The position numbers and the translations under genes were made by a program. A stretch of 32,000 nucleotides of DNA from Microcystis aeruginosa NIES-2549 (GTDB lineage: Bacteria > Cyanobacteriota > Cyanobacteriia > Cyanobacteriales > Microcystaceae). The notes beneath the pieces were generated by a model, which saw only the letters and a list, made by a program, of their open reading frames with translations, made no database searches and was not told the DNA's origin. Positions 1-32,000 of the stretch are shown one piece after another (within the stretch, counting starts at the first letter, position 1; each line of letters begins with the position of its first letter). The stretch covers positions 3,750,001 to 3,782,000 of the forward strand of contig NZ_CP011304.1 in NCBI RefSeq assembly GCF_000981785.2, written 5' to 3'.

Positions 1-834
1 GTCATTGGTGGGATTAGTGCTTGGTATTTGCTCAATAAACGTCACATTAGCTTTTTTAGTCGTTCTCTCAAAATTGTTCTTACTCTAGCGATTGTTATTG
101 CTCCCTTGCAAATTTTTGTCGGTCATCTTAGTGCCGAACAAGTGTATCACTATCAACCGGCTAAATTAGCCGCCATGGAAGCGCAATGGGAAACTATTCC
201 TGCGGGAGAAACTGCCGGTTGGAGTTTGGTCGCTTTACCCAAGGATAAAGCGGAGACAAATAGCTGGGAAGTGAAAATTCCTAATGCTTTGGGTTATCTT
301 TTGGAGTTAAAACCCAAGTTATCGGAACCTGTTCTCGGCTTAAAAACGTGGAAATACGAAGACAGACCGCACATGGTGGGGCTAATCTATTATTCCTTCC
401 GGATTATGGTCGCTATCGGTCTTTTTCTTGCTTCTTTAATGACTGTAACTGTCGGGCAATGGCTGCGCGGTCAACTGAGTAACGAAAAAATCGACAGTCA
501 AAAATGGTTACTGCGCGCTTGGGTTTTTGCGGCCCCTCTGGGTTATCTTGCGGTTGAAACCGGTTGGATTGTCCGTTGTGTCGGTCGTCAACCCTGGACG
601 GTTTACAATCAAATCCGGACAGTGGATGCTGCTTCTAAACTGCCCGCAGGCGAGATTTTAACTTCTTTAATCGGAATTACGGCGATTTATGTCGTTTTCT
701 TGGTTTCTGCTCTCTATTTCGGTAGTCTTATTATCCGTCAGGGACCCAATCTTAACTTACCACTGCCGGGGACTCAACAGGAAACAGTGACCTCACCAGA
801 ACTAAATCCTCGTTCCCTAGAAGCGCAACAATAG
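1..834 (+). CDS. cydA: cytochrome bd-type quinol oxidase subunit I, C-terminal part (5' end outside window)
   Basis: Frame 1 is open from base 1 (VIGGISAWYLLNKR...), so the listed 28..834 ORF is only the tail of a longer gene. It has a multi-pass hydrophobic profile and the AKLAAMEAQWET motif. It is followed 8 nt later by a cydB-like gene. Confidence 0.88.
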   Translation, partial: VIGGISAWYLLNKRHISFFSRSLKIVLTLAIVIAPLQIFVGHLSAEQVYHYQPAKLAAMEAQWETIPAGETAGWSLVALPKDKAETNSWEVKIPNALGYLLELKPKLSEPVLGLKTWKYEDRPHMVGLIYYSFRIMVAIGLFLASLMTVTVGQWLRGQLSNEKIDSQKWLLRAWVFAAPLGYLAVETGWIVRCVGRQPWTVYNQIRTVDAASKLPAGEILTSLIGITAIYVVFLVSALYFGSLIIRQGPNLNLPLPGTQQETVTSPELNPRSLEAQQ

Positions 835-842
835 GAGGAACT

Positions 843-1856
843 ATGGAACCGTTACAGTATTTTTTGCCACAAATTTGGTTTTTTATTCTGGGTTTATTCC
901 TGTTTCTCTACGTCCTCCTCGATGGTTTTGACTTGGGGGTGGGAATTCTTTCCCTGACTTCCTCCTCCGAGAAGCGTCGCAGTATTTTAATGACCAGTTT
1001 GGGCAATGTTTGGGATGCTAACGAAACTTGGATTGTTTTGATGGGTGGTTCCCTGTTTGGGGCGTTTCCCCTAGCTTACGGGACAATTTTAAACGCTTTA
1101 TACCTGCCAGCAGTGATTATGGTGGTGGGGCTGTTATTTCGGGCTGTTTCCTTCGAGTTTCGTGAACATTCTCGTCGCAAGTTGTTCTGGAATTATGCCT
1201 TCGGACTCGGCAGTTTTTTGGCCGCTTTGGGGCAAGGATTCGCCCTCGGTGCGGTTTTTGAGGGCATTAAAGTGGATGAATTGGGTCATTTTGCCGGCGG
1301 CCCCTTTGATTGGTTAACATGGCGATCGATTCTAGTGTCTCTAACTTTAATCCAAGCTTATGTTTTAGTGGGTTCCACTTACCTAATTTTGAAAACTACG
1401 GGTAATTTACAGGAAGTTCACTATAAAACGGCAAAAATTGCCGCTATTACCACTTTTATCGGTGCTATCTTTATCACCATCAGTACGCCGCTGCTTTCTG
1501 ACCATATCCGTCAGCGTTTATTTGACCCTCGACTAATTTACATCTTTATCCTCATCCCGATTCTAGCTGTGGTCTTACTGGGTTTATTACTGCGGAGTTT
1601 GCAACTAAAGGAAGAAAACACCCCGATGGTCTGGACAGTATTGCTGTTTATGCTCTCTTTTATCGGTTTGGGATTGTTGATTTTTCCCGATATTATTCCC
1701 CCGTCCGTGACAATTTATCAAGCGGCGGCCGCTCCCAGTTCTTTGGTGTTTATGCTGACTTTTGTGGGTTTTTTAATCCCAATTTTACTAGCCTATACGG
1801 TTTATAATTACATCGTTTTTCGGGGGAAAATTACTGCTGAATCCTACGGAGAATAG
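843..1856 (+). CDS. cydB: cytochrome bd-type quinol oxidase subunit II
   Basis: 337-aa polytopic ORF. AGGAGG at 833..838 overlaps the cydA stop and lies 4 nt before the ATG. The N-terminal LLDGFDLGVGIL motif is typical of CydB. Confidence 0.9.
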   Translation: MEPLQYFLPQIWFFILGLFLFLYVLLDGFDLGVGILSLTSSSEKRRSILMTSLGNVWDANETWIVLMGGSLFGAFPLAYGTILNALYLPAVIMVVGLLFRAVSFEFREHSRRKLFWNYAFGLGSFLAALGQGFALGAVFEGIKVDELGHFAGGPFDWLTWRSILVSLTLIQAYVLVGSTYLILKTTGNLQEVHYKTAKIAAITTFIGAIFITISTPLLSDHIRQRLFDPRLIYIFILIPILAVVLLGLLLRSLQLKEENTPMVWTVLLFMLSFIGLGLLIFPDIIPPSVTIYQAAAAPSSLVFMLTFVGFLIPILLAYTVYNYIVFRGKITAESYGE

Positions 1857-1938
1857 AGGACGTTGCCGATTTCAGATATGAATCTTCTTTGGTGGGATTT
1901 TTAAAGGGAAACTCTCTACCTCTGATGCTAAACTGAAT

Positions 1939-2433
1939 TTACTCTAGGAGGTCTTTGGGTGTAATTAACTCGTAACGCTCGAAGGGTTGATGAATCCAAG
2001 GATTATCGGGGTAATATTCCACATAATAGTCGGGTTTGATTCTTGATGCCGCTTTGTACCAGATCACCGCAGTTTTGATATTGGTAATCCCGTATTTTTC
2101 CTGTAACAAAATCGAGGTTTTTTGGAGGGTGATTCCCGAATCGACTAAATCATCCACTAATAACAAGGGACTCTTTAATTGGGCCTCGATCATGGCTAAA
2201 TTCGAGGAAATAGTTAATTCTCCCCGAATTTGATGATTTTGCCCCCCGTAGGAAGCAGCGTAGAGAATGGCTAGGGGTTGACGAAAAAGACGACAGAGAA
2301 TGTCACCGACGCGCAATCCTCCCTTAGCTAAACAGACAATCTGAGCAAATTGCCAACCAGAATGATCGATTTTTACTGCTAATTTTTCGATCAGACGATG
2401 GTATTCATCCCAAGAAACATAGACATCGGCCAT
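1939..2433 (-). CDS. phosphoribosyltransferase (xanthine/hypoxanthine-guanine PRT-like)
   Basis: PRPP-binding loop LLLVDDLVDSGITL. The track ORF starts at a GTG (2481). The first ATG (2433, MADVYVSWDEYHRL...) matches the usual N-terminus of Gpt/Hpt-type enzymes and removes the 26-nt overlap with the upstream gene. Confidence 0.8.
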   Translation of the reverse strand: MADVYVSWDEYHRLIEKLAVKIDHSGWQFAQIVCLAKGGLRVGDILCRLFRQPLAILYAASYGGQNHQIRGELTISSNLAMIEAQLKSPLLLVDDLVDSGITLQKTSILLQEKYGITNIKTAVIWYKAASRIKPDYYVEYYPDNPWIHQPFERYELITPKDLLE

Positions 2434-2455
2434 ATTTTCGATTCCCGATTGAGAA

Positions 2456-2794
2456 TTACTTATTTTCCGCAGGTCGATCACTACTCCAGGCCCACCAAAC
2501 TCGATCGCATTGACAATGATAGAATTCCTGCCATTTACGACGGGAATCTTCTCCTAAAACGGGTGCGCGGCGATTGATCCAAACGGCCTGAGCTTCTTTA
2601 GCTTTTGCCCCACAGTAAGGACAACAAAAATTGTAGGCGTGAACAGCATTCTCTGTCCAGTCAGGGGGAAAGGGACTAAAAGCATCCATAATCTCTGGGT
2701 TAAGGGGGTTAACAGTCAAAAAGGGGTTTCCATCGCTGGTATTTAGGCTATAGTTCTCAATTTCTGCTGCGATAATTTTTACAGCGTTTCCCAT
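2456..2794 (-). CDS. hypothetical Cys-rich protein (putative zinc-ribbon, CCPYCG...HCQCD)
   Basis: 112-aa ORF with an ATG start, co-directional with and immediately upstream of the PRTase gene. It has a CxxC plus CxC cysteine pattern. No family was recognised. Confidence 0.55.
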   Translation of the reverse strand: MGNAVKIIAAEIENYSLNTSDGNPFLTVNPLNPEIMDAFSPFPPDWTENAVHAYNFCCPYCGAKAKEAQAVWINRRAPVLGEDSRRKWQEFYHCQCDRVWWAWSSDRPAENK

Positions 2795-2990
2795 AGAAAT
2801 GAAGTGTAACCTAATTTGGTATTGACGACCGACTCCCCTAAAGGAAAACTTTGTACCTCACTATTAAGATAAATGCTACCATAGGTTTTGACAAATCGCG
2901 ATCGGGAATATTTTCATGAAAACGAAAATTAATACCCAGAAAAACTGACTCAATAGATAATCTCCTTGTTTACTCTATCACTAAAAAAAT

Positions 2991-3680
2991 ATGGCTAAAG
3001 GGGATCAAATATACGCCTATCGGGAATTGCTCAATCTTCGGGGTGTTTATGCCCATCATGGCATCGATTGCGGTGATGGTAGCGTCATTCATTACCGAAA
3101 ACCGAGCGAGATTGTGGAACGAACTTCCCTAGAAACCTTTGCTAGGGGTGGTAAAATCTATGTGGTGCGCTATGTAGAGGTGGGATTTTCCTTTATCCCC
3201 GATGTGGTGGTAGAAAGGGCGCTAAGTCGTCTGGGGGAACAGAAATATAATCTTCTTTTTAACAACTGCGAACATTTTGCCACTTGGTGTAAGACCGGTA
3301 TTAGCAAAAGTCAACAGATAGAAGAATTTATCCCGATTATTACCCATTTACAAGCGGTGGGACTCTACGAACCTCTGAAAAAATCCCTTATCGGAGCCGA
3401 CCCCAACAATGCCCAAACCCTGTTAAAAGGGGCTTTAAGCAGTCTTAAGCTCAGTTGGGATGAAATTCACCCCCAGTACAAAAAAGCCATTCAAGAAGCA
3501 GAAACATGGAATCGAGTAGCGATCGAAGCTTTAAGCAGAAATCGCGATGATTTAGCCCGGGAAGCCCTGAAACGCAAGGTAGAAGCCAAAAAACAGGCAA
3601 AACGCCATCAGGAACAATTGGATCAACTAGCGGCCATGACCGAAAATGTTCTTAAAAGTCTGGTGATTGCTAACGGTTAG
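2991..3680 (+). CDS. LRAT/NlpC-P60 (NC-domain) protein with C-terminal PspA-like coiled coil
   Basis: N-terminal HHGIDCGDGSVIHY (His box) and NNCEHFATWC (catalytic Cys motif) are characteristic of lecithin-retinol-acyltransferase-like papain-fold proteins. The C-terminal ~90 aa are Lys/Glu/Ala/Gln-rich with heptad-like spacing. Confidence 0.75.
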   Translation: MAKGDQIYAYRELLNLRGVYAHHGIDCGDGSVIHYRKPSEIVERTSLETFARGGKIYVVRYVEVGFSFIPDVVVERALSRLGEQKYNLLFNNCEHFATWCKTGISKSQQIEEFIPIITHLQAVGLYEPLKKSLIGADPNNAQTLLKGALSSLKLSWDEIHPQYKKAIQEAETWNRVAIEALSRNRDDLAREALKRKVEAKKQAKRHQEQLDQLAAMTENVLKSLVIANG

Positions 3681-3770
3681 TCTGGATGTCAGTAAACTGT
3701 TCAGTATCTAACCATCTGTCGATTGCCTCGGTTGATTCCCATCCACATCAGGTAATTTTAGTTGCTCGCC

Positions 3771-4007
3771 ATGGAAATCTGGATTATTTTACGTTTTTCA
3801 ATCGCCGCTGCCATTATCGCTCTAGTTTGCTGGTCTTTAGCCAGTGCCGTGCGCGATAGTTGGCAAGTTGCCCGACGGATGCACTCCATCCCTTGCTCCC
3901 ACTGCCGCTACTTTACCAACGATTATCGCCTCAAATGTAGTGTACAACCCAGGAGCGCCAACACCGAACAAGCGATCGACTGTGGCGATTATTTTCCCGA
4001 TGCCTAG
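3771..4007 (+). CDS. small hypothetical membrane protein with Cys-rich tail
   Basis: One N-terminal hydrophobic helix (IWIILRFSIAAAIIALVCWSLA) followed by CSHC...C...C. The track start at 3762 is TTG; the ATG at 3771 is the more likely start. Confidence 0.5.
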   Translation: MEIWIILRFSIAAAIIALVCWSLASAVRDSWQVARRMHSIPCSHCRYFTNDYRLKCSVQPRSANTEQAIDCGDYFPDA

Positions 4008-4089
4008 TCAGCAATAATACCGAAAAGCTTTTCGAGATGGTGCGAAATTTGCTAGTCTAGGCTAAATAGGTCTGAAATAATATAGAAAC

Positions 4090-5253
4090 GTGGATACAAT
4101 TATTGGTCGGGGCAAAACAGCCCGTAGAGCTTACGGTATCGATGAAATCGCACTTGTACCCGGAGTGCGAACCCTCGATCCCAGTTTAGCCGATACCCGT
4201 TGGTCTCTCGGCAATATCGAGCGGGAAATCCCGATTATCGCCAGCGCTATGGATGGCGTGGTGGATACTAAAATGGCTGTCCTTCTCTCCGAGTTGGGGG
4301 CGCTAGGGGTACTAAACCTCGAAGGTATTCAAACCCGTTACGAGGATCCTAACCCGATTCTTGATCGCATTGCGGCGGTCGGCAAAGCAGAATTCGTCGG
4401 TTTAATGCAGGAACTCTACGCAGAACCGATTAAACCGCAACTAATCGAGCTTCGTATCCAAGAAATTAAAGAAAAAGGCGGTATTGCGGCAGTTAGCCTC
4501 ACCCCTGCCGGTGCCGTCAAATACGGTGCTATCGTTGCCCAAGCAGCGGCCGATATTCTCTTTGTCCAAGCAACCGTCGTTTCCACTGCCCATTTATCCC
4601 CGGCAGCTATCACCCCCCTCGATTTAGTGCAACTGTGCCAAGAAATGCCCATTCCCGTGGTTTTGGGCAACTGCGTCACCTACGAAGTCGCCCTTAACCT
4701 GATGAAAACCGGGGCAGCTGGGGTTTTAGTCGGTATCGGTCCCGGGGCTGCCTGTACTTCTCGCGGCGTTTTAGGGGTGGGAGTTCCCCAAGCCACTGCT
4801 GTGGCCGATTGTGCCGCTGCTAGGGACGATTTTTTCCAAGAAACCGGTAAATACGTCCCCGTTATTGCCGATGGCGGCATTATTACCGGCGGTGATATCT
4901 GCAAATGTATCGCCTGTGGCGCCGACGCGGTGATGATTGGTTCTCCCATTGCCCGCTCCGTGGAGGCCCCCGGCCGCGGTTTTCACTGGGGTATGGCCAC
5001 ACCTAGTCCAGTTCTACCCCGGGGAACCAGGATTAGTGTGGGCAGTACCGGAACTATTGCCGAAATCCTCGTGGGACCGGCAAAATTAGATGATGGTACT
5101 CATAACCTCTTGGGGGCGCTGAAAACCAGTATGGGAACTTTAGGTGCTAAGAACTTAAAGGAAATGCAACAGGTGGAAGTGGTGATTGCTCCTTCGCTGC
5201 TGACGGAGGGTAAAGTCTATCAAAAGGCCCAGCAGTTAGGTATGGGTAAATAA
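4090..5253 (+). CDS. IMP dehydrogenase family protein (GuaB-like, no CBS insert)
   Basis: 387-aa TIM-barrel pattern: [22 protein letters not shown] (catalytic Cys loop) and IADGGI...GADAVMIGS. It is shorter than canonical GuaB, consistent with the CBS-less paralogue. GTG start. Confidence 0.85.
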
Positions 5254-5459
5254 AAGTTGTCGGTGAACAGTGAGCGGTTATCAGTGTTGAGTTTTCGATT
5301 TTCTCGGCGCAATGTTCGATTTTTGCCGGAGATGGGTTTTCTGCTTGGGATTACCATCACCTTCAGGTTCGGTTCTGCCGACCCCCACTATCTCAAAAAA
5401 CTGTTACATTGGAAAAACCAAAAGGATAATTTAAGAAAATTGAGTTAAGGAGATCAAAG

Positions 5460-5801
5460 GTGTATAGAGAAAACGATCGCCCTCACAATTTATTTGCTAC
5501 CGATAGTGAATTTTCCGAGAGTTTGTGGCAGTATGTCCAGACCTTAAGTCCGGAAACAATCGCCCAACTCTCGAAACCGGAGTCCCAAGAGGTTTTTCAA
5601 GTGATGGAACGCAACATTATCGGACTTTTGGGTAATCTTCCCTCTGAACATTTCGGTGTCACTATCAGTACCAGTCGCGAACATCTAGGCCGGTTATTAG
5701 CCTCGGCAATGATGAGTGGTTACTTTCTCCGCAATGCCGAACAGAGAATGAATTTTGAAAAATCCCTCGCTACTCTCCAGAGCGGTTCTAGCGATGTTTA
5801 A
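5460..5801 (+). CDS. DUF760-like protein
   Basis: 113-aa ORF. AAGGAG at 5447..5452 lies 7 nt before the GTG. The sequence pattern (LWQYVQ...VMERNIIGLLGNLP...LLASAMMSGYFLRNAEQR) matches the cyanobacterial/plastid DUF760 family as I recall it. Confidence 0.7.
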   Translation: MYRENDRPHNLFATDSEFSESLWQYVQTLSPETIAQLSKPESQEVFQVMERNIIGLLGNLPSEHFGVTISTSREHLGRLLASAMMSGYFLRNAEQRMNFEKSLATLQSGSSDV

Positions 5802-5818
5802 AGTTGGGCGGTATTTAA

Positions 5819-5855
5819 GTAGGGTCTGCTGAAAAACTTTTTCAGCAGACCCTAC
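5819..5855. terminator. perfect 18-bp-stem hairpin downstream of the DUF760 gene
   Basis: GTAGGGTCTGCTGAAAAA-C-TTTTTCAGCAGACCCTAC, 18 nt after the stop codon. The symmetric A/T runs would let it act on either strand. Confidence 0.6.
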
Positions 5856-5996
5856 TTAACAGTTTGAGTATCATCACCTTCGGATCCGGCGCAGTTTCAA
5901 CCCTCAAGCGCAAACTAAAACCCTCTAAATCCACCAACAAAGAAACCACAAAAGTAGGCTAAATTGCTTCTAAAAATACCATAAATGCCACTTCAA

Positions 5997-6021
5997 TCAA
6001 TCTTGAGGGGGTTTATTTTTT
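5997..6021. repeat. 25-bp direct repeat, copy A (TCAATCTTGAGGGGGTTTATTTTTT)
   Basis: Identical 25-mer recurs at 6763..6787. The two copies bracket the toxin-antitoxin cassette. Confidence 0.85.
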
Positions 6022-6481
6022 CCTTCATCAACAATCTGTAGAACACTGCTGTATAAAGGTGCAGCAACCCAAAATCCTGCTTGATTGATCAAAGCGTCTA
6101 GCAAGGGTTTCAGCCTCAACTAAAATGCCCAGAATTCCTGTGTATCGAAGATTAAGTCTAGCAGCAATCCTACGACCACGACGCTCATCAATCAAAACTT
6201 GCTCTGCTTCCAACTCAAGTGCCAAAGCAATAGCCTCAGCTTCTTCCCTATCTAGTTCACGACTCAAGAGCTTCAATCACTGTGCGGTTAGTTACCGTTC
6301 GAGTTTGAATCCAATCTAAGGTTTGTACCTCTATTGAACCTGCTACTGGAAAATCAGGCCTAGTTAATTCTCGATAAACTGCTTCAGGAATAAAAACTAT
6401 TTTGTAAAGTTGTTGTAGCAGATGAAGTTGATTAATGGCGGCAAGATTGTTGATAGGCGATGTATCACTGACAATAATCAC
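5997..6481 (-). pseudogene. DUF3368/PIN-like toxin, frameshifted
   Basis: The N-terminal part (GTG 6481; IIVSDTSPINNLAAINQLHLLQQLY) stops at 6257. The family continues in another frame (RELDREEAEAIALALE...IDERRGRRIA...GILGILVEA). The conserved C-terminus (KPLLDALINQAGFWVAAPLYSSVLQIVDE) is in a third frame ending at the TGA at 5997..5999. This implies at least two frame disruptions. Confidence 0.7.
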
Positions 6482-6681
6482 AATCTGCCCATCTCCCGCA
6501 AGTTCTTAATATCCTGTTCAAAATCTTCGACATCGTATTGTACTGGAATTTGACGATTTGCCAGTAGGTGTTGAAAAGCAATACGATTAATTCCTGCAAA
6601 TCGACTCGCTTGAGCCAGGGTGAGCTTCTCTTTTTGAAAGAGCATGACCGCAATTTCCTGCCTCATCTCAGCTTCAGTCAT
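6478..6681 (-). CDS. UPF0175-family antitoxin
   Basis: 67-aa intact ORF (EIAVMLFQKEKLTLAQASRFAGINRIAFQHLLANRQIP). Its stop overlaps the start of the downstream DUF3368 gene (GTGA), the classical toxin-antitoxin arrangement. Confidence 0.8.
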   Translation of the reverse strand: MTEAEMRQEIAVMLFQKEKLTLAQASRFAGINRIAFQHLLANRQIPVQYDVEDFEQDIKNLREMGRL

Positions 6682-6762
6682 GCGTGTTGCACTAAGAATT
6701 TCATCGGAGATATCAATCCTATCTACCCCTTCCTATTGGAATAATATCATAACCCCCTTCAT

Positions 6763-6787
6763 TCAATCTTGAGGGGGTTTATTTTTT
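6763..6787. repeat. 25-bp direct repeat, copy B
   Basis: Identical to 5997..6021. Here it forms the 3' arm and T-tract of a hairpin (AACCCCCT 6751..6758 / AGGGGGTT 6772..6779 followed by TATTTTTTT). Confidence 0.85.
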
Positions 6788-6933
6788 TACTTTCGCTTAT
6801 TAAATAACTATTACCTAGTTGCTAGGATCTCCCTGGCAACGCATTTCCAGAGGTTCTACCTTGGAACGAGACAAAGCATTGATGATCACACAAAGTCGAG
6901 AAGAGCCTATTTGGCTCTCTTAGGAATTTGACT

Positions 6934-7596
6934 TTAGATAACTTCTGGCCAACTAGCTACCACCGAGGCCAATGTATCCAAATCCCGACGATCTTCGATA
7001 AAGGGAAAAACACCTAAAACCGGACAATTAGTCAAGGATTGAATTAAATCGATCGGTGTTAACTGCTCTATTTCCGTCTCCGTGCGCGGTTCGAGACAAT
7101 TAAGGATAATTCCGCCCAAATTGACCTTTTTCTGCTCTGCTAGGGCAATATTAGCCACCGTTTGGGAAATCGCCCCCAATTTCACCGGCACCACTAAAAG
7201 GGTTTTTAACCGCCATTGAGCCGCTAAATCCGCCACAGTTAGCTCGTGGGTGACGGGACAACCTAAACCCCCTAAACCCTCAATTAAAACCAAATCTTGG
7301 CTTTTTTGTAGGTTCAGCAGAGCTTGCCACACCGTCCCCAAAGGAATATCTCGACCTTCCAAATCAGCAGCCACAGGAGGCGCTAAGGGTGCTTGATATT
7401 GCAGCGGTGTAATCATTTCTAATTGACCCTGAAATAAGCCCTCATACCATTCTCGATCGCCTTGACCCGTTTGCATTAATTTCATCAACCCCAGGGCCTT
7501 GCATGGATAGTATTTTTGCCAATAAGCCACTAAGGCAGTGGTGACAACGGTTTTACCCGCATCGGTATCCGTAGCCGTAATCAAAAGACTATTCAT
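6934..7596 (-). CDS. bioD: ATP-dependent dethiobiotin synthetase
   Basis: The N-terminal [20 protein letters not shown]-loop and overall ~220-aa length are typical of BioD. The track start at 7617 is TTG; the ATG at 7596 ([16 protein letters not shown]) is the natural start. Confidence 0.88.
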
Positions 7597-7866
7597 AAAA
7601 CTCCCAGGCTCAGTCAAGATCAGGTGAAATCACCAGCATTTATTATCTTATCTTGCCACTTCCCACTTCCCCATCACCCCACACTCCACTTCCCCACTTC
7701 CCAGATATTGCATGGATAAGATGCAAAAAGAAAAAAAACTGCAGCCAAAAAGGTGAGATAGAATACACTAAAAGTATAAGGTTATCAATTTTGCTATTTT
7801 TCAAGTTGCATCCTAGGCAACAGAATCGCAATTATCCCTCTCATTAAAAATTGGACGGTTTGCCCT

Positions 7867-9720
7867 GTGGTTTCATCACTTCCCAAGCCCAATGACTCTT
7901 TAACAACGGTTCCCCAGCGTTGTTCTGGGGCTTATGCCTTGATGGACAGTCTCAAACGTCATGGTGTTAAGCACATCTTCGGTTATCCCGGTGGTGCGAT
8001 CCTGCCCATCTATGACGAACTCTACCGCTTTGAAGAACGGGGAGAATTACAACATATTTTAGTGCGCCACGAACAAGCGGCCGCCCATGCCGCCGATGCC
8101 TACGCTAGGGCCACCGGCAAAGTGGGAGTCTGTTTCGGTACTTCCGGCCCCGGGGCGACCAATTTGGTGACAGGCATCGCTAACGCACACATGGACTCCA
8201 TCCCGATGGTGATTATCACCGGTCAGGTGAGTCGGGCGGCCATCGGTTCCGATGCTTTCCAGGAAACCGATATTTATGGTATTACTCTCCCGATTGTTAA
8301 ACATTCCTATGTGGCTAGAAATGCCAGCGAAGTAGCGAGAATCGTCGCTGAGGCCTTCCACATCGCCAGTACAGGACGACCAGGACCGGTTTTAGTCGAT
8401 ATTCCCAAAGATGTCGGTTTAGAACTATGCGATTATATCCCCGTCGAACCGGGAGATGTGAAACTAACCGGCTATCGTCCCACGGTTAAGGGCAATCGCC
8501 GTCAAATCGAGGCCGCCTTACACCTCTTGGAAACCGCCGAAAAACCTTTACTGTACGTTGGCGGAGGCGCGATCGCAGCGAATGCCCACGCCCAAATCGC
8601 CGAGTTTGCCGAGCGTTTTCAGTTACCCGTCACCACCACGTTAATGGGGATCGGTGCTTTTGATGAACATCATCCCCTCTCGGTGGGAATGTTAGGAATG
8701 CACGGCACCGCCTACGCTAATTTTGCCGTGACCGGGTGTGATTTATTAATTGCCGTCGGCGCTCGTTTTGATGACCGAGTAACGGGGAAATTGGACGAAT
8801 TCGCCTCGAAAGCTAAGGTAATCCATGTGGACATCGACCCCGCCGAAGTGGGCAAAAATCGCGCCCCTGATGTGCCGATTGTCGGGGATGTGCGGGTAGT
8901 TTTAGAACAAATACTCCACAAAGCCAGAGAATTTGATTATCCCACTAATCCCGAGCGCACCCAAGCTTGGTTAGCCCAGATCGAGCGCTGGCGTCAAGAT
9001 TATCCCCTGCAAGTACCCCGACCGGAAGGCAGACTTTCCCCCCAAGAAGTGATCGTTGAGGTGGGCCGTCAAGCACCCCACGCCTACTACACCACTGATG
9101 TGGGCCAGCATCAGATGTGGGCAGCCCAATTCCTCAAAAATGGTCCCCGACGTTGGATTTCTAGCGCGGGATTGGGGACAATGGGTTTCGGTTTACCGGC
9201 TGCTATGGGGGCCAAGGTGGCCATTGCCGATGAGGAGGTCATTTGTATTAGTGGTGATGCCAGTTTCCAGATGAATCTACAGGAATTAGGCACCCTAACC
9301 CAGTTTAATATTCATGCCAAGACGATTATTATTAATAATGGTTGGCAGGGTATGGTACGTCAATGGCAAGAAGCTTTCTATGGGGAACGTTATTCTAATT
9401 CCAATATGGAAGTGGGAATGCCAGATGTGGAACTGTTAGCCCAAGCTTACGGCATTAAAGGGATTACTATTCGCCATCGAGAGGAATTAGCCGCAAAAAT
9501 TGCCGAAATGTTGGCCCATGATGGTCCAGTTTTGGTCAATGCGATCGTGACTAAGGACGAAAATTGTTATCCCATGGTTGCCCCCGGTCAAAGTAATGCG
9601 CGTATGATTGGTTTACCGAAAATTGTCACCAGAAGTTGTGAAATGCTCAATTGTCCCAGTTGTGGCGCGGTTAACAGTGTGAATAATAAATTCTGTCCTG
9701 AATGTGGGGCGAAATTGTAG
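7867..9720 (+). CDS. ilvB: acetolactate synthase (AHAS) large subunit with C-terminal zinc-ribbon extension
   Basis: ThDP-enzyme motifs are present throughout: [25 protein letters not shown], and [16 protein letters not shown]...GDASFQMN (ThDP-binding). GTG start. The last ~35 aa carry CPSCG-x11-CPECG. Confidence 0.92.
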
Positions 9721-9746
9721 CCAAACATTGTTAATCAATTATCTAG

Positions 9747-9781
9747 CCTCCGTTCAGGATAACGGAGGTTTTTCGCTTTTT
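9747..9781 (+). terminator. rho-independent terminator of ilvB
   Basis: CCTCCGTT-caggat-AACGGAGG stem followed by TTTTTCGCTTTTT, 27 nt after the ilvB stop. Confidence 0.75.
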
Positions 9782-9791
9782 CTCTACTCTT

Positions 9792-10003
9792 TAGGGTTTG
9801 CTGAATAAATCTAAAAACCTTGTTGGATAGGAATTTTAGACTTTTTGTCAATCAAAAAGTGCCAGACCTTGGGGTGATCGGGGGGGGGAAGTTTAGGGAC
9901 TTTTTCCCTGAAAATTAGGTAATTGACCAGATGAAAATCGGTAAAACCCTACACCCCACACCCCACACCCTACCCCCACGAAAAACTTATTCAGCAAACC
10001 CTA
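9792..10003 (+). mobile_element. MITE family A, copy 1 (~212 bp)
   Basis: Terminal inverted repeats TAGGGTTTGCTGAATAA ... TTATTCAGCAAACCCTA. No ORF. By eye it is roughly 80% identical to the reverse complement of 27897..28100. Confidence 0.75.
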
Positions 10004-13000
10004 AATACAGTTCCTTATTTGGTTTTGCCAAAGATTCATTAACTGAGTTTCCATTGCTTTAATCCAGGTGGCCGTTTGAAATAGTGGTAAATCTCCCTGT
10101 TTTTGCTGCCATTGCTGAGTGAATTGGCGCAGTTCCTCCCAGTGGGTCCCCCAATAAATTGCTTGGACTTGATAGGATTCCCTACTTTCACAGACAAAAG
10201 ATTCTAAACCAGCAGCGTGGCAAATACTCATCCCCATTCGCGAAGCAAAAGTATCTCCAGGACAAGTCAGTAAAGGAACGCCAGCTTGAATGGCGCAAAC
10301 AGAAGTCGCTCCGCCATTATACAGAAACGTATCTAAAAACAAATCTGCCTGCCGACACACAGAGATGAATTCCCATGGCGAACGCTTAACTAAAAAGACA
10401 AGACGCTCTGGGTCAACGCCTGCGGTTTTCGCTTTTGTTCGCAGGGTTTGGGAAATATCCTCAGAAGACTCCGCCAACCACAGCACAGCGTTGGGTACAG
10501 CTTGCAAAATCTTGAGCCAGCAAGCAAAGAGTTCAGGCGACCATTTATCAGTGCGATTAAAACAAGCATAGACAAATCCCTCGTCTGGTAATCCCAGTTC
10601 CGACCGCGATGGCGGTGGTTCAGAAAAAGACAAAGGAGTAGTAACAAAAACGTGGGGTAATTCCACTAAAGTTTCCCTGTAATATTCCGCCAAATCTGGG
10701 GGAATTAAAAAGCGATCGCCCAGGATGTAGGGGATAAAATCTGCACCAAGGGTATCAGGATAACCCAGATAGTGGAGTTGCAGGGGAGCCGGTTGAAGTG
10801 CGAGAATTTCGGGACGACAGAGATTCGTATAACCACAGAGGTCGATTAGGATATGAATGCCATCACTGTGGATTTTCTCGGCGGCGGCTTCCACGCTCAG
10901 GGGGGCGATTGTTTCATAGTGGTCACACCCGGACCGAATCTGCTCCGTAATCTCATCAGTCGTATTCGACAGGGAATAGGCATATACCTCAAATTGATCG
11001 CGGTTATGGTATGCAAAAAGCTCCCGAATTAAAAAGCCGACAGCATGGTTGCGAAAATCGGCGGAGAGATAGCCAATCCGTAGTTTAGACGGTGTTTCTC
11101 GCGGGAAAATAAACCCTAAGCGGCGCTTCGACTCTACCATCCGCGCCTCGATACTTTTTGCCCAGTGACGGTTAAAGTCCCGGTGGAGAGTGAGAGAAGC
11201 GGGAAAACTGTTAAGAGAAAGGGGAGGTAGGGCCGCGTTTTCCTGGGTTTGAAGATAGTTCTCGAGCCGCGCTAAAAGCGCCGACATCCGTTGGTCATAG
11301 TCGTCCCAATCGCAAAGAGCAACTTGAAGATGTTCTCGCCGATATAGCACATTCAAATTATCCGGTTCCAGAGTTAAAGCATAATTAAAACACTCTAACC
11401 CCTTATTCGGATTGCCTTCCGCTTCATAAATTTCTCCAAGATTGCGATAAATACCTGGGATTTCGGGGTTGAGATCTAATGCTTTCTTAAAACAGAATTT
11501 TGCCCCGGTGATATTATTAACGCTCATTAGCAATCCCCCTAAATTCTGGTAGGCGGCGATATAATTTTCATCCAGACGGATTGCTTCTCGGTAATATTCC
11601 ATCGCTGCCGCAATATCTCCCAATTGCCGATAGAGATCCCCCAGCGCCAAATGCAAAGAAGCGCAAGGAAGGTAAATTAATCCCTGCTGCAAAAGTTGGA
11701 TTGCTTCTTGATAGCGGTGTTCATTGCTATACAATCCTCCCAAATTCTGATAAGCTACTAATAAATTCGGTTGCAGTTGAATCGCTTTTTGAAAAGCTTC
11801 AATTGCCTCTGGTAAATTCCCCTCCAGTTGCCACAAACTCCCTAAATTGCAATAGGTTGGAGCGTAATTGGGAAGTAGTTGGAGCGCTGATTGATAGAGG
11901 GCGATCGCCCCTGAATAATCCTGAAGTGCTACCCGTTGTTTCGCCTCCTTAAAAATAGTTTTTAGTTGAAATTTAAGGGAAAGATCAACTTTCTCATCCG
12001 CCTTTGCAAGTGTCAAATTAGATGGCTCTTCTTGGGAAACACTTGCAAGAGTTTTGTTCAGTAATTCCTGAAACAGTTGGTAAGATTCTTGGGCAAATCT
12101 TTGGGGTTGCCATAAGGTCGCTTGATGGTCGGTTTGTTTCGATTGCTGTAAGCGTTCTCGAATTTGTTGGCGAAGTTCAGAATCAGTCCCGTATCGCACT
12201 CCCCACTCAATATATTCTTCCCAACTGTAGGCGACACCTTCATCAATTCCCAAATTTTGCAGGAACGAATAGCCAAAACGAGATACCGCCTGTTTTCCGC
12301 AGCGAGTAACTAACGGTACATTAAACCAAAGAAACTCTAAATTGTGGCTCCCGCCATTGTAAGGATAACTGTCTAAACCCACATCACCAACATAGTAAAA
12401 TAGGCGATGTTCTTCCTCTAATTTTGGGCGTTCTAACCAACGACAGCGTTGGGGATCAACCCCAGCTTTTTCGCACTCTTCTTGATAGATTGTATGCCGA
12501 TAACTATAGCCTTTGTGGAGCAAAATACTGTTAGGTACTTGTTTGAGAATCGCCACCTGAGATTTCACCAAATCGCGGGTCAGTTTTTTCCCCGGTTTCA
12601 CCGAAAGATAAACCACCGTATCTGGTTCAATTTGTAAATTCTGACGCAATGTCTCACGCTCAAATGCTAGTACCGGAAAATCTTCGATCGCTATACCAGT
12701 CTCAGATAGATAAAGTAATTGTTCTTGATAGTATTGTTGTAACTCTGGCGGGTGGGTACGGCGATCGCAGAGGTAATAATTTTTCTCAGAAATATAAGGC
12801 GGCTCGCAACCTAACCAGGACACCACCACCGGCGCTGGTCGTTGGGCCAAAAGTAAAGCGTGCTTAAAATTCATTAAAGAATCAAGGTCAATCAAAATAT
12901 CGAGCCGATCAGCCCTAAGTTTTTCTAGAATTTCTTGCGGTGTTTGCTGAGAAAGATCGCTAAACTTTGCCCCTGTATGTTGAAAAGAATGCGTCAGATC

Positions 13001-15379
13001 ATCAGTCGCAGCAACACCAGTTTGGTACAAGAAAAGATAGGGGGTTAACTGCGCCCAGCCTTGAAGAATACTGCGACAACACCAACCGACAGAATGTCGT
13101 CGAAAATGCTGGGAAATAACGCCGATGCGTAATCCATCATTCCTCGTTTTCTCTTCTAATTCCCCACTATTTTGAGGAGAACTAGAGACCGGAAAAAAAT
13201 CAAGACAGTGCTGATGGTAAGCTTGGCTAATCAGTTGACTAAGGCGACTATTAGCAGCCGGATCGTCTCGCAAGTAGGGCAAACTAAAGAGGAGATATTG
13301 GTAAAGTTTTTGGGCTGCTTTTTCTTGTAAGTCTAGCTCCGGCTTTAAGAGGAGTTCTTCTAGGGCAGAAAAATACTGTTGGGACTGAGCATAAAAGCCA
13401 AATTCTAAATAGCCAGCCGTCAAGATGGTCAGCAGAACAATTCGATCAGATAGAGAAATTTCGCTATGGGGATAGTCCTGAATCTGGGCGTAGATTGTCC
13501 CCAGATTGTCATAAGCAGTTATCAAATCTGGTTTAATTTCTAACGCCCGTTGAAAAGCTTGAATCGCTTCTGATAATTTCCCCTCAAGTTGCCACAAACT
13601 CCCCAAATTGCAATAGGTTGGGGCGTAATTGGGAAGTATTTGTAGCGCTGATTGATAGCAGGCGATCGCCCCTGAATAATCCTGAAGCGCTACCCGTTGT
13701 TTCGCCTCCTCAAACAGGCTTTTTATTTGAACTTTGAGCAAAGGATCAGCCTTCTCCTGTGACGCTTGCTCTCGCAAATCAGGATGACCTTTGGTGGCCA
13801 ACATCTGATTACCCCAAGCATCAATCTTCCAGCCTCGCCCCTTGAGAAGGGGTTCTAAAGCCGCACTCGTCCAGCGGCTAGGGGTATAGAAAACGCGGAG
13901 AGTCTTTATCCCAGCATCCCAGCAATCCTTTTCCAACACACTCACTAAACGGGTAGCAATCCCTTGGTGACGGTAAGACGGCTCGACAAATAAAGAAATG
14001 ATTTCTGCTGTACCATCTGGCGAGTATTCACCAATCACAAAACCGAGTAAATCTCCCTCAAGCGCAGCAGATACACCGACAATTTCCCCCTTGGGGGACT
14101 GATTTTTCCAGCGGACCTGCAAACTCGGGAACATGATCCCATCATAAGGGGCGAGGCTTTCAGGATTAAGGTGATAGACCCGTTGGAAATTAATCGCAGC
14201 ATTGAGAGGCAGGTCCAGTCGGTTCCAGGCTTCCTCTTCCCCTTTAGCAAGCATCGTTGTGGCTTCCGATGGGGAAGTAGTCGCCTCTGGTACGCCAGCG
14301 ATGGGTGCTTTCGGTCCAAGACTGGGACGCTTAACCGTTGGTCTTGTCACCATTAACCCCTGACTTTCCGGGAAACAGACCAAACGTTCAATATCTTCAT
14401 TTTGTAAACCCAATAACTTCGGTCGTATCACCCCGGGTAAGACCACCACATCGAATAATTCTTCAATAGTGTCGTTAAAAATCAGAGAGTGGACAATTTC
14501 TCCGGTATTTAAATCCACTACCATTAGACCGCACAGAGCCTTATGTCCCGTTGCTAGAAGGCGTTCTTCCAACACTAGACCGCTAAACACCGCCGACCGT
14601 AACTTAGAAAGTCCGACAAAGGCATAGTTTTTCCAAAAGGCAAGCCCTCGCACAAAAGCCGAACAAAAGGTGATGGGATAAAATTTTTCCGCTTCAATAT
14701 AACCCAATTCTCCTGAACCCGAATTTAGCACCCAGAGTTTATCTCGATAAAAACGGGGAGAGTGGGGCATTGACAGTCCCCGCATGATAATTTCGTTACT
14801 GGGAAGATGGAGTAAAATGCCGCCATCCTGACGACAATTTCGCCAACCGGCTCCCTGATTAGTCCCACTGCAAGCGCTCAGATAAATTGGCTGTCCTTCT
14901 ACCAACGCCAATCCGTTTAAATGACAGCGGTCTTCCGCCCGCAGCTCAGAAATAAACGGCGGTTGCCAAATCGGGTTAAAACTATATCCAGTTTTGAGTT
15001 CAGCGAGACAACTAAAATCAGTATTAACAAATATTAGTTTTCCTTCTCCATCTAGTGCCACATCATGGACATTTACATTCCCCGTGGTGTAGGCTGAACT
15101 CGGTACATAAAGGCGATCGCCGTCTTGAAAAGTTTCTCCCGGTACGAGGCGGTTTTCCAGAGTCCAAATTTGATAGCGGGTACTCATGTAGAGAGAAGTG
15201 GAATCAGCATACAGTCCCATCGGTTTGTCGAACAAACGTTCCTGTAGCGTAATGCGCCCATCTTCATAACTTCCCAACATAATCAGTCGATTAGTTTGGT
15301 AAGTCGTGAAAGCAACACTAATTTTTTCTTGTTGTAACCAAGCTCCCAAATTCGGTGAGCATTCAATTTTTAAATCCAT
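10001..15379 (-). CDS. 1,792-aa multidomain protein: TIGR03032-like beta-propeller / GNAT acetyltransferase / TPR / GT41-like (divergent) / TPR / GT41-like (OGT-SPINDLY type)
   Basis: - aa 1-335 match the conserved TIGR03032 pattern (ISVAFTTYQ..., YVPSSAYTTGNVNVHD, EDRCHLNGLAL, GLSMPHSPRFY, LNSGSGELG, CGLMVVDLNTGEIVH).
- aa ~430-530 are GNAT (YRHQGIATRL).
- There are two TPR blocks.
- There are two LRIG(V/Y)xSxxFRxHxVG...YNGG(S/A)T modules typical of glycosyltransferase family 41.
- ATG start. Confidence 0.88.
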   Translation of the reverse strand: MDLKIECSPNLGAWLQQEKISVAFTTYQTNRLIMLGSYEDGRITLQERLFDKPMGLYADSTSLYMSTRYQIWTLENRLVPGETFQDGDRLYVPSSAYTTGNVNVHDVALDGEGKLIFVNTDFSCLAELKTGYSFNPIWQPPFISELRAEDRCHLNGLALVEGQPIYLSACSGTNQGAGWRNCRQDGGILLHLPSNEIIMRGLSMPHSPRFYRDKLWVLNSGSGELGYIEAEKFYPITFCSAFVRGLAFWKNYAFVGLSKLRSAVFSGLVLEERLLATGHKALCGLMVVDLNTGEIVHSLIFNDTIEELFDVVVLPGVIRPKLLGLQNEDIERLVCFPESQGLMVTRPTVKRPSLGPKAPIAGVPEATTSPSEATTMLAKGEEEAWNRLDLPLNAAINFQRVYHLNPESLAPYDGIMFPSLQVRWKNQSPKGEIVGVSAALEGDLLGFVIGEYSPDGTAEIISLFVEPSYRHQGIATRLVSVLEKDCWDAGIKTLRVFYTPSRWTSAALEPLLKGRGWKIDAWGNQMLATKGHPDLREQASQEKADPLLKVQIKSLFEEAKQRVALQDYSGAIACYQSALQILPNYAPTYCNLGSLWQLEGKLSEAIQAFQRALEIKPDLITAYDNLGTIYAQIQDYPHSEISLSDRIVLLTILTAGYLEFGFYAQSQQYFSALEELLLKPELDLQEKAAQKLYQYLLFSLPYLRDDPAANSRLSQLISQAYHQHCLDFFPVSSSPQNSGELEEKTRNDGLRIGVISQHFRRHSVGWCCRSILQGWAQLTPYLFLYQTGVAATDDLTHSFQHTGAKFSDLSQQTPQEILEKLRADRLDILIDLDSLMNFKHALLLAQRPAPVVVSWLGCEPPYISEKNYYLCDRRTHPPELQQYYQEQLLYLSETGIAIEDFPVLAFERETLRQNLQIEPDTVVYLSVKPGKKLTRDLVKSQVAILKQVPNSILLHKGYSYRHTIYQEECEKAGVDPQRCRWLERPKLEEEHRLFYYVGDVGLDSYPYNGGSHNLEFLWFNVPLVTRCGKQAVSRFGYSFLQNLGIDEGVAYSWEEYIEWGVRYGTDSELRQQIRERLQQSKQTDHQATLWQPQRFAQESYQLFQELLNKTLASVSQEEPSNLTLAKADEKVDLSLKFQLKTIFKEAKQRVALQDYSGAIALYQSALQLLPNYAPTYCNLGSLWQLEGNLPEAIEAFQKAIQLQPNLLVAYQNLGGLYSNEHRYQEAIQLLQQGLIYLPCASLHLALGDLYRQLGDIAAAMEYYREAIRLDENYIAAYQNLGGLLMSVNNITGAKFCFKKALDLNPEIPGIYRNLGEIYEAEGNPNKGLECFNYALTLEPDNLNVLYRREHLQVALCDWDDYDQRMSALLARLENYLQTQENAALPPLSLNSFPASLTLHRDFNRHWAKSIEARMVESKRRLGFIFPRETPSKLRIGYLSADFRNHAVGFLIRELFAYHNRDQFEVYAYSLSNTTDEITEQIRSGCDHYETIAPLSVEAAAEKIHSDGIHILIDLCGYTNLCRPEILALQPAPLQLHYLGYPDTLGADFIPYILGDRFLIPPDLAEYYRETLVELPHVFVTTPLSFSEPPPSRSELGLPDEGFVYACFNRTDKWSPELFACWLKILQAVPNAVLWLAESSEDISQTLRTKAKTAGVDPERLVFLVKRSPWEFISVCRQADLFLDTFLYNGGATSVCAIQAGVPLLTCPGDTFASRMGMSICHAAGLESFVCESRESYQVQAIYWGTHWEELRQFTQQWQQKQGDLPLFQTATWIKAMETQLMNLWQNQIRNCI

Positions 15380-15552
15380 AAAAAATACATGACTTACGAA
15401 ACTCCCAGGACGGGAGCACTGTTTCCTCCTCCAGTTGACAAATTTCTCGCCAGAATTCTTGTTCGGAAGCGCTGGGTTCAGTCATAGTCTGGTTACGACT
15501 TGACCCAAGCGGCGATTCAGTAGGCGTAATCCCTCACCTTGATGGTCTATAC

Positions 15553-15578
15553 CCTGGCGCAACGAAAGCTGCGCCAGG
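15553..15578 (-). terminator. 9-bp-stem hairpin downstream of the PEP-CTERM gene (weak terminator candidate)
   Basis: CCTGGCGCA-acgaaagc-TGCGCCAGG, 56 nt after the stop at 15634. There is no clear U-tract on the minus strand, hence the low confidence. Confidence 0.3.
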
Positions 15579-15633
15579 CTCTCAAGGAACAGACTGAGGA
15601 ATGCAGGTTTGAATTTCTAGTTAGACTGACTTT

Positions 15634-16290
15634 CTAAGCATCCTTGTTTTGTTTCTTATTCCTTTTGCCATGCTTTTTTTTAAGAATCGGGAGAGCGACT
15701 AAAACCACGCCAGTACCAAGAATAGTTGAGGGTTCGGGAATCTGCTCAGGGGGTTCGGGAATCTGCTCAGGGGTGAAGTTAAAATTAGTAATCGTTAAAA
15801 CCCCAGGCCCGCCGGTGTTGTTGTCGGTTTCGACAATAAAACCAAAAGTTTGTCCCGCCGTCAGAGACAAGGAAGAGACATGGTAATTATCGCCGTTTTG
15901 GAACCCTAAATAAGTGGGAGTGTTATTGATAATGTAACCCCCGCGATCGCCCGCCGCGCCTGGTGTATAAGGAACGTTTTCACCAGCAAAGGTCCAAGCA
16001 AAAGAAACTGTCCCTCCCTGAGTAATGGGGCCTGCTATCCAGTTGGTAGTTCCAGATGCCAAACTCTCATCATTTCCACCAGTCAAAACTACAGTTCCAC
16101 TTGCGGCATTAGTGGTATCTACTGAGCCATCAGCATCACTGTTATTGAGAGTAAAATTCCCTGGAGCAAATATGCCAGCGAATCCAAGAGCTAAGGCAGG
16201 GGAATGAAACCCGACAACCGCAGCAGTGGCGACAGTTGCTAGGAGAAAACTCCTGGAAGGCTTTAGACGAGAAACGAAGGAAGTATTCAT
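15634..16290 (-). CDS. PEP-CTERM sorting-domain secreted protein
   Basis: N-terminal signal peptide (LLATVATAAVVGFHSPALALG). C-terminal PEP motif, hydrophobic helix and basic tail (PEPSTILGTGVVLVALPILKKKHGKRNKK). ATG start. Confidence 0.85.
   Translation of the reverse strand: MNTSFVSRLKPSRSFLLATVATAAVVGFHSPALALGFAGIFAPGNFTLNNSDADGSVDTTNAASGTVVLTGGNDESLASGTTNWIAGPITQGGTVSFAWTFAGENVPYTPGAAGDRGGYIINNTPTYLGFQNGDNYHVSSLSLTAGQTFGFIVETDNNTGGPGVLTITNFNFTPEQIPEPPEQIPEPSTILGTGVVLVALPILKKKHGKRNKKQNKDA
15731..15772. repeat. perfect 21-bp tandem duplication (GGTTCGGGAATCTGCTCAGGG x2) inside the PEP-CTERM signal
   Basis: Direct reading of the sequence. It encodes PEQIPEP-PEQIPEP on the minus strand. Confidence 0.9.
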
Positions 16291-16345
16291 TGGTTTTGCG
16301 ATTAATTAATTGGCGAAAGACTGATGAATTAGTGGTTGATGAAAT

Positions 16346-16458
16346 GGCGTTGCTGATTTGAGATATGAATCTTCTCTTGTGGAATTTTTAAAACCTAGAC
16401 CCAAACTAACTTTTCGATGGGTGCAAGGTTGGCATTCATACCTTGATTCAGCAACGCC
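16346..16458. mobile_element. small MITE-like element, family E (~113 bp)
   Basis: Inverted termini GGCGTTGCTGA(t)T ... (a)TTCAGCAACGCC. Its left ~45 nt recur at 1859..1905 (downstream of cydB) with a few mismatches. Confidence 0.45.
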
Positions 16459-16472
16459 GATGAAATTACCCC

Positions 16473-17183
16473 TTAAATTGTGAAGTAATGATTGACATTT
16501 AAGGTGCCAGCAGTAGTAGGAGCATTCAATAACGAGCCAAACTTGACCAGCAGATCTGCTGTACCATTAAAGGCGGCTGTTCCATCATTTACCGATAGGT
16601 AGTAGGAGGAGCCATACCTGAATAAAAGTGATTCATTGGCTTGTAAATTGGCAGCAGCATAAGCCTGACTTGTGGCATTGCTTAAACTGGTTGCGGTTAT
16701 CACGCCGGCGTAGGAGAGTTTACTGGGGAGGGAGGATAATTGCAGGCGATCGCCCTCGGTCGAATTAAAGCGAGAAATAGTATCCATCGAGTTAAGCAGG
16801 GAATCGCTGAAGTTGGGATAAAAGAAGGTGTCCTTTCCGCTATAACCCAGGAGGTTATCAGCACCAGGCCCCCCTTCAAAAGTATTGGTGCCGAAGTAGC
16901 CAAATAGGTTATCATCTCCCCCCAATCCTCGAAATACTTCATCGGGGACAGTCGTCGGTGGTGCCGCCAGATTACCTGAGAGGTTATCTTTGCCTGAAGT
17001 TCCCGTAAAAGTAATCGCCCCAGTTGTATTATCGTCATTGATGATCTTGCCTGTTATGCTTCCCGATGAAATGGTTGTTCCCACCGGATTACTCAGGATC
17101 AAGGTGAGGGTTTCGTCAGGCTCTACGTCTGTATCGCCTTGAACCGGAACAGTGATTGTCCCGGAAAGCTGACAGGGGGACAA
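16473..17183 (-). CDS. detached C-terminal fragment of the giant surface-protein gene (end of a Calx-beta domain, RTX-like GGxGxD repeats, T1SS-type C-terminal target-like tail)
   Basis: The ORF opens with a TTG that lies inside the MITE terminal repeat. From 17168 downward it continues the interrupted Calx-beta domain (TITVPVQGDTDVEPDETLTLILSNP...INDD). This is followed by GGDDNLFGY.GTNTFEGGPGADNLLGYSGKDTFFY...DTISRFNSTEGDRLQLS. Confidence 0.7.
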   Translation of the reverse strand: MSPCQLSGTITVPVQGDTDVEPDETLTLILSNPVGTTISSGSITGKIINDDNTTGAITFTGTSGKDNLSGNLAAPPTTVPDEVFRGLGGDDNLFGYFGTNTFEGGPGADNLLGYSGKDTFFYPNFSDSLLNSMDTISRFNSTEGDRLQLSSLPSKLSYAGVITATSLSNATSQAYAAANLQANESLLFRYGSSYYLSVNDGTAAFNGTADLLVKFGSLLNAPTTAGTLNVNHYFTI

Positions 17184-17400
17184 GCTGGCTGAACTCCTTA
17201 CATCACAAGCTTTTTGGGGTGTTGGAGCGAAAAAGTTCGATGCAGCTCACCCCCCGTTGTTGATAAATATTTCTAGTAAGCTCGCCCAAATCCCTGATTA
17301 TTTCGTTAGCTTTTTGGCTGAAAGCGATGTATCTGTTTGTAACTGAGGAGCCTCAAAACCTTTGTGGACAATGCTTTGAGAGGTCTTGTCCCCCTGTCAG
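17169..17400. mobile_element. MITE family C (232 bp) inserted in the giant gene
   Basis: Perfect 16-bp TIRs: CTGACAGGGGGACAAG (17169..17184) and CTTGTCCCCCTGTCAG (17385..17400). They are flanked by a 9-bp direct duplication CCCGGAAAG (17160..17168 and 17401..17409). No ORF. Confidence 0.9.
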
Positions 17401-20400
17401 CCCGGAAAGAGTACCGGCAGTGAGGCGAAGTGTGCCGCTAGTGCTGACATAATCATTGCCAGCCGTGGCGGTTCCCGCAGTGACACTATAATCGACACTC
17501 ACATCTTGCCCACTACGAGCAGAGAGGCTGACTTGGAAGATCAACTGGGTTGTTGTGCCGCTATTGCCTTCCAGCACTTGGGAAGGTTGTGCCGAGATGA
17601 TGGGAAGTGAATCATTATCGTTGATTGTCCCAGTGCTGGTACTGTTGGCGATCGCCCCGTTGGTCGGGTTGCTGAGATTAACGCTGAAGGTTTCCGGGGT
17701 GGGTTCGTAGAGGGTATCGTCGTTGATTACCACACTAATCGTTTTACTGCTATCTCCCGTGCCAAAGCTAAGGCTACCGCTGGTGCTGACGTAGTCTCCA
17801 TTAGCAATGGTACTGCCGAAAGCCGTTCCGTTGGCGGTGGCATAGTTGACTGTAGCAGTGCTGGTTCCGTTACTAATTGGATCGGTGGCGGTGACGGTAA
17901 AGATGGCAGTGCCAGCATTTTCATTGACTGTTACATTGTTAATGCTGAATACGGCTTGGTCAATGACCCCGATGGTAACGGTTTTGTTGGTTGATACCCC
18001 ACTGCCGTTTTGATCGGTGGCAATGACATCAATACTGTAGCTAGATTTAGTTTCGTAATCTGCGGAGGCTTTGAGACGTACTTCTCCGTTATTACTGCCA
18101 ATTGTGAAGGCACTGGCATCGTTTCCGCCTAGACTCCAAACGATTTGGTTAACTGGGCCATCGGTATCGGTGGCGGCGGCGGTATAGATGAGGGTGCTGA
18201 TGGAGGCATTTTCTAGTACCGTAGCGCTGTTGCTGCTGGTGATGACGGGTGCTTGGTTTGTATTTGTATCATCATTTTGAATTGTTCCCGTCGCCGTTGC
18301 TGTAGTAATCGTGGCATTGGTCGGGGTGTCAAGGGTGACAGTAAACCCTTCATCGGGTTCAACAGTCGTGTCTCCTGAGACATTGACGGTGATGGTTTGA
18401 CTGGTTTCATTGGCGGCAAAACTCACTGTCCCAGAAGGTAAGATTCCCCCAACAAAGTCAGTAGCATTGGCTTGGTTAGTCCCAGTCCCGGTAACAGTCC
18501 AGTTGGCGCTACTGCTACCAGAGGTATCCCCACTACGAGTGACGGTGAAGGTAAAGGCTTTTGTCCCTGTATTTCCTTCGGTTTGGCTGAGAGTCGAGGG
18601 GGTGATTGCCAAAGCTGGATCATCATCATCATTTTGAATTGTTCCCGTCGCCGTTGCTGTAGTAATCGTGGCATTGGTCGGGGTGTCAAGGGTGACAGTA
18701 AACCCTTCATCGGGTTCAACAGTCGTGTCTCCTGAGACATTGACGGTGATGGTTTGACTGGTTTCATTGGCGGCAAAACTCACTGTCCCAGAAGGTAAGA
18801 TTCCCCCAACAAAGTCAGTAGCATTGGCTTGGTTAGTCCCAGTCCCGGTAACAGTCCAGTTGGCGCTACTGCTACCAGAGGTATCCCCACTACGAGTGAC
18901 GGTGAAGGTAAAGGCTTTTGTCCCTGTATTTCCTTCGGTTTGGCTGAGAGTCGAGGGGGTGATTGCCAAAGCTGGATCATCATCATCATTTTGAATTGTT
19001 CCCGTCGCCGTTGCTGTAGTAATCGTGGCATTGGTCGGGTTAGAAAGGGTGACGGTAAACTCTTCATTTGTTTCAACAGTCGTGTCTCCTGAGACATTGA
19101 CGGTGATGATTTGACTGGTTTCATTGGCGGCAAAACTCACTGTCCCTGACGGTAAGGTTCCCCCAACAAAGTCAGTAGCATTGGCCTGATTAGTCCCAGT
19201 CCCGGTAACAGTCCAGTTGGCGCTACTGGTACCAGTGGTATTCCCACTGCGAGTGACGGTGAAGGTAAAGGCTTTTGTCCCTGTATTTCCTTCGGTTTGG
19301 CTGAGAGTCGAGGGGGTGATTGCCAAAGCTGGATCATCATCATCATTTTGAATTGTTCCCGTCGCCGTTGCTGTAGTAATCGTGGCATTGGTCGGGGTGT
19401 CAAGGGTGACAGTAAACCCTTCATCGGGTTCAACAGTCGTGTCTCCTGAGACATTGACGGTGATGATTTGACTGGTTTCATTGGCGGCAAAACTCACTGT
19501 CCCAGAAGGTAAGATTCCCCCAACAAAGTCAGTAGCATTGGCTTGGTTAGTCCCAGTCCCGGTAACAGTCCAGTTGGCGCTACTGGTACCAGTGGTATTC
19601 CCACTGCGGTTGACGGTGAAGGTAAAGGCTTTTGTCCCTGTATTTCCTTCGGTTTGGCTGAGAGTCGAGGGGGTGATTGCCAAAGCTGGATCATCATCAT
19701 CATTTTGAATTGTTCCCGTCGCCGCTGCTGTGGTAATTGTGGCATTGGTCGGGGTGTCAAGGGTGACAGTAAACCCTTCATCGGGTTCAACAGTCGTGTC
19801 TCCTGAGACATTGACGGTGATGATTTGACTGGTTTCATTGGCGGCAAAACTCACTGTCCCAGAAGGTAAGATTCCCCCAACAAAGTCAGTAGCATTGGCT
19901 TGGTTAGTCCCAGTCCCGGTAACAGTCCAGTTGGCGCTACTGGTACCAGTGGTATTCCCACTGCGGTTGACGGTGAAGGTAAAGGCTTTTGTCCCTGTAT
20001 TTCCTTCGGTTTGGCTGAGAGTCGAGGGGGTGATTGCCAAAGCTGGATCATCATCATCATTTTGAATTGTTCCCGTCGCCGCTGCTGTGGTAATTGTGGC
20101 ATTGGTCGGGTTAGAAAGGGTGACGGTAAACTCTTCATTTGTTTCAACAGTCGTGTCTCCTGAGACATTGACGGTGATGATTTGACTGGTTTCATTGGCG
20201 GCAAAACTCACTGTCCCTGACGGTAAGGTTCCCCCAACAAAGTCAGTAGCATTGGCCTGATTAGTCCCAGTCCCGGTAACAGTCCAGTTGGCGCTACTGC
20301 TACCAGAGGTATCCCCACTACGAGTGACGGTGAAGGTAAAGGCTTTTGTCCCTGTATTTCCTTCGGTTTGGCTGAGAGTCGAGGGGGTGATTGCCAAAGC

Positions 20401-23400
20401 TGGATCATCATCATCATTTTGAATTGTTCCCGTCGCTGTGTTCGCCGTACCTACTGTATAACCGGTTCCCCCAGCGAGGGTCAAAATGACGGTTTCATCC
20501 GGTTCCATTGTTGTGTCAGTAGTGGGGTCAACCGTTACAGTCGCAGTCGCTGACCCAGCCAAGAAGTTGACACTGGTGGGAATAGAAGCGTAATCGGTTC
20601 CATTGGTTGCTGTACCACTGACTGTATAGTTAACCGTCAAAGGATTGGTTGTTAGTCCTGTACGGGTGAAGGTATAAACCAGATTTGTTGTCCCGTCTTC
20701 GGTAACACTTCCAGGCGCAACCGCAACCGTAACACTGGTATCGTCATTTGTAATTGTTCCCGTCGCTGTGCTCGCCGTACCTAAGGTATAACCGGTTCCC
20801 TCAGTCAGGGTGAAAATGACGGTTTCATCCGGTTCAACTATTGTGTCAGCAGTGGGGTCAACCGTTACAGTCGCAGTTGCAGAATTAGCCGCGAAGGTGA
20901 TGGTTTTTCCGGTTCCGGGGGTTGCTCCACTGTAGTCGCTGCTCTCGGCTGTTCCGGTGATGCTGTAGTTGACCGTCAAAGGATTGTTTATTAGTCCTGT
21001 ACGGGTGAAGGTATAAACCAGATTTGTTGTCCCATCTTCATTAACACTTCCAGGCGCAACCGCAAGGGTGATGCCAGGTAAATCGTCATTCGTAATTGTT
21101 CCCGTCGCCGTTGCTGTCGTAATATAGGCGTTCGTCGGGCTAGAAAGGGTGACGGTAAACCCTTCATCGAGTTCAACGTCGGTGTCTCCTGACACATTGA
21201 CGGTGATGGTTTGACTGGTTTCATTGGCGGCAAAATTCACCGTCCCTGACGGTAAAGTTACTCCAAAGTCAGTAGCATTGGCTGGATTAGTCCCAGTCCC
21301 GGTAACAGCCCAGTTGACGCTACTGCTATCAGAGGTATCCCCAGTGCGGGTGACGGTAAAGGTAAAGGCTTTTGTCCCTGTATCTCCTTCGGTTTGGCTG
21401 GCATTAGTCGCCGCAATCGCTAACCAAGGAACATTCTGATAAAACAGCGTGTTGCCAAATTCTTCTCCGACAAAGGCATCCAGGTCGCCGTCGCCGTCAA
21501 TATCCACTAACGTCGGCTTGACAAAAGTAGACACCTTCGTCAGACCGAAGGGGTTGGTGGAGGGAGCAGCGAAGGTGGGCGCACTGGCACTCCCCGTATT
21601 CCGATAAAACAGCGTATTGCCAAGGGAGTTGCCAACGAAGGCATCCAGGTCGCCGTCGCCGTCAATATCCACTAACGTCGGCTTGGCATACAAACCCACA
21701 TTCGTCAGACCGAAGGGGTTGGTGGAGGGAGCAGCGAAGGTGGGCGCACTCGCACTTCCCGTATTCCGATAAAACACTATATTGCCATCGCTGTTTCCGG
21801 CGAAGGCATCCAGGTCGCCGTCGTTGTCAATATCCACAAACGTCGGCTTGGCATTAGCACCTAAATCTGTCAGACCGAAGGGGTTGGTGGAGCGAGCAGC
21901 GAAGGTGGGCGCACTGGCACTCCCCGTATTCCGATAAAACAGTATATTGCCGTCTCCGTTGCCGACGAAGGCATCCAGGTCGCCGTCGCCGTCAATATCC
22001 ACAAACGTCGGCGCGGCAGCCACCGCCACAGTCGTCAGACCGAAGGGGTTGGTGGAGGGAGCGGCGAAGGTGGGCGCACTCGCACTCCCTGTATTCCGAT
22101 AAAACAGCGTATTGCCATCGAAGTTGCTGACAAAGGCATCCAGGTCGCCGTCGCCGTCAATATCCACTAACGCCGGATGGGAAAAACTAAGCACATCCGT
22201 CAGACCGAAGGGGTTGGTGGAGGCAGGGGCGAAGGTGGGATCTTGTTGCGCGATGTCATTATCGGTAATTTGGGCAACGACGTTAGGGATACTTCTGCCG
22301 TTATAGCCACTGTCGCTACTGCTGACTGTGGTGGTAATTACGCCCCGGTGCGGCCCTTCCCCAATCGTGTCATTGACTGCGGTTACAGTCACAGTTTGAG
22401 GGGTATTCCAGTTAGCCGAGGTGAAGGTCAGGCTTGTCTGACTCAGGCTTAACTGGTTGCCCGGATTCAGGGCAAGGATGACATCTGCTGTGGGAGCCCC
22501 CTTTAGAGCAACGGTATAGGTGGCTGTTGCGCCGCTTTCGGTTACTTGCAGTAGTGTATTGCTGAGGATGATTCCGGGATCATCATTGAGAATTGTTCCC
22601 GTCGCCGTTGCTGTCGTAATCGTGGCATTCGTCGGACTAGAAAGGGTGACGGTAAACCCTTCATCGGGTTCAATAGTCGCGTCTCCTGATACATTGACGG
22701 TGATGACTTTACTGGTTTCATTGGCGGCAAAACTCACTGTCCCAGAAGGTAAGATTCCCCCAAAGTCAGTAGTATTGGCTGGGTTAGTCCCAGTCCCGGT
22801 AACAGCCCAGTTAGCGCTACTGGTACCAGAGGTATTCCCACTGCGGGTGACGGTAAAGGTAAAGGCTTTTGTCCCTGTATCTCCTTCAGTTTCGCTGGCA
22901 TCAGTCGCCGCAATCGCTAAGGCAGTATCATCATTCGTAATTGTTCCCGTCGCTGTGCTCGCCGTACCTAAGGTATAACCGGTTCCCTCAGTGAGGGTGA
23001 AAATGACGGTTTCATCCGGTTCAACTATTGTGTCAGCAGTGGGGTCAACCGTTACCGTCGCAGTCGTTGACCCAGCCAAGAAGGTGATGGTTTTTCCGTC
23101 TCCCGGGGTTACTCCACTGTAGTCGCTGCTATCGGCTGTTCCGGTGATGCTGTAGTTAACCGTCAAAGCATTGGTTGTTAGTCCTGTACGGGTGAAGGTA
23201 TAAACCAGATTTGTTGTCCCATTTTCGGTAACACTTCCAGGCGCAACCGCAAGGGTGATGATAGGGAAATCGTCATTCGTAATTGTTCCCGTCGCTGTGT
23301 TCGCCGTACCTACTGTATAACCGGTTCCCCCAGCGAGGGTCAAAATGACGGTTTCATCCGGTTCCATTGTTGTGTCAGTAGTGGGGTCAACCGTTACCGT

Positions 23401-26400
23401 CGCAGTCTCTGACCCAGCCGCGAAGGTGATGGTTTTTCCGGTTCCGGGGGTTGCTCCACTGTAGTCGCTGCTATCGGCTGTACCACTGACTGTATAGTTA
23501 ACCGTCAAAGCATTAGTCGTTACTCCACTACGGGTGAAGGTATAAACCAGATTTGGTGTTCCGTCTTCGGTAACACTTCCAGGCGCAACCGCAACCGTAA
23601 CACTGGTATCGTCATTTGTAATTGTTCCCGTCGCTGTGCTCGCCGTACCTAAGGTATAACCGGTTCCCTCAGTGAGGGTGAAAACGACGGTTTCATCCGG
23701 TTCAACTATTGTGTCAGTAGTGGGGTTAACCGTTACAGTCGGTGCAGTCGCTGATCCAGCCGCGAAGGTGATGGTTTTTCCGGCTCCGGGGGTTGCTCCA
23801 ATGTAGTCGCTGCTATCGGCTGTTCCGGTGATGCTGTAGTTGACCGTCAAAGCATTGGTTGTTGGTCCTGTACGGGTAAATGTATAAACCAGATTTGTTG
23901 TCCCGTCTTCGGTAACACTTCCAGGCGCAACCGCAAGGGTGATGCTAGGTAAATCGTCATTCGTAATTGTTCCCGTCGCCGTTGCTGTCGTAATATAGGC
24001 ATTCGTCGGGCTAGAAAGGGTGACGGTAAACCCTTCGTTAGCTTCAAAGTCGGTGTCTCCTGACACATTGACGGTGATGGTTTGACTGGTTTCATTGGCG
24101 GCAAAATTCACCGTCCCTGACGGTAAGGTTTCCCCAAAGTCGGCAGCATTGGCCTGATTAGTCCCAGTCACGGTAACAGCCCAGTTGACGCTACTGCTAT
24201 CAGAGGTATCCCCACTGCGGGTGACGGTAAAGGTAAAGGCTTTTGTCCCTGTATCTCCTTCGGTTTGGCTGGCATTAGTCGCCGCAATCGCTAACCAAGG
24301 AACATTCTCATAAAACAGCGTGTTGCCCACCCAGTTGCCAATAAAGGCATCCAGGTCGCCGTCGCCGTCAATATCCACTAACGTCGGCGCGGCATCATAA
24401 ACCACATCCGTCAGACCGAATGGGTTGTAAGAGGGAGCAGCGAAGGTGGGCGCACTGGCACTCCCCGTATTGCGATAAAACAGCGTATTGCCAAGCTCGT
24501 TGCCGATGAAAGCATCCAAGTCGCCGTCGCCGTCAATATCCACAAACGTCGGCTGGGCATAAGTAACCACATTCGTCAGACCGAAGGGGTTGGTGGAGGG
24601 AGTAGCGAAGGCAGGCGCACTGGCACTCCCGGTATTGCGATAAAACAGCGTATTGCCATAGTAGTTGCCAATAAAGGCATCCAGGTCGCCGTCGTCGTCA
24701 ATATCCACTAACGTCGGCACGGCATCATAAATCACATCCGTCAGACCGAAGGGGTTGGTGGAGGGAGCAGCGAAGGTGGGGGCGCTGGCACTCCCCGTAT
24801 TCCGATAAAACAGCGTATTGCCCTCTTCGTTTCCGATGAAAGCATCCAGGTCGCCGTCGCCGTCAATATCCACAAACGTCGGCGCGGCATACAAACCCAC
24901 ATCCGTCAGACCGAAGGGGTTGGTGGAGCCAGCAGCGAAGGCAGGCGCACTCGCACTTCCCGTATTCCGATAAAACAGCGTATTACCAAAGAAGTCGCCG
25001 ACAAAGGCATCCAGGTCGCCGTCGTTGTCAATATCCACTAACGTCGGCGTGGTATAATCACCCGCATCCGGCAGACCGAAGGGGTTGGTGGAGGCAGGGG
25101 CGAAGGTGGGATCTTGTTGCGCGATGTCGTTATCGGTGATTTGGGCAAGGACGTTAGCAACAGGTATGCCGTTATAGACACTGTCGCTACTGCTGACTGT
25201 GGTGCTAATTACGCCCCGGTGCGGTCCTTCCCCAATCGTGTCATTGACTGCGGTTACAGTCACAGTTTGGGGGGTATCCCAGTTAGCCGAGGTGAAGGTC
25301 AGGCTTGTCTGACTCAGGCTTAACTGTCTGCCCGGATTCAGGGTAAGGATGACATCTGCTGTGGGAGCATCGTTAAGAACAACGGTATAGGTGGCTGTTG
25401 CGCCGTCTTCGGTTACTTGCAGTAGTGTATTGCTGAGGGCGATTTTGGGATCATCATTGAGAATTGTTCCCGTCGCCGTTGCTGTGGTAATCGTGGCATT
25501 CGTCGGGCTAGAAAGGGTGACGGTAAACCCTTCATTAGTTTCAATGTCGATGTCTCCTGACACATTGACGGTGATGGTTTTACTGGTTTCATTGGCGGCA
25601 AAACTCACTGTCCCAGAAGGTAAGATTCCCCCAAAGTCAGTAGCATTGGCTGGGTTAGTCCCAGTCCCGGTAACAGCCCAGTTGGCGCTACTGGTACCAG
25701 AGGTTTTCCCACTGCGGGTGACGGTAAAGGTAAAGGCTTTTGTCCCTGTATCTCCTTCAGTTTGAATTGCATTCGTCGCCGCAATCGCTAAGCCAGGATC
25801 GTCATTTGTAATTGTTCCCGTCGCTGTGCTCGCCGTACCTACTGTATAACCGGTTCCCTCAGTGAGGGTGAAAACGACGGTTTCATCCGGTTCAAATGTT
25901 AGATCAAAAACGGGGTCAACCGTTACAGTCACAGTTGCAGAATTAGCCGCGAAGGTGATGGTTTTTCCGGTTCCGGGGGTTGCTCCACTGTAGTCGCTGC
26001 TATCGGCTGTTCCGGTGATGCTGTAGTTGACCGTCAAAGCATTGGTTGTTGGTCCTGTACGGGTGAAGGTATAAACCAGATTTGTTGTCCCATCTTCATT
26101 AACACTTCCAGGCGCAACCGCAAGGGTGATGCTAGGTAAATCGTCATTCGTAATTGTTCCCGTCGCCGTTGCTGTCGTAATATAGGCATTCGTCGGGCTA
26201 GAAAGGGTGACGGTAAACCCTTCATTAGCTTCAAAGTCGGTGTCTCCTGACACATTGACGGTGATGACTTGACTGGTTTCATTGGCGGCAAAATTTACTG
26301 TCCCTGACGGTAAAGTTACTCCAAAGTCGGCAGCATTGGCCTGATTAGTCCCAGTCCCGGTAACAGCCCAGTTGACGCTACTGCTATCAGAGGTATCCCC

Positions 26401-27324
26401 ACTGCGGGTGACGGTAAAGGTAAAGGCTTTTGTCCCTGTATCTCCTTCGGTTTGAATGGCAGTCGTCGCCGCAATCGCTAACCAAGGAACATTCTGATAA
26501 AACAGCGTGTTGCCCGCCGAGTTGCCAATAAAGGCATCCAGGTCGCCGTCGCCGTCAATATCCGCTAACGCCGGCTTGGCATACAAACCCACATTCGCCA
26601 GACCGAAGGGATTGGTGGAGGCAGCAGCGAAGGTGGGCGCACTGGCACTCCCCGTATTGCGATAAAACAGGGTATTGCCCGCCAAGTTGCCGACCAAGGC
26701 ATCCAGGTCGCCGTCGCCGTCAATATCCACAAACGTCGGCTTGGCAAAACTACCCACATCCGTCAGACCGAAGGGGTTGGTGGAGGCAGTAGCGAAGGCG
26801 GGGGCACTCGCACTCCCCGTATTGCGATAAAACCGTATATTGCCAGCCGAGTCGCCAACAAAGGCATCCAGGTCGCCGTCGCCGTCAATATCCACAAACG
26901 TCGGCGCGGCACCATTTCCCACATTTACCAGACCGAAGGGGTTGATGGAGGGAGTAGCGAAGGTGGGCGCACTCGCACTCCCCGTATTGCGATAAAACCG
27001 CGTATCGCCATAGTGGCTGCCGACGAAGGCATCCAGGTCGCCGTCGTTGTCAATATCGACAAACGTCGGCATGGCACCATTTACCACATTCGTCAGACCG
27101 TAGGGGTTGGTGGAGGGAGCAGCGAAGGCAGGCGCACTGGCACTTCCCGTATTCCGATAAAACAGGGTATTGCCAGCCCCATTTCCGACGAAGGCATCGA
27201 GGTCGCCGTCGCCGTCAATATCCACTAACGTCGGCATGGCATAATCACCCACATTCGTTAGACCGAAGGGGTTGCTGGAGGCGGGGACGAAGGTGGGATC
27301 TTGAGGGAAGTTTGGTTCAGGCAT
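17353..27324 (-). CDS. giant FG-GAP/VCBS + Calx-beta + cadherin-domain surface protein (truncated by MITE insertion)
   Basis: - There are 15 FG-GAP/VCBS-type blades (P(T/A)(F/L)VDIDGDGDLDAF(V/I)GN...LFYRNTGSASAP.FA) in three blocks of five.
- There are more than 20 Calx-beta-like modules (..EGDTGTKAFTFTVTRSG...VSFAANETS..ITVNVSGD...E..EGFTVTLS.PTNA.I...TATGTI.NDD).
- There is one cadherin-like module (APVITSS...ATDTDG...VRLKASADYE).
- The track start at 27330 is TTG; the ATG at 27324 (MPEPNFPQDPTF) is the likely start.
- The last 12 codons and the stop are read out of the MITE. Confidence 0.9.
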   Translation of the reverse strand: MPEPNFPQDPTFVPASSNPFGLTNVGDYAMPTLVDIDGDGDLDAFVGNGAGNTLFYRNTGSASAPAFAAPSTNPYGLTNVVNGAMPTFVDIDNDGDLDAFVGSHYGDTRFYRNTGSASAPTFATPSINPFGLVNVGNGAAPTFVDIDGDGDLDAFVGDSAGNIRFYRNTGSASAPAFATASTNPFGLTDVGSFAKPTFVDIDGDGDLDALVGNLAGNTLFYRNTGSASAPTFAAASTNPFGLANVGLYAKPALADIDGDGDLDAFIGNSAGNTLFYQNVPWLAIAATTAIQTEGDTGTKAFTFTVTRSGDTSDSSSVNWAVTGTGTNQANAADFGVTLPSGTVNFAANETSQVITVNVSGDTDFEANEGFTVTLSSPTNAYITTATATGTITNDDLPSITLAVAPGSVNEDGTTNLVYTFTRTGPTTNALTVNYSITGTADSSDYSGATPGTGKTITFAANSATVTVTVDPVFDLTFEPDETVVFTLTEGTGYTVGTASTATGTITNDDPGLAIAATNAIQTEGDTGTKAFTFTVTRSGKTSGTSSANWAVTGTGTNPANATDFGGILPSGTVSFAANETSKTITVNVSGDIDIETNEGFTVTLSSPTNATITTATATGTILNDDPKIALSNTLLQVTEDGATATYTVVLNDAPTADVILTLNPGRQLSLSQTSLTFTSANWDTPQTVTVTAVNDTIGEGPHRGVISTTVSSSDSVYNGIPVANVLAQITDNDIAQQDPTFAPASTNPFGLPDAGDYTTPTLVDIDNDGDLDAFVGDFFGNTLFYRNTGSASAPAFAAGSTNPFGLTDVGLYAAPTFVDIDGDGDLDAFIGNEEGNTLFYRNTGSASAPTFAAPSTNPFGLTDVIYDAVPTLVDIDDDGDLDAFIGNYYGNTLFYRNTGSASAPAFATPSTNPFGLTNVVTYAQPTFVDIDGDGDLDAFIGNELGNTLFYRNTGSASAPTFAAPSYNPFGLTDVVYDAAPTLVDIDGDGDLDAFIGNWVGNTLFYENVPWLAIAATNASQTEGDTGTKAFTFTVTRSGDTSDSSSVNWAVTVTGTNQANAADFGETLPSGTVNFAANETSQTITVNVSGDTDFEANEGFTVTLSSPTNAYITTATATGTITNDDLPSITLAVAPGSVTEDGTTNLVYTFTRTGPTTNALTVNYSITGTADSSDYIGATPGAGKTITFAAGSATAPTVTVNPTTDTIVEPDETVVFTLTEGTGYTLGTASTATGTITNDDTSVTVAVAPGSVTEDGTPNLVYTFTRSGVTTNALTVNYTVSGTADSSDYSGATPGTGKTITFAAGSETATVTVDPTTDTTMEPDETVILTLAGGTGYTVGTANTATGTITNDDFPIITLAVAPGSVTENGTTNLVYTFTRTGLTTNALTVNYSITGTADSSDYSGVTPGDGKTITFLAGSTTATVTVDPTADTIVEPDETVIFTLTEGTGYTLGTASTATGTITNDDTALAIAATDASETEGDTGTKAFTFTVTRSGNTSGTSSANWAVTGTGTNPANTTDFGGILPSGTVSFAANETSKVITVNVSGDATIEPDEGFTVTLSSPTNATITTATATGTILNDDPGIILSNTLLQVTESGATATYTVALKGAPTADVILALNPGNQLSLSQTSLTFTSANWNTPQTVTVTAVNDTIGEGPHRGVITTTVSSSDSGYNGRSIPNVVAQITDNDIAQQDPTFAPASTNPFGLTDVLSFSHPALVDIDGDGDLDAFVSNFDGNTLFYRNTGSASAPTFAAPSTNPFGLTTVAVAAAPTFVDIDGDGDLDAFVGNGDGNILFYRNTGSASAPTFAARSTNPFGLTDLGANAKPTFVDIDNDGDLDAFAGNSDGNIVFYRNTGSASAPTFAAPSTNPFGLTNVGLYAKPTLVDIDGDGDLDAFVGNSLGNTLFYRNTGSASAPTFAAPSTNPFGLTKVSTFVKPTLVDIDGDGDLDAFVGEEFGNTLFYQNVPWLAIAATNASQTEGDTGTKAFTFTVTRTGDTSDSSSVNWAVTGTGTNPANATDFGVTLPSGTVNFAANETSQTITVNVSGDTDVELDEGFTVTLSSPTNAYITTATATGTITNDDLPGITLAVAPGSVNEDGTTNLVYTFTRTGLINNPLTVNYSITGTAESSDYSGATPGTGKTITFAANSATATVTVDPTADTIVEPDETVIFTLTEGTGYTLGTASTATGTITNDDTSVTVAVAPGSVTEDGTTNLVYTFTRTGLTTNPLTVNYTVSGTATNGTDYASIPTSVNFLAGSATATVTVDPTTDTTMEPDETVILTLAGGTGYTVGTANTATGTIQNDDDDPALAITPSTLSQTEGNTGTKAFTFTVTRSGDTSGSSSANWTVTGTGTNQANATDFVGGTLPSGTVSFAANETSQIITVNVSGDTTVETNEEFTVTLSNPTNATITTAAATGTIQNDDDDPALAITPSTLSQTEGNTGTKAFTFTVNRSGNTTGTSSANWTVTGTGTNQANATDFVGGILPSGTVSFAANETSQIITVNVSGDTTVEPDEGFTVTLDTPTNATITTAAATGTIQNDDDDPALAITPSTLSQTEGNTGTKAFTFTVNRSGNTTGTSSANWTVTGTGTNQANATDFVGGILPSGTVSFAANETSQIITVNVSGDTTVEPDEGFTVTLDTPTNATITTATATGTIQNDDDDPALAITPSTLSQTEGNTGTKAFTFTVTRSGNTTGTSSANWTVTGTGTNQANATDFVGGTLPSGTVSFAANETSQIITVNVSGDTTVETNEEFTVTLSNPTNATITTATATGTIQNDDDDPALAITPSTLSQTEGNTGTKAFTFTVTRSGDTSGSSSANWTVTGTGTNQANATDFVGGILPSGTVSFAANETSQTITVNVSGDTTVEPDEGFTVTLDTPTNATITTATATGTIQNDDDDPALAITPSTLSQTEGNTGTKAFTFTVTRSGDTSGSSSANWTVTGTGTNQANATDFVGGILPSGTVSFAANETSQTITVNVSGDTTVEPDEGFTVTLDTPTNATITTATATGTIQNDDTNTNQAPVITSSNSATVLENASISTLIYTAAATDTDGPVNQIVWSLGGNDASAFTIGSNNGEVRLKASADYETKSSYSIDVIATDQNGSGVSTNKTVTIGVIDQAVFSINNVTVNENAGTAIFTVTATDPISNGTSTATVNYATANGTAFGSTIANGDYVSTSGSLSFGTGDSSKTISVVINDDTLYEPTPETFSVNLSNPTNGAIANSTSTGTINDNDSLPIISAQPSQVLEGNSGTTTQLIFQVSLSARSGQDVSVDYSVTAGTATAGNDYVSTSGTLRLTAGTLSGLTGGQDLSKHCPQRF
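18274..20415. repeat. six near-identical 357-bp (119-aa) tandem Calx-beta units
   Basis: The boundary motif ATTTTGAAT recurs at 18274, 18631, 18988, 19345, 19702, 20059 and 20416, an exact 357-nt period. The units differ only at a handful of linked positions. Confidence 0.92.
21423..22248. repeat. FG-GAP/VCBS five-blade block 3 (approximate bounds)
   Basis: Five copies of GCATCCAGGTCGCCGTCG(C/T)CGTCAATATCCAC at ~165-nt spacing. Confidence 0.8.
24294..25120. repeat. FG-GAP/VCBS five-blade block 2 (approximate bounds)
   Basis: Same 55-57-aa blade unit as block 3, five copies. The block ends with the NVPWLAIAAT linker as in blocks 1 and 3. Confidence 0.8.
26480..27324. repeat. FG-GAP/VCBS five-blade block 1 (approximate bounds)
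   Basis: Five blade units starting at the very N-terminus of the protein. Confidence 0.8.
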
Positions 27325-27354
27325 AGTCAATTAATTTTGTCGGATGTTTCTGGA

Positions 27355-27384
27355 ATTTTAGTGTATTCTCTCAATTTAAGTCAA
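27355..27384 (-). promoter_or_regulatory. candidate sigma70-type promoter of the giant gene
   Basis: On the minus strand: TTGACT (27384..27379), an 18-nt spacer, then TAAAAT (27360..27355). It lies ~30 nt upstream of the ATG at 27324. Pattern match only. Confidence 0.3.
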
Positions 27385-27461
27385 TAACAAAAGCAAAAGT
27401 ATGGATTTAAGTAGCTGGTTATAATTAAATTTAAAATGGATTTCAGGTTCGATCCCCCCTG

Positions 27462-27677
27462 CCCCCCTTGATAAGCTATCCATTATAGGGATCTTTCTTA
27501 ACAATTTTTTCAGTAAGCACTCCAACTCTTATCCTGACTTGATTTCAGTTTTTTCTTTGTCAGTAAGGGTGTCAACAAGGAATATTACCAATTGTTAACC
27601 GAGTCTTGAAAGCCTTGTGCTACAAAGGTTTGAAATGTTAAGAAAGATGTGACTAAAGGACAGCTTGATAAGGGGGG
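27462..27677. mobile_element. MITE-like element, family D (~216 bp)
   Basis: Imperfect inverted termini of about 45 bp: CCCCCCTTGATAAGCTATCC...GATCTTTCTTAACA versus TGTTAAGAAAGATG...GGACAGCTTGATAAGGGGGG. No ORF. Confidence 0.5.
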
Positions 27678-27708
27678 TGTCTGATAATTTTTAACGCCTA
27701 CCTACTTA

Positions 27709-27813
27709 TACTAAATCCGTTGAGGATAGGCTACATATCAGGAGAGGCAAGAGGCAGAAGGCAAGAGGCAAAAGGGGGAATAAATAATCAGTTTTTAATA
27801 ACCAGATTTAGTA
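27709..27813. mobile_element. MITE family B, copy 1 (105 bp)
   Basis: TIR TACTAAATC...GATTTAGTA with a GGCAAGAGGCAGAAGGCAAGAGGCAAAAG core. It is flanked by the 3-bp duplication TTA (27706..27708 and 27814..27816). A second 105-bp copy lies at 28488..28592. Confidence 0.8.
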
Positions 27814-27896
27814 TTAATACAAGTGTCCCCTTTAAAGGAGCCTAATTTCAATCCATAGTCAAAACTCACTCCCACCGAGTAAAGTCCCAGAATATT

Positions 27897-28100
27897 TAGG
27901 GTTTGCGGCAAAAAGTTTTTCCTGGTGGCAGGGTGTGGGGTGTAGGGTTTTACTGGTTTTGAGGTGGCCAATTACCTAATTTTCAGGGAAAAAGTGCCTA
28001 AATTTTCCCCCCGATCACTCCCAGTCCTGGAAATTTTTGATTTCAAAAAAGCCTAAAGATATTATCCAACAAGGTTTTTAGATTTATTCAGCAAAGCCTA
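27897..28100 (-). mobile_element. MITE family A, copy 2 (~204 bp), inverted relative to copy 1
   Basis: Its reverse complement aligns end to end with 9792..10003. It shares the TIR, the AAATCTAAAAACCTTGTTGGATA segment, the CCCTGAAAATTAGGTAATTG segment and the CACCCCACACCC tract. Confidence 0.75.
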
Positions 28101-28487
28101 TTTAAACCCAAATTTTCGATAAAATAATCAAGAATTACCCCAGCATTGTAAAATCAGGTTTACTGACGGTTTTAAAGCAGGAGAATTTGATTTATGTTGT
28201 AGTCAAAAGACCTTAGTTTATTATTCAGAACAACAGATTAAACGGGTAAGATTTGTTAGACGTGCTGACGGTTATTATTGCCAGTTTTTAATTGACGTAG
28301 AACGGCAAGAATACCATAAACCAACGGGACAAATAACAGGAATTGACTTAGGGTTAAAGGAATTTTATACCGACGCTCAAGGCAATACTGCAGAGAATTC
28401 ACGTTATTTAAGAAAGTCAGAAAAACGACTGAAAAAAGCACAAGGGAGATTATCAAAACAATTTCGCAAAGGAAAGAAACAGTCTAA

Positions 28488-28592
28488 TACTAAATCCGTT
28501 GAGTATATGCTACATATCAGGAGAGGCAAGAGGCAGAAGGCAAGAGGCAAAAGGGGGAATAAATAATCATTTTTAAATAACCGAATTTAGTA
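28488..28592. mobile_element. MITE family B, copy 2 (105 bp), nested in tnpB
   Basis: Same TIRs and core as 27709..27813, flanked by the 3-bp duplication TAA (28485..28487 and 28593..28595). Removing the element plus one TAA (108 bp) rejoins the tnpB frame: ...RKGKKQSNNYHKQPIKVARLH... Confidence 0.88.
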
Positions 28593-29058
28593 TAACAATT
28601 ATCACAAGCAACCGATAAAAGTAGCTAGGCTTCATCTTAAAGTGTCAAGACAACGTAAAGACAAAGCAATTAAAGACGCTTTGGCGTTAGTCCAGTCTAA
28701 TGATCTGGTAGTTTATGAAGCTTTAAAGGTAAGAAACTTAGTCAAAAACCGTAAACTTGCCAAGTCGATTTCTGATGCTTCTTGGTATCAATTCACTGAA
28801 TGGTTTGAATTTTTTCCAAGATTTATCGGATTGTTTGTATTGCTGTTCCTCCCCATTTCACTAGCCAAGATTGTTCAGTTTGTGGGACGAGAGTTCAAAA
28901 AACATTAAGCACTAGAACTCATCAATGTCCTAACTGTAAAACAATCTTAGATAGGGATCATAATGCAGCAATAAATATTCTTAAAAAAGGGTTAAAATAT
29001 TTGGGAAATCATCTCAATGCCTCGACCCTTCGGCGGAGCTTCGGGGGCCATTTCGCGG

Positions 29059-29134
29059 TTCGACTTTGCTCACCGTCGAAGTCGAGGCATTGACCCTTCG
29101 ACTTTGCTCACCGTCGAAGTCGAGGCATTGACAC
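29059..29134. repeat. 38-nt tandem duplication (TTCGACTTTGCTCACCGTCGAAGTCGAGGCATTGAC(C/A)C x2), hairpin-forming
   Basis: Direct reading. Each unit contains TCGACTT/AAGTCGA arms. GTCGAGGCATTGA is the inverted complement of TCAATGCCTCGAC at 29012..29024. Confidence 0.9.
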
Positions 29135-29156
29135 TGAGCGAAGTCGAAGTGTCAAC

Positions 29157-29326
29157 GGTACTGTTGGGTAAACAGAAACCGACCCAAACGCCTTGGGAGA
29201 GTCCGGCCTCTGGATTTTGAATGGAGACATTGAGAATCTAAGCTGTCTCGTTGAACAAGGAATTTCCGATAGTGATAGGTCAAGAATCCCCCGTCAAGCT
29301 ACGCTGTGACGGTAGGAGTATGTCAA
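29157..29326 (+). ncRNA. remnant IS605-family right end / candidate TnpB omega-RNA (reRNA) scaffold
   Basis: It occupies the 3' end of the tnpB reading frame plus the sequence downstream of it. There is a subterminal hairpin CCGTCA-n10-TGACGG (29291..29312). The element appears to end in ...TATGTCAA (TCAA at 29323..29326), like IS608-type right ends. The position matches where omega-RNAs are encoded in TnpB elements. No covariance model was run. Confidence 0.3.
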
Positions 29327-29499
29327 AACGGCAAGAGGCTGACATCAACACCATGGACGACAAAGAGAAGGACAACCTAAAATCTTTTCGCTAATTTTGC
29401 CATAGACTGCACCCTTTGCTTCTAAAATGGGCTATTGCGGCTAGACCCCAATTGGTCAAGCATTTGCCCGTAGACTGAAAAAAGCACGTTATAAAGATT

Positions 29500-31077
29500 A
29501 TGGCCAAAGTTCTGGTATCCGATTCGATCGATCCGGTAGGAGTAGAAATTCTGTCACAGGTTGCCCAAGTGGACGTGAAAACAGGACTATCCGCCGAGGA
29601 AATCATTCAAATTATCCCCGAATACGACGCACTGATGCTCCGTTCCAGTACCCGCGTCACTAAGGAAATCGTCGAAGCGGGCAGCAAACTACAAATTATC
29701 GGCCGCGCAGGGGTAGGAGTCGATAATATCGATGTTCCCGCGGCCACCCGTCAGGGGATTATTGTCGTTAACTCTCCCGAAGGTAACACGATCGCCGCTG
29801 CCGAACACGCCTTGGCCATGATGTTATCCCTCTCCCGTCATATTCCCGATGCCAATCAGTCGGTAAAAGCGAATAAATGGGAAAGAAATCGCTTTATCGG
29901 CACAGAAGTTTATAAAAAGAACCTAGGAGTCGTCGGTTTAGGTAAAATTGGCTCCCACGTCGCCGCCGTTGCCAGATCCCTAGGCATGAAAATTCTCGCC
30001 TACGATCCCTTTATTTCCAAAGAACGGGCCGATCAACTCGGTTGCACCCTAGTGGATCTGGAACTACTCTTTGCCGAGTCCGATTTTATCACCCTCCACG
30101 TCCCGAAAACTCCCGAAACCCAGCATCTCATCGGTCGGGAAACCATCGCTAAGATGAAACCCACGGTCCGCATCATTAACTGTTCCCGCGGCGGCATTAT
30201 CGACGAGTTGGCTTTAATTGAAGCCCTCGAATCCGGTAGAATCGCCGGGGCAGCCTTGGATGTATTTGAACAGGAACCTTTAGGCGAATCTAGATTAAGG
30301 GAATTGTCTAACGTCATCCTCACTCCCCACCTAGGCGCCTCGACTACGGAAGCGCAGGTGAATGTGGCTATTGATGTGGCCGAACAAATTCGCGATGTCC
30401 TCCTCGGTTTGCCGGCGCGTTCGGCCGTTAATATCCCCGGACTAACTCCCGATGTTATGGAAAAACTGCGCCCTTACCTGCAATTAGCGGAAACTATGGG
30501 TAATCTCGTCAGCCAGTTGGCAGGAGGTCGCTGTGACTCGTTAAATGTCCGTTTACAGGGAGAATTGGCCACTAAAGACAGTCAACCTCTGGTGGTAGCG
30601 GCAATTAAGGGTTTACTTTCCCAAGCCCTCCGGGAACGGGTAAACTATGTTAACGCAGCGATCGAAGCTAAGGAACGCGGTATCCGGGTAATCGAAACTC
30701 GGGATGCTTCCACCCGGGACTATTCGGGATCGATTCATTTGGAAGCTAATGGTTCCATGGGGACCCATTCCGTCACTGGAGCTCTGTTAAGTACGGGAGA
30801 AATCCGCATTACTGACCTCGATGAGTTCCCCATTAACGTGCCACCGAGTAATCATATGCTCTTCACCCTTCACCAGGATATGCCAGGTATTATCGGTAAA
30901 ATTGGCGCACTTTTAGGCAGTTTTAATGTCAATATCGCCAGTATGCAGGTAGGACGCAAAATTATTCGCGGTGACGCAGTTATGGCCCTGAGTCTCGATG
31001 ATCCTCTACCGGAAGGTCTTCTCTCGGAAATTACTAAAGTCCCCGGTATCCGCGATGCTTATACGGTAAAACTCTAG
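29500..31077 (+). CDS. serA: D-3-phosphoglycerate dehydrogenase (long form with ASB and ACT domains)
   Basis: 525 aa. It has a Rossmann GVVGLGKIGSHVA motif, the catalytic region RGGIIDE...LDVF..EP...HLGAST, and a C-terminal ACT-like segment (HQDMPGIIGKIGALLGSFNVNIASMQVGR). Confidence 0.93.
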   Translation: MAKVLVSDSIDPVGVEILSQVAQVDVKTGLSAEEIIQIIPEYDALMLRSSTRVTKEIVEAGSKLQIIGRAGVGVDNIDVPAATRQGIIVVNSPEGNTIAAAEHALAMMLSLSRHIPDANQSVKANKWERNRFIGTEVYKKNLGVVGLGKIGSHVAAVARSLGMKILAYDPFISKERADQLGCTLVDLELLFAESDFITLHVPKTPETQHLIGRETIAKMKPTVRIINCSRGGIIDELALIEALESGRIAGAALDVFEQEPLGESRLRELSNVILTPHLGASTTEAQVNVAIDVAEQIRDVLLGLPARSAVNIPGLTPDVMEKLRPYLQLAETMGNLVSQLAGGRCDSLNVRLQGELATKDSQPLVVAAIKGLLSQALRERVNYVNAAIEAKERGIRVIETRDASTRDYSGSIHLEANGSMGTHSVTGALLSTGEIRITDLDEFPINVPPSNHMLFTLHQDMPGIIGKIGALLGSFNVNIASMQVGRKIIRGDAVMALSLDDPLPEGLLSEITKVPGIRDAYTVKL

Positions 31078-31089
31078 ATTAAATCGGTT

Positions 31090-31124
31090 ATCAGTAAACA
31101 GTAATCAGTAAACAGTAATCAGTG
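31090..31124. repeat. 14-nt tandem repeat ATCAGTAAACAGTA (about 2.5 copies)
   Basis: Direct reading, just downstream of serA. A related GGTTATCAGTG/GAACAGTGAG motif occurs at 5265..5295. Confidence 0.8.
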
Positions 31125-31343
31125 AAAGGAAAGCTCGGAACTTGCCACTTAATACTGTTGACTGAAAACTCAAATCTGATAACTGATCCCTGATCACAAG
31201 GGCCGAATCTCAGACCTAATTGGTTAAGCTAAAAGCTTTGATGTGCTTAGTTTCTAACCTTCTTTTTAGGTAGGAGAATTGTCAGATTCTGTCTTTTGCC
31301 TCTTGCCTGTTGCCTCTTGCCTTCAGAAGCTGATAACTAATAT

Positions 31344-32000
31344 ATGTCTAATAGTTGGTGGGAAATTACGGTTTTGTGCGAACCTAGTCTCGAAGAAACG
31401 GTTTTCTGGAGACTGGAGGATTTTGGCTGTTCGGGAACGGCCACTGCTAAAAAACAATCCTCTTTAGAGGTTAAAGCCTATATACCGGAAATTAAAGCGC
31501 AATTGCCTGATTTAGAGGCACTAAGCCTCTGGTTAAAGCAGGATGCTTTGATTTTAGGTTTTCCCGAACCTGTCAGCTATTGGCAGTTAATGGACGAGGA
31601 AGACTGGGCCAGCAGTTGGAAACAACATTGGCAGCTGGGCGAGATCGGCGATCGCTTTTTGATCTGTCCTGCCTGGTTAAATCCCCCGGAAAATAACCAG
31701 AGATTGGTGATTAAAATTGACCCCGGTTCCGCTTTCGGCACGGGAACGCATCCCACCACCCAATTATGCCTAGAATCCCTAGAAATGCGTTTAAGTAGCC
31801 ATCCAGAGAATAAAATTATCGCCGATATCGGTTGTGGTTCCGGCATACTGGCGATCGGGGCGATTTTATTAGGGGCCAAAAAAGTTTATGCTGTGGATAC
31901 AGATCCGCTGGCGGTGAGTGCGACGCGCAGTAATCGCCATCTCAACGGGATTAACCCCGAAAATTTGGCTATTAATCGGGGTAGTGTCGGGGAGTTATTA
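31344..32000 (+). CDS. prmA: ribosomal protein L11 methyltransferase, N-terminal 219 codons (3' end outside window)
   Basis: This ORF is absent from the supplied track because it has no stop in the window. I translated it by hand: [33 protein letters not shown]...[20 protein letters not shown]...[20 protein letters not shown]...[33 protein letters not shown]. That is the canonical PrmA pattern with a SAM-binding GCGSG motif. Confidence 0.88.

Follow-up and report, generated by a model that had tools for sequence, protein, structure and literature searches.

A TIGR03032-GNAT-GT41 enzyme of Microcystis aeruginosa NIES-2549, probable dedicated partner or modifier of the giant FG-GAP adhesin encoded beside it

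The DNA analyzed here, a stretch of 32,000 nucleotides from M. aeruginosa NIES-2549 to which we refer as the window, contains three co-directional minus-strand ORFs between an ilvB-like gene and serA. They encode a giant repeat protein, a small PEP-CTERM protein and a multidomain enzyme, raising the question of whether the enzyme acts on the products of its neighbors. The original prediction, made from the sequence alone, held that it is a dedicated modifier of both, with HMW1C/NGT-like N-glycosylation at N-X-S/T sites as the proposed route. Our ORF listing agrees with the arrangement of the three genes as one block, no intrinsic terminator was predicted on the minus strand in either intergenic gap of the trio, and profile searches recovered all of the domains that had been named (Table 1). 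As detailed below, synteny upholds the tie between enzyme and adhesin, but neither N-glycosylation nor a role of the PEP-CTERM protein as a substrate.

Table 1. Features of the locus (positions within the window).
Feature	Position	Strand	Evidence or content
ilvB-like gene	7867-9720	+	flanks block
Enzyme gene, 1,792 aa, intact	10001..15379	-	ORF, profile matches
GT41 module b, OGT-type, aa 1355-1787	10019..11317	-	human OGT match, residue mapping
TPR array b, about aa 1138-1352	11324..11968	-	TPR_1, TPR_2, TPR_8 stretches
GT41 module a, divergent, about aa 745-1090	12110..13147	-	residue mapping to human OGT
Short TPR array a, about aa 560-635	13475..13702	-	TPR_11, TPR_9 stretches
GNAT acyltransferase core, aa 425-496	13892..14107	-	PF00583, 42 bits
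TIGR03032/DUF4915 beta-propeller domain, aa 4-334	14378..15370	-	TIGR03032 profile
Small secreted protein, 218 aa	15634..16290	-	signal peptide, ~140-aa beta-sandwich, PEP-CTERM tail
PEP-CTERM sorting signal, aa 184-209	15664..15741	-	TIGR04155 (cyano_PEP), 24.0 bits, cut-off 21.6
Detached adhesin 3' end	16473..17168	-	last Calx-beta unit, RTX, bluetail
Bluetail domain	16482-16649	-	within detached 3' end
RTX nonapeptides	16827-16928	-	within detached 3' end
MITE, 232 bp, within adhesin gene	17169..17400	.	terminal inverted repeats, target duplication
Adhesin gene, part 5' of MITE	17401..27324	-	FG-GAP, Calx-beta, cadherin matches
Cadherin domain	17965..18228	-	PF00028, 52 bits
Tandem Calx-beta array, 357-bp period, 6.1 copies, 96% matches	18268..20436	-	TRF
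FG-GAP block 3, five repeats	21467..22239	-	tandem-repeat and motif positions
FG-GAP block 2, five repeats	24310..25110	-	tandem-repeat and motif positions
FG-GAP block 1, five 55-aa repeats	26482..27324	-	TRF period 165 bp; motif positions
serA	29500-31077	+	flanks block

The giant repeat protein is present as named, but its gene is split by a MITE. This element, whose 16-bp terminal inverted repeats (CTGACAGGGGGACAAG) are perfect and whose insertion duplicated a 9-bp target (CTTTCCGGG; copies at 17160-17168 and 17401-17409), parts a 3,325-aa ORF from the true C-terminus of the adhesin; its in silico removal yields a single ORF of 3,538 aa, and the empty site is found in another Microcystis assembly (L170, 9117-9145). 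Profile searches of the giant ORF gave 12 FG-GAP_3 and 13 Calx-beta stretches, together with one cadherin domain. The motif (S/T)xNP(F/Y)GL occurs in 15 out of 15 FG-GAP repeats, accompanied by DIDGDGDLD in each repeat of block 1. The detached 3' end is presumed to be the type I secretion signal region and, since the MITE cuts the adhesin off from it, the cassette is probably non-functional in this genome.

The enzyme, with the domain order TIGR03032, GNAT, short TPR array, GT41a, TPR array and GT41b, is 90% identical to a Microcystis panniformis protein of the same length, and the first ~85 residues of its short TPR array share ~80% identity with the start of the second. It is cytoplasmic: as anticipated, neither a signal peptide nor a membrane segment was found, the top Kyte-Doolittle mean over 19 residues being 1.49. 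The N-terminal domain scores 440 bits against TIGR03032 (cut-off 251.5) and 420 bits against DUF4915, neither of which is mentioned in the literature that we searched. Its model is all-beta (pLDDT 88, pTM 0.89) and, with no sequence match among solved structures, retrieves generic propellers only (TM about 0.5), the closest being ligand-binding YWTD propellers such as LRP6 and LDLR, together with the enzymatic propellers of virginiamycin B lyase, luciferin-regenerating enzyme and lactonase. Many polar residues are invariant, including H105, H153, H206, C124, C152, D150, E307 and D310, and the motifs DRCHLNG and SMPHSPR, whose invariant His, Cys, Asp and Arg residues are kept across phyla, are placed by the propeller model where successive inner strands start. 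The GNAT core, which carries motif A as RHQGIA (residues 470-475), likewise retrieves nothing more specific than generic GNAT structures from the PDB.

The two GT41-like modules claimed alongside the GNAT domain were recovered with 372 bits for Glyco_transf_41 over four stretches. Module b aligns with human OGT with an E value of 3.5e-68, and both modules retain the residues equivalent to OGT H558 and K842, namely, H762 and K932 in module a, and H1445 and K1612 in module b. Throughout the family the K842 equivalent is invariant in 122 GT41 domains, and that of H558 is found in 119 of them. Matches are to OGT, SPINDLY and XcOGT, with no HMW1C-type chain among them at E <= 1e-3. Judged by sequence, then, both modules, with their TPR arrays, belong to the OGT/SPINDLY type and not to the HMW1C/NGT type; the order of a TPR array followed by a GT-B catalytic domain of family GT41 is that of OGT, SPINDLY, XcOGT and Thermobaculum OGT. 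Unlike OGT, the enzyme has two catalytic modules per chain, fused to the TIGR03032 propeller and GNAT; it lacks the intervening domain, as seen in module b; and it is paired in the genome with an exported protein rather than with nucleocytoplasmic targets. Two features count against our preferred explanation: at the position of OGT H498 the whole family has Leu, Phe or Tyr instead, and the UDP-contacting residues K898, H901 and D925 are changed to P, F and C in module b.

The HMW1C/NGT enzymes of Haemophilus influenzae and Actinobacillus are cytoplasmic GT41 proteins, devoid of a TPR array, that N-glycosylate N-X-S/T sites and are encoded beside the giant exported adhesin HMW1, which they modify before export. 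The parallel drawn by the original prediction, with the Calx-beta and PEP-CTERM sequons as targets, has in its favor that GT41 membership is genuine, and that the gene for a giant adhesin lies beside that of this cytoplasmic enzyme. The reported five sequons per Calx-beta unit hold for the tandem array, but an older unit has two; the five of the PEP-CTERM protein hold for its mature part, with one more in the signal peptide. However, composition-shuffled controls showed that these numbers do not exceed expectation: 79 sequons in the adhesin versus 70.6 +/- 7.1 (z = 1.2, p = 0.13), 5 versus 3.3 in a single tandem Calx-beta unit (p = 0.20), and 6 versus 3.1 in the PEP-CTERM protein, signal peptide included (p = 0.07). 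Since the tandem units are 96% identical copies, the array was treated as one evolutionary unit, and its sequons as one observation instead of seven. Moreover, the FG-GAP region, which is the conserved partner domain, is free of sequons in the window (0 versus 3.4 shuffled), and partners of GT41-bearing enzymes show no sequon excess (median z of -0.6, versus +0.4 without GT41). Against our own preferred explanation, the FG-GAP linkers of these partners are not significantly richer in S/T (0.35 versus 0.30, p = 0.076). With sequons at the shuffled level and modules of the OGT/SPINDLY type, N-glycosylation is left unsupported, and we consider it very unlikely. The conserved link joins TIGR03032 to calcium-binding FG-GAP surface proteins and, unlike that of HMW1C/NGT to its adhesin, exists even where GT41 is absent.

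This link was established in a forward synteny survey of 80 genome loci, with one genome per species. GNAT-fused TIGR03032 genes have a same-strand, window-like FG-GAP ORF within 3 kb in 14 out of 18 cases, with three further GNAT-type pairings in Pfam-annotated contigs (Nostoc C057, Acaryochloris and Cyanobium). Pfam scans of the ORFs directly downstream of stand-alone TIGR03032 genes revealed FG-GAP in 8 of 10, six of these eight with RTX repeats too; indeed, the FG-GAP neighbor usually encodes an RTX-type exoprotein. Using a generic Ca-loop detector, an FG-GAP-like gene was called within 1.3 kb of TIGR03032 in 40 of 62 informative loci (GNAT-fused enzymes, 12/14; GT41-fused enzymes, 8/9), which include cyanobacteria, Nitrosomonas, methanotrophs and planctomycetes; in an earlier screen, at 700 nt, seven loci had such an ORF only farther off, within +/-10 kb. 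About a third of the informative loci have no FG-GAP neighbor, for instance L016, with a GNAT fusion, and L020, with a GT2 gene instead. The hosts of the pairing comprise cyanobacteria, beta- and gammaproteobacteria, planctomycetes, Desulfobacterota and Binatia; the genes around it differ from case to case, and minimal two-gene cassettes (Nitrosomonas, Chroococcus, Dolichospermum) are flanked by unrelated housekeeping genes. In 16 of 81 loci, TIGR03032 is accompanied by GT41, either fused to it or as a separate adjacent gene, with the orders [GT41][TIGR03032][FG-GAP/RTX] in Sulfuritalea (L040) and [FG-GAP-like][GT41][TIGR03032] in L080.

The reverse search agrees with the forward survey. A TIGR03032 gene adjoins 11 of 80 metagenome FG-GAP loci, nine of them among the 21 closest, and its presence covaries with the repeat motif: NPF per repeat is 0.78 where the paired enzyme is of the GNAT type, as opposed to 0 in FG-GAP proteins that lack a TIGR03032 neighbor. 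The adjacent TIGR03032 gene can be predicted from NPF-rich repeats (present in 9 of 11 such loci, versus two with and 22 without among NPF-poor loci; Fisher p = 3.7e-5). The neighborhood check proposed at the outset thus revealed a pairing that spans several phyla, and these sequence comparisons strongly support the idea that the enzyme is dedicated to its neighbor, probably serving the adjoining adhesin as partner or modifier.

The small protein has the signal peptide, PEP motif, hydrophobic helix and basic tail of the PEP-CTERM/exosortase system, although no exosortase or polysaccharide genes are found within the window, and some homologs have a VP(F/L)E(S/T)DALP-type tail in place of PEP. 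The trio of adhesin, PEP-CTERM protein and enzyme genes recurs in Microcystis, Synechocystis salina and one metagenome lineage (L170, L004 and L176), where the PEP-CTERM gene directly follows that of the adhesin. The core of its model (pLDDT above 90) best matches CBM61, CBM6, CBM35, MAM and PA14 domains, a fold that suggests a glycan-binding anchor; nothing marks it as a substrate of the enzyme, and with its signal peptide it exits via Sec. A role in connecting the cell surface with extracellular polysaccharide has been proposed for the PEP-CTERM proteins of cyanobacteria (PMC12188702).

Taken together, we favor, at about even confidence, a surface-adhesin cassette in which the cytoplasmic enzyme recognizes and decorates the adhesin before export. 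The intact adhesin would consist of FG-GAP propeller blocks, Thr-rich Calx-beta arrays, cadherin and an RTX-plus-bluetail C-terminus and, having neither a Sec signal nor cysteine, would most likely leave the cell unfolded, through a type I secretion system putatively encoded elsewhere. The TIGR03032 propeller would be the conserved core that recognizes the FG-GAP repeats, most likely at the (S/T)xNPFGL loop, and probably also acts on them itself; the fused GNAT and the two OGT-type modules with their TPR arrays would then add acyl and O-linked sugar groups to Ser/Thr. The lectin-like PEP-CTERM protein would probably serve as a cell-surface or polysaccharide anchor working with the adhesin.

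It seems to us rather unlikely that TIGR03032 is instead a non-catalytic partner of FG-GAP exoproteins, that is, a holdase, secretion adaptor or inhibitor that binds the repeats before export, with the fused GNAT and GT41 modules using it for mere docking or having other targets. Gene pairing and motif covariation demonstrate partnership and not catalysis, and a domain without characterized homologs and with generic propeller matches could be a binding module, as are the YWTD propellers that match it best; its fusion in relatives to GNAT, GT41, GT2, GT11 and sulfotransferase also fits a targeting module. Yet, the invariant motifs at the inner-strand starts look less like a binding surface than like a catalytic or metal site, and enzymatic propellers are among the matches too. 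The last three of these fusions would equally suit an enzyme that builds or modifies a glycan or polysaccharide, to which the adhesin and the lectin-like protein then bind, and so would the APS kinase gene beside the cassette in L001 and L085, the CBM-like fold and the proposed polysaccharide link of cyanobacterial PEP-CTERM proteins. To our knowledge, however, characterized GT41 enzymes glycosylate proteins; the minimal cassettes consist of TIGR03032, with or without GNAT, and the FG-GAP gene, and genes for glycan assembly or export are absent from their surroundings; and the pairing follows a repeat motif in the protein partner, so that we regard this possibility as unlikely. That unrelated genes, for two surface proteins and an enzyme, have come together by coincidence in a variable region might be suspected from the high plasticity of Microcystis genomes (PMC2442094), from the MITE and from a frameshifted enzyme gene in another strain, but it is contradicted by the synteny survey, in which the pairing recurs across phyla despite differing flanks and FG-GAP genes concentrate directly beside TIGR03032 instead of being scattered over the +/-10 kb flanks; a coincidence we deem exceedingly improbable.

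Returning to decoration of the adhesin before export, an acyltransferase domain encoded beside an RTX-type protein recalls HlyC and the RTX toxins. HlyC-type enzymes are cytoplasmic acyltransferases of a separate family, encoded beside the type I secreted RTX protein, whose internal lysines they acylate from acyl-ACP before export. The acyltransferase of the window is, in contrast, a generic Acetyltransf_1 GNAT, and the (S/T)xNPFGL motif has no lysine, which counts against the GNAT part of the proposal. Another precedent comes from the same genus: for MrpC, a cell-surface protein of M. aeruginosa PCC 7806, a SPINDLY-family O-glycosyltransferase has been reported of which it is potentially a target (PMC2442094), and the original claim that no such pairing had been described for cyanobacteria was therefore too strong. 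This case shares with ours a surface protein and a GT41-family transferase; it is set apart by description, in that MrpC has not been presented as an adhesin of the FG-GAP/RTX kind.

The enzyme gene is split by a frameshift in another Microcystis strain; with the cassette broken by the MITE in NIES-2549, this implies that it is dispensable under at least some conditions.

The three-gene block that encodes the adhesin, the PEP-CTERM protein and the enzyme is bordered by an ilvB-like gene on one side and serA on the other, and the remaining flanks of the window consist of housekeeping genes. A terminator scan predicted no intrinsic terminator in either intergenic gap on the minus strand, and Rfam and tRNA scans of the window returned nothing. 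The AT-rich stretch upstream of the adhesin gene holds no ORF longer than 100 aa, and gave no Pfam (one ORF tested), Rfam or tRNA match.

Features of the window and their nucleotide positions
Feature	Position	Strand	Remarks
229-aa protein	2991-3680		LRAT/NlpC-P60-type domain and PspA/IM30-like segment
ilvB-like gene	7867-9720		acetolactate-synthase-like TPP enzyme with a zinc-ribbon domain at its C-terminus
Enzyme gene, 1,792 aa	15379..10001	minus	third in the direction of transcription
TPR start (~80% identical pair), ahead of GT41b	11740-11995		enzyme aa ~1128-1212
TPR start (~80% identical pair), ahead of GT41a	13505-13759		enzyme aa ~541-625
PEP-CTERM protein gene, 218 aa	16290..15634	minus	second in the direction of transcription
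MITE, 232 bp	17169-17400		interrupts the adhesin gene; 16-bp perfect terminal inverted repeats, 9-bp target duplication
FG-GAP N-terminal region of the adhesin	26755-27324		
Giant repeat-protein (adhesin) gene	starts at 27324	minus	first in the direction of transcription
AT-rich stretch, ~2 kb	27400-29450		GC 0.35 at 28-29 kb
serA	29500-31077		

All of the domains previously named for the enzyme, namely TIGR03032, GNAT, TPR and two GT41 modules, were recovered with TIGR and Pfam profiles. First, TIGR03032 spans aa 4-334 and nearly the full model (440.2 bits, cut-off 251.5; profile positions 2-333 of 335), and the corresponding Pfam family, PF16261 (DUF4915), scores 420.5 bits (cut-off 35), which places the enzyme in this family above the curated cut-offs. 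Second, the GNAT domain (PF00583, 42.2 bits, cut-off 20.7) carries the acyl-CoA binding motif A, (Q/R)xxGx(G/A), as RHQGIA at aa 470. Third, Glyco_transf_41 reaches 371.6 bits (gathering score 25) in four stretches that make up two modules, each with a TPR array directly N-terminal to it, as is the rule for OGT and SPINDLY: a short array ahead of GT41a (aa 560-635) and a longer one ahead of GT41b (aa 1138-1352). The enzyme has neither a signal peptide nor a membrane segment, and its closest relative is a 1,792-aa 'TIGR03032 family protein' from Microcystis panniformis, with 90% identity. Two GT41 modules in one chain are rare among the relatives that carry GT41 (4 of 119), and the single-GT41 architecture, TIGR03032-GNAT-TPR-GT41 with a length of about 1,200 aa, occurs widely in cyanobacteria. 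Overall the two TPR-GT41 modules are only ~25-30% identical, yet their initial ~85 residues are ~80% identical, a contrast that marks an intragenic junction left by recent recombination or duplication.

To survey the genomic context of TIGR03032, twelve such domains were aligned (A1) and one genome per species was scanned, which gave at least 597 loci, each collection being covered up to its first 600 pattern matches; the best 80 of these loci were analysed. Among them, the closest relatives are 56-64% identical and have a fused GNAT domain, and in 14 of 18 cases a same-strand FG-GAP gene immediately adjoins, matching the FG-GAP block of the window with E values from 1e-50 to 1e-226. Hosts include Nitrosomonas, Dolichospermum, Nostoc, Chroococcus, Methylocucumis, Dapis, Massilia, Gomphosphaeria and Desulfocapsa; the exceptions are locus L016, locus L008, which is a short contig, and both genes of locus L001, whose contig ends 1 kb past the second. 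Three further pairs came from Pfam-annotated contigs of Nostoc (C057), Acaryochloris thomasi and Cyanobium, and minimal two-gene cassettes bordered by unrelated housekeeping genes were also found. As for stand-alone TIGR03032 genes, the ORF directly downstream contains FG-GAP repeats (PF01839, 6-34 repeats) in eight of the ten that were scanned with Pfam, and six of these eight ORFs have RTX repeats as well; the hosts include Okeania, Nostoc, Tolypothrix, Pirellula, other planctomycetes and Sulfuritalea.

The synteny anticipated by the original prediction was borne out with a generic calcium-loop detector (at least four DxDxDGxxD loops per ORF), which found an FG-GAP-like ORF within 1.3 kb of TIGR03032 in 40 of 62 informative loci from several phyla. 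By type, such a neighbour is present for 12/14 GNAT-fused, 8/9 GT41-fused and 21/38 stand-alone TIGR03032 genes, ORFs being defined from stop codon to stop codon on unannotated DNA and many contigs being short. A prior screen at 700 nt had left seven loci with an FG-GAP-like ORF only farther off, inside the +/-10 kb flanks. The related species behind these counts are not independent, and the pairing recurs in several phyla with differing flanking genes. A rate of 1/66 for GNAT-less enzymes, obtained using phmmer with the FG-GAP block of the window, was discarded as an artefact, since this query misses the classical PF01839-type repeats. In 16 of 81 loci, GT41 is either part of the TIGR03032 protein or encoded next to it. 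Separate consecutive genes are seen in L040, ordered [GT41][TIGR03032][FG-GAP/RTX], and in L080, ordered [FG-GAP-like][GT41][TIGR03032].

The association was also recovered in the opposite direction. When metagenomes were scanned with aligned FG-GAP sequences (A2), 80 loci were obtained, of which 11 have an adjacent TIGR03032 gene, and nine of these 11 fall among the 21 closest matches. Moreover, the repeats differ in a short motif, (S/T)xNP(F/Y)GL, found in all 15 FG-GAP repeats of the window: NPF occurs 0.78 times per repeat in partners of GNAT-type enzymes, but its frequency is 0 both in the classical FG-GAP partners of the stand-alone clade and in FG-GAP proteins with no TIGR03032 nearby. 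Among informative metagenome loci, TIGR03032 is present in nine and absent from two that are NPF-rich, versus present in two and absent from 22 that are NPF-poor (Fisher p = 3.7e-5). Thus, judging from the sequences compared, distinct TIGR03032 clades pair with distinct FG-GAP repeat types, as a direct molecular interaction would predict. With this pairing and its recurrence from both sides, we exclude that the adjacency of adhesin and enzyme genes is coincidental, and regard a functional coupling of the two proteins as highly likely. In the literature searched, neither a description of the TIGR03032-FG-GAP pairing, including FG-GAP with GT41, GNAT or RTX, nor any mention of TIGR03032/DUF4915 was found. 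The claim that such a system lacks a cyanobacterial precedent is too broad as regards GT41 with a surface protein, since an earlier report on Microcystis names the surface protein MrpC as a putative target of a SPINDLY-family O-glycosyltransferase (PMC2442094).

For the GT41 modules, an N-glycosylation of both neighbours in the manner of HMW1C/NGT enzymes had been suggested. Both modules group by sequence with OGT, SPINDLY, XcOGT and Thermobaculum TPR-OGT instead: module b matches human OGT at E = 3.5e-68 and the divergent module a matches Thermobaculum TPR-OGT at E = 1e-24, and no HMW1C-type chain is among the PDB sequence matches at E <= 1e-3. The intervening domain of human OGT is missing from both, and both have the TPR array that HMW1C/NGT-type enzymes lack. 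When 122 GT41 domains of TIGR03032-fused relatives were aligned to human OGT, the equivalent of K842, the UDP-binding Lys, was present in 122/122 and that of H558 in 119/122. The modules of the window retain both (H762 and K932 in module a, H1445 and K1612 in module b). His498 of OGT, the catalytic role of which is debated, is replaced by Leu in module b and falls in a gap in module a, and Leu, Phe or Tyr stand there across the fused family.

Counts of N-X-S/T sequons were compared with composition-preserving shuffles, and their density did not exceed the shuffled expectation, an outcome that the original prediction had named as refuting it. We observed 79 sequons in the whole adhesin (shuffled 70.6 +/- 7.1, p = 0.13), five in one tandem Calx unit (3.3, p = 0.20), six in the PEP-CTERM protein (3.1, p = 0.07) and none in FG-GAP block 1 (3.4). 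The seven-unit tandem Calx region does give z = 4.5, solely because near-identical copies are counted repeatedly, and an older Calx unit of the adhesin has two sequons. Across species, the median z is -0.6 for partners of GT41-bearing enzymes and +0.4 for partners of enzymes without GT41, and hence GT41-enzyme partners have no excess either. N-glycosylation at sequons is accordingly very improbable. The Ser/Thr content of FG-GAP linkers is not significantly higher in partners of GT41-bearing enzymes (p = 0.076). O-glycosylation of adhesin Ser/Thr by the GT41 modules is a tentative proposal, which we rate at somewhat below an even chance.

The TIGR03032 domain itself is modelled by AlphaFold as a confident all-beta propeller (pLDDT 88, pTM 0.89). 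Its profile has no match among PDB sequences, and Foldseek returned generic six-bladed propellers only (TM ~0.5), among them the YWTD domains of LRP6 and LDLR, virginiamycin B lyase, luciferin-regenerating enzyme and lactonases. The invariant polar residues of the family, which include H105, DRCH153LNG, SMPH206SPR, C124, C283, E307 and D310, sit in the model where successive inner strands begin, and we read them as a probable site of catalysis or metal binding on the face of the channel. The family has about 913 clusters (50% identity, E <= 1e-30), and its known fusion partners are GNAT, GT41, GT2, GT11 and sulfotransferase domains. One rival reading gives TIGR03032 the role of a non-catalytic holdase or adaptor, and another would have the enzyme modify a glycan rather than a protein.

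Between these alternatives we lean, by a slight degree, towards covalent modification of the adhesin, with a chemistry that we infer. On this best-supported account, the enzyme would act in the cytoplasm and be devoted to maturing the FG-GAP/RTX adhesin encoded next to it, with TIGR03032 as the conserved, probably catalytic, recognition core, and GNAT and OGT-type GT41 as accessory decorating modules that would act prior to type I export. Such an arrangement resembles HMW1C-HMW1 and HlyC-HlyA, where a cytoplasmic modifier is encoded beside its exported substrate, but differs from them in its OGT-type GT41 modules, its generic GNAT and its uncharacterised defining partner domain. A bolder version, which we consider rather unlikely, is that TIGR03032/DUF4915 is a new beta-propeller class of protein-modifying enzymes, which would place a novel modification on type I secreted adhesins at the (S/T)xNPFGL loop of their FG-GAP repeats and would double as a specificity module recruiting OGT-type GT41 and GNAT, with an exosortase-sorted lectin-like protein tethering the glycosylated adhesin to the cell surface. 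If this were true, bacterial OGT homologues would gain their first defined class of exported-protein substrates.

The PEP-CTERM protein, also proposed as a substrate, is better read as an anchor. It has a signal peptide at its hydrophobic N-terminus, and its C-terminus shows the PEP motif, a hydrophobic helix and a basic cluster (TIGR04155, 24.0 bits, cut-off 21.6); no cognate exosortase is encoded within the window. The core of its model is a beta-sandwich (pLDDT >90) with CBM61, CBM6, CBM35, MAM and PA14 domains as best structural matches. Homologues are mostly from Microcystis, including locus L170, which has the same flanks and likewise has this gene between adhesin and enzyme. In Synechocystis salina (L004 18874-19197) the homologue follows an FG-GAP/cadherin/RTX adhesin, and in metagenome contig L176 it follows a Calx-beta/RTX-bluetail adhesin that has a degraded TIGR03032 gene ahead of it. 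The more distant homologues are found in different surroundings, in the company of large surface proteins. Because of this CBM/MAM/PA14-like fold and the adhesin-adjacent homologues, the protein is probably a lineage-specific third component, a surface or polysaccharide anchor, which fits the role proposed for cyanobacterial PEP-CTERM proteins (PMC12188702).

The adhesin comprises three blocks of five 55-aa FG-GAP repeats, one cadherin domain and Calx-beta arrays, one of them in tandem with a period of 357 bp (6.1 copies, 96% identity). It contains 19% Thr, zero Cys and no signal peptide (highest hydropathy 1.17), and ends in RTX nonapeptides (HemolysinCabind 23.0 bits, exactly at the cut-off of 23) and a 'bluetail' domain (48.7 bits, cut-off 21), altogether the profile of a type I secreted adhesin. 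An ABC transporter, membrane fusion protein or outer-membrane channel for type I export is not encoded in the window. The C-terminal region is not part of the 3,325-aa ORF, which terminates within the 232-bp insertion. This insertion is a MITE: it has terminal inverted repeats, is flanked by a target duplication and lacks coding capacity, and the corresponding site is empty in another Microcystis assembly (L170 9117-9145); it is single copy within the window and absent from every other locus retrieved for comparison. Removal of the MITE and one duplicate in silico restores a single ORF of 3,538 aa, which runs on via a Calx-beta unit to the RTX and bluetail region. The adhesin of M. aeruginosa NIES-2549 is cut off from its secretion-signal region by the MITE. 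In two independent Microcystis assemblies (L170 10927-16304, L171 1011-6388) the orthologous enzyme gene is split inside GT41 module a into two overlapping ORFs of 794 and 1,026 or 1,009 aa, and the adhesin of L170 is also split (268 and 2,300 aa). From these sequences, the cassette seems to be inactivated by different routes in different strains.

To our knowledge, the substrates of bacterial OGT-like GT41 enzymes are largely unknown, and these results tie them to a defined class of exported adhesins. Likewise, TIGR03032/DUF4915, so far a family with no assigned function, gains a testable partner, FG-GAP exoproteins that are mostly of the RTX type, together with a candidate recognition motif. 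Microcystis colony and bloom formation relies on cell-surface glycoproteins and polysaccharide, and a strain-variable adhesin-maturation cassette, broken variously between strains, could contribute to differences in aggregation.

Several further loci deserve mention. The FG-GAP N-terminal region of the window adhesin is 60-70% identical to Nitrosomonas and Nostoc partners (L005, L006, L009), and TIGR03032 domains are ~60% identical over the same phyla; such unusual conservation of both genes for an adhesin cassette suggests horizontal spread or strong constraint. In L090 (774-10397), four FG-GAP genes in tandem, all beginning MADPNF...TNPF, come after a single TIGR03032-GNAT gene, an arrangement that looks like one enzyme with several substrates. 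In Cyanobium (L088 188-5238), an FG-GAP_3 and Hint_2 protein is encoded upstream of a TIGR03032-GNAT-TPR-GT41 gene, the start codon of which it overlaps by 4 nt. The TIGR03032-GNAT gene of Methylococcaceae locus L016 (5293-11440), without an FG-GAP neighbour, has two small secreted paralogues 3-4 kb upstream with the sorting-like tail VP.PAAVWLFGSALAGL...RRK. Finally, two unrelated loci have an APS kinase gene as the immediate neighbour of the TIGR03032/FG-GAP cassette (L001 4121-4648, L085 18404-18952), and in one relative (P0074) a sulfotransferase domain is fused to the protein; a further accessory modification in this family may be sulfation.

Follow-up and report, generated by a model that had tools for sequence, protein, structure and literature searches.

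In the O-glycosyltransferases human OGT (hOGT), Arabidopsis SPINDLY, Xanthomonas XcOGT, Thermobaculum TtOGT (5djs) and Synechococcus elongatus Ogt, TPRs are followed by a GT41 catalytic domain of GT-B fold. The asparagine ladder in the TPRs of human OGT serves peptide substrates, and bacterial GT41 enzymes also vary at the positions with which hOGT contacts UDP-GlcNAc. S. elongatus Ogt is required for the glycosylation of pilin, an exported surface protein (PMC9306852). Two RTX proteins of cyanobacteria, SwmA and oscillin, carry glycans (PMC3034196), and a SPINDLY-type transferase has been proposed to act on Microcystis MrpC (PMC2442094). Adhesins are glycosylated in the cytoplasm by GT41 enzymes of the HMW1C type; in the H. 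influenzae HMW1C and A. pleuropneumoniae NGT systems, a soluble GT41 enzyme is encoded beside the gene of a very large secreted repeat protein or adhesin, which is modified at many sites before export (PMC3012730, PMC3983070). In HlyC/RtxC systems, an RTX protein is modified before type I secretion by a small cytoplasmic acyltransferase whose gene lies next to its own.

The locus described here lies in a window of 32,000 nucleotides (the whole stretch of DNA analysed) from Microcystis aeruginosa NIES-2549 (NZ_CP011304.1:3750001-3782000). The gene occupies positions 10001..15379 on the minus strand and encodes 1792 aa followed by a stop, with TIGR03032, GNAT, TPR, GT41 (module X), TPR and GT41 (module Y) in that order. 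Both tails are like the TPR-GT41 O-glycosyltransferases in having TPRs and then a GT-B GT41 domain. Unlike OGT and SPINDLY, the chain has two non-identical GT41 modules, and these are joined to a TIGR03032 propeller and a GNAT domain; compared to human OGT, several UDP-contact positions differ in X and Y, and the Int-D insertion is absent. With the HMW1C and NGT systems the locus shares the logic of a soluble GT41 enzyme encoded beside a giant repeat protein gene, and with HlyC/RtxC the concept of modification before secretion. NGTs, however, lack TPRs and N-glycosylate N-X-S/T sequons, whereas TPRs are present in the window enzyme and sequons in the adjacent giant protein are about as frequent as chance predicts (72 observed, ~70 expected). 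The locus thus does not fit an HMW1C-like N-glycosyltransferase system. Export would also differ, the putative substrate here being probably a type I secretion (T1SS) substrate, in contrast to two-partner secretion in the HMW1C-type system. In comparison with HlyC/RtxC systems, the proposed substrate contains just 1% lysine (and 28% Ser/Thr). HlyC-family identity of the enzyme was rejected, as no such Pfam or NCBIfam match was found in the window protein and its GNAT domain resembles the RimI type.

Domain organisation of the 1792-residue protein

The six modules named in the original prediction were all located in one intact ORF, and Pfam or NCBIfam profiles for TIGR03032, GNAT and two GT41 domains scored above cut-off. 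The protein is already public, being identical to AKE66130.1/WP_066030130.1 ("TIGR03032 family protein", M. aeruginosa NIES-2549). A mis-assembly or sequencing error that joins separate genes, or a decaying pseudogene, could give such a long ORF: an internal 257-nt direct repeat could mislead an assembler, mobile elements abound in Microcystis genomes (PMC2442094), and one such element, a MITE, lies 1.8 kb away. Against this, 1792-aa versions are present in at least four further independent assemblies (at least five in all, one of them a complete genome), the double layout recurs in a protein of 1915 aa with 46% identity, and family-invariant residues are kept in all modules. The artefact reading is therefore effectively refuted, and what probability it retains is negligible.

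The N-terminal domain (aa 4-334; 14378..15370, minus strand) scored 440.2 bits against TIGR03032, for which the curated NCBIfam cut-off is 251.5, over profile positions 2-333 of 335, and 420.5 bits against Pfam DUF4915 (PF16261; cut-off 35). In an alignment of 35 sequences from several phyla, the window protein matches all 40 invariant columns, including EDRCHLNG and GLSMPHSPR, which agrees with the near-invariant motifs from which TIGR03032 membership had been proposed; the family-wide invariant residues are H105, D106, E149, D150, R151, C152, H153, N155, R180, H206, S207, R244, R261, E307 and D310. The domain is thus a full-length, high-scoring member of the family. In the predicted model (mean pLDDT 86.9) it folds as a six-bladed β-propeller, and Foldseek matched it to six-bladed YWTD/NHL/SGL propellers, in keeping with the propeller-like fold suggested earlier. 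Structurally, its closest counterparts are the ligand-binding YWTD propellers of LRP6 and nidogen, and not enzymes. No sequence relative of the domain was found in the PDB, and no propeller relative of known function was detected by the fold search and PDB sequence search; the role of the propeller could therefore be non-catalytic.

The family comprises 3410 representative clusters at 50% identity from at least 598 species, with ~47-53% identity conserved across phyla, and no mention of TIGR03032/DUF4915 was found in the literature searched. The view that its members are normally stand-alone proteins of ~350 aa did not hold: this is the case for 65 of the 150 best family representatives and for 3 of the 50 closest. 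The nearest relatives of the window protein are nearly all TIGR03032-GNAT proteins of ~490 aa, and of the 120 nearest N-domain relatives nearly all are 410-580 aa long, most with a recognisable TIGR03032 plus GNAT architecture. Unlike stand-alone TIGR03032 proteins, the window protein belongs to this GNAT-bearing subfamily and carries two GT41 tails. The best explanation is that the propeller and the GNAT acetyltransferase form the ancestral core of the enzyme. TPR-GT41 fusions of TIGR03032, with or without GNAT, are common in cyanobacteria and were seen in more than 100 cyanobacterial protein clusters. The fusion is thus less unusual than claimed; the tandem X+Y tail alone is rare, and was seen in the Microcystis cluster, P0122 (1915 aa), P0165 and P0178, the last two without GNAT. 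Across the family TIGR03032 is fused to GT41, GT2, GNAT, DUF707 and sulfotransferase domains in several different orders, so that the Rosetta-stone argument for a role in modifying proteins or glycans is upheld and strengthened.

A disordered Pro/Ser/Thr-rich linker (aa 348-393; 14201..14338, minus strand; pLDDT <50) separates the propeller from the GNAT domain (aa 397-545; 13745..14191, minus strand). PF00583 matched aa 426-494 with 42-46 bits (cut-off 20.7), and the predicted motif YRHQGIATRL was located at aa 469, where R470-H-Q-G473-I-A475 fits the acetyl-CoA-binding motif A loop R/Q-x-x-G-x-G/A. The domain was modelled with pLDDT ~90, and Foldseek matched it to RimI 5isv, 1y9k and 1yvk with target-normalised TM of 0.63-0.69. 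It is a predicted acetyltransferase that resembles RimI-type N-acetyltransferases.

Both catalytic GT41 domains are preceded by a TPR array with an asparagine ladder and, as had been predicted, profile matches showed the second array to be the longer. Block 1 (aa ~548-640; 13460..13738, minus strand) has ~2.5 repeats, two of them with the OGT-type x-N-L-G asparagine, and block 2 (aa ~1135-1354; 11318..11977, minus strand) has ~6 repeats, four with this asparagine. A 257-nt direct repeat with 82% nt identity between copies is found at 13500..13756, where it encodes the first ~85 aa of block 1, and at 11739..11995, at the start of block 2, where it marks the join of the two GT41 cassettes. A swap of GT41 cassettes is seen between P0144 and P0138. 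Cassette exchange inside the TPR array would fit the tandem X+Y tail.

Module X (aa 641-1103; 12071..13459, minus strand) belongs to a rarer GT41 subtype and module Y (aa 1355-1792; 10004..11317, minus strand) to the common one. The middle segment alone (aa 640-1115) scored 115 bits against GT41 and matched T. terrenum OGT, human OGT and SPINDLY at 1e-24 to 1e-22 (TtOGT, 1.2e-24), and residues 110-438 of the module X segment align to SPINDLY 482-814 in one stretch. The C-terminal segment alone scored 267 bits and matched human OGT at 1.6e-68, in two stretches. X and Y are ~28-30% identical to each other; the first copy had been proposed to be the more diverged. The hOGT UDP-GlcNAc contacts (Q839, K898, H901, H920, T921, T922, D925) are partly kept, and differently in the two modules. 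In X, the equivalents of H558, K842 and H901 are invariant in 9/9 X-subtype sequences, and T922 is replaced by His and D925 by Glu. In Y, the equivalents of H558, K842, N838 and T922 are conserved, with K842 kept in 46/46 and H558 in 45/46 Y-type orthologues; H901 is replaced by Phe, and K898 and D925 are not conserved. The catalytic His and Lys are thus retained in both modules, and X looks like an active subtype rather than a decayed copy. Of the two roles suggested originally for X, a regulatory one is disfavoured by these residues; the module is better read as having a specificity for another donor or acceptor.

The giant exoprotein gene and the 18.5-kb block

A giant gene, which the original prediction did not mention and which provides the informative context, lies directly upstream of the enzyme gene. 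Its body (17401..27330, minus strand) encodes class-A FG-GAP repeats, 13 Calx-beta stretches and a cadherin domain, and its C-terminal piece (16473..17168, minus strand) encodes the last part of a Calx-beta domain, RTX repeats and a 'bluetail' domain, with matches to HemolysinCabind, Peptidase_M10_C and bluetail. Uninterrupted, it would be an FG-GAP/Calx-beta/RTX protein of ~3538 aa. The C-terminal RTX nonapeptide repeats and an N-terminus that is not hydrophobic fit a type I secretion substrate; no cognate T1SS genes (ABC/MFP/OMP) were found among the window ORFs. Between the enzyme and giant genes is a gene for a 218-aa PEP-CTERM protein (15634..16290, minus strand), with a signal peptide, a hydrophobic N-terminus and the cyanobacterial sorting signal TIGR04155 (24 bits, cut-off 21.6). 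This gene order is common to M. panniformis.

In this strain the giant gene is interrupted by a MITE-like insertion of 232 bp (17169..17400). The insertion has no ORF, its 16-nt terminal inverted repeats are perfect, and a 9-bp target-site duplication (17160-17168 and 17401-17409) borders it. It separates the gene body from the RTX/secretion end; in M. panniformis L001 the corresponding site carries no insertion. As the MITE splits the putative substrate gene, the enzyme may now have no functional partner, or may have other targets. An 18.5-kb block (10792..29326) takes in the giant gene, the PEP-CTERM gene and most of the enzyme gene. Many other Microcystis strains lack this block as a unit and retain only a 268-aa remnant beside serA. 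The enzyme and giant genes are gained or lost as one block in Microcystis, and their co-deletion is a single event, not independent co-loss.

Association of TIGR03032 with FG-GAP and RTX repeat genes

FG-GAP/VCBS repeat exoproteins are abundant and poorly understood bacterial surface proteins. In 43 of 75 species-level loci, an FG-GAP and/or RTX repeat gene directly adjoins the TIGR03032 gene; in 32 no such gene is directly adjacent. The frequency of such genes falls with gene distance (0.34, 0.12, 0.07, 0.03, 0.02 and 0.004), and the enrichment at adjacent positions over genes four or more away (odds ratio 34, Fisher p ~2e-24) is for loci that are not phylogenetically independent. The calls were made by regular expressions and phmmer, with a Pfam check on L002, L004, L006, L090, L092 and the window; Pfam confirmed FG-GAP/RTX neighbours in Nitrosomonas, Methylobacter and Anabaena. 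The association extends over lineages that include Cyanobacteria, Alpha-, Beta- and Gammaproteobacteria, Planctomycetota, Desulfobacterota, Binatia, Verrucomicrobiota and Bacteroidota. Enzyme subtype tracks the repeat subtype of the neighbour: GNAT-bearing TIGR03032 pairs with a 55-aa 'NPFGL' repeat (14/16), also present in the window giant protein, and GNAT-less TIGR03032 with an 80-aa 'SYVVFG' repeat (17/24).

When the search was started from the repeat, TIGR03032 was within two genes in 2 of 4 sampled loci and not nearby in the other two. One of the FG-GAP proteins with TIGR03032 nearby has a Sec-dependent T9SS tail; TIGR03032 is thus not tied to one export route. In loci L082 and L047 it is the first gene of real T1SS operons. 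The link to FG-GAP/RTX exoproteins is not mentioned in the literature searched, and it provides a first hypothesis for a large, highly conserved orphan family, namely action on FG-GAP/VCBS repeat exoproteins. This comparative genomics suggests that the window enzyme, like the whole family, decorates the FG-GAP-repeat surface protein of the neighbouring gene.

Proposed function and competing explanations

Acetyl-CoA and UDP-sugar chemistry is cytoplasmic, and a hydrophobic N-terminus is absent in 239/240 family proteins, the PEP-CTERM control being positive. At about even confidence, we propose that the enzyme is a cytoplasmic multi-enzyme tailoring protein whose putative substrate is the upstream giant FG-GAP/Calx-beta/cadherin/RTX exoprotein. 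The unfolded Ser/Thr-rich repeat protein would be caught in the cytoplasm by the TPR superhelices, through their asparagine ladder, and/or by the propeller. Modules X and Y, with different sugar-nucleotide pockets, would put on O-linked sugars, and the GNAT domain would put acetyl groups on the protein or on an amino sugar. The propeller could perform a step specific to FG-GAP repeats or dock onto them. Export would follow, with the RTX/bluetail C-terminus probably being recognised by a type I secretion system.

A role for the propeller as a non-enzymatic cytoplasmic adaptor or chaperone, which binds FG-GAP repeats, keeps them unfolded and fit for secretion, and presents them to the exporter or to enzymes that are fused to it or encoded nearby, the GNAT and two GT41 domains carrying out all catalysis, seems unlikely, even though T1SS substrates must stay unfolded before export and the putative substrates are repeat proteins of this kind. 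Its similarity to the ligand-binding propellers of LRP6 and nidogen is consistent with such a role, as is the stand-alone TIGR03032 found beside FG-GAP/RTX genes and heading T1SS operons, with no other enzyme present. The extreme conservation across phyla and the occurrence beside a T9SS-tailed protein argue against it, and the residues that never vary are polar ones of the kind used in catalysis (His, Asp, Glu, Cys, Arg, Asn), set in motifs such as EDRCHxNG and MPHSP, which is more typical of an active or metal site. That TIGR03032/DUF4915 founds a new class of propeller enzymes in the cytoplasm, with a primary and probably metal-dependent modification of FG-GAP/VCBS exoproteins that fused or neighbouring GT41, GT2, GNAT and sulfotransferase domains elaborate, is put forward tentatively, and is on balance doubtful. 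If true, it would mean a widespread, unrecognised bacterial pathway that decorates integrin-like repeat surface proteins.

The enzyme could instead be a general OGT/SPINDLY-like regulator with many intracellular targets, the FG-GAP neighbour being unrelated to the GT41 modules. Bacterial GT41 enzymes that act on several intracellular proteins are known, among them Y. pestis HmwC (PMC11329713) and T. terrenum OGT (PMC4683255), several family members are labelled 'protein O-GlcNAc transferase' in UniRef, and the enzyme gene is intact here while the giant gene is interrupted. The FG-GAP association, however, follows the TIGR03032 core whether GT41 is fused, separate next door (L004, L090, L043, L053, L085) or absent, and loss of the gene to a remnant in many Microcystis strains marks it as accessory, which is unexpected for a global regulator; this reading is quite improbable. 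Alternatively, the target could be the small PEP-CTERM protein directly upstream or a cell-surface polysaccharide, given the position of the PEP-CTERM gene between enzyme and giant genes here and in M. panniformis, PEP-CTERM-like tails in 7 other loci, and fusion partners typical of glycan assembly (GT2, sulfotransferase). PEP-CTERM neighbours are rare (7/~860 genes) and not concentrated beside TIGR03032, the ladder kept in the TPRs is of the type used for peptide substrates, and the FG-GAP association is far stronger and subtype-matched, so a target of this kind in place of the giant protein has little likelihood.

Surface glycoproteins of Microcystis have been linked to colony formation and bloom ecology, and the block of enzyme and giant-adhesin genes is a strain-variable island. 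The two GT41 modules, with different nucleotide-sugar pockets and swappable tails, are of interest for engineering soluble protein glycosyltransferases.

Architecture of the enzyme gene and its relatives

The enzyme gene (window 10001-15379, minus strand) is one uninterrupted ORF of 1792 codons, and all six modules named for it in the original prediction were confirmed by curated HMMs. The N-terminal TIGR03032/DUF4915 domain (aa 4-334) scored 440 bits against TIGR03032, for which the cut-off is 251.5, and 420 bits against DUF4915. It is followed by a GNAT domain (Pfam match at aa 426-494, 42-46 bits, cut-off 20.7), a TPR block detected by HMM matches (aa ~548-640), a first GT41 module, X (within aa 640-1115), a second TPR block detected in the same way (aa ~1135-1354) and a second GT41 module, Y, in the C-terminal segment. 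When the two GT41 segments were scanned alone, X scored 115 bits and matched T. terrenum OGT, human OGT and SPINDLY at 1e-24 to 1e-22; Y scored 267 bits and matched human OGT at 1.6e-68. An artefactual fusion of separate genes is ruled out, as the identical protein is public for M. aeruginosa NIES-2549 (AKE66130.1 / WP_066030130.1) and further 1792-aa versions occur in NIES-3806, NIES-3787, Ma_MB_F_20061100_S20 and M. panniformis WG22. Promoter and terminator matches around the gene were no more frequent than in shuffled sequence. An acetolactate-synthase-like TPP enzyme with a C-terminal zinc-ribbon (aa 592-617) is encoded convergently with it (7867-9720, plus strand). Elsewhere in the window, a 229-aa ORF (2991-3680, plus strand) joins an LRAT/NlpC-P60-type domain to a PspA/IM30-like coiled-coil, an odd pairing.

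Among the relatives of the N-domain, the nearest 120 are 58-67% identical to it and 407-583 aa long, most with a recognisable DUF4915+GNAT architecture; their hosts are cyanobacteria, Nitrosomonas and methanotrophs. Full-length searches recovered DUF4915, with or without GNAT, joined to TPR and GT41 in more than 100 cyanobacterial clusters of 1000-1300 aa, some of which additionally carry GT2, sulfotransferase or GT11 domains. Permuted orders were also seen, with GT41 first in four protein clusters (P0186, P0189, P0391, P0501) and GNAT last in three (P0163, P0170, P0171); a second Microcystis paralogue (P0232) and a Calothrix member (P0137) were found as well. The TIGR03032 family comprised 3410 clusters at E ≤ 0.001 in an exhaustive representative library. 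The best 150 of these included 65 stand-alone proteins, of about 340-440 aa, and 78 longer fusions, and stand-alone proteins made up only 3 of the 50 closest representatives; the family cannot be described as normally stand-alone. The enzyme itself is already in the databases and belongs to an architecture that is common in cyanobacteria. The fusion as a whole is less unusual than had been proposed, and only its tandem GT41 layout is rare, being confined to the Microcystis cluster, P0122 (1915 aa, 46% identical, same module order) and two GNAT-less proteins. The observation stands, with the interpretation placed on it borne out in part.

Two GT41 modules in series

Modules X and Y are about 28-30% identical to each other, and each belongs to a conserved subtype, of which that of Y is common and that of X was present in eight clusters. 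At the position of human OGT (hOGT) H558, His is kept in 9/9 members of the X subtype and 45/46 of the Y subtype, and at K842 Lys is kept in 9/9 and 46/46. Other positions separate the subtypes: at H901, His in X (9/9) and Tyr or Phe in Y; at T922, His in X (9/9) and Thr in Y (45/46); at D925, Glu in X (9/9) and variable residues in Y; at N838, variable residues in X and Asn in Y (45/46). Since the hOGT-equivalent residues are kept within each subtype, both modules look catalytically competent, with nucleotide-sugar pockets that would differ. The suggestion that the first copy is a regulatory pseudo-enzyme is not favoured, given the invariant equivalents of H558 and K842. The TPRs of the enzyme also retain the x-N-L-G asparagines, which in OGT make up the ladder for peptide binding; there are two ahead of X and four ahead of Y.

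The first ~85 residues of both TPR blocks are encoded by the two copies of a 257-nt direct repeat (13500-13756 and 11739-11995; 82% identity), outside which the two GT41 tails are anciently diverged. P0144 and P0138, two Dolichospermum/Anabaena-type clusters, share a head of propeller, GNAT and three TPRs that is 95% identical over about 645 aa, past which they switch abruptly to an X or a Y tail, the tails being 29% identical. This switch suggests that GT41 tails have been exchanged as cassettes at a breakpoint within the TPR array. In the Microcystis protein the two cassettes would then stand one behind the other, each led by a TPR start of its own. Clustered TIGR03032 paralogues could provide the raw material for such recombination. 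In Nostoc calcicola (L008), one FG-GAP/RTX gene is flanked by two paralogous TIGR03032-GNAT-TPR-GT41 genes, and in a metagenome locus (L088) another TIGR03032-GNAT gene comes after the double-tail P0122 gene. The Nostoc pair was considered as an X-type plus Y-type precursor of the tandem and rejected, both enzymes being Y-type; no X-type module was found among the fetched genome loci.

The interrupted exoprotein gene and the FG-GAP association

Three ORFs of 218, 236 and 3325 aa lie upstream of the enzyme gene on the same strand. The first (15634-16290, minus strand) encodes a PEP-CTERM protein with a TIGR04155 sorting signal and a signal peptide; it sits between the enzyme and giant genes, with a conserved counterpart in M. 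panniformis. PEP-CTERM-like tails were also seen in 7 other TIGR03032 loci, without clear enrichment. The 236-aa ORF (16473-17183, minus strand) carries RTX repeats and, at aa 179-234, a bluetail domain (48.7 bits, cut-off 21), an NCBIfam model of putative cyanobacterial surface proteins. The 3325-aa ORF contains FG-GAP_3 (12 stretches), Calx-beta (13 stretches) and a cadherin domain. These two ORFs make up a single gene that is split by a MITE-like element of 232 bp (17169-17400) with perfect 16-nt TIRs (CTGACAGGGGGACAAG) and a 9-bp TSD (17160-17168 and 17401-17409), which separates the FG-GAP/Calx-beta body from the RTX/bluetail C-terminus. M. panniformis has no insertion at this site, and taking the element out yields a gene of about 3538 aa, in which bluetail is the extreme C-terminus after the RTX repeats, the expected place of a type I secretion signal.

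Many other Microcystis strains (L094-L097 compared) are without a block of 18.5 kb (10792-29326) in which the giant and PEP-CTERM genes lie together with the first ~1529 enzyme codons; in these strains all that is left of the enzyme is a C-terminal remnant of 268 aa, encoded directly next to serA. The stretch of about 2.2 kb from the giant gene to serA (27331-29499) contains no ORF of at least 120 aa, and G+C is very low at 28001-29000 (0.35 versus about 0.45-0.54 elsewhere). Upstream of the giant gene, a 174-nt stretch (27505-27677) recurs with 96% identity in one block-less strain (L094:10999-11171), downstream of the enzyme remnant; it could represent a further small repeat or mobile element.

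FG-GAP+RTX genes are the direct neighbours of stand-alone TIGR03032-GNAT genes in Nitrosomonas, Methylobacter and Anabaena, and the Methylobacter locus has a separate TPR-GT41 gene upstream as well. Neighbourhood statistics were obtained for 75 loci of species-representative genomes, with FG-GAP/RTX calls made partly by regular expression. An FG-GAP and/or RTX repeat gene was immediately adjacent in 43 of the 75 (odds ratio 34, p = 2e-24, against genes at least 4 away), and such genes made up 0.34 of the neighbouring genes at distance 1 but 0.004 of those 6 or more genes away. The subtype of the enzyme and the repeat subtype of its neighbour vary together. GNAT-bearing enzymes were paired with the 55-aa "DIDGDGDLDAFVGN..GNTLFYRNTGSA..P.F…NPFGL" repeat, which is that of the window's giant protein, in 14/16 cases, and GNAT-less enzymes with an 80-aa integrin-type "SYVVFG" repeat in 17/24. 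In the reverse search from the repeat, four loci were sampled and TIGR03032 was within two genes in 2 of them, the FG-GAP protein of one bearing a T9SS tail. Genuine T1SS operons begin with TIGR03032 in two loci (L082, L047); a third (L066) was not counted as support because the TolC-like protein encoded next to TIGR03032 there is part of an RND efflux pump. The association is with the FG-GAP repeat and is not restricted to type I secretion or one route, since a stand-alone DUF4915 gene lies immediately upstream of a class-A FG-GAP protein (the repeat type of the giant protein) with a T9SS (Por_Secre_tail) domain at L092:6871-9305. No description of a TIGR03032/FG-GAP association was found in the literature, and the main value of the enzyme is as an entry point to it.

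Proposed function and the propeller domain

We propose that the enzyme is a cytoplasmic tailoring enzyme for the adjoining FG-GAP exoprotein, each biochemical step being inferred. The TPRs and/or the propeller would bind unfolded repeats of the giant protein, in which Ser+Thr reach 28%; X and Y would attach O-linked sugars, GNAT might acetylate, and the propeller might perform an additional repeat-specific step, before export via the RTX/bluetail C-terminus. The absence of signal peptides from family proteins, together with acetyl-CoA/UDP-sugar chemistry, places the action in the cytoplasm. In NIES-2549 the proposed substrate gene is the interrupted one. NGT-style N-glycosylation was rejected because sequons are at chance level in the giant protein, and HlyC-like lysine acylation is unlikely, as nothing matched the HlyC family and Lys makes up 1% of the neighbour. 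Precedents are S. elongatus Ogt and pilin (PMC9306852), HMW1C/NGT and adhesins (PMC3012730, PMC3983070), glycosylated cyanobacterial RTX proteins (PMC3034196) and Microcystis MrpC with a SPINDLY-type transferase (PMC2442094).

No paper on TIGR03032 or DUF4915 was found, and the family profile of the N-domain gave only noise against all PDB sequences (best E = 1.2). An AlphaFold2 model of aa 1-545 had a mean pLDDT of 86.9, with most of the propeller above 95 and a disordered linker (348-393) before the GNAT fold. In Foldseek searches the GNAT half matched RimI-like acetyltransferases. The propeller matched LRP6 and nidogen YWTD, NHL, luciferin-regenerating enzyme, Vgb lyase and PAL at about 10% identity; these are only generic six-bladed propellers, and no enzyme class can therefore be assigned. 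Across phyla most pairs of N-domains are 45-53% identical, with invariant polar residues at H105-D106, E149-D150-R151-C152-H153-x-N155, R180, H206-S207, R244, R261, E307 and D310. By our own strand assignment, H105, H153, H206 and R244 start the innermost strands of successive blades, a placement in the model that suggests an active or metal site in the central pocket.

Follow-up and report, generated by a model that had tools for sequence, protein, structure and literature searches.

The disruption of Microcystis genes by MITEs has already been described, and the case that we present here is otherwise an ordinary one. In M. aeruginosa PCC 7806, a 187-bp MITE split sbp (PMC11448079). As at our locus, a Microcystis MITE lies there in a coding gene of one of two near-identical strains, and its partner was inferred from shared ends together with an equal duplication length. 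The two elements are different, however: in PCC 7806 the ends are imperfect and 9 nt long (GGCTCTTCG), the duplications measure 8 bp and the partner belongs to the ISL3 family, whereas the element studied here combines perfect ends of 16 nt with 9-bp duplications and a partner from the IS4 family.

Several MaeMITE groups were reported in M. aeruginosa NIES-843, among them MaeMITEd, with 233 bp and 30 copies, for which neither a partner insertion sequence nor a duplication length was named (Kaneko et al. 2007, PMC2779907). MaeMITEd resembles our element in belonging to the same genus, in being multicopy and flanked by inverted repeats and in having no transposase; compared by length alone, its 233 bp exceed the 231-232 bp found here by no more than one or two bases. 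The 16-nt end of our element, CTGACAGGGGGACAAG, appears in no paper of the searchable literature.

Outside Microcystis, the Nezha MITEs of Anabaena and Nostoc (Zhou et al. 2008, as summarised in PMC3184786) are 130-170 bp long and have ISNpu3 as partner. According to that summary, they are also cyanobacterial MITEs; their recent mobility was recognised by comparing occupied and empty sites among close relatives, and an autonomous insertion sequence with the same ends occurs in a related organism rather than in the same genome. Size, sequence and partner, as given there, all differ from those of our element. Based on our data, a mobile MITE, moved by an IS4-family transposase of the Tn5/Tn10 type, very probably split a 3,536-codon surface-protein gene of M. 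aeruginosa NIES-2549 in recent times.

Structure of the element and its family

The window, that is, the whole stretch of 32,000 nucleotides that we analysed, contains the element in its central part. The original prediction had described it as a 232-bp MITE with perfect 16-nt terminal inverted repeats, flanked by a 9-bp direct repeat, and both the coordinates and the letters turned out to be exact:

17169..17400, no strand: MITE of 232 bp, non-autonomous, without a transposase gene; subfamily 'cluster 1'
17169..17184, plus strand: left terminal inverted repeat, CTGACAGGGGGACAAG
17385..17400, minus strand: right terminal inverted repeat, CTTGTCCCCCTGTCAG on the plus strand, perfect complement of the left end
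17160..17168, no strand: target-site duplication, copy 1, CCCGGAAAG; CTT TCC GGG on the coding strand
17401..17409, no strand: target-site duplication, copy 2, CCCGGAAAG

The terminal inverted repeats pair at 16 of 16 positions and the flanking duplication is an exact 9 bp. With a repeat finder, a further pair (17168/17401) makes the inverted repeat 17 nt long, but this pair is part of the duplication and is most simply explained by chance. Allowing up to three mismatches, the window holds three occurrences of the 16-mer end, where 0.25 would be expected, and none of 100 shuffles contained as many as three; the two exact matches are the element's own termini. With 232 bp, the element stays well below 600 bp, as expected of a prokaryotic MITE. 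Stops are present in all six of its frames, a search for a Pfam-bearing ORF in the element found none, and no consensus promoter or terminator lies within 17169-17400. The two halves of the element, compared directly or as inverted copies, are no more alike than shuffles, the ends excepted, and an internal dimer or long palindrome was discarded.

A search for other copies, which the original prediction had called for, revealed the same ends on elements of 150-232 bp at some 30 further sites, located in genomes of Microcystis and on contigs from metagenomes, the latter of unchecked origin. Both ends are common to 18 genome loci (all from Microcystis, in at least nine assemblies) and one plasmid copy, and exact 9-bp duplications of differing sequence flank 10 of these 19. 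Metagenome loci of the same subfamily number 21, most of them with 9-bp duplications. Among 33 distinct family sites, 21 have an exact 9-bp duplication, the sequences of which differ, and 12 have no exact one. Three subfamilies were recognised, with the window's element in 'cluster 1'. Copies at other sites are 93-98% identical to it, each with its own 9-bp duplication; the closest reaches 97.8%, and none of the copies found is identical. Two copies shortened by internal deletion, to 161 and 153 bp, also have their own duplications, and therefore the interior of the MITE is dispensable. About half of the family insertions with duplications break long open frames. In viral contigs, no copy with both ends was found that would indicate phage carriage. 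Our element is a member of a mostly 226-232-bp MITE family widespread in Microcystis. The reading as a MITE is thus borne out by dispersed copies with their own 9-bp duplications, by the lack of coding capacity and by filled and empty alleles in near-identical genomes.

The interrupted surface-protein gene

On the minus strand, the ORF at 17353..27330 has 3,325 codons counted from a TTG, or 3,323 from the ATG at 27324, and the ORF at 16473..17183 has 236 codons; the TTG at 17183, the mechanical start of the latter, falls within the element's inverted repeat. Deletion of 241 bp (the element plus one copy of the duplication) joined them, with the junction ...GTLRLTAGTLSG-TITVPVQGDTDVEPDE..., into a single ORF that starts at the ATG at 27324 and encodes 3,536 aa before its stop, in agreement with the 10,611 nt and 3,537 codons including the stop of the original prediction. 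We found the gene to be divided as follows:

17401..27324, minus strand: 5' part of the giant gene for the surface protein; repeats of the FG-GAP/VCBS, Calx-beta and cadherin-like types within 3,308 native codons
17353..17400, minus strand: the frame runs on into the element for 15 codons encoded by it (LTGGQDLSKHCPQRF) and stops at a TGA
16473..17168, minus strand: orphaned 3' fragment, 231 codons including the repeated LSG, with the remainder of the last Calx-beta domain, an RTX nonapeptide/serralysin-C region and a bluetail domain

The fusion had also been expected to complete a Calx-beta module, and Pfam Calx-beta does span the junction. The match covers residues 94-173 of a 372-aa segment, and the junction, at 144/145, falls inside it, placing the insertion within a Calx-beta module, which is the last one of the gene. 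The truncated product has 3,323 aa, is terminated by the element's TGA and lacks 228 C-terminal residues. The loss of the RTX and bluetail (NF041519) C-terminus is a likely effect of the insertion. Since RTX-type proteins generally have a C-terminal secretion signal (type I secretion), truncation may abolish export or anchoring. The ORFs 16473-17183 and 17353-27330 represent a single gene broken by a mobile element, and the annotation should read pseudogene.

It could be argued that selection has favored the insertion as a perhaps reversible means of turning a surface adhesin on and off, and that it is not a neutral or deleterious accident, in which case the selection could have come from escape from phages or grazers, or from the loss of colony formation in culture. 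The target is indeed giant and variable, and sits in a 19.5-kb accessory block absent from five other strains; the perfect ends and duplication are an intact substrate for precise excision, and a different Microcystis MITE was reported to change gene expression and growth (PMC11448079). Nevertheless, we found no evidence of selection, a 10.6-kb gene is simply a large target and the filled allele was seen only once. Moreover, a hit in a gene is unremarkable, since long frames are broken by about half of the family insertions with duplications. We therefore consider a selected switch unlikely. That the insertion is a strain-specific knock-out of a giant accessory adhesin, with a phenotype and reversible by precise excision between the 9-bp repeats, is also doubtful. 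If it were true, IS4-driven MITEs would switch traits of the cell surface or of the colony in bloom-forming Microcystis, or else be a mark of domestication in culture.

The partner insertion sequence and its transposase

No transposase gene was found in the 32-kb window. The autonomous parent that the original prediction had proposed to look for was found in M. aeruginosa NIES-2481, in which plasmid p1 carries two 1,275-bp insertion sequences (L022:4000-5274 and L023:45100-46374) that are 100% identical to each other. Their left end is CTGACAGGGGGACAAG, identical to that of the MITE at 16 of 16 positions, and their right end, CTGGGAGGGGGACAAG, deviates from those of the MITE at 1-2 positions; a variant insertion sequence (L056) has one mismatch in the right end. 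Both plasmid copies are flanked by 9-bp duplications, CGTTGTAGG and ATTTAGCAA. From the tips inwards, MITE and insertion sequence are alike over 25-42 bp on the left and over 21-28 bp (93-95%) on the right. Beyond these termini the interiors are unrelated, so a simple deletion in the 1,275-bp element does not account for the MITE.

The transposase is encoded by a single ORF without frameshift, with 374 aa as annotated and 382 aa in homologues. It matched the IS4-family model NF033591 of NCBIfam with 238.8 bits (cut-off 152) and DDE_Tnp_1 of Pfam (PF01609) with 35.8 (cut-off 23). The signature Y-(2)-R-(3)-E-(6)-K, which contains the DDE glutamate (PMC2266710), is present in exact form as YQKRFDIEEMFRDFK at residues 250-264. 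D89 and D149, read from the motifs AIDRTSW and LGDREF, are candidates for the aspartates, and an alignment of 35 sequences shows both to be conserved (as D97 and D157 in the numbering of P0083). In Foldseek searches with an AlphaFold model of the protein (pLDDT 72, with low-confidence stretches), the top five matches were all Tn5 transposase (E 1.3e-6 to 4.1e-6, probability 1.00), with moderate TM-scores of 0.43-0.46 and about 12-13% identity in the structural alignment. At the sequence level, neither single-sequence nor profile searches matched Tn5 transposase or the solved transposases in the PDB. Almost all of the named homologues among the best transposase matches are cyanobacterial.

The 1,275-bp element is an insertion sequence of the IS4 family. 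Target duplications of about 8-13 bp separate this family from IS701, ISH3 and IS1634, which have 4-6 bp, and the 9 bp of the partner fall on the IS4 side. The 5'-CT ends, 9-bp duplication and single transposase ORF with DDE and YREK are features shared with IS10 and IS50. In the table of De Palmenaer et al. (2008, PMC2266710, Table 1), the IS10 subgroup is characterised by 1,200-1,350 bp, CT ends and 9-bp repeats, and the IS50 subgroup by 1,350-1,550 bp and the end consensus CW------Y---CA-A--W- (PMC2266710). With its 1,275 bp, CTGAC... ends and 9-bp duplications, the partner has the IS10 traits, a placement made from these traits, and it is shorter than the IS50 range. Compared by eye with the IS50 consensus, its end agrees at positions 1-2, 13-14 and 19, but has G instead of Y at position 9 and G instead of A at position 16. 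Judging from these published size, end and duplication values, the IS10 subgroup would seem to fit better than IS50. The IS50/IS4-type link of the original prediction was thus upheld as regards IS4, by a partner with the same left end and 9-bp duplications, the NF033591 match, the YREK motif and the Tn5-like fold, whereas its IS50 part should probably give way to IS10.

Another transposase, for example one of a different family that makes 8-9-bp duplications, might have moved a real MITE. Microcystis harbors many families of insertion sequences (PMC2779907), the interior of the MITE is unrelated to that of the 1,275-bp element, the right end of the latter is 1-2 positions off, and the partner was located on the plasmid of a sister strain instead of in the window. 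On the other hand, the perfect match of the left end is followed by 25-42 bp of likeness further inwards, the right subterminal likeness extends over 21-28 bp at 93-95%, the duplications have the same length of 9 bp, and no other type of element bearing these ends was found in about 0.5 Mb of Microcystis loci examined. An alternative transposase is, in our view, very unlikely, and on grounds of shared ends and equal duplications we infer that the transposase of the 1,275-bp element moved the MITE copy of the window.

Mobilisation by the partner would have taken place in trans. A DDE transposase of the IS4 family and of the Tn5/Tn10 type, supplied by the 1,275-bp element, whose terminal 16 bp are the same, would have bound the two inverted ends and excised or copied the MITE. 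The target would have been cut with a 9-bp stagger, and repair would have produced the duplication of CCCGGAAAG. The landing in the last Calx-beta domain very probably took place after the split from the lineage of NIES-2481, and left a gene that ends after 3,308 native codons with a 15-residue element-encoded tail in place of the missing 228 residues. The MITE family, with its CTGACAGGGGGACAAG ends and 9-bp duplication, and the IS4-family insertion sequence make up a defined pair, of use as a marker for strain typing and as a transposase-substrate pair.

Empty alleles in closely related strains

Empty sites and uninterrupted orthologues, for which the original prediction had also suggested a search, were found at three loci. 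The chromosome of NIES-2481 (L025) is 100% identical to window positions 17168..5634 over 11,535 bp, and also across the 1,000 bp compared beyond 17401, with a single CTTTCCGGG and without the element; its orthologue is one unbroken gene. The second locus, in GCA_009811875.1 (L031), is empty with the same breakpoints and a flank 99.2% identical, and the third, contig L020 of M. panniformis WG22, is syntenic and empty. All three have CCCGGAAAG in a single copy and lack the 232 bp, with breakpoints exactly at the 9-bp repeat. Since the NIES-2481 empty allele shows no substitution in 11.5 kb downstream and 1 kb compared upstream, the insertion is recent, as had been argued before from the perfect ends and intact duplication. 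The filled allele was found in none of the other genomes and metagenome contigs examined, and none of the metagenome copies of the element was located at this site. Searches for exact matches to the truncated protein and to a neighbouring protein of 1,792 aa were likewise negative.

That the filled allele was seen in a single one of the genomes examined might also suggest a repeat misplaced into the gene during the assembly of the source genome. Trouble of this kind is conceivable because the gene is very rich in repeats, with 6.1 copies of a 357-bp unit as well as 165-bp arrays, and differs by 957 aa from its NIES-2481 orthologue. The insertion point, however, lies in unique sequence, with the nearest tandem array 868 bp away (17401-18268), both junctions are base-precise, and a misjoin would not yield an exact 9-bp target duplication that obeys the rule of the family. 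An assembly artefact is therefore highly improbable. The chance that the 232 bp are ancestral gene sequence, or an intron or intein-coding insert since lost by the relatives, is close to nil: the sole formal point in its favor is that both flanking fragments are open reading frames, and it is refuted by the empty sites and by the occurrence of the same element, with differing duplications, at some 30 unrelated sites, in addition to stops in all frames, a length of 241 bp that is not divisible by three and the absence of both an Rfam match and covariation support.

A recent insertion of the MITE makes this locus a clean, documented case of transposition between near-identical strains of the Lake Kasumigaura type, and adds to the evidence that MITEs, besides full insertion sequences, drive differences among Microcystis strains.

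As for the element as an RNA, known families were set aside (no Rfam match at E up to 1), and so was a conserved structured RNA, the consensus fold of 19 copies having a covariation term of only -1.06 kcal/mol and compensatory changes in 2 of 47 pairs. Folded as a single sequence, the element is more stable than shuffles (z about -4), mainly through the pairing of its two ends.

The element and the gene it splits

In the window, a MITE lies inside a giant surface-protein gene of the minus strand. The 232-bp element, its perfect 16-bp ends and its 9-bp duplication were all found where the original prediction had placed them.

Features of the MITE insertion
17169-17400: MITE of 232 bp, its first 16 bases, CTGACAGGGGGACAAG, being the exact reverse complement of the last 16
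17160-17168 and 17401-17409: 9-bp direct repeat CCCGGAAAG, directly abutting both element ends
17353-27330, minus strand: upstream ORF
16473-17183, minus strand: downstream ORF

With up to three mismatches allowed, the window contains three occurrences of the end 16-mer, where 0.25 would be expected, and none of 100 shuffles gave three (0/100). In silico removal of 241 bp (the element plus one 9-mer) reproduced the predicted fusion of both ORFs at the same junction, yielding a single ORF that starts with the ATG at 27324 and has 3,536 codons and a stop (10,611 nt), and the Calx-beta module expected there was recovered as a Pfam domain spanning the junction. As sequenced, the upstream product would have 3,308 native residues, followed by LTGGQDLSKHCPQRF from the element and a stop. 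Among the 228 residues lost are the 'bluetail' domain, which NCBIfam assigns to putative surface proteins, and a calcium-binding region of the RTX/serralysin-C type. In RTX proteins that leave the cell by type I systems, the export signal lies at the C-terminus, and the truncated product would therefore probably be neither exported nor anchored. No consensus promoter or terminator was found inside the element, and Rfam and covariation analysis gave no support to a structured-RNA role.

The MITE family and its partner insertion sequence

A search for other copies revealed a dispersed family in Microcystis genomes, on one plasmid and in metagenome contigs. The genome scan, which covered one genome per species and required both ends 170-200 bp apart, retrieved 18 loci, all 18 in Microcystis; a plasmid search added one copy, on plasmid p1 of M. 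aeruginosa NIES-2481. Exact 9-bp repeats flank 10 of these 19 copies (18 genomic and one plasmid), every repeat being different in sequence. The oriented copies form three subfamilies: the window copy clusters with four others (93.5-97.8% identity), and the remaining two subfamilies are about 70% identical to it, with length almost unchanged (226-232 bp). The metagenome scan, based on a 34-nt probe for the window's subfamily, gave 21 further loci, with 9-bp repeats at most full-length copies and a best match to the window element of 97.8% identity. When all data are pooled, an exact 9-bp duplication is present at 21 of 33 distinct sites and missing from 12. The plasmid p1 copy (L001:3001-3231; p1 16448-16678) belongs to another subfamily, 70% identical to the window element; it has no exact duplication and lies within the 310 bp that separate cas10 of a type III-B locus from a TIGR03985 CRISPR-associated gene.

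Internally deleted MITEs of the window's subfamily
L048:3326-3486: 161 bp, own 9-bp duplication read as CTTATCTGG
L050:3290-3442: 153 bp, own 9-bp duplication read as TTGCTAAAG

Since these deleted copies have duplications of their own, the interior of the MITE is dispensable for movement, with only the ends needed. The 9-bp duplications also show a target preference: position 1 is G or C in 17/21 and position 9 in 15/21, around an AT-rich core, and 14/21 start with G or end with C (38% expected; binomial tail 0.008). These counts are slightly too high because a few of the 21 represent one site counted from both strands. Tn5 likewise favours G/C at the two ends of its duplication.

Screening of the whole plasmid p1 with the MITE end sequence uncovered the autonomous insertion sequence that had been sought, in two copies of 1,275 bp that are 100% identical to each other. 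Its left end is CTGACAGGGGGACAAG and its right end, the complement of CTGGGAGGGGGACAAG, is two mismatches off a perfect inverted repeat; CGTTGTAGG and ATTTAGCAA are the 9-bp repeats flanking the copies. A metagenome variant (L056) is 96.8% identical and has one mismatch in its right end. The MITEs resemble this partner along the left 25-42 bp and the right 21-28 bp, with no similarity between, and simple deletion derivatives of it are ruled out, the termini alone being in common. A lone end-like sequence, CTGAGAGGGGGACAAG, identical to the right end of the L056 variant, was seen at L008:1042-1057; a full MITE without duplication follows 209 bp downstream. The lone end perhaps marks an insertion that is nested or has been rearranged.

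The partner protein matches NCBIfam NF033591 'IS4 family transposase' (238.8 bits; cut-off 152) and Pfam DDE_Tnp_1, and contains, in YQKRFDIEEMFRDFK, the exact Y-(2)-R-(3)-E-(6)-K signature that is a hallmark of the IS4 family (De Palmenaer et al., PMC2266710). Sequence searches gave no PDB match; the five best structural matches of an AlphaFold model (35 homologues; pLDDT 72, pTM 0.76) were Tn5 transposase (E ~1e-6, probability 1.00, TM-score ~0.45). The tentative IS4-type link of the original prediction is thus upheld by the common left end, the 9-bp duplications, the NF033591 match, the YREK motif and the Tn5-like fold. Of the subgroups, IS50, which that prediction had named, is a poorer fit in size and end consensus, and the partner fits best in the IS10 subgroup (1,200-1,350 bp, CT ends, 9-bp repeats; Table 1, PMC2266710). 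Homologues at E ≤1e-20 numbered 2,268, the source-named best hits being almost all cyanobacterial. One homologue is a truncated copy in NIES-843, and ISMae2 is present in that strain only in truncated form (Kaneko et al.), which makes ISMae2 a candidate name for the partner.

Our data establish the ends, the duplication length, the enzyme class and the mobility of the family. Transposases of the Tn5/Tn10 type bind both ends of an element, excise it and insert it at a 9-bp staggered cut, the repair of which produces the duplication. An IS4-family transposase would likewise have bound both MITE ends and excised the element; insertion at a 9-bp staggered cut in the giant gene, followed by repair, would have left the 9-bp duplication. 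We infer that the partner's enzyme moved the window copy; no transposase gene lies within the 32-kb window, and mobilization by a different transposase is possible but unsupported. At about half of the 21 duplicated sites, removal of the element restores a frame that runs for 200 codons or more without a stop, so hits in genes are nothing unusual in this family. That the window insertion acts as a selected or reversible switch is possible but not supported.

Empty alleles and age of the insertion

An exact-protein look-up of the adjoining 218-aa gene led to the NIES-2481 chromosome, CP012375.1 (PMC5865083). At this locus (L025), identity with the window is 100% across 11,535 bp (17168..5634) and, past 17401, 100% in the 1,000 bp compared. 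The two alignments share exactly nine bases, CTTTCCGGG; the element is absent and the orthologue is one unbroken gene. Breakpoints are identical in GCA_009811875.1 (flank 99.2% identical), also without the element, and a syntenic contig of M. panniformis WG22 (L020; 86-91% nucleotide identity) encodes an uninterrupted ...NAGTLSGTITVPVQ... across the site. With three orthologous loci empty, the element arrived after the split of the window lineage from NIES-2481, two lineages that differ by zero substitutions in 12.5 kb of compared flank. On these comparisons, the 232-bp segment is a recent insertion, as had been proposed. An assembly error is unlikely, since a misjoin would not yield a target duplication following the family's 9-bp rule, and since the site lies in unique sequence with the closest tandem array 868 bp away. 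Empty sites and dispersed copies exclude an ancestral or intervening sequence.

Known MITEs and the surrounding accessory block

Microcystis MITEs MaeMITEa-h were catalogued in 2007, one of them being 233 bp long (PMC2779907), and a MITE splitting a gene between sister Microcystis cultures has been described (PMC11448079). The latter is 187 bp and ISL3-linked, whereas the window element is 232 bp and has an IS4-family partner. The kind of element was already known; what is new is this well-resolved example, for which an IS4-family partner is defined.

In the giant gene, 6.1 copies of a 357-bp unit (96% identity; 18268-20436) correspond to Calx-beta modules, and a 165-bp unit forms three arrays, at 21467-22239, 24310-25110 and 26496-27297. 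It exceeds the NIES-2481 orthologue by 957 aa (2.87 kb), with flanks otherwise identical, and NIES-2481 positions 3234-6110 match two separate window segments; either the segment was truly duplicated or one of the assemblies has collapsed a repeat.

A 19.5-kb block (about 9789-29326) comprising a 1,792-aa DUF4915/GNAT/TPR/GT41 gene, the 218-aa gene and the giant gene looks like an accessory island. It is missing from five other Microcystis genomes, in which the flanking acetolactate-synthase-like and serA genes are only ~220-430 bp apart. Near both block ends, a ~200-bp repeat lies in opposite orientations (9792-10007 and 27931-28104); it also occurs elsewhere in the loci L027, L029 and L034 (85-88% identity) and may represent a further small mobile element or the recombination substrate for island gain or loss. 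Between the giant gene and serA (about 28640-29095; L025:310-761) there are two short gene calls, one of which bears a Cas12f1-like/TnpB zinc-ribbon fragment, and this region is an IS605-type element remnant.
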